A stretch of 32,000 nt of DNA from Methanocaldococcus jannaschii DSM 2661 (lineage in GTDB: Archaea > AGJL01 > Methanococci > Methanococcales > Methanocaldococcaceae), in assembly GCF_000091665.1 (NCBI RefSeq), contig NC_000909.1, forward strand, positions 293,538-325,537, read 5' to 3'. Under the pieces are notes generated by a model. The model ran no database searches. It was not told where the DNA came from and saw only the letters and a program-made list of their open reading frames with translations. Below are positions 1 through 32,000 of this stretch, piece after piece. The position numbers were made by a program, and so were the translations under genes. How positions within the stretch are numbered: position 1 is the first letter of the stretch; each line of letters opens with the position of its first letter.

Positions 1-40
1 TTATGGGTAAGAAAAATCCTAAAATTGATGATTTGAAATT

Positions 41-832
41 TTGGAATTATATAAAAAGGGATATTCTGCAAGAACGATTGCAAAAATATTGGGATGTAGT
101 AAATCAACAGTATGTTACAGATTATATAAATTAGGTATAACTCCAAGAAGAGGTTTAGATTTGAATCCTCAAGAAATTATTAAGTTATATCAAAATGGAT
201 ATACAACTACTGAAATAGCAAAGATTATGAAGTGTAGCCATGAAACGATAAGAAGAATTCTAAGAAATAATAATATCGATATTAGAAAATCATCTGAAAG
301 CTTAATAATCAAAAATACGAAAAAAATAAATTTAAATCCTTCAGAATCGTTAGCTTACATATTGGGAGTTTTAAATGGAGATGGAAGTGTAAATAAGCAG
401 GAAAGTAATTATGTGATTGAATTAAAAGTTACAGATAAGGATTTTATAGAAGAATTTAAAAGAAATCTTGAAAACATTGGCTTCAAATACATAAATGAAT
501 ATGTTAGGAAATTTGAAAATAAAAAAGACCAATATGTTGTAAGAGTTCGTTCAAAAGGTTTCTATTATTGGTATAAAAGTCTTAATGTAGATTACTATAT
601 GAATGTAATTGGAAATAACGAAAAACTAATGATTTCTTGGCTAAAAGGATTTTATGATTCCGAGGGTTCAGTTGTAATAAACAAAAAAGGAAATTATGTA
701 TATAAATATGTCAGTATAGCGAACACTAACAGGAATCTAATTGATGTTTGTTGTAGTTTCTTAGAGAAATTAGGAATTGAGTATTCAGTTTATTGTGAGA
801 AAAATAACAGATATAAATCTGGATACCTCTGA
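41..832 (+). CDS. HTH-repeat plus double-motif LAGLIDADG homing-endonuclease-like protein, free-standing. The ORF stops at in-frame TGA 830-832 but the same frame stays open to TAA 917-919.
   Basis: TTG start at 41. Two N-terminal HTH-like repeats (GYSARTIAKILGCSKSTVCYRL and GYTTTEIAKIMKCSHETIRRIL). LAGLIDADG motifs LAYILGVLNGDGS and ISWLKGFYDSEGS. Confidence 0.75.
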   Translation: MELYKKGYSARTIAKILGCSKSTVCYRLYKLGITPRRGLDLNPQEIIKLYQNGYTTTEIAKIMKCSHETIRRILRNNNIDIRKSSESLIIKNTKKINLNPSESLAYILGVLNGDGSVNKQESNYVIELKVTDKDFIEEFKRNLENIGFKYINEYVRKFENKKDQYVVRVRSKGFYYWYKSLNVDYYMNVIGNNEKLMISWLKGFYDSEGSVVINKKGNYVYKYVSIANTNRNLIDVCCSFLEKLGIEYSVYCEKNNRYKSGYL

Positions 833-911
833 AGAATATACATAAAATCCAACTCTTTAGAAAAATTTAAAAAATTAATCAACTTTAGAATTGAAAGAAA
901 AGCTAAAAAGC

Positions 912-1286
912 TTATTTAAGTTCAAAAGTCCCATTTTCCATTAATCCTCTTTTTAAATCAATTATTTGTATTGATTTTGGTTTTAAAAACTCTCTTATAA
1001 CTTCTAATGCCTTGTATGGGTCTGTATGCTCTCCACAGGTAAATACATCCAAGGCGGCATAGCCATACTCAGGGTAGGTATGTATTGCTATATGACTTTC
1101 CGCGAGCACAGCAACTCCTGTAGCTCCTTGAGGAGAGAATTTGTGAGTTCTTACACAAATTAAAGTAGCTCCACATGCTTTTACACTATCTACTAACATC
1201 TTTTCTATGCCCTCAATATCGTCCAATGCCTTTGGGTCGCAACCCCATAACTCTAATATTAAGTGTTTCCCTAAGTATTTTAACAT
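912..1286 (-). CDS. speH: S-adenosylmethionine decarboxylase proenzyme (pyruvoyl-dependent, SpeH type)
   Basis: [13 protein letters not shown] self-processing E-S motif. ATG at 1286 preceded by GGAGGTGA. About 124 aa, as in archaeal and bacterial class 1 AdoMetDC. Confidence 0.9.
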
Positions 1287-1420
1287 GCTTTCACCTCCAA
1301 ATTTGGTAAATAAAAACAAATTAATGTAAGAAACTTTTAGAAAGTAAAAATTATCTTTAAATTATTTTTACCTTAATAGTTATAACTTAATTATATTTAA
1401 CTGTTAATGTTTTTCGAAAA

Positions 1421-1918
1421 TTATTTATACCACAATGCAGCTGCAGCAAATGCACATCCTAACTTTTCAACAGTATGCTCAACTGCAATTGATTCAATTC
1501 TATCCAATTCCCAGCCTCTCATCTCAAAACCAATCTTCGCCATCTCTCTAACTGTTTTTTCAGCCTCTTTTTTTGAGCATTTTCCTTCATACTCCATTAT
1601 TAAACCACATAAACTCTTATCTTTTGGAATAGCTACACTTATTGCAGCTGATATTGTCTCTCCTGGGACATCGCTAATGATGTATCCATAAGCTGTTGGA
1701 ACCAAAGCTCCCATTGGTAATTTAGGCAAAGGAACGATTTCAGCTTCTGGAGGCATTATACTGCTGATTCTAATTAAATTGACATTCCCTATGCCTGCAT
1801 TTAACAAAGCTCCATCAAAAGCGTTTAGTGGTGTTTCTCCTTCACTACTACCTGCTACTAAGGAAACTGTGTTTGGTAATTTAAAATAAGCATGGAGAGG
1901 GTTTATCTCAGCATTCAT
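1421..1918 (-). CDS. pdaD: pyruvoyl-dependent arginine decarboxylase
   Basis: 165 aa. N-terminal MNAEINPLH..., the IRISSIMPP Ser-Ser self-cleavage region, and overall similarity to the Methanocaldococcus PdaD as I recall it. Confidence 0.88.
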
Positions 1919-2189
1919 TCAACGCACCTCCAAAAACACATGTTTTTCTCAATTTATGAACGAGTATATATAATAGATGTAAGATTTTTTAGTGTAAATA
2001 ATGATTACTCATATATAAACTCTTCGGTGCTGAAATAAATTAAAATTTTTTGAGCTTTTATGTAAAAAAATAGGATATTATGAACTATTTTCGATTAGAT
2101 TAGGAAGGTATTAGCAAAAAAGAAAATTTTAAAAATTTTAAGACCTTTAAGTGTTAAAATAAATTTTGTTTGTTATTTATTGATTATCC

Positions 2190-2864
2190 TTAAATTAAGA
2201 ACTCTTTTTCTTTTAATATATCTTCTACTGTCTTTCCTAAGTAATCATCCTTAGAGACAACTCCATAAGGATAAACAAAAACCTTATCCTCAATATTTAT
2301 TCTTGGATACTCTGGCTCTATAATTACATCCTCTAATAAACATCTCTTTAAATAGTTTGCTGTTTTTGTAATGTTCATTAATCTTGGTGGTTTGTAAGGA
2401 GGATTGTTTTTTAAAAACTTCCACTTTGTTCCATAATAAACAATATAATCTGGGTTAAACAATAAAACAACCTCTCCATGTATCTCTAAAACTAAAGTCC
2501 ATGAAAAAACCCCTCTTGTAAAACCCAACAATCTTCCCAAATAGGATGTTTTTGGTGTCTCATAATAAACCTTCAAAGTTCTACCAACAATTCTTGATAA
2601 TGCCTCTTTAATATGCACATTCTTCGGGTTTGTTGGTAGAGAAGTTTTTGGAATGACATTTATGGGAACACAGTTGAGTGGTTTAACCATATGTAGTGCC
2701 AAAAGAGGATAGAAATAGATATGCTCTTTTTTGTTTTTCATTACGATGCCTTCTATGGGACCGTTAAAATCAGCCTTCAAAACTTTACCTCTATAAGTAT
2801 TAAAAGATTTATTTAGTGTAAATTCTCCAATCATATCCTTTCTTAATGCATATTTTGGCTTCAA
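2190..2864 (-). CDS. conserved hypothetical protein (224 aa)
   Basis: Long ORF with coding-like composition. No family recognised. Confidence 0.6.
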   Translation of the reverse strand: MKPKYALRKDMIGEFTLNKSFNTYRGKVLKADFNGPIEGIVMKNKKEHIYFYPLLALHMVKPLNCVPINVIPKTSLPTNPKNVHIKEALSRIVGRTLKVYYETPKTSYLGRLLGFTRGVFSWTLVLEIHGEVVLLFNPDYIVYYGTKWKFLKNNPPYKPPRLMNITKTANYLKRCLLEDVIIEPEYPRINIEDKVFVYPYGVVSKDDYLGKTVEDILKEKEFLI

Positions 2865-2994
2865 ACCAAAAACCTCCTATTGGTTTTTATAAATTTAAAT
2901 TCCACAGCCATTTATATAATTTAAATTATCAACTATTTAAATTTTGTTTTTATCTCTATTATAAAAAAGAAATTAAAAAGTAAATAGAGTAAAT

Positions 2995-3900
2995 TTATTC
3001 AAACAACTCTCTTAAGTTAAATTGATATTTACCTAACTTACCTCCATAGTTTCCAGCTGTAATCTTCTTAACACCTTTAACTCTTGTAGCTGCTAAGATA
3101 CCCTGCTTCATAGCCTCTTTAACTGATTCCTCATCAACACCATCAATAACTATCTCATAAACTCCATTTACATCTTCTGGAATTTCTGAATCTTCAACAA
3201 CACCCTTCAATGTTGGACACATCTTGTGGTTTGTTGTAGCAACCATGAACTTGTATTTTGGATTACTTGCTCCAACTTTACTACCAGAAGCAACAACTCC
3301 TCCTGGGAATGGAGTTATAACGCCATCAACACTTGCAATAGCATTAACTGCAGCTTCAGCAGCGATTAAGGCAGAGGCGTTTGTATCTGCCATTATAAAG
3401 AAGTTTCCTCCAGCAACTCCTTTCTTAATTCCAAACTTAGCTTCAGTTATAAATTCCCCTCCCATGATTGGGATTTTATAAACTTTTCTTCCATATAATT
3501 CATCTTTCTTCTCATAACCGTCTCCGAAAAACTTCAACTTAAATCCAACCTTTAACTGCTCATCAGCCATGTCTCCCATAGCATCAAAAATAGCAGTTGT
3601 TGGACATGTTAAGACACACTGCCCCAATCTCTCTAACATTTGATGCTCTAACTCTGACTTTTTAGGGTGGCATATCTGTATTATAAATCCTGGTCTTCCA
3701 TCTGGTGTTTTTGATGGAGGGACATATTTCTCAATTCCTGCTTCTGCTGGACACATTATAACTGAACAACCAAAACCTGTTGCCTCTGTAGCTGCAATCT
3801 TAGCCCACTTCTTTGTAGCTGCTGTTATTAAAACTCTTGAAACCCATATTGGGAATGCTTCTGCAAATGTATCTTCAATATATACTCCATTTATTTCCAT
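2995..3900 (-). CDS. ftr: formylmethanofuran--tetrahydromethanopterin N-formyltransferase
   Basis: 301 aa. N-terminus [27 protein letters not shown] is characteristic of Ftr. Confidence 0.92.
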
Positions 3901-4071
3901 AGTTTCCCTCCATTAAGATTTTAACAATTATAGTTTATCTTAGGGGCTATTAATATCTTATCATTTGGTTTTTAATATTCGATAAATCCATAAATAAAAA
4001 TATATCAACAATAATTTTAAATAATCTAAGTATAGGTAATATAACAATTAAAAAGATTTAGAGGGATAGAA

Positions 4072-4365
4072 TTGAACGGCATTAGGAGAATTGTTTTAGA
4101 TATATTGAAGCCGCATGAGCCAAAAATAACAGATATGGCATTAAAATTAACATCATTATCAAACATTGATGGGGTTAATATTACAGTCTATGAAATAGAT
4201 AAAGAGACTGAGAATGTTAAAGTTACAATTGAAGGGAATAATTTAGATTTTGATGAGATTCAGGAAATTATTGAAAGTTTGGGAGGGACTATTCACAGTA
4301 TAGATGAGGTTGTTGCAGGTAAAAAGATTATTGAAGAAGTTAGAACACCACAAGATAGGCATTAA
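4072..4365 (+). CDS. DUF211-family small protein
   Basis: 97 aa with TTG start after [20 protein letters not shown]... pattern typical of the archaeal DUF211/COG1888 family. Confidence 0.65.
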
Positions 4366-4460
4366 TAGAGGGTCTTTCAAAACTTTTTAGAATAACTAAG
4401 GTATTAATCTTTTTTACTTATTTTAGATAATTTTAAAACCAAATTAAATTGTGTGAGACT

Positions 4461-5108
4461 ATGGACTTTTTTGAGAGATATAAGAATTTAAAAGAAAAGT
4501 ATGAAGAAAAAAAGACAAAGCCAAAAGTTATTGTAGTTGGGAGAAGTAATGTAGGTAAATCCACTTTTGTTAGATTAATGACTGGAAGAAAAGATATTAG
4601 AGTAGGAAAAAAGCCAGGAGTTACTTTAAAAATTAATGAATACGATATGGGGGAGTATATTTTGGTGGATATGCCTGGCTTTGGTTACATGGCTGGACTA
4701 CCAAAAAAAGTGCAAGAGAAGATTAAGGATGAGATTGTTCATTATATTGAAGAGCATGCTGATGAAATAGCTGCTGCTGTTCAAATTATAGATACGAAAT
4801 CATTTTTTGAGATAGTTGAAAGATGGAAAGGGAGGGGAGAAATTCCAATTGATTTAGAGATGTTTGACTTTATAACTGATTTGAAGATTAGCCCGATTCT
4901 TGTAGCTAATAAAATGGATAAGATAAAGAAAGAGGAATGGGATGCAGTTTTAGATGGCATCTGTGAATATTTAAAATGCCAGCCACCATGGCATCAGTGG
5001 AAGTTTATAGTCCCAGCCATATTGAAAGAGGGTAAAGGAATTGAAGAGATAAAGAAAAAGATTCTTGAGAGGGTTAGATTGTTTAAAAAATTAAGAGGAA
5101 TAGAATAA
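4461..5108 (+). CDS. engB: EngB/YsxC-type GTP-binding protein
   Basis: G1 [10 protein letters not shown]3 DMPGFG, G4 NKMD. ATG at 4461; an alternative TTG lies at 4449. Confidence 0.85.
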
Positions 5109-5134
5109 TTATTGAATAGGTTGGTTGTGATAAA

Positions 5135-5503
5135 ATGACAAATAATGACAAAATTGTTGCAATAGTAACCTCAATAGCTGTTATTTGCATATCCCTAACT
5201 GTTATATTCTGCGATACCTTAGTATTAGCAGTTGGTGTTCCTACACTTGTTTTGTTGTGGCTTGTATTTTTAGGATGGATAAACAATAAGAAATTAGATA
5301 AAGGAGAGATGAGGAGGGCAATAACTGGCAGTATCGTTATAGCATTTTTTATTATATTGATTGCTATATCCAAAAATCCAGATATATACTCTAACAATAA
5401 AGAAATTTTCTCACTATTTTTTGGAATGGTTACTACGATAATAGGTTATTATTTCGGATACAGAAGTGGAAAAGAATCAAAAAATTCATCAGGAAACGAA
5501 TAA
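5135..5503 (+). CDS. small integral membrane protein (about 4 TM segments)
   Basis: Hydrophobic helices IVAIVTSIAVICISLTVIF, VPTLVLLWLVFLGWI, ITGSIVIAFFIILIAI and FSLFFGMVTTIIGYYFGY. Confidence 0.6.
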   Translation: MTNNDKIVAIVTSIAVICISLTVIFCDTLVLAVGVPTLVLLWLVFLGWINNKKLDKGEMRRAITGSIVIAFFIILIAISKNPDIYSNNKEIFSLFFGMVTTIIGYYFGYRSGKESKNSSGNE

Positions 5504-5524
5504 ATTATATTAAAAAAGGAATTT

Positions 5525-5560
5525 CGTTGCAATCCTCATTGTTCAGATTGCAACGTTTTT
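5525..5560. terminator. hairpin plus oligo-T between convergent genes, candidate bidirectional terminator
   Basis: Perfect 10-bp inverted repeat CGTTGCAATC (5525-5534) / GATTGCAACG (5546-5555) with an 11-nt loop. TTTTT follows on the plus strand and a T-run follows on the minus strand. Confidence 0.5.
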
Positions 5561-5599
5561 GCCTATGAAATTTTGTTTATTAAAATAACCACACTAATT

Positions 5600-5905
5600 T
5601 TATTTGAACTGTATCTCTATTTGAACATTGTCAGGGATTCTTATTTTCATAATGTGTCTTAAAGCTCTCTCGTCTGCATCAATGTCAATTAATCTTTTGT
5701 GGATTTTCATTGTCCATCTGTCAAATGTTGATGAACCTTCTCCATCTGGACTCTTTCTTGTAACAACTCTCAAGACCTTTGTTGGTAATGGTATAGGTCC
5801 TGAAATATCTACTCCTGTTTTTTCAGCAATCTCTTTTATTTGTCTGCAAATTTCATCTAAAACTTTGTGGTCTGTACTTGATAACTTGATTCTTGCCCTT
5901 TGCAT
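5600..5905 (-). CDS. rps10: 30S ribosomal protein S10 (uS10)
   Basis: [17 protein letters not shown]...[24 protein letters not shown] at 5905 after GAGGGGAGAG. 102 aa. Confidence 0.93.
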
Positions 5906-5987
5906 ACTCTCCCCTCTCAAATGCTTTAAAATATTAAAAAAATATAAAATGGGATTTAAAAGCTATTAAAAGGGAAATTTAAGGAAT

Positions 5988-7274
5988 TTATTTGTTCTTA
6001 GCTTTGACATCGATTGCCATACCTGCAGCGATTGTCATACCCATATCTCTGATAGCGAATCTACCTAACTGTGGAATTTCTCTAACGTTTTCAATGACCA
6101 TTGGTTTTGTTGGTTTGATTTTGACTATTGCTGCGTCACCAGTCTTTAAGAACTGTGGGTTCTCTTCAATGACTTGCCCTGTTCTTGGGTCTAATTTCTT
6201 CAACAACTCAATGAATGTACATGCAACCTGTGCTGTGTGTGCGTGGAAGACTGGTGTGTAACCAACTGTAATTGCTGTTGGGTGCTGTAAGACAACGATT
6301 TGAGCTGTGAATTCTTCTGCAACTGTTGGTGGGTTGTCTGGGTGCCCACAAACGTCTCCTCTCTTAATATCTTTCTTACTGACTCCTCTAACGTTGAATC
6401 CAATGTTGTCTCCTGGTTCTGCTTGTGGAATTTGTTCGTGGTGCATCTCAATTGACTTAACTTCTCCGCTAACTCCTGCTGGTTCGAAGACAACTTTGTC
6501 TCCTGGTCTTAAGATACCTGTTTCGACTCTTCCAACTGGGACAGTTCCAACCCCTGTAATTGAATAGACATCTTGGATTGGGATTCTTAATGGTAAGTTT
6601 GTTGGTTTTTCTGGTGGTTGGAATTTGTCTAATGCTTCAACTAATGTTGGACCTTTGTACCATGGCATGTTTTCTGATCTTTTAACGACGTTGTCTCCTT
6701 TCAATGAAGCTGTTGGGATGAAGTCAATTTGGTCTGGGTTGTAACCTAAGACTTTTAATAACTGCTCTGATAACATCTTTTTCATTTTTTCGTATTCTTC
6801 TTGGCTGTAGTTAACTGTATCCATCTTGTTAATTGCAACTGCAATTTGCTTAATACCCAATGTTCTTGCTAAGAACATGTGCTCTCTTGTTTGTGGCTGA
6901 ATTCCTGTCTTGGCATCATTAACATCAACAACTAAGACAGCAGCGTCTGCCTGTGAAGCTCCTGTAATCATGTTTTTAATGAAGTCCCTGTGTCCTGGAC
7001 AATCGACGATTGTAACTTCATATTTTTGGGTTTCGAACTTCTTGTGAGCTACGTCAATTGTAACCCCTCTTTCTCTCTCTTCTTTCAAGTTGTCCATGAC
7101 GTAAGCAAACTCGAATCCTGCTTTACCTCTCTCTTGAGCTTCTCTTTTTAACTTCTCTAATAACTGTGGGTCGATAGCTCCACTGTCGTATAATAATCTA
7201 CCGACTGTTGTTGACTTACCTGCATCGACGTGTCCAATGAATGCTACGTTTAATACTGGTTTTTGCTTTGCCAT
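5988..7274 (-). CDS. tuf: translation elongation factor EF-1 alpha (aEF-1A)
   Basis: 428 aa. [17 protein letters not shown] and NKMD motifs. GGTGATGAAAT precedes the ATG. Confidence 0.97.
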
Positions 7275-7564
7275 ATTTCATCACCAATTTACCTTCTTTT
7301 TTATCTTTTTTATTTTTATTATATTTATTCTAAAATGGTGTTAAGTTAAAACTTAACAGGGTAGGAATATAAGAATACAGAATTTGTGGTGATATAAGTA
7401 TTAAATAGGGGGTATATATATCTTTTGGTTATGCAAGAATCTTATGATTAACTCAACATTTCATAAATATAATTGTGATAATGATACTATATAATATTTT
7501 AGTATTGTGCTATTTTTATAGTTCTGTTCTTTTTAAAAGTTAATAAAAGTTATTAAGGAAATTT

Positions 7565-7590
7565 GAACTCCTTCCTAAAGGAAGGAGTTC
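7565..7590. promoter_or_regulatory. perfect 11-bp stem / 4-nt loop hairpin (a 26-bp palindrome)
   Basis: GAACTCCTTCC-TAAA-GGAAGGAGTTC, about 38 nt downstream of the stop of the 7629-8555 gene and upstream of tuf. Confidence 0.5.
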
Positions 7591-7628
7591 ATCAGTGCTT
7601 AGTTATTGCAAAAATATTTTGAAAAGAA

Positions 7629-8555
7629 CTATAATTTTCCGACACCCAATATCCTAATTTTTGCACTGCCATCAATTAAACATAGCTTATCTCCAACATC
7701 GTAAGCTATTTCTTTTTGCAGTGAAAGCTTTATTTTGTTTTTATTCACTTCCTCAACAACACATGAAACACTTTGCAAACCAACAATTATTTGGTAGTTC
7801 TCCCCTTCCTTTACAGTTTTTTGCATGAATGGGTTCCAGTTAATGTTGATTTCAATCTCTTTAGCAACTTTTAACTCTCCATTTGATAGTATCATTCCTC
7901 TATCTAACTCATCTGTAGTTATTCCTTTTAAAGCTAAACCTACTCTATTCCCAGCTTTTGCCTCTTTAAAATCATTATCATGGATTTGAATGCTCCTAAC
8001 CATTGCCATTTTATCTGTTGGATAGACCCTCAAATTGTCATGAACTCTTACAGTTCCACTCTCAACCTTTCCTAATATAACAGTTCCAACACTTCTAACA
8101 GTAAAGTAGTGGTCTATTGGAATTTTAACAAAGCCGTTATAATCTCTCTCAATATTTAAATTAATCATCTTTTCCCTAATGTTTATAAAATCTCTCTCTA
8201 AGATTTCAAAGTCCTTCATTGATGTTTGGGATATTATATTTTTCAACATGTCTAAATCAACATATTCACCAACAACAAAAGCTCCATTATTTATTCCAAA
8301 CATATCCAATGCTAAAAGTGTCTCTCCTAACTCTCCTGTAATCTCATCAATAAAAACTAAGGCATAGTCCATCATGTTTATTTCATATATTAAAGGGTTT
8401 ATTCTATCTGGATATCTTGTTGGCTCTACATAACAAACTGCCTTATCTCCCTGTTTGTAATTATATAAAGTTATGTCTGTTGAAGTTCCTTTCTTCCCTA
8501 ATTCTTTTCCAACACCTTCAACATGTCCAAATAACCCTACTGTCAAACCTTCCAT
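7629..8555 (-). CDS. EF-Tu/SelB-family paralog with a degenerate G domain and an intact EF-Tu domain II
   Basis: N-terminal GLFGHVEGVGKE replaces GHVDxGKS/T. No NKxD and no clean DxxG motif. The central region FTVRSVGTVILGKVESGTVRVHDNLRV...GNRVGLALKGI is a typical domain-II beta barrel. Confidence 0.7.
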   Translation of the reverse strand: MEGLTVGLFGHVEGVGKELGKKGTSTDITLYNYKQGDKAVCYVEPTRYPDRINPLIYEINMMDYALVFIDEITGELGETLLALDMFGINNGAFVVGEYVDLDMLKNIISQTSMKDFEILERDFINIREKMINLNIERDYNGFVKIPIDHYFTVRSVGTVILGKVESGTVRVHDNLRVYPTDKMAMVRSIQIHDNDFKEAKAGNRVGLALKGITTDELDRGMILSNGELKVAKEIEININWNPFMQKTVKEGENYQIIVGLQSVSCVVEEVNKNKIKLSLQKEIAYDVGDKLCLIDGSAKIRILGVGKL

Positions 8556-8710
8556 TTAATCACCATAATATTTTTTAGTAGCCCAATTATTCTCTCTAAA
8601 GAATTAACTATTTAAGAGCTAACTATAACCTTATTATTTTATATTAATTGAAGATTTTATAAAACATTAGATTACATAAATAAACCATTATAACAAATGG
8701 AGGGGTGATT

Positions 8711-10015
8711 ATGAAATTTGTTGAAAAATACTTTGAATTTGAGAAGTATGGGACTAATCTAAAGGTAGAAACCCTTGCAGGAATAACTACATTTATGACC
8801 ATGGCATATATAATATTTGTCAATCCACAGATTTTGAGTACTGCAGGTATGGATTTTGGAGCAGTTATGGTTGCTACTTGTATTGCTTCAGCAATTGCAA
8901 CTTTAGTTATGGGATTATATGCAAGATATCCATTTGCCTTAGCTCCAGGAATGGGATTAAACGCTTATTTTACCTATGGGGTTTGCTTAGGAATGGGAAT
9001 TGATTGGAGAGTTGCCTTAGGTGCTGTTTTCATCTCTGGAGTGCTCTTTATAATATTAACATTAACAAAGATAAGAACATGGATTTTTAATGTTATTCCA
9101 AATGCTATAAAGTATGGAACTGCTGTTGGTATTGGTTTATTTATTGCGTTTATTGGGTTAAAAAGTGCTGGTATCATAGTTAGTAGTAAAGCTACATTAG
9201 TTACATTAGGGAATTTAATGGAGCCATCTACACTGTTGGCGTTGTTTGGGATATTTTTGACATCAATCTTAGTTAGTAGGAATGTTATTGGAGCTATATT
9301 AATTGGAATTATAGTAACTTCGCTAATAGGAATGATTTTAGGAATTTCACCATTCCCAGAAGGAATATTCTCAATGCCTCCATCAATTGCACCAACATTC
9401 TTACAGCTTGATATAATGGGGGCTTTAAACTTAGGTTTATTGACAATAGTCTTGGCATTCTTCTTTGTTGATATGTTTGACACTTTGGGAACTTTAAGTG
9501 CTTTAGCCTCTCAGGCTGGATATTTAGATAAAGATGGAAAACTGCCAAGGGTTGAAAAGGCTTTAATGGCTGATGCTACTGGAACAGTTGTTGGTTCTCT
9601 CTTGGGAACTTCAACTGTAACAACCTATATAGAATCTGCAAGTGGTATAGCACTTGGAGGAAGAACAGGTTTTGTTTCAGTAGTTGTGGCTATGTTGTTT
9701 TTATTATCTTTATTTTTCTATCCAGTAGTTAAGGCAATTCCCCCCTATGCAACAGCAGCAGCACTTGTCATTGTAGGAGCTTTAATGATGAGGTCAGTAA
9801 AATACATCGACTTTGATGACTACACAGAGGCAATTCCTGCATTTATAACTTTGCTAACTATTCCTTTGACATTTAGTATAGCTACAGGTCTCGCCTTAGG
9901 ATTTATAACATATCCAATCTTAAAGGTATTTACTGGAAGATGGAAGGAAGTACATTGGCTTGTATATGTTTTAGCCGTAATATTCGCTTTAAGATTTGTA
10001 TATCTTTCGGGGTAA
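8711..10015 (+). CDS. NCS2/AzgA-type purine (xanthine/uracil family) permease
   Basis: About 434 aa with 12 or more TM segments. N-terminus FEFEKYGTNLKVETLAGITTFMTMAYIIFVNPQIL is typical of AzgA-like permeases. ATG at 8711 after GGAGGGG. Confidence 0.85.
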   Translation: MKFVEKYFEFEKYGTNLKVETLAGITTFMTMAYIIFVNPQILSTAGMDFGAVMVATCIASAIATLVMGLYARYPFALAPGMGLNAYFTYGVCLGMGIDWRVALGAVFISGVLFIILTLTKIRTWIFNVIPNAIKYGTAVGIGLFIAFIGLKSAGIIVSSKATLVTLGNLMEPSTLLALFGIFLTSILVSRNVIGAILIGIIVTSLIGMILGISPFPEGIFSMPPSIAPTFLQLDIMGALNLGLLTIVLAFFFVDMFDTLGTLSALASQAGYLDKDGKLPRVEKALMADATGTVVGSLLGTSTVTTYIESASGIALGGRTGFVSVVVAMLFLLSLFFYPVVKAIPPYATAAALVIVGALMMRSVKYIDFDDYTEAIPAFITLLTIPLTFSIATGLALGFITYPILKVFTGRWKEVHWLVYVLAVIFALRFVYLSG

Positions 10016-10084
10016 AGTATTTAAATAACCTTAAATTATCTTATATCTCCTATTTTCCAAATCATATTTTGTGAGTTGATAAAT

Positions 10085-10390
10085 ATGAAAGTAGCCATTT
10101 CAATGGATGTTGATAAAATTAGTAATAGTTTTGAAGATTGTAAGTATTTCTTAATTGTTAGAATAGATGATAACGAAGTTAAGAGTACAAAAGTTATATT
10201 CAATGATGAAAGTGGAAAAAAGTCTATTGTAAAAGAAAACGTTAATGCAATTATATGTAAAAACATAAGTGAAGAGAATTACAAAAAATTTAGCAAAAAA
10301 ATAGAAATTTATCATGCTGAAGGAGATGATGTTGATAAAAACATCTCTTTATTTATTGAGGGGGAATTAAGTAAAATAAGTAATCCATAA
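10085..10390 (+). CDS. NifX/NifB-C-terminal-like (dinitrogenase FeMo-cofactor biosynthesis domain) small protein
   Basis: MKVAISMD...YFLIV...NAIICKNISEENYKKF...IEIYHAEGDDVDKNISLFIEGEL follows the MTH1175-like family pattern. Confidence 0.7.
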   Translation: MKVAISMDVDKISNSFEDCKYFLIVRIDDNEVKSTKVIFNDESGKKSIVKENVNAIICKNISEENYKKFSKKIEIYHAEGDDVDKNISLFIEGELSKISNP

Positions 10391-10412
10391 TTTTTTAAGA
10401 GACACCGTAAAA

Positions 10413-10420
10413 TTTATATA
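10413..10420 (+). promoter_or_regulatory. TATA box (TTTATATA) for the tRNA gene
   Basis: Consensus archaeal TATA about 35-40 nt upstream of the mature tRNA 5' end. Confidence 0.5.
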
Positions 10421-10454
10421 CTAAATCATTATATTTTTCATATGCCTATTTTGA

Positions 10455-10544
10455 GCAGGGGTAGCCAAGCCAGGACTACGGCGCTGGACTTGAGATCCAG
10501 TGGGGCTTTGCCCCGCCTGGGTTCAAATCCCAGCCCCTGCGCCA
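10455..10544 (+). tRNA. tRNA-Ser (anticodon UGA), class II with long variable arm, CCA encoded
   Basis: Acceptor GCAGGGG/CCCCTGC. Anticodon stem CTGGA/TCCAG with loop CTTGAGA. Variable arm GGGGC-TTT-GCCCC. T arm CTGGG-TTCAAAT-CCCAG. Discriminator G plus CCA. Confidence 0.93.
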
Positions 10545-10774
10545 ATGATTTAACAGCCTAACAGAGCTTTTTTGATATAGTCCAGTATTAAACTAATGTT
10601 ATTTTAAACTTATACTCTAACAAAATTTTAGAGGACTATGATTTTTTAAGTTGTGCATAACTGGACTAAAATTTGATACGGTAAGATATTGATGAATTTG
10701 AAGATAAAAATATAATTGCTTATAAAAAATATGAAAGTGAAACCCCCCGCAACCCTCCGAAACCATTGTCAATT

Positions 10775-11215
10775 TTAAAGGTCAATGTCATCAGCCCCCT
10801 CTTTATCTTCAGTAAGTTGCAATAGCTCCTTCATCTCTCTTATGGCCATAACTAAATTCCTACCAGCAACTTCTTTTTCCCTCGCTGTTGCCTTTGGATT
10901 TTCCAAATCTTTTTTTGCGGTTTTAATCATTGTAAATAAACCTTCCAAAGCCAATCCAAAATTATTCGCAATCTCCTTATACATTTTTGAGTAAATTTCG
11001 GTAGTTTCTTCTTCTATTGCTTCAAGTAGCTGAGGCTTTACATGGTTTTGCATGTGCCTTAAAATCGCACTGTATGAGATGTCTTCGTTATACTTTTCTT
11101 TTAAATATTTTGATATTTTTTTAGCTCCCCAGCCCTGGAAATATAATGCTTCTATCTCAGCCCTGTGTGGAGAGTTGCAGACTTTACATAATTTATTATT
11201 TGTATTATTTGGCAT
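10775..11215 (-). CDS. Zn-ribbon plus HTH DNA-binding protein, possibly a small terminase subunit or regulator
   Basis: CKVCNSPHR followed by [30 protein letters not shown]. Translationally coupled to the portal gene (TAA-A-ATG, GAGGGA RBS). Confidence 0.45.
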
Positions 11216-11216
11216 T

Positions 11217-13067
11217 TTAATCCCTCACAGGTGTTATTGTGCATCTACAACCGTATCCTAATGGTGGCACTAATTCAGGTCTTTCAGCAGGTACAAAGAT
11301 GAGCCCATGCAGTTTTCTATGGCTTGGTCTAACTCTTTCATCTTTCATTGTGACATATATTACCTTGTCATTCCAGAACCTTCTCGCTCTTGTCAGATTA
11401 TAGGTTTTGTTCATCTCCTCACGAGCCCTCATCTGCAATCTTGAACCCTTAACATCTTTTGCAACTTTTTTAAGATTCTTTGCAATTTCTTCTTCACCAA
11501 GTCCTTTTTGAATTCCCTCTGTAAGAACATCAAGGAACTGTTGGCTATATGATGAATATATGTTGTAGAATGCCTGTTCCCAATGTTGTTTTAGTATATC
11601 AATAGTTTGCTGGTCTAAGTCATCATATATCTTCAATGAATTGAGTGTAGGGGCTACGTAGTCAAGGAAGAACATATCCACTTCTTCTCGAGTGAATTCC
11701 CTTAATAATTCATCCCAATCTTGCATAAGTTCGTTATATCCAAGCCTTTCATACGTTTCAAGTATCCAATTTACAAAATTTTCCATTGATTTTTTGCCGA
11801 ACTTATCTCCCACTTTTTCTAATTTGCTGATTATTTTTTCCAAACTTTTACGCTTTTTTTCTAATAATTTTTGTTTTTCTTCATCTGCGTATTCTAAACC
11901 TCCTTTACCCTCTTTTGCCATTTTCAATAGCTTCTCAACTTCTTTTTCAGTTAAATCAGGATATGCCGCAAGTATTTCTCCAAATTCATTGCTTGGGAAG
12001 ATTCTTTCAATCAATGCACTGAAGTCATATTTGGCTACCTGTTCTTGTGCCTTTAATTCTGCAACCATTTTTGCTTTTTGCAACATATTAATTTCCCAGT
12101 CAGGGTCTGGATTCGCAAATTTAACCCAGATGCCTTTGTATCCCATTTTTTCTAACTGGTCTGCAATCCATCTTTCAATTTCCTGCTGATACCCTTGAAC
12201 AATTCTTAATATGTTCCTATCTACAGTCCTTGATGTTGTGAGCTCCTGCCCAGATGCTTTTACAATACTAATTGAAGTCCCCAATCCCATGAATATGGCA
12301 CTGTCATAGTAATACAGCATTGTTTCTATCAAATCAGTTGGGATGTCTTTTCCTATGCTTATTGTTTCAAATTTTACTTCATCAGGAGTTGCAGGAATAT
12401 ATACTCTGGTTCTATTTTGGTGATTTGATAGTGCCTTTTTTATTATCTCTCCTGCTTTAGTGTTTTGAGTAATCCCTATAATTGTTGGGATTAGGGTTTT
12501 CTGAACCATGAGTGGCAATACTTTTAAAGCAAGTGTGTTTTTTTGGTCTGCAATCTCTTGGATTGTTTCATGTATTGGTATTGGATTGTAATATACTCCC
12601 AAATACTTTTCATCATAAAATTCAACATCCGCAGGAAAGTGTTGTCTTAGCTCCATTGGTGCAATTACAACCCTAACATCCTCTTCTGTATCAACTTCCC
12701 ACCATCTTTCGGCATTATTCCTTTTAATTGTGTATGTGATGCAATACTCATATCTTCCTTTTTGTGGATTCCAATGTTTCCTTTCCTTAAAGTTCATTGA
12801 ATTCGGATTGATGTAATGCAATTTGTAGAGGTAGCATTTTCCTTTCAGTAAAAAATCAGAAAATGCTAATTGTAAGTCCCTTATGTGTCTATCAATCAGT
12901 CCTGAAATCTCATCAATTACATCTTTGGATAGTTGCTTCCCATCAATTGATACTATTGAGTATGGTGTAAAGATTTGAGTGAATAAGATTCTCAATGCCA
13001 TATTTACAGCAGTATCTTTTGCTAAGTCAATACTAACAGTCTCCATTTGAATTTTATCATCTTCCAT
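11217..13067 (-). CDS. portal-like protein fused to a Mu F / SPP1 gp7-type head morphogenesis domain
   Basis: 616 aa, directly downstream of TerL. The C-terminal [36 protein letters not shown] matches the Phage_Mu_F signature (R.sH..l.G....P.h.nCRC). Confidence 0.65.
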
Positions 13068-13076
13068 AGTATCACC

Positions 13077-14726
13077 TTAAAAGAAACTTCCAAACTCAAA
13101 TTCCTCAAATTCTTCTTCATCGTCAAACACTTGGCGGTATGAGTAATCCTCTTCATCAATTGCATTCACATTGTGGGTAATGCAATTATAGGCACTTGAG
13201 ACAACAGCATCTGCTAAGTCAGGACTACCTTCACCGAAATAGATTACTTTATCCCCATCTATTTGGTGTTGGAGGATTTGAGTTCTTAGTTTTTGCCAAA
13301 TATCTTCATTGCATCGAATTTCGATTTTTGCTTTTTTCCGTTTTACACCAGTTGCATCATAGTATTCTTTTGTCCCTTCTACGAGTTCTTGGAATGTTGT
13401 CCATAGTTTGACGTGTTTAGATAGCCTTTCACCTTTGAATTTTTGTATAAAATATTCACTTTGGAATCTGTCAAATGTGAATTTAACTGAAAAATGGTTT
13501 TGTAAATGATTGTAAAACTTCTCTAAACTTAAATAATCAATCTTATGTCCAAGCGTTGGAGTAAGAACAATAATGTCTGAAATTATAACCTTCCCTTTAT
13601 CGAAATAACTTATCGCAATTACGCCCTTATCTCTGTTAATCGCAAGGTCAGTATGGCAGTAAATGGTTTTATCTGTGCTTTGAAGTTGTTTAAACTCCAA
13701 TCTTATCAAATTGTTTTCATAAATTGCCCTCCATGTGAATAATCCCATTTCCACTTTATGCCTTGCTTCCAGAGCTTCTAAACTGATGAAATAAGCGTTC
13801 AATTCAGGAGGTTCGCATTCATACATACATCTTGCAAGGATTGGGTTCTTTTGGTATTGTGCTTTAAAGTCTTCTTTTGAAACCCTTGTATTCACTTCCC
13901 ATGTTTTCCCTTTGAATGTATATGCCTCATCGACTGCCTTATAATCAAGATATAATCTATATCCTACGTCATCTCTCGGATTTGGAGTTGGAAATCTTGT
14001 CCATGTGATTGCTACGACTCTTGCTTTATCTTTGAATCTTGACTTTGCAGAACTTAACCCTTGTTCAAATAATTGCTCTGCATTTTTAAAATCTGGGTCG
14101 CTTATCTCATCAGCTACAACGCATAGGGCATTCATCCCTTCAAATGATGTTGCTCTTGAGTGACCTGAGTGCATTGTTATTTTATCTCCTATCTCTGCTT
14201 TTGTTTCCAATACACATATAGGGGCTTTTTGTCTTTTTTTCTTATCTATCCCTATCATTTGCCATACTTTGCATTTAAGAAACCATGCTTTAAACTCTTT
14301 GAAAAAAACATTCTTTGCTAAATGGTCATTGGGGGCAACATTAACAAAATCAATTCTTGTGAATTTTTCATAATAATCTTCTACACAAGCTCGGAACATC
14401 ATATAATTGAACAATAATGAAACCATGAAGTCCTTACCGCCACCTTTTCCAATAATCAATATATTAATGGGATGTTCAACCATATTGAGTAATATTTCTT
14501 TCTGTTTTTCGGTTATTGTGTGCAAATCCATTGTTATTTCACAGAATTCTATAATATTTAATGATTTTAATTTGTCAATTAACTCATAGAATAGCGGAGG
14601 GAAGTTATGTTTATTCAGTTTTTGAGGTATGGGAATATCTAACTTTTTGCAGAGTTCTAAAAATATTTTTTTATTGAAAGTTTTCTTTTTGAGAGATTCT
14701 CTCACTAATTCGACGATATACATCAT
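13077..14726 (-). CDS. terminase large subunit
   Basis: 549 aa. Walker A-like IIGKGGGKD, Walker B LCVVADE, and nuclease-domain acidic motifs HTDLAINRDKGVIAISY and DLADAVVSSAY. Confidence 0.8.
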   Translation of the reverse strand: MMYIVELVRESLKKKTFNKKIFLELCKKLDIPIPQKLNKHNFPPLFYELIDKLKSLNIIEFCEITMDLHTITEKQKEILLNMVEHPINILIIGKGGGKDFMVSLLFNYMMFRACVEDYYEKFTRIDFVNVAPNDHLAKNVFFKEFKAWFLKCKVWQMIGIDKKKRQKAPICVLETKAEIGDKITMHSGHSRATSFEGMNALCVVADEISDPDFKNAEQLFEQGLSSAKSRFKDKARVVAITWTRFPTPNPRDDVGYRLYLDYKAVDEAYTFKGKTWEVNTRVSKEDFKAQYQKNPILARCMYECEPPELNAYFISLEALEARHKVEMGLFTWRAIYENNLIRLEFKQLQSTDKTIYCHTDLAINRDKGVIAISYFDKGKVIISDIIVLTPTLGHKIDYLSLEKFYNHLQNHFSVKFTFDRFQSEYFIQKFKGERLSKHVKLWTTFQELVEGTKEYYDATGVKRKKAKIEIRCNEDIWQKLRTQILQHQIDGDKVIYFGEGSPDLADAVVSSAYNCITHNVNAIDEEDYSYRQVFDDEEEFEEFEFGSFF

Positions 14727-15130
14727 CTCATCCTTTTAATGACTTTTTCCACGATTTTCGGTAAATCTTTTTGGACTTTTTTCAATGCGGGCTGTATAAA
14801 TGGTCTTGCTGGAATGTTCTTTTTCTTACTCCCAAATTCATGAACTCCAGCATACACCATGTTATTGAAAACTTTCACTTGCAAACCTTTTGAAGTGATT
14901 TTCACCTTACTATCTGTTGCTTTTAATAATGCTCCATGATAAATTAATCCTTTGGTGTTCCTACCTTCCTTTTCTTTCCTTTTTTGATAATCTTTGCTTA
15001 ATGGTTTCCATTTCAATTCTTTCTTCTGAAAACCCCTTTGTATATTGTCATCAACTTCAGCAACCAACTCTTTCTCAATCTCATGAGCCAACTCTTTTTT
15101 AAATTCCCGCACCCATTGTTTGTAGTCCAT
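14723..15130 (-). CDS. HK97 gp10-family protein (tail completion / head-tail joining)
   Basis: MVYAGVHEFGSKKKNIPARPFIQPALKK matches the gp10-family core (yA..vEfG....pa.PF..PA). Stop/start overlap with TerL (ATGAGATGATGATG). Confidence 0.6.
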   Translation of the reverse strand: MDYKQWVREFKKELAHEIEKELVAEVDDNIQRGFQKKELKWKPLSKDYQKRKEKEGRNTKGLIYHGALLKATDSKVKITSKGLQVKVFNNMVYAGVHEFGSKKKNIPARPFIQPALKKVQKDLPKIVEKVIKRMR

Positions 15131-15134
15131 AAAA

Positions 15135-15455
15135 TCACTTCAATTTAAGTGGTTTTCCAGTTAGGATTAAAACTGCAACGTAAGCCCCCAATATTTGATG
15201 CCCATACGCCTCTGCAATATCCTCTTTTGTATATCCTTCACAAGCCAATTCTATGACTTTTAGATAGTTTAAAGTTCCATTTTCAAGCCCGTGTTTAATT
15301 GCCTTGTCTATTGCTGCAATAACTTCTTCTTTAATATCGTCTGGAACTCCAAAAGCAGAATTTATAACTCTCAGAATCCTATCATTTGCATCAGAGTTGC
15401 TTAAATTATGTGTGCGTTGGTTTTCTTTCTCATCTAATTTTTTCCATAAAGACAT
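15135..15455 (-). CDS. hypothetical provirus protein (106 aa)
   Basis: ATG at 15455 after a GGGGG run. Lies in the operon with neighbouring genes. Confidence 0.5.
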   Translation of the reverse strand: MSLWKKLDEKENQRTHNLSNSDANDRILRVINSAFGVPDDIKEEVIAAIDKAIKHGLENGTLNYLKVIELACEGYTKEDIAEAYGHQILGAYVAVLILTGKPLKLK

Positions 15456-15481
15456 GCTAACCCCCAATAAGTTTTATGAAT

Positions 15482-15862
15482 TCAATTAGAATCATCAACA
15501 ATTGTGATAATGCAGGAGGCAGAATCTTTGAAGCTATTACTACTCCTGCCAGAGATTCTATTGCCCTCATCAGGATGTAACGTTTTAGCTTTTTCTTTAA
15601 GTCTAATGATTGAGTTGTCTGTAGTTTCATCACTGCCCACTTTAATTTCCCTAACTCTTTGATGAGGAGGTTTGAAATAGTTAATAACATACGGCACAGC
15701 TTTTTTGCTAAGGACAGGTATATAGAGGAGAAAAAACAATAATGAGAAAATTCCAAAAACAGCTAAAGTCAATGCCATTGATTGGTATAGTTTTTTTAGA
15801 TAGAAAACTAATTCCAAAACACAAAACAATACTACAAATCCGATAACTGTTTGTTTGTCCAT
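15482..15862 (-). CDS. membrane protein with two N-terminal TM helices. Its 3' part overlaps a second same-strand ORF (15457-15756).
   Basis: ATG at 15862 after GGTGA. TM segments VIGFVVLFCVLELVFYL and LTLAVFGIFSLLFFLLYIPVL. Confidence 0.5.
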   Translation of the reverse strand: MDKQTVIGFVVLFCVLELVFYLKKLYQSMALTLAVFGIFSLLFFLLYIPVLSKKAVPYVINYFKPPHQRVREIKVGSDETTDNSIIRLKEKAKTLHPDEGNRISGRSSNSFKDSASCIITIVDDSN

Positions 15863-15866
15863 ATTT

Positions 15867-16130
15867 TCACCATTCATCAATTATTACCAATCGTTTTCCC
15901 GAAGCCTTTAGCAATTTTAAAACTGTTGAGATTCTTGGGTCCTGCAACTCATTATTTTTGATTTTGTGAAGTGTGCCTTTTCCAAGACCTGTTTCTTTAG
16001 AATACCTGTATATTGAACCTTCATTAACAATTTTGCTAAGCTCTTGCATCAATTGTTCAACGTTCTTTATTTCTTTCCCTTGAACGCCAATGATAAAAAT
16101 TGCCTGTTTTGAATCGGAGTCTGTCATCAT
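15867..16130 (-). CDS. XRE/Cro-like HTH protein, first gene of the minus-strand operon
   Basis: SIYRYSKETGLGKGTLHKIKNNELQDPRISTVLKLLKASGKRL is a typical Cro/C1 HTH. ATG at 16130. Confidence 0.6.
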   Translation of the reverse strand: MMTDSDSKQAIFIIGVQGKEIKNVEQLMQELSKIVNEGSIYRYSKETGLGKGTLHKIKNNELQDPRISTVLKLLKASGKRLVIIDEW

Positions 16131-16275
16131 GTTATCCCCGTATTTCTCTTTGTTCAAACTTATATTTATACTTTATTTCACTTAAATGAAACAATATTTA
16201 AATAATAGAAATGATAAAAATCTTTTTGGGGCTACCCCACTCTGCTATTTTGTTCAAAATTGTTAGGTGAGCAAA
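16131..16275. promoter_or_regulatory. divergent promoter / switch region of the provirus
   Basis: 145-bp gap between divergent operons. TATA-like CTTATATTTATAC (16159-16172) and ATATTTAAATAA (16193-16204). Short GC hairpin TGGGG-CTA-CCCCA (16226-16238). Confidence 0.5.
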
Positions 16276-16575
16276 ATGGGGTTATTCAAAAAAGAGAAAG
16301 ACAATGGTGTAATTGATGACTTAGTTCCTAAAAAAAGTGATTATGTTGAGAAGATTGCTCAAGAAGCTATAAGAAAAGACAAAGTTGATGCATTAGTTAG
16401 AAAACATGAGATGGAGCAGTTCTATCACGAAGTTTCTCAAAATGAGAAAATTGCAGAATTAAAAGCAGAATTAGCTAAGAAAGAAAAAGAAATCGAAGAA
16501 CTTAAAGAGGAGATTAGGGGCTTAAAAGGGAAAGCAGGAGGTCTTGGAATCGGAGGTAGCCAAGTTACAAGGTAA
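16276..16575 (+). CDS. coiled-coil protein (99 aa), function unknown
   Basis: ATG at 16276 after AGGTGA. IAELKAELAKKEKEIEELKEEIRGLKGKAGG. Confidence 0.5.
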   Translation: MGLFKKEKDNGVIDDLVPKKSDYVEKIAQEAIRKDKVDALVRKHEMEQFYHEVSQNEKIAELKAELAKKEKEIEELKEEIRGLKGKAGGLGIGGSQVTR

Positions 16576-16638
16576 GGTTGAAGTTCTGGAAAAAATAATC
16601 TTAAAAAAACTCTAATTTTTTCTTTTTGAGGGAGAGAT

Positions 16639-17382
16639 ATGCAGTCAATATTCCTTCCAGTTTTAAATCCAACAACGATTGATGGGCAAGAAATAACTGA
16701 AGAGTGGATTAAAAAATACGGTCCTACGTTGAGGGGTAAGCCCGTCAATATTGACCATAATTATTATTCTAATGGAAATCTCGCAGTTGGGGACGTGGTT
16801 GATGTTTATTTTAATCCCGAGGGCAACCTCTATGCCCATATAAGAATCTTCGATGAGATTTATTGGCGTTTGGTAGATAATGGAATAAAAATCAAGGGAG
16901 TTTCTTTTGAATTTAACGATGATGGTGTTGGCGAAGAAGGTATTATGAAGGGCTTAGCTCTCTGCTTAGAGTCGGACCCGAAAGTAGATTTTGCGAGGTT
17001 GGTTGAAGGGAATTATGTTCTCGAAGTTTTGGCATCAATTAAGAGGGATAGTATGGACACTAAGACACAGGAAAAAACTGAACCTAAAAAAATTAAAGAC
17101 ATGACAGAAGAAGAATTTGAGAAGTTCTTACATGAGAAAATTGAGCAAATATTGGCTTCCCATAAAAAAGAAAATGAAGACAAGGATAAAAGCGACAATG
17201 AAGATGATAAGGTTGTTGAAATACTCGCTTCTAAAATGGATGAATTGGTTGCAGTGAATAAGTCAGTATTAAAACAGCTTGAAGAAATTAGGAAAGCCCA
17301 AAAGGAAATTCTCGCATCCGCACCAGTGCCTCCTTCTGGTTCTGGAAATTCGGGTCATAGAAGAGCGAATCTGGGATTATAA
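16639..17382 (+). CDS. HK97-family (S78-like) prohead protease domain fused to an acidic coiled-coil scaffold-like C-terminus
   Basis: GKPVNIDHNYYSNGNLAVGDVVDV...VDNGIKIKGVSFEF fits the l.nHd....iG...g.i.g.S.gF pattern. The C-terminal half is acidic and coiled-coil (KKENEDKDKSDNEDDK...). Confidence 0.6.
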   Translation: MQSIFLPVLNPTTIDGQEITEEWIKKYGPTLRGKPVNIDHNYYSNGNLAVGDVVDVYFNPEGNLYAHIRIFDEIYWRLVDNGIKIKGVSFEFNDDGVGEEGIMKGLALCLESDPKVDFARLVEGNYVLEVLASIKRDSMDTKTQEKTEPKKIKDMTEEEFEKFLHEKIEQILASHKKENEDKDKSDNEDDKVVEILASKMDELVAVNKSVLKQLEEIRKAQKEILASAPVPPSGSGNSGHRRANLGL

Positions 17383-17391
17383 GGTGAGAAT

Positions 17392-17751
17392 ATGACTACT
17401 GAAAACATCATCTCTGGCATAGCAATTGCAGACCTCGCACCATACAGATTTGGAAAAATAACTTCAACTGGAATTGGATTTGGAACTTCAACAGTGAGTG
17501 ATGATAGCATATCAATAGATGCGGATGGAGTCATTATTAACAGCAGGGCGATTTACACAGCTGGAATGTATGTTGATTTAAAAGTTAATGGTGTTCAGAA
17601 AGTTGAAATTAAGGAAGGAGAATCAATAGCCCCAGGGGATTATGTTATTCCAAGCACTGATGGCAGTGGCAAGGCAGTTAAAAGCCCGATTAAGGCAGGG
17701 TTCAAAGTGGCATCTGTTGAGGGGAATTACTGCACTATTATTTTGAGATAG
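17392..17751 (+). CDS. small head protein, DUF2190-like, possibly a decoration protein
   Basis: 119 aa between protease-scaffold and capsid (like lambda D before E). Gly-rich beta-type sequence with the ...[18 protein letters not shown] motif. Confidence 0.4.
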
Positions 17752-17758
17752 AGGTGAG

Positions 17759-18547
17759 ATGATGGCACTTAATGAGTATGATGCTCAAATTGTAGAGCAG
17801 GCAATGAAACCAATACTTGATTCAAACTTATTTTCAAGGAAAATTTTCCAAAAAAAGAAAATTCCTGAAGATGTGGAGGTTTATAATTTAGTTCAAGTTG
17901 TGTTTGATGAAAATGCGTTTAAAAAGGGTTCAATGGAATTGACAGAAGTTCCAATTAAGACAACAACCTCACCATTCACAGTATTTGACATTAATCTGAA
18001 AGTTACAAAAGCGAGGAGGTTTGTTGAAGGACCTAATGCTGACTATAATAAAGCACAAATTTTTGAAGGTCTCGCAAAGGTTGTGGCAAGGGCTGAAAAT
18101 CAATACTCAATTGATGCATTGAGTAAAAACAATACAGCAGTGGGTGCATCAGCATCATGGAATGGTGCAGATACCACTCCAGATAAAATAGCAAATGACA
18201 TCATAGATGCAAAAACAAAGATTGAGCAGTATTCAAATGCAAAATGTGCGTTAGTAGCTCCAGTTGATGCAATTGCATGTTTTAGGAAAATAGGAACTCA
18301 AGGTTTTAGTGCTTATGATGAAACAAAGGATTTCATTAAGGAAATCATCCCAACAAACTTAATCACTGATAAATCTGCATATTTAGTCCCAATTGATATT
18401 GCAATTCTTCAAATGGGAGTAGCTGTGGAGGCAGACCAATTTATTGAAAAGAAAGCGACTCAGGTTGAGTTTATATTTACAGAGGCAATAAGCCCTATGG
18501 TTAAGGAAAAGAATGGAATTATTAAGATTCAAAAAGTATTGGGATAA
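17759..18547 (+). CDS. putative major capsid protein (HK97-fold expected)
   Basis: 262 aa. The call rests on position after the protease/scaffold and before the connector genes, plus a strong GAGGTGAG RBS. No direct motif recognised. Confidence 0.5.
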
Positions 18548-18550
18548 TGC

Positions 18551-18865
18551 GTGATTTTTATGGTTGATGTTTCGGAAATTTTAGCGAAGATGAAGCCCCT
18601 CTTAGGAATGAGTGCTGATGAAGAATTTGCCAATCCTGAACAAGCAGAGGCATCTGCAAACTTAGCAATAAAAACATCCCAGGTTGAAGACGTTGATATT
18701 ATTGCCATATTGGCTTGCTATTACTACACTGAATCAAGGGATATGAAAACTGACGAAAACGTTTCAGTTATGGCTAATCACTTTTATAGAATGTATCAAA
18801 TTGCTATTGAGGAAGCAAAACAGAAGGAATTAAATGAAGAAGAGGGGGCGGTGTTCTTTGACTAA
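18551..18865 (+). CDS. head-tail connector/adaptor (gp6-like) candidate
   Basis: About 100 aa, right after the capsid gene. GTG at 18551 or ATG at 18560. Confidence 0.4.
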
Positions 18866-19157
18866 CTATGCTAATGCAAAGGCGTTAGTTGAAAAAATAC
18901 TTGAAGATTTAAAAAACAATGGCATCAAAGTTAAATCTCCTTTATCCAAAATTCAGGACTTCCATTGTGAGGCGGATTTCTCAGTAGAGATTGAAAATAG
19001 AGTTGCTTATGTAGATGCAACATTTACTTTTGATAAATTACCAAATGAGGATTTAGTAGAGAAAATTGAAGCAGTTATGACGACATATAACTCTTATTTG
19101 GAAAGAATTGACTTTGAAAGCGATTATACTAAGTTAGAGTTTAGGAGCGTGAGATAA
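18834..19157 (+). CDS. head-tail joining protein candidate (107 aa)
   Basis: ORF in the morphogenesis operon. The start may instead be TTG at 18858 after GAGGGGG. Confidence 0.4.
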
Positions 19158-19861
19158 TGGTGCTATCACTTACTCCACCAAGCCAAGAAAATATTTTGGC
19201 AAGTGGAAAGTTGGCATATTTTGGTGCAAAATCACAGGTTGATACTTTTACAGGAGATGAGCAAAATGATACGTTTGAATTAACAAAAGATGATGCGGTT
19301 CTCGGTTCGGAGATTGTTAAAGTAAATGGTGTTTTGCAGTTCGAAGGGCAAGATTATACAGCAATCCATGAAAATGGAATTTTGAAGAAAATTAAATTCA
19401 CACAGCCACCAGCAAATGGTGCATCAATTACAGTTGAATATCTCTATTTGGACTTACCTCTCGGAGGAGCTTCAGAATTATCCGTAAAAGAGGATAAGGA
19501 TAAAGAAGAGCTGACTGTGGATTGCAGTTATGGGAAGATTCAAATCGAAAAGGGTTCAAGCATAACATTATCATTCAAAGATATCATCACCGTTGGAGAC
19601 ATTAAGCTTACTGCTTATTTCTCAGGGGAGATTCTTGAAGGCAACACATACTCAAAATACAAAAATGGAGCTTCAAAAAGTGCAAACATTGTTGTTCTTG
19701 CATTTTCTAAAGAAGCTACGATGGCTTATGGAGTTGAACCTCCAAAGAGGATTGTTATAATAAGGGGAGCGATGCCTAACAATCTGGAGTTTGACTGGAG
19801 TGGTGGGAGTAAGTCATTTGATTTGACGGCCCAAAGTTATGAGATTATCGACGTTAAATAA
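19157..19861 (+). CDS. putative major tail protein
   Basis: 234 aa immediately upstream of the chaperone/tape-measure pair. Its start codon shares one base with the upstream TAA stop (TAATG at 19155-19159). Confidence 0.45.
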   Translation: MVLSLTPPSQENILASGKLAYFGAKSQVDTFTGDEQNDTFELTKDDAVLGSEIVKVNGVLQFEGQDYTAIHENGILKKIKFTQPPANGASITVEYLYLDLPLGGASELSVKEDKDKEELTVDCSYGKIQIEKGSSITLSFKDIITVGDIKLTAYFSGEILEGNTYSKYKNGASKSANIVVLAFSKEATMAYGVEPPKRIVIIRGAMPNNLEFDWSGGSKSFDLTAQSYEIIDVK

Positions 19862-19870
19862 GGTGATTAA

Positions 19871-20233
19871 ATGGATAAAAATGAATTTTTAAAAAAATTA
19901 GATGAGAAGTTTAAGGAATCAGAACAAAAGAATCTTGAAGCATTAGAAAAAATAAGGTCTAATCTCCCTCAATTAGAAATTGAGATATTTGGAGAGAAAC
20001 TCACAGCTATAATTCCACCATTATCAGTTGAAAAAGAAATGATTGAAGATGCAAAGAACCTGGAGCCTTTAGATTTTGCATTAAAATACATTCCAATTTT
20101 ATATGGTATTCCAAAAGAGAAAGTTGAGGAATTACCTTCGATTGTTATTGCAGAACTCATCAAAAAGTACTTTGAAGCTTATAAGCAGTTAAACAAGGAT
20201 AAATCCTTTCGCAATAGAGTGGGCACTAAGTGA
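19871..20233 (+). CDS. tail assembly chaperone (gpG-like)
   Basis: 120 aa acidic protein between the tail and tape measure genes. An overlapping open +1 frame lies downstream. Confidence 0.55.
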   Translation: MDKNEFLKKLDEKFKESEQKNLEALEKIRSNLPQLEIEIFGEKLTAIIPPLSVEKEMIEDAKNLEPLDFALKYIPILYGIPKEKVEELPSIVIAELIKKYFEAYKQLNKDKSFRNRVGTK

Positions 20234-20381
20234 TGATGCAACAGAGCTTTATTTTGTTTGTAAATTTTTAAGAATCCCCCCGAGTGAAGCGATAAAGCTA
20301 AATAAGATGGATTACAATATAATATTAGGATTTGCAATTAGAGAAATGAAAGATAAGTTAAAATATGGGGGGATTCTATGA
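20193..20381 (+). CDS. +1-frame extension of the chaperone. Predicted GT-like fusion product is 19871..20209 joined to 20211..20381.
   Basis: The frame is open for 62 codons with no credible start of its own, and ends 3 nt into the next gene. The -1 frame is closed by several stops. UUU-CGC lies in the overlap zone. Confidence 0.45.
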   Translation, partial: TRINPFAIEWALSDDATELYFVCKFLRIPPSEAIKLNKMDYNIILGFAIREMKDKLKYGGIL

Positions 20382-20749
20382 GATGGCTCACACCATTCGG
20401 TATGTTGTTCATAAGTGGAACATACTATGGACTAATATTTTTTGGTTTAATTATGGAGGTTATTCATAATGCATTGATTAGCTTAGTCTTAGCATTTTTT
20501 GTAGTATTCGCATGGGATTTGGTTTTATCCCTAATATATGGTTTAAGATTTGTTAAAGAGGGGGATTATATAGCTTTGGACTGGGATGGTCAGTTCCCTG
20601 ACTGCTATGGATTGTTTGCAAGCACGTGCCTTTCAGCAGTGATTTGGACATATACAGATTCATTGTTGTTAGGTTTAATTGTCCCAGTCATCATTGTATT
20701 CTTAGGAAAGCAATTAATGCGTGGATTGTATGAAAAAATTAAAAGTTGA
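20378..20749 (+). CDS. 4-TM membrane protein embedded in the tail module
   Basis: TM segments FGMLFISGTYYGLIFFGLIM, LISLVLAFFVVFAWDLVLSLIYGL, LFASTCLSAVIWTY and LLLGLIVPVIIVFLG. Confidence 0.6.
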   Translation: MRWLTPFGMLFISGTYYGLIFFGLIMEVIHNALISLVLAFFVVFAWDLVLSLIYGLRFVKEGDYIALDWDGQFPDCYGLFASTCLSAVIWTYTDSLLLGLIVPVIIVFLGKQLMRGLYEKIKS

Positions 20750-23270
20750 AGGAACGTTAGAATTGAACTTGGATGATAAGGATGTAAGGAAAAATCTAAA
20801 ATCATTAGAAAAAATAAAATCAAAATTAGAGATAGAGAGCAATATCAACGCAGTAATTAAGCAGTTGGATGAGTTAAAAAATGTCAAATCAGAAGTTGAA
20901 TTTAAGAGCAATATAAATATGATAATTAGAGAGTTGGAAGAGATAGAGGCAGATGCCTCAAAAATGAACATAAACTTTGATTATGACTTATCAAAACTAA
21001 AAAGTGAATTGGAACAATTGAAAAACACAAAAATAGATATTAAAACAAATACAGACCAGATATTAAAACAAATCAATAAAATAAAAAGTGAATTATCCGA
21101 AAAACAAACAATTAGGGCAAAGGTTGAAGTGGATAGGACAGAATGGGATAAACTAAAGAAGGAATGGTCTGAAAAATATCACATAAACGCAATTGCAGAT
21201 GTGGCAAGTGTAGGGACTGCATACATGGGGATTTCCGACGCTGAAAAATACAACGAACTAATGACAATTTTAAGAGAAAGGGGCTTAACTAAAGACCAAG
21301 CAGAGAGATTAATACAAATCGGCTTATATAACGGCTATTCTTTAGATGAAATTAGAGACGGGATTGTATATTCCAATGAGGCGGTTTTAAAGTTGGCAGC
21401 ATCAAACGATAAATATGCAGCTCAAATATTAGCAGCAATGGCAATGGCTGAAAGAGGAGGAGAACCTGGAGCTGATGATATAGCAAGGATGATTTCAGCA
21501 CTAACAGCAATGGGAAAATCAAATGAAGAAATAATGAAAATGGTGAATGCTGAAGTTTTAGAAATGAAGCAAGGGCATACAGAAGTTGCAGAAGCAATTA
21601 GGGAATTCAGCATAACTATGGGAGATACCTTAGACCCTGAGAAATTTGCATCTATATTAATTCAAGCACAGGCAGCTGGAGCTCAAGATGTTGGACAGTT
21701 GGCAGAGGCAATAAATGATTTGGCATTAAACTCAAGACAGATGGGATTTGATGTTGAAAAAGCATTGAGGGAAATTCAAAAAACAAAAGATGATAAAACA
21801 TTAGCTGAGTTAGCAAAAAAGTATGGCTTAACTTATGAACAAATAGTTAAAATTCATGATTATTTACAGAGAGTGGATTTAGATAAGGGCTTGCCAGACA
21901 ATACCAACGAATTGGATAGGTTAATAAGCATAAATAAAGACCAAAAGGGTATTTTAGAAACAATTAAGCAGGATATTGAGGGCTGGTTAGCAGGTCATGG
22001 ATATTTGCAATATGGGGCAGAGCTTGGAGTAGGTCTTGGAGGTCTTGGAAAAATACTTGAAATAGCAATTGGTGCAGCAATTGGTTCTGCATTAAAAGAT
22101 GCTTTTGGTGAAATTAAATCCACATTATTTGGTAAAATTAGTTTGGATAATTTAAAACTTCCAGAACTCTCAAAAATCAAATTACCTGTTGATTTAGAAA
22201 TCCCAAAAATTCCAAAAATTAGCATGCCTAAAATTAAACTTCCAGTTGATTTAAAACTTCCAAAAATCCCAAAAATCAACATACCAAAAATTAACCTACC
22301 AAACGTCTCTGGATTATCTAATGCATTTAAGGGCTTAGGTGAAGCTGTTAGGTTTGCCGGAAGAGCTTTCGGATTTTTGTCAGTTGTTGTAGAGCCAGTA
22401 AAACAACTATTGGAAGGAGATATACAAGGAGCTATAGAGCATTTAAAAGTTGGGCTTATTGAATTAGCGGCTTGGCCTGTTGCATTGGGTGAAGCATTAG
22501 CAGCTGTTACATTAGCAGTTGGTGATTTCTTAGGATTGTTTGATTTAGATGGGGACTCACCATTATCCGCTGCAAGAGCTGGAATTCTAACACTCTTGGC
22601 AGCATTTGAATCAATATATAGTTTTATTACTGGTGATTGGAGCGTTGTTCAAAATACATTACAAGAGGCATTTGAAGAGTTAGGGATGAAAGAAGATGAA
22701 GCCAGACAAGCAGCTGAAAACTTAGCTCAGCAATGGCAACAATTACCTCAGCAAATATTAGATGCATTTAATGGTTTTGTTGATAACATTAAACAAACAT
22801 TTGATGAATGGTGGAATGGATTGAATGAATGGTGGTCTCAAAAAATAGAAGAAGCTAAGAACTGGGGTAGTGATTTGATTCAAAATATAATTGATGGAAT
22901 AAAAGAGAAATTTTCAGAGTTGGAGAATGCTGTAAGTCAAGCTGCGGGTATTATCTCCAGTTACTTACATCACACCACTCCAGATGTAGGGCCATTAAAA
23001 GACGACGATAAATGGGGAATCCATTTTATGGAAAACATTATTGGTGGAATTAGAAAAGAAATTCCTAACTTAAAGAAAACTATTGATTATACTGCTAAAC
23101 TGATGAGCTCCGCGAATCCTAAAAATTGGAAAATTCAACAAGTAGGAATAACACACAGCACATCTTACTCTTATGGAGATATACACATAAATGTAGTTGG
23201 AAATAGCTTTAATGAGCATCAATTAGCTCAAAAAATTGCTTTGATTTTGAAAAAACAAAGGTTTAGATGA
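20730..23270 (+). CDS. tape measure protein
   Basis: About 846 aa, the largest tail gene. N-terminal coiled-coil repeats, central Gly/Ala-rich hydrophobic segments, and position after the chaperone. Confidence 0.75.
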   Translation: MKKLKVEGTLELNLDDKDVRKNLKSLEKIKSKLEIESNINAVIKQLDELKNVKSEVEFKSNINMIIRELEEIEADASKMNINFDYDLSKLKSELEQLKNTKIDIKTNTDQILKQINKIKSELSEKQTIRAKVEVDRTEWDKLKKEWSEKYHINAIADVASVGTAYMGISDAEKYNELMTILRERGLTKDQAERLIQIGLYNGYSLDEIRDGIVYSNEAVLKLAASNDKYAAQILAAMAMAERGGEPGADDIARMISALTAMGKSNEEIMKMVNAEVLEMKQGHTEVAEAIREFSITMGDTLDPEKFASILIQAQAAGAQDVGQLAEAINDLALNSRQMGFDVEKALREIQKTKDDKTLAELAKKYGLTYEQIVKIHDYLQRVDLDKGLPDNTNELDRLISINKDQKGILETIKQDIEGWLAGHGYLQYGAELGVGLGGLGKILEIAIGAAIGSALKDAFGEIKSTLFGKISLDNLKLPELSKIKLPVDLEIPKIPKISMPKIKLPVDLKLPKIPKINIPKINLPNVSGLSNAFKGLGEAVRFAGRAFGFLSVVVEPVKQLLEGDIQGAIEHLKVGLIELAAWPVALGEALAAVTLAVGDFLGLFDLDGDSPLSAARAGILTLLAAFESIYSFITGDWSVVQNTLQEAFEELGMKEDEARQAAENLAQQWQQLPQQILDAFNGFVDNIKQTFDEWWNGLNEWWSQKIEEAKNWGSDLIQNIIDGIKEKFSELENAVSQAAGIISSYLHHTTPDVGPLKDDDKWGIHFMENIIGGIRKEIPNLKKTIDYTAKLMSSANPKNWKIQQVGITHSTSYSYGDIHINVVGNSFNEHQLAQKIALILKKQRFR
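22179..22304 (+). repeat. in-frame tandem repeat inside the tape measure gene
   Basis: KLPVDLEIPKIPKI (22179-22220) and KLPVDLKLPKIPKI (22236-22277), followed by NIPKINLPN. Confidence 0.8.
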
Positions 23271-23279
23271 GGTGATATT

Positions 23280-23822
23280 ATGGCCGTACTTGCATCATCC
23301 ACAGAACCAGAACCTACAGAGTCATTACTACAACAAACTAATGAATTATTAATTATTGGCAAAGGAGCTATAGTTTATAAAGAATTCACTACTGGGGTAG
23401 ATGCGAGAATTATAGACTCTCAAACGATAGGAATAGGGATTCCATTTAATTATTATCCGTTTATGTGTATGGTATTAGATGATGCAGGTAATGGAATACC
23501 AATGCAAGAATTTACTTCAGCACCTGGCAGTTTAACTGTAAAAGTAGCAGCAACATTGGACTCTACAAAAACTTATAAAATAATTGCATTTTTGATTGGA
23601 GACTCAATGAAAATAATAACATCCATTCAAAGTCAATCTGGAACTGTCACTGAGATTGCTCCAGGATTTGGAATATTTAAAGTCATTTACAATGACACTG
23701 AGGGAACTGACACACTAACAATAAATTATGATGATGGAACCAGTGAAACAATAACAGTTGATAAAAGTAACTTATGGACTGTGTTACCAATGCAACTACC
23801 AGATGCAGAAAGGGTAGCATAG
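23280..23822 (+). CDS. distal-tail-protein-position ORF (180 aa)
   Basis: Immediately follows the tape measure gene. Confidence 0.45.
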   Translation: MAVLASSTEPEPTESLLQQTNELLIIGKGAIVYKEFTTGVDARIIDSQTIGIGIPFNYYPFMCMVLDDAGNGIPMQEFTSAPGSLTVKVAATLDSTKTYKIIAFLIGDSMKIITSIQSQSGTVTEIAPGFGIFKVIYNDTEGTDTLTINYDDGTSETITVDKSNLWTVLPMQLPDAERVA

Positions 23823-23833
23823 TGGTGATTGTT

Positions 23834-24727
23834 ATGCCTCCTCTAATCTCAAACAATACTTTTTTTTTGATGAATACTACAAACGATGGCAATGGTGGCA
23901 GTGTTAGTTACGATTATCCACTTTTATCCAATCAAAACTCACTGATAACTAACACAACGAACAATTTAACTTCAGACTCAACAAACACCGACATTTCTAA
24001 TGAAACTCCAATACTGTCCAACAATACTCCAATTCTAATGAATACACCAACTAATCCAAATTCAGATTCTGATACTACAACTCCTACTGTTGTTTCACAT
24101 ACAGTTGAATTAATCACCGAAGAGAAAAAAGTCATCTCAAAAATAGTTTATTCAGATGGAACAGAAGATGTGAAAGAGTTGGATTTAACCGATTTCTACA
24201 ATAGTGCTTACAATGAAGGATATTCTGCAGGTGTGAATTCAGTTGATTTTAGTAAAACAGGTTACATAATTGAAAATGGAATTATCAAAGTAACAACTAC
24301 ACTAACTAATGGAAAATCACAAGAATATAACATTACTCTTGATGAAAACTTAGTTGTTAGTTTATATAACCAAATAATGGCTAATAAAAGTAGCTGTTTC
24401 CAAATTAGACAGAATGAAACAGAATACAGCTTTTTAGTTGAAAGTAGGCAATATCAACCACAACCAAACTTAGCATATCAACCAGCCGTAGATGGAACGC
24501 CAGTTTATGAAGTGTTAGGACAGGAACAAAAAACTTGGAGTTTCACTCTTTATGTTGATTCAATTCCAAAAATGCAATTCTTACAACAGTTAGCAAGTAA
24601 TCCCCTGATAGAAGTTTATTTTGATGAGATTGGTGATTGGAAACAGGCTTTAATTCAGAGTATTTCCTTGTCAAGGATAACTACTGGACATTATTATGCT
24701 GATATTGAACTTATAATTTTAGAATAA
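23834..24727 (+). CDS. tail/baseplate protein with an Asn/Thr/Ser-rich N-terminal region
   Basis: ATG at 23834 after GGTGA. The first ~90 aa are low complexity with at least six N-X-S/T sequons. Confidence 0.55.
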   Translation: MPPLISNNTFFLMNTTNDGNGGSVSYDYPLLSNQNSLITNTTNNLTSDSTNTDISNETPILSNNTPILMNTPTNPNSDSDTTTPTVVSHTVELITEEKKVISKIVYSDGTEDVKELDLTDFYNSAYNEGYSAGVNSVDFSKTGYIIENGIIKVTTTLTNGKSQEYNITLDENLVVSLYNQIMANKSSCFQIRQNETEYSFLVESRQYQPQPNLAYQPAVDGTPVYEVLGQEQKTWSFTLYVDSIPKMQFLQQLASNPLIEVYFDEIGDWKQALIQSISLSRITTGHYYADIELIILE

Positions 24728-24736
24728 GGTGATAAA

Positions 24737-25042
24737 ATGGAAGACATGATTACTCTTACAGACGAAAGAAAGACAGTCAAATTTGAAAATCTTCCAGAAA
24801 TTTATGTTAGAGTTCATGATGAAGCCAAAGGTTTAGTTTTAACTGTTAAGAATCCTTACGATACGGATGTATATGCTAAAGTGTATTATGCTCCTGATGG
24901 AGAAAATTATGACACTGTAACTTCTGAAGTTGTTAAATACGATTACCAAGCACAAAAAACAGAATTAATACCCATTAAGCACCCATATATGAAAATATCA
25001 TTTGATTCTGCTGTTTCAGGGTGGGTGTCATATATAAAATAA
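24737..25042 (+). CDS. small tail-module protein (101 aa)
   Basis: AGGTGA RBS. Lies in the operon. Confidence 0.5.
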   Translation: MEDMITLTDERKTVKFENLPEIYVRVHDEAKGLVLTVKNPYDTDVYAKVYYAPDGENYDTVTSEVVKYDYQAQKTELIPIKHPYMKISFDSAVSGWVSYIK

Positions 25043-25052
25043 AGGTGATACT

Positions 25053-25508
25053 ATGGGATTTGACCCAGTAACTTTTGCAAAAATAAAGAAAATTTCAATA
25101 GATTCAAATGCAGATGGATACATCGACTACGCAAATCAGGCAGGAAATGCTGATAAGTTAGACGGAAAAGATGCATCAGATTTTTTATCAATTGATTCAT
25201 TTAAAGATTTAAAAGAAGATAATGGATACATAAAATTTCCAACGGGGCTTATTATGCAGTGGGGGAAGGTTTATGTCAATAATACCACATCATATCAAGA
25301 AATTCCTGTAAATTTTACCATTGAATTCCCGAACAAATGTCTAAACGTATTTGCATCAATATATGAGGGTTCTGGAGTTGATAATGACTATATCAAATGT
25401 ATAACAAGAATTGCAAACATTACAACTAAAGGGTGTGTTGTTTGTATTACAGATATCAGTGGTGCAAGTGGAGATGTAGGATTTTTCTGGTTTGCAATAG
25501 GATATTAA
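25053..25508 (+). CDS. tail-fibre-like protein (gp53-like C-terminal receptor-binding-type domain)
   Basis: AGNADKLDGKDASDF motif, common in phage fibre proteins. GLIMQWGKV... with FFWFAIGY at the C-terminus. Confidence 0.55.
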   Translation: MGFDPVTFAKIKKISIDSNADGYIDYANQAGNADKLDGKDASDFLSIDSFKDLKEDNGYIKFPTGLIMQWGKVYVNNTTSYQEIPVNFTIEFPNKCLNVFASIYEGSGVDNDYIKCITRIANITTKGCVVCITDISGASGDVGFFWFAIGY

Positions 25509-25525
25509 AGTATATGGTGTAAAGT

Positions 25526-26077
25526 ATGAAAACAATTGTCATAGATAAATCAATGTCCGTAGATATAGAGTATTCAATTAATGCCATTGACCAGTGTAAT
25601 ATAACTTCATTGAAAGATTTACAAATCCAACCTTTTGACCAATGTATTATACTTTGGAATGATAAAATAATTTTCAGAGGATATTGCATTGATGCAAGAT
25701 TATCACAGAGTTTTGGACAGCAACAGTATGAATATACTATTAACAGCCCCCTCTGGATTCTAAGCCAGCAAAAAACTACGGCAAAAACTACATTTTTACA
25801 GATTTTCTTAAAAGAGTGTTGCAATTTATGTAATTTGGAACTGGATTATCAATTAGATTCAAATCCACTGATTTACATTGAAGAAAGTAGTTATTTTGAT
25901 GCATTAAAAAAGTGCATACTTTATACAAAAAACTACAATACAAGATTTTACGTTGATTATGAATACAATTCATTAATTTTTACAGATAAAATTTCAGGAC
26001 AACATCCAAAAGAAGAGAAAGTTGTCGGTTATGAATTTGAATGGGATACTGAGATTATAAACCAAGTAAGGTGGTAA
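25526..26077 (+). CDS. baseplate/tail-tip component candidate (183 aa)
   Basis: Operon position only. Confidence 0.4.
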   Translation: MKTIVIDKSMSVDIEYSINAIDQCNITSLKDLQIQPFDQCIILWNDKIIFRGYCIDARLSQSFGQQQYEYTINSPLWILSQQKTTAKTTFLQIFLKECCNLCNLELDYQLDSNPLIYIEESSYFDALKKCILYTKNYNTRFYVDYEYNSLIFTDKISGQHPKEEKVVGYEFEWDTEIINQVRW

Positions 26078-26079
26078 TA

Positions 26080-28458
26080 ATGCCCTTTGTTCATTACATT
26101 GATGAAGAAAATTTCGATGATAAATTAAAAGAATGGACACTTGGTTTGAACAGTGATTATGTGAATCCTTATGATTCTGGTGAGACACAATACATTAACA
26201 GTAATTACCCCTGGCCAGCCAATATAAACAGTTTATCATCCAAAATATGCGAAATGGGTCTAATTGAGATGGATGGAGTTGAAATTAGGAGTGTTCCACT
26301 TCACTGGGTATCTACAGTATCAGTTCCAACAGCTCCAAGTTCATCCTTTGTTTTCAATATCCCATCGATGTTCCAGGAATGTATGTATGAATGTCATATT
26401 TACAATCTACCACCTGATGCAGGCGTCACTGCTACATATAATGCATATTTTGACAACAATTTTCCAATTCCATACAAATACACTCTTACCATACAAACAT
26501 CTGCTGATGATATGTTTAATAATCAAGATTACAAAATTTGGATGAATGGAACATGGGGGCCGAGTTTTCATATACCTGAAAGTGGGACTAAAATCCTTGA
26601 GTTTCCAATTAAGTATGGAAAATTGAATATATCATTTGGTATCTCTGGAAGTTCTCTCACTGTAACTCTAATGTGGATTATTGAGAATAACAATATAAAC
26701 GACTTCTTTGACCCAGATACGGAGGATTATTGGCAATTGATAGGGCGGAACATCAACATTGTCTTTGGTAACTTCCTACCAAAACACTTCCCAAGAGGTT
26801 ACATCAATCCAATTCAAAACCGAACATATTTGGAGAAAAGAATACTTAACACTGGTGATGCGAGTAACCCAACCACAATAGAATACCTTTGGGGGTCTGT
26901 AACTCTTCTTCCTGATTTAGAAAGTTGGCAGTTTTATGACGATAAGGGTAACTCTGTAGATTCAAAATATGCCACAATCAGTGATGATGGATATGTTAGT
27001 ATTTATTATGAGGAAATGATAAAAGATGGCTACTTCCCAAAGGCAATATATCTCTGGACTGTTCATAAAGAGTCATATCTTGAAGCTGAACCAAGCATTG
27101 GAACCTTTGAACGTAATGAAGAATCTGGGGTGTCAGAAAGATGTGATTTTGACATTATCGCATTCAAAAAGAAATATACGGGCAACTTATTAACTTGCGT
27201 TCCTCTTATTGTGTATTTTAGACCTTGTGAAGTTCCATTGGGAGATATTAACAAATGGGGCTGGCAACCATACATTTACTACTTTGACACTTACAACGTC
27301 AAACCATACTGTGAAAAGTTCATCGTAAGACCCAAGTGTATATGTTATAGGAATTCCGACCCAAATGAAAAAACAATCACATTCGACATAGAATATGAGA
27401 TAAATGTGGATACTAAATACTTGGGTTGGTTCCAACCTGAACTTAGATTATATTATGGCGGTGTTTTAGTAGATTCAAAAACTGGAGATGTAAGCAATTT
27501 CACTTACACATTTAGAATGCCACAAAATACCATTGAAACTTATGAAATGAAACTTTTTATTGGAGGAGTTGAGGTTGCGAAAGAACAAATAATAGTTGAA
27601 AGACAAAAATACTGTCATAGTTTATCAATTGAAGCAAAAACTTATGACAAAGAAGGAAATGAAACTGATAAATTCCCACATCCAACGAGTGCAGATTATG
27701 ATGAAAATAAACACTCTGAAATAATTGTTAAAATAAAAATAAAAGATGAGCAAGGCAATTATATTGATGTTCCAATTGAAAACATATTTATTAATTGGCA
27801 ATATCCTCTGAATAAAATAAACACTGGAATTTATGAAGTAAGAATACCAAACACTGCCGATAATGCACTGAATATTCAAGATTATGGAATTGCAATCTAT
27901 ATAGACAAAGATTGGTGCGATGAAAACGGCTATTACAACAAATACAACATTGAAGCCGAAAATGTAATAATAAATAGCGACAAAATAGAAAGAATTGGTT
28001 TGTGGAACTTTGAAGGAATAACTGGCTATGAAAATGGAACCACTTTACTAAATCAGGTTTATGAAACTGTATCTGGAACATTTGTAAATCCAATATGCGA
28101 ATTTAGTGTAGTAGAACAACTGAATGAAGACAGGGACTTAAAACAATATAGTTATTGTTATAGGATTTATGGCAGCCCAATGACGTTAAATTTACCAACT
28201 TATACTGATGATGAGTTAAAAGAACTCGCTAAGGCAATAGTTAGAGAAATGGGACAACCAAGGAAAATAGAAACCTTCACAATCCTAAGTAAAGAACTTC
28301 AAAAAATAAACAGTTCAATTACTGTAGATTATAATGGACAACTAATTTCAATGCCTGTATATTCTGTAAGATTCAGTTTAGAAAACTCGAACATTCAAAT
28401 TCAAATAAGAAACGACCAGTTAAAATTGTTGAAAGATTACTTATCATTAATTAAGTAA
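26080..28458 (+). CDS. large tail-tip / host-recognition candidate (792 aa)
   Basis: ATG at 26080 after AAGGTGG. Last and largest gene of the tail operon. No recognisable domain. Confidence 0.5.
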   Translation: MPFVHYIDEENFDDKLKEWTLGLNSDYVNPYDSGETQYINSNYPWPANINSLSSKICEMGLIEMDGVEIRSVPLHWVSTVSVPTAPSSSFVFNIPSMFQECMYECHIYNLPPDAGVTATYNAYFDNNFPIPYKYTLTIQTSADDMFNNQDYKIWMNGTWGPSFHIPESGTKILEFPIKYGKLNISFGISGSSLTVTLMWIIENNNINDFFDPDTEDYWQLIGRNINIVFGNFLPKHFPRGYINPIQNRTYLEKRILNTGDASNPTTIEYLWGSVTLLPDLESWQFYDDKGNSVDSKYATISDDGYVSIYYEEMIKDGYFPKAIYLWTVHKESYLEAEPSIGTFERNEESGVSERCDFDIIAFKKKYTGNLLTCVPLIVYFRPCEVPLGDINKWGWQPYIYYFDTYNVKPYCEKFIVRPKCICYRNSDPNEKTITFDIEYEINVDTKYLGWFQPELRLYYGGVLVDSKTGDVSNFTYTFRMPQNTIETYEMKLFIGGVEVAKEQIIVERQKYCHSLSIEAKTYDKEGNETDKFPHPTSADYDENKHSEIIVKIKIKDEQGNYIDVPIENIFINWQYPLNKINTGIYEVRIPNTADNALNIQDYGIAIYIDKDWCDENGYYNKYNIEAENVIINSDKIERIGLWNFEGITGYENGTTLLNQVYETVSGTFVNPICEFSVVEQLNEDRDLKQYSYCYRIYGSPMTLNLPTYTDDELKELAKAIVREMGQPRKIETFTILSKELQKINSSITVDYNGQLISMPVYSVRFSLENSNIQIQIRNDQLKLLKDYLSLIK

Positions 28459-28509
28459 ATTTAAATTAATAAATGTAAATTGGAATAAAAAATAAAAATC
28501 AATAAAAAA

Positions 28510-28827
28510 TCACTTAAATCCAAATAATAATTTTATCAACTCTATGGCATTAGGATTAGTTATAATTATAGCAAATAAGATTATCAAAGTGTGTATAATA
28601 AGCTTATATTCTAATTCTTTCTTAACCATTTCAATTTTCCCGTCTAAATATTTAATGTCTTCCTTTGTAGCCAATTCACCCCTCAACTCATCCTTTAATT
28701 CAGTTTTAACTGCAAGTTTTTCCTCTTTAACAATCTCTATAATTGCATTATACAACTCCTCTGCCTCTTTTTCATCCTTAACCTTTTTAAGTATCAACTC
28801 ATATAACTTAGCATAGGCAACTGCCAT
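28510..28827 (-). CDS. coiled-coil protein with C-terminal TM anchor (DUF1640-like)
   Basis: ELKDELRGELATKEDIKYLDGKIEMVKKELEYKL followed by IIHTLIILFAIIITNP. GGTGGTG RBS. Confidence 0.55.
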   Translation of the reverse strand: MAVAYAKLYELILKKVKDEKEAEELYNAIIEIVKEEKLAVKTELKDELRGELATKEDIKYLDGKIEMVKKELEYKLIIHTLIILFAIIITNPNAIELIKLLFGFK

Positions 28828-28874
28828 AACACCACCACGTAATCATTAATCTCTATTTTTAAGCTCAAAGTATA

Positions 28875-29141
28875 TTAAAGTTGTTCATTTGGTATCATTT
28901 CAACCTTCTCTTTTAAGTCCCTAATCGTCTCTTCATTAAACTTTATCATCTTAATACAATTCTCAATCTCAATCTTTAATAACTCTTCTGTTAATTTACA
29001 GCCCTTACCTCTAATTAAATATAAAGTTCTCTTATAATCAGCTATTTTATTTCTAAGCTTTAGATTTTCTCTTTTCAAATGATTTATTTTAATAATCAAC
29101 TCTATTCTCTCAGTTCTACAACCATGCCTAACTTTTGCCAT
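28875..29141 (-). CDS. coiled-coil protein (88 aa)
   Basis: GGTGA RBS. Heptad-rich sequence. Confidence 0.5.
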
Positions 29142-29161
29142 AGAATCACCAAAAAAAGAGT

Positions 29162-29572
29162 TTAAAACTCTGTCAATTTTTTAACACCAACAACCCTTAA
29201 ATCTTCCATGTGTTCTGGCTTGATGACAACACCAACCTCCCCATCCACAGTAATCACAGCAGGAAAATCTACATCATAATAACACTGCACATCTTTAATA
29301 TTATATCCCATTGATTTTAATATTGTCAAAGCCGCATTTACCAAATCAGGAGAATACCTAACTCCATTTTCAGCCGCATCCATGCAAAACTCAGCAATAA
29401 TCTTTGTCTTAGATTTCGTAGTCTCTGAATCATTAATATAACATTGGCACCTATTAACCAGCAACCTTCTTAATTCAGAGTTCAACCTCACTATTCCAAT
29501 TGTCCATTTCCCATTTACAACACCAGACTCTAAAACTTCCAACAACTTAGCCCTTATATCAGAATTCTCCAT
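29162..29572 (-). CDS. hypothetical protein (136 aa)
   Basis: ATG at 29572 after GGAGGTGA. Confidence 0.5.
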
Positions 29573-29641
29573 GATTTCACCTCCAAAAGTTTTGGGACTC
29601 ATTTTTTCCACCATATCATCACCAAAAAAATTTTAAAAAAA

Positions 29642-30361
29642 TTAATAAGTGATAATCACATACGACTTTCTCTTTTTAGCTTCAGCTATTACCATCTGCA
29701 AATACTTTGGCTCAATAATGTGCTTTAGTGCGTTCCTTATCGCCTTTGAAGCTAAGACAGTATATTTAAACTCCTCTCCCATTCTACCAGGACTTACCCT
29801 TTCAGCAGTACCTACCATAACGATGTTTCTCTTCAAATCCCTGACCCTACACGTTGCTATAATTTTTCCATTAACCTCTTGGAAAGTTGGGGGCTCTACC
29901 TCAATATTTCCCTGCATCCTCATTGCTTTAACAATTCCTGCCCATGAGAGAATTATCTTCTCCTTTCCTGTTTTTTTATCAGGATAAGTATATGCCAAAG
30001 GTAGATGCTCATTAGCTTCATCCAGTAACATTAAATCCTCATCCAACGAATCCATCTTTTCAATAACATCATCCAACGAATCAACCTTTTCAGCAGTTTT
30101 CTCTAAGACCACCATTGCATTGTTTGATGCCTTAACCTCAATACTATTCCCATTCTTATTCATCCTCTCCTCCTCCCTAAGCTTTTTAAATTCATCCTTA
30201 AGCTCCAAGGTTTCTAACCATTTGACAAATGCCGCACTTTCATCAATCCAATTATTATGCTCCTTTCTGATTTCTTCAACTTGCTTTTTAATCTCCTCAA
30301 CTTCAATCTCTACACCATACACATTCTTATGAGCCTTTGCAGCTAACTCATACTTGCACAT
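29642..30361 (-). CDS. hypothetical protein. The C-terminal half weakly resembles Rad52/Sak-type single-strand annealing proteins.
   Basis: GGAGGG RBS. ILSWAGIVKAMRMQG...GKIIATCRVRD...VLASKAIRNALKHI loosely follows the SSAP pattern. The N-terminal half is an acidic coiled coil. Confidence 0.5.
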   Translation of the reverse strand: MCKYELAAKAHKNVYGVEIEVEEIKKQVEEIRKEHNNWIDESAAFVKWLETLELKDEFKKLREEERMNKNGNSIEVKASNNAMVVLEKTAEKVDSLDDVIEKMDSLDEDLMLLDEANEHLPLAYTYPDKKTGKEKIILSWAGIVKAMRMQGNIEVEPPTFQEVNGKIIATCRVRDLKRNIVMVGTAERVSPGRMGEEFKYTVLASKAIRNALKHIIEPKYLQMVIAEAKKRKSYVIITY

Positions 30362-30602
30362 TCAAATCCCTCCGATTAACTTTCAACATGCCAAAATCCT
30401 TTTTCTCTCCCTCCAAAATCTGCCTCCTCAACCTTTTAAACAACTTTTTCCCAACCTTCACAACCCTAATCTTATCACTCAAACACTCAATATTCTCCCT
30501 CCTCCTCTCAAACTCATCAACATCCTTAGCCACACCAAAAGAAACAGGCTTTCCACCTAAATAAACGATAAAATAGATTTTATTTGATGAATATCGCATC
30601 AT
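30348..30602 (-). CDS. hypothetical basic protein (84 aa)
   Basis: Overlaps the downstream start by 14 nt (operon coupling). Confidence 0.5.
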   Translation of the reverse strand: MMRYSSNKIYFIVYLGGKPVSFGVAKDVDEFERRRENIECLSDKIRVVKVGKKLFKRLRRQILEGEKKDFGMLKVNRRDLNVQV

Positions 30603-30756
30603 AGCCCTCCCTCCTAATCTCAGAACATAACCTAACCCTCAGTTTCCTAATCAAATCCTCAGCTTCCTCCAACTTCAAAATCGCTCCAACAGTGTCTCCA
30701 TTATTATAATCACTCCATGCTCTTTCCAATAATTCTATAGCTTTATTTATTTGCAT
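30580..30756 (-). CDS. small hypothetical protein (58 aa), absent from the supplied ORF track
   Basis: ATG at 30756 after AGGTGA. Hand translation gives MQINKAIELLERAWSDYNNGDTVGAILKLEEAEDLIRKLRVRLCSEIRREGYDAIFIK. Overlaps the start of the next gene. Confidence 0.45.
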   Translation of the reverse strand: MQINKAIELLERAWSDYNNGDTVGAILKLEEAEDLIRKLRVRLCSEIRREGYDAIFIK

Positions 30757-30830
30757 ATTCTCACCTACAATTATTTGCTCCTAAATACCAAAAATATTTA
30801 AATAGAAAACTCGAAAAAGAAAAAATGCCT

Positions 30831-31160
30831 CTATGCAACAACTACTTGAAAAACATCTGTAGGAATCTCTTTAACTCTACCATTAACTATCTTAGATTTT
30901 GAATAAATCTCTTCCAAAAACTCTCTAACTTTCTTAGCATCCGTTTCTAAAATGCACTTAAAAGAATAATTCTCAAAACATGAGTATTTAATTTCCTTAT
31001 CGCTTAAAAACTCAAACCCCATAATCCACATTCTGCCATCGAACCTTAATAAGAACTCATTAGGATTGACACTACTAATTTTAATCTGCCTGTAACCCTT
31101 CTTAATCGCAAGTTTTATCATCTCTTTAACTTCATCTGGTGTCTTCTTAAACCTCAACAC
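30831..31160 (-). CDS. hypothetical protein (109 aa)
   Basis: GTG start after GAGGGTGG. Overlaps the upstream stop by 7 nt. Confidence 0.5.
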
Positions 31161-31417
31161 GCTTCCACCCTCAAGTTGGTTTTGGCTTTATCTCCGCTTT
31201 CAAAGCCAGCTCTCAAATCAATAATCTTATTAGGAAAATCAGTAATCATCTTAGTAATCCAATCCGCAGCTTCTTCAGCATCTCCTTTAGCCTTTATTTT
31301 AACCTCTCCACCACTGTATCTGATGATAACAAAACTCCCAACATTTGAGATTTCTTTAATCTCCTCAACATTGATTCTCTTAGTTTCACTACCTTTTTTG
31401 ACGACTAAGAACTTCAT
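31154..31417 (-). CDS. hypothetical protein (87 aa), first gene of the small-ORF block
   Basis: ATG at 31417 after GGAGGGTTGATT. Confidence 0.5.
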
Positions 31418-31490
31418 AATCAACCCTCCAAACTCTTTTAAAGCCAATAAATAGTGGGCTTCATCTCGCCCCGTCTAAAAAAATTATATT

Positions 31491-31600
31491 TGGTGGGGGA
31501 GGGGTTAATGGTGGGGGCCGTGTTTCAGGGCTTACATCACACCCAAGGGGTCCCAGCCGTTAAAGCTGGTTATCCTTGGGTGGTCATTTACCCACTTATT
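31491..31600. ncRNA. GC-rich island with nested stems, candidate structured ncRNA or regulatory element (strand unknown)
   Basis: About 60 of 110 nt are G/C by hand count, in a strongly AT-rich background. ACCCAAGG (31541-31548) pairs with CCTTGGGT (31574-31581), enclosing CCAGC-CGTTAAA-GCTGG. TGGTGGGGG occurs twice. Confidence 0.35.
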
Positions 31601-31660
31601 GGTGATATATCACTTCTTGGTGAGTAAGTATAATTAAACTAATATAAAAACCTTTCTCTC

Positions 31661-31695
31661 TAAAAAAGTTAATGGTGGATATTAAAAAAGTTAAT
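31661..31695. repeat. direct 13-bp repeat TAAAAAAGTTAAT x2, spaced 22 bp
   Basis: Copies at 31661-31673 and 31683-31695. The related GTTAATGGTGG occurs at 31504-31514 and 31668-31678. Confidence 0.7.
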
Positions 31696-31760
31696 AACAG
31701 CAAATAATAAAAACCGTAAAAATACATACTTCTCATAAAACGGTAATATATGGTGTTTAA

Positions 31761-31988
31761 ATGAAAGAAAAACAGAAGATATTTTTTGATGCGATTTTTG
31801 ATATTTTTAAAATAATATTTGGGTATGAGGTTGTATTTGCTGGAGCAACAATTTTGCAGACATCTTCAGGAGCTATCCCTATAAAAACAGGCTCTATTTT
31901 ATTAGTTGGAGATATTGTATTTATTATACTAACACTCCTAACTTTTGGAACTGTGCTTTATGATGCCTACCTAAAAATTGAAGATTAA
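31761..31988 (+). CDS. small 2-TM membrane protein (75 aa)
   Basis: Hydrophobic segments IFFDAIFDIFKIIFGYEVVFAGATIL and ILLVGDIVFIILTLLTFGTVL. Confidence 0.45.
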   Translation: MKEKQKIFFDAIFDIFKIIFGYEVVFAGATILQTSSGAIPIKTGSILLVGDIVFIILTLLTFGTVLYDAYLKIED

Positions 31989-32000
31989 TCAGAGCCAAAT

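Follow-up and report, generated by a model that had tools for sequence, protein, structure and literature searches.

Positions 10489-32000 of the window, the 32,000-nucleotide stretch of the Methanocaldococcus jannaschii DSM 2661 chromosome that was analysed, correspond very probably to the left-hand 21.5 kb of a temperate head-tail provirus that is complete, measures 30,405 bp and resembles the virus MFTV1. There is similarly little doubt that the provirus belongs to Caudoviricetes, is inserted into the tRNA-Ser(UGA) gene at its 3′ end and extends from about MJ0328 to MJ0367. Exact protein matches were obtained to MJ0324, MJ0326, MJ0330, MJ0337, MJ0349, MJ0363 and MJ0367, and this provirus has probably been noted in the literature already. 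A first-pass annotation, made from the letters alone, had proposed a head-tail provirus at tRNA-Ser in a hyperthermophilic methanogen; the host identity, the tailed-virus module after the tRNA, the pair of att sites and the empty sites of related genomes bear this out. Its coordinates are good, and the element size of ~21 kb has to be corrected to 30.4 kb. The features of the window are listed below.

10455..10544, +: tRNA-Ser(UGA), the integration target (ARAGORN; the only tRNA called)
10489..10553, +: attL core, 65 bp: the final 56 nt of the tRNA and 9 nt more (exact second copy = attR)
10775..11215, −: zinc-ribbon/HTH protein, 146 aa, presumably MJ0328; small-terminase candidate (position beside portal and TerL)
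11217..13067, −: portal candidate, 616 aa, with a C-terminal Mu F/SPP1 gp7 head-morphogenesis domain (PF04233)
13077..14726, −: large terminase subunit TerL, MJ0330 (phrog_2, 5e-16, residues 72-514)
14723..15130, −: neck/tail-completion protein, HK97 gp10-like and Mu gpG-like (PF05069, 1.1e-6)
15135..15880, −: two small conserved proteins, 110 and 132 aa, the second hydrophobic (MFTV1 homologues)
15867..16157, −: Cro/CI-type HTH regulator at the divergent promoter region (PF13443, PF21716)
16267..16575, +: coiled-coil protein, 102 aa, opening the rightward structural operon (coiled-coil matches only)
16639..17382, +: prohead protease/scaffold fusion of P2 gpO type (hhalign to the gpO alignment)
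17392..17751, +: head protein, 119 aa, possibly scaffold or decoration (phrog_673 'head scaffolding', 3.8e-5)
17759..18547, +: major capsid protein MJ0337, predicted HK97 fold (structure prediction and Foldseek)
18551..19157, +: two small proteins, 104 and 107 aa, head-tail connector candidates (position)
19157..19861, +: major tail protein candidate, 234 aa (position and conserved size)
19871..20749, +: tail-assembly-chaperone candidate (120 aa), then a hydrophobic protein (123 aa) (position only, upstream of the tape measure)
20721..23270, +: tape measure protein, 849 aa (phrog_58, 9.6e-18, and eight other tape-measure PHROGs)
23280..24727, +: putative distal-tail proteins, 180 and 317 aa (domains at corresponding positions in relatives)
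24737..25508, +: 101-aa protein and 151-aa tail-fibre protein with a gp53-like C-terminal domain (PF21882, 2.7e-19)
25526..28458, +: tail-tip/receptor-binding candidates, 183 and 795 aa (MFTV1 homology)
28510..31447, −: block of small genes including MJ0349 (partial homology to MFTV1 genes, same order)
31761..31988, +: hydrophobic protein, 75 aa, last complete gene in the window (MFTV1 comparison)

The recombination core covers 10489-10553 and so has its start within the tRNA. Its exact 65-bp copy, attR, lies beyond the right end of the window, 30,405 bp downstream of attL, and the two form the sole internal direct repeat of the provirus; the tRNA-Ser(UGA) gene is intact after integration because attL supplies its 3′ half. 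Within the window, the tRNA 3′ half has no second copy with up to three mismatches allowed, and the ORFs of 10545-32000 give no Pfam match to a recombinase family, in agreement with the first-pass annotation. Extension to the right was based on contigs of other assemblies, which are 100% identical to the window in the overlap and whose proteins carry M. jannaschii accessions. About 8.9 kb more of the provirus was thus recovered, encoding a SecB-like protein, a PadR/HxlR-type HTH protein, DUF2080, the MCM helicase MJ0363 (MCM match, 1e-71), an RNase H-like exonuclease, DUF2540 and the tyrosine integrase MJ0367 (Pfam Phage_integrase, 9.2e-36), which lies with attR at the far right end of the element. 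An MCM-helicase replication module is shown to be present in the provirus, and the integrase gene and direct repeat that had been proposed for a search to the right were both found; the suggestion that the element is longer than the window proved right. A circular viral genome would recombine with the tRNA via an attP located just 3′ of the integrase gene, whereby the terminase end would adjoin the tRNA and the integrase would come to lie 30 kb away; this arrangement would explain a window devoid of integrase and attR.

MFTV1, an isolated and sequenced virus assigned to the family Fervensviridae in its record, is a close relative of the provirus. Megablast to MFTV1 (MT711370) gave 84% identity over 47% of the query, with the match beginning at the base after the tRNA, and the provirus is therefore not the same species. 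In MFTV1, the tRNA-Ser 3′ half (1673-1729) comes after the integrase CDS (531-1523) and precedes the post-tRNA sequence of the window; the integration core directly after a 95%-identical integrase, the gene order and an MCM-based replication module are common to both. Collinear homologues of 30 of the 43 MFTV1 proteins are present in the provirus. Identity is 93-95% for the integrase, tape measure and small-terminase-like protein, and 87-95% for several tail and connector genes together with the latter two, whereas portal, TerL, MCP and MCM display 54, 47, 37.5 and 56%, respectively. The protease/scaffold is of 247 aa in the provirus as compared to 365 aa in MFTV1, and the neck protein falls short of its MFTV1 counterpart by 43 aa. 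Some ten genes of MFTV1 are missing, and the gene set of the early-to-MCM region, including the SecB-like protein, is different. The two genes at 24737-25508, including the gp53-like fibre, are extra in the provirus and are the best match of no MFTV1 protein. Few tailed viruses of Methanococcales are characterised, as had been stated, yet the provirus adds to a kind already represented by an isolated virus.

The absence of a recombinase gene and of a second att copy from the window had led to the alternative of a domesticated remnant lacking an integrase, a reading that would also take in a decayed element or, for instance, a host-retained set of structural genes of gene-transfer-agent type. 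This is now highly unlikely and is rejected: on the extension contigs, the integrase, the MCM module and an exact attR follow shortly after the window ends, the two att cores agree in all 65 bp, the structural genes in common with MFTV1 are all of full length, and the target site is unoccupied in three other Methanocaldococcus genomes (Methanocaldococcus sp. 16A and two MAGs). The same tRNA is joined directly to the right flank in these three, which are therefore empty attB sites. Locus-wide conservation across Methanococcales, which would make these genes ordinary chromosomal ones, is contradicted by the same empty sites. Base composition does not differ between provirus and flank (GC 0.336 vs 0.323), as expected of chromosomal genes, but an isolated virus has these genes and the capsid family counts no more than 10 members in 1.84 billion representative proteins, leaving this explanation a negligible chance.

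A complete-looking provirus may still be cryptic, i.e. no longer able to excise or to form particles, and the chances of this are about even. As judged from sequence, the gene set looks intact, frameshifts and truncations relative to MFTV1 and other relatives are absent, and the att sites are perfect; however, the head genes are 37-54% identical to those of MFTV1, and functionality is therefore not simply transferable from the proven virus. A cryptic state is favoured by the accessible literature, in which no report of virus production by M. jannaschii was found, and by read-supported (k=127) assemblies, which give integrated attL and attR junctions only and derive from a mock community (PMC4787001) said to belong to the study of Shakya et al. 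(L008, L010, L036-L038, L041). Against it, integrase, att and the terminase-like gene are joined in two public contigs, SRR4245580_176 and SRR4245587_128, a junction that hints at excision; the first closes a 30.4-kb circle, while in that run a chromosomal contig already breaks off at 8 kb. These attP-type contigs stem, however, from k=31 assemblies, which can thread the 65-bp repeat without any spanning read.

The head module of the provirus is P2-like in its divergent layout, with terminase and portal leftward and protease/scaffold and capsid rightward, corresponding to gpQ portal and gpP terminase versus gpO scaffold/protease and gpN capsid of P2. The TerL assignment holds, and the translation shows a Walker A-like (GKGGGKD) and a Walker B-like (VVADE) motif; the MFTV1 homologue gives a TerL_nuclease match at 3e-4, and the window TerL itself has no Pfam match. 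The Mu F domain of the portal candidate is confirmed (PF04233, 5e-26, residues 509-611), whereas its N-terminal ~370 aa match nothing in any library searched and phrog_2662 'portal protein' covers only residues 378-614, so that size, position and the Mu F domain alone make it a portal candidate. The neck protein matches phrog_26, phrog_222 and phrog_5, the last of which also holds an HK97 gp10-family protein, as the gp10-like label had implied. The 146-aa protein gives weak HTH matches only and is 95% identical to its MFTV1 homologue. The 110- and 132-aa proteins are 77 and 58% identical to those of MFTV1 and have no family match in Pfam or PHROG, and the HTH regulator matches phrog_9425 and phrog_4268 'transcriptional repressor'.

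In the rightward operon, the 102-aa coiled-coil protein is 80% identical to MFTV1 over 64 aa. The protease/scaffold consists of an N-terminal part of ~125 aa with invariant D15, H40 and S89, and a helical C-terminal half with four [IV]LAS motifs, a fusion of protease to a scaffold-like half as in P2. Alignment of its family to that of gpO by hhalign (probability 87%, E = 4e-6) placed D15/H40/S89 on D19/H48/S107 of gpO, matching the Asp-His-Ser positions, and its weak tblastn matches all fall on gpO-type scaffold or protease genes. The S78 type proposed by the first-pass annotation gives way to the gpO type, as Pfam S78 gave no match and hhalign none to HK97 gp4; the Pfam Phage_GPO model did not match either. 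The resemblance to P2 has limits: the portal, TerL and MCP of the provirus are without detectable sequence similarity to P2, its portal candidate carries a Mu F domain, and a siphovirus-type tape-measure module replaces the contractile tail. The gene at the position of the 119-aa head protein is conserved in relatives.

The HK97 fold of the capsid protein MJ0337 is shown by structure prediction together with Foldseek. Its AlphaFold2 model, built from an 8-sequence alignment (pLDDT 79.8), gave 289 Foldseek matches at E<=1e-3 against PDB and 251 against BFVD, the latter including phage and haloarchaeal-virus MCPs. The best structural matches are encapsulins (for example P. furiosus 2e0z and M. 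xanthus EncA; TM about 0.7), which are of similarly small size, about 260 aa, and also lack a delta domain; the match of the family profile to the P. furiosus virus-like particle 2e0z is borderline (4.9e-4). Unlike encapsulin genes, MJ0337 lies between protease/scaffold and tail genes, next to terminase and portal; by this context inside an integrated virus it forms a viral capsid, as opposed to a compartment loaded with cargo.

The provirus has genes for a long tail, among them a tape measure and a fibre, and the first-pass calls of capsid, tape measure and fibre are all upheld. The 104- and 107-aa connector candidates are 94 and 87% identical to MFTV1 and have no significant family matches; the 234-aa major tail protein candidate (71%) has no family match above threshold, and its homologues of 234-239 aa occupy the same position in three related elements (L025, L027, L029). 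Identities to MFTV1 are 92 and 90% for the chaperone candidate and the 123-aa hydrophobic protein, 93% for the tape measure and 40 and 68% for the 180- and 317-aa distal-tail candidates. The fibre protein also matches phrog_1396 (3e-17). The 183-aa tail-tip candidate is 81% identical to MFTV1 and the 795-aa one 69%, in its C-terminal half only; neither has a Pfam or PHROG match. The leftward block at 28510..31447, presumably the early/lysogeny region, has no functional matches; MJ0349 matches PF27276 'MJ0349'.

The three related elements are proviruses of Methanococcus maripaludis (GCA_014203295, L027) and Methanococcus voltae (GCA_017875395, L029), and a metagenomic contig (L025). They display the same arrangement, with a leftward small-terminase-like gene, portal-Mu F, TerL and neck, and a rightward protease/scaffold, small protein, MCP and tail genes, and have their MCP, portal and TerL families in common with the provirus. 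They differ from it in their mesophilic hosts and in an MCP identity of only 27-33%, and SPP1_Dit and Sipho_Gp37 domains can be recognised in their tails, at the positions of the distal-tail candidates.

The DNA 3' of the tRNA-Ser(tga) gene, the single tRNA that ARAGORN located in the window, is an MFTV1-like temperate siphovirus of the Methanococcales, an element of an expected kind with a described close relative (MFTV1, an isolated and sequenced virus, record MT711370). The tRNA is preceded by core genes (EF-1 alpha, ribosomal protein S10, formylmethanofuran:tetrahydromethanopterin formyltransferase and an NCS2 permease), and is followed by three blocks of ORFs.

10455-10544, + strand: tRNA-Ser(tga)
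10775-16157, leftward: first ORF block downstream of the tRNA
16267-28458, rightward: second, long ORF block
28510-31447, leftward: third ORF block

Exact protein look-ups led to M. jannaschii DSM 2661 entries for EF-1 alpha (MJ0324), the permease (MJ0326), TerL (MJ0330), the capsid candidate (MJ0337) and a 105-aa protein (MJ0349); all viral proteins of the window carry 'uncharacterized' or 'hypothetical' names in the M. jannaschii entries. As stated in the first-pass annotation, head-tail structural genes start 3' of the tRNA-Ser, and most of its gene calls were backed by profile searches. The absence of an integrase and of an att duplicate from the window, also stated there, was confirmed: no ORF in 10545-32000 matched a recombinase family in Pfam profile searches, and the tRNA 3' half occurs once, with no second copy within the window. 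The GC content of the provirus (0.336) is nearly equal to that of the flank (0.323), and base composition is therefore no marker of the element. In the chromosomal flank on the left, an ORF of 263 aa (41-832) has an identical counterpart in L009 whose precomputed annotation shows LAGLIDADG_3 and several HTH-type Pfam matches; it may be a stand-alone gene of the homing-endonuclease type.

Public contigs encoding exactly the last protein of the window overlap it with 100% identity and run on rightwards, where the gene order is SecB-like, PadR/HxlR-type HTH, DUF2080, MCM helicase MJ0363 (Pfam MCM match, 1e-71), RNase H-like exonuclease, DUF2540 and integrase MJ0367. The integrase (330 aa; PF00589, Phage_integrase, 9.2e-36; PF13495, 6e-14) is located beyond the window, at window-equivalent 39752-40744, corresponding to 11280-12272 of the contig SRR4245580_176. 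About 150 bp past the end of its gene lies attR, the right copy (40894-40958) of an exact 65-bp direct repeat whose left copy, attL, spans 10489-10553. This repeat is the sole significant internal direct repeat of the element, and the distance from attL to attR is 30,405 bp. Beyond attR, a 102-aa ORF is followed by Topo VI subunit A, FtsZ, SecE and Spt5. Both integrated junctions are also present in k=127 contigs (L008, L010, L036-L038 and L041) of a mock community, which is described as belonging to the Shakya et al. study, with DNA extracts from Podar and Shakya (PMC4787001).

It had been left open earlier whether the element is longer than the window or a domesticated, integrase-less remnant. 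The rightward extension decides for the former, and the latter falls with the finding of the integrase, the MCM gene and the exact attR just past the window. A comparison with related genomes, also proposed earlier, was carried out as a scan for the tRNA 3' half in a single genome of each species, which gave five single-copy loci. Empty attB sites were found in Methanocaldococcus sp. 16A and two MAGs (L019, L020 and L021), in which what lies beyond attR in M. jannaschii stands directly 3' of the tRNA and the left flank is collinear too. These three unoccupied Methanocaldococcus genomes fix the insertion boundaries independently, and they refute the idea that the genes are ordinary chromosomal genes conserved at this locus. 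A gene transfer agent or a domesticated remnant is likewise ruled out, since an integrase, an MCM gene and att sites are present and related genomes are empty at the locus.

The position of the integrase is explained by the arrangement of the MFTV1 record, in which a tRNA-Ser 3' half (1673-1729) lies past the integrase CDS (531-1523) and is itself followed by the sequence that stands after the tRNA in the window. Recombination of an MFTV1-type attP with the tRNA would place the terminase end beside the tRNA and the integrase about 30 kb off, at the far end. The window offers just 21.4 kb past the tRNA, and the integrase is therefore absent from it. Another integrase-bearing stretch adjoins the same tRNA-Ser in a Methanocaldococcaceae MAG (L023, 1539-3563); it has 71% nucleotide identity to the RNase H-like/DUF2540/integrase region, and its integrase gene faces the tRNA 3' end, an orientation opposite to that in the M. 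jannaschii provirus, which points to a different element at the same tRNA-Ser site.

Profile searches support most of the packaging and tail genes. The large terminase subunit matches phrog_2 (5e-16, residues 72-514), which upholds its first-pass identification, and the MFTV1 homologue matches TerL_nuclease at 3e-4; against the PDB, no terminase was found with the protein (phmmer) or with the family profile. The neck/tail-completion protein (PF05069; phrog_26, phrog_222 and phrog_5) shares phrog_5 with an HK97 gp10-family protein, in agreement with its earlier description as HK97 gp10-like. The tape measure (phrog_58, 1e-17) and the gp53-like tail fibre (PF21882, 2.7e-19) also proved to be correctly called, and a Cro/CI-like HTH protein was recognized by Pfam and PHROG profiles. 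Single-sequence phmmer searches of the PDB with TerL, portal, capsid protein and protease gave nothing useful, and hhalign of portal, TerL and capsid protein against single P2 or HK97 proteins gave no signal.

The portal, described earlier as bearing a Mu F domain, stands in one half only. The 616-aa protein carries the Mu F domain at its C-terminus (PF04233, 5e-26), and its N-terminal 370 aa have no match in the PDB, Pfam or PHROGs, nor by hhalign against P2 gpQ or HK97 gp3; the family profile found nothing in the PDB. By these comparisons, the N-terminal part appears to be a Methanococcales-specific family with undetectable relatives, and the candidate is assigned as portal by its size, its position adjacent to TerL and the lack of an alternative candidate.

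The capsid candidate MJ0337 (17759-18547) has no Pfam, PHROG or single-sequence PDB match, and a word-indexed homology search returned the query alone. The family is very small: a search of 1.84 billion representative proteins gave 10 matches. AlphaFold2, run on an alignment of eight family members, gave a model with a pLDDT of 79.8; the single sequence, used without an alignment, gave an unusable model (pLDDT 32). At E<=1e-3, the former model has 289 Foldseek matches in the PDB and 251 in BFVD, all of them HK97-fold shells or major capsid proteins, and those in BFVD include the major capsid proteins of Halogranum tailed virus 1 and Haloarcula sinaiiensis tailed virus 1 (HSTV-1). The predicted structure thus has the HK97 fold, in support of the original capsid call. 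Its best structural matches in the PDB are encapsulins rather than phage capsids, and the Pyrococcus furiosus virus-like particle (2e0z) is reached by the family profile from sequence alone (E = 4.9e-4).

The designation of the 247-aa protease as S78-type could not be sustained: Pfam gives no S78 match even at E<=10, and hhalign against HK97 gp4 gives a probability of 0.6%, the resemblance to gp4, as read from the sequences, being confined to a His...Ser spacing of 49 residues. The family profile found nothing in the PDB. Weak tblastn matches all fall on P2-type gpO scaffold/protease genes, and hhalign of the protease-family alignment against an alignment of three gpO proteins gives a probability of 87% (E = 4e-6). 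The invariant D15/H40/S89 of the family align with D19/H48/S107 of gpO, which we take to be the catalytic triad of P2 gpO. One of five family members matches phrog_73, the gpO PHROG (0.0033), and PF05929 (Phage_GPO) itself gave no match in Pfam searches. As in the P2 head module, portal and TerL in 10775-18547 are both divergently oriented from protease/scaffold and capsid. Because of the missing S78 and gp4 matches, the tblastn and hhalign similarity to gpO and this P2-like layout, the protein is probably a gpO-like protease/scaffold fusion. The P2-like head layout adjoins a tail module with a tape measure, and the portal candidate bears a Mu F domain.

Four [IV]LAS motifs (VLEVLAS, EQILAS, VEILAS and KEILAS) lie in the C-terminal half of the protease/scaffold (16639-17382, residues 130-227). 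Their positions are kept as [ILT][LMT]AS in the homologues of a metagenomic contig (L025) and GCA_014203295, and partly in those of MFTV1 and GCA_017875395. The motif also lies near the N-terminus of the putative major tail protein (19157-19861, residues 13-16) and of the post-tape-measure protein (23280-23822, residues 3-6). These motifs may be cleavage sites of the maturation protease.

By gene content and order, the element belongs to the MFTV1-like viruses (Fervensviridae in the taxonomy of the MFTV1 record). Its nucleotide match to MFTV1 starts at the first base past the tRNA and has 84% identity over 47% of the query, and for 30 of the 43 MFTV1 proteins the element encodes a collinear homologue (37-95% identical).

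Amino acid identity of element proteins to their MFTV1 homologues
Integrase: 95%
Small-terminase-like protein: 95%
Tape measure: 93%
Several connector and tail proteins: 87-94%
MCM: 56%
Portal: 54%
TerL: 47%
Capsid: 37.5%

The integration, tail and small-terminase-like genes are thus near-identical to those of MFTV1, and the head/packaging module has been swapped or has strongly diverged. Two genes of the element at 24737-25508, one of them for the gp53-like fibre, are additional to those of MFTV1, and the gene set that separates its early genes from MCM is a different one. ICTV practice sets the species threshold at about 95% genome-wide nucleotide identity. Membership in the same species as MFTV1 is ruled out by the 84% identity over 47% and by head proteins that are 37-54% identical; the element is another virus, a distinct mosaic relative of MFTV1. 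A SecB-like protein (PF02556, 4.5e-11; SRR4245580_176, 3928-4395; window-equivalent about 32400-32867) is encoded within a provirus stretch of about 3 kb that has no MFTV1 counterpart and is flanked by two genes for 75-aa membrane proteins, distant paralogues of each other. In archaea, homologues of SecB are unusual.

More distant relatives with a gene order in common with the element are found in GCA_014203295, GCA_017875395 and the metagenomic contig, and Methanococcus maripaludis and Methanococcus voltae are among the hosts named in the portal-family search. A portal-alignment scan of the one-genome-per-species contigs brought up no relative at all, M. jannaschii and M. fervens included, and portal stretches may be masked or missing in that collection. 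The att-core scan of the same collection at tRNA-Ser returned single-copy genomes only, and M. jannaschii, M. fervens and further named type genomes of Methanocaldococcus were not among them. Since M. jannaschii and M. fervens themselves were not retrieved, the lack of a match there says little on the spread of the virus group.

Thiroux et al. 2021 (Environ Microbiol 23:3614) is reportedly the MFTV1 paper, and two papers by Krupovic et al. 2010 (J Mol Biol 397:144; Mol Biol Evol 27:2716) are said to deal with archaeal proviruses and MCM genes. A passage of a review credits Krupovic et al. 2010 and Thiroux et al. 2021 with recognizing the M. fervens lysogen (PMC10117752), and in a passage of another article the Krupovic studies are cited for Methanococcales proviruses and integrated elements (PMC3543421). 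Text searches of the literature with MJ03xx or provirus names found no description; the M. jannaschii provirus is likely to have been mentioned already in Krupovic 2010 or Thiroux 2021. With the present assignments, about forty M. jannaschii genes labelled 'uncharacterized protein MJ03xx' become readable as MFTV1-like terminase, capsid, protease/scaffold, tail and other genes.

The provirus has an apparently intact gene set and perfect att copies. In two Logan contigs the integrase is joined across att to the terminase-like gene and the portal, which is an attP-type junction (SRR4245580_176, 11280-13516; SRR4245587_128, 4001-8993). The former contig, of 30,430 bp, wraps a 30,405-bp circle with a 25-nt overlap, and the chromosomal contig adjoining the site in SRR4245580 is only 8 kb long and ends before the tRNA, a pattern that suggests viral DNA at higher depth. 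Such contigs could represent excised, replicating virus DNA in M. jannaschii preparations. They could also be an artefact of assembly through the repeat: the two contigs are taken to be k=31 assemblies, a reading that fits the breakage of other Logan contigs 30 nt into each att copy, and at k=31 a 65-bp repeat can be threaded without a spanning read if the chromosomal branches are pruned. As this threading is possible and the k=127 assemblies contain integrated junctions only, excision is rated as a hint, not a result. It is rather doubtful, though conceivable, that DSM 2661 is an active lysogen. In that case the MJ0328-MJ0367 provirus would, in ordinary cultures, excise and replicate as a circle of 30.4 kb, the attP-type contigs would reflect extrachromosomal viral DNA, and the strain would make a second hyperthermophilic methanogen virus, with a head module distinct from that of MFTV1. 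An inducible provirus would give the best-studied hyperthermophilic methanogen a virus of its own, together with an integrase/att system that genetic work could use.

The pair of genes that MFTV1 lacks (24737-25508; L003, 3294-3748), with the gp53-like fibre as one of them, varies from sample to sample. The fibre gene is broken into ORFs of 52 and 84 aa in run ERR9765778, and other runs differ in the lengths of adjacent ORFs.
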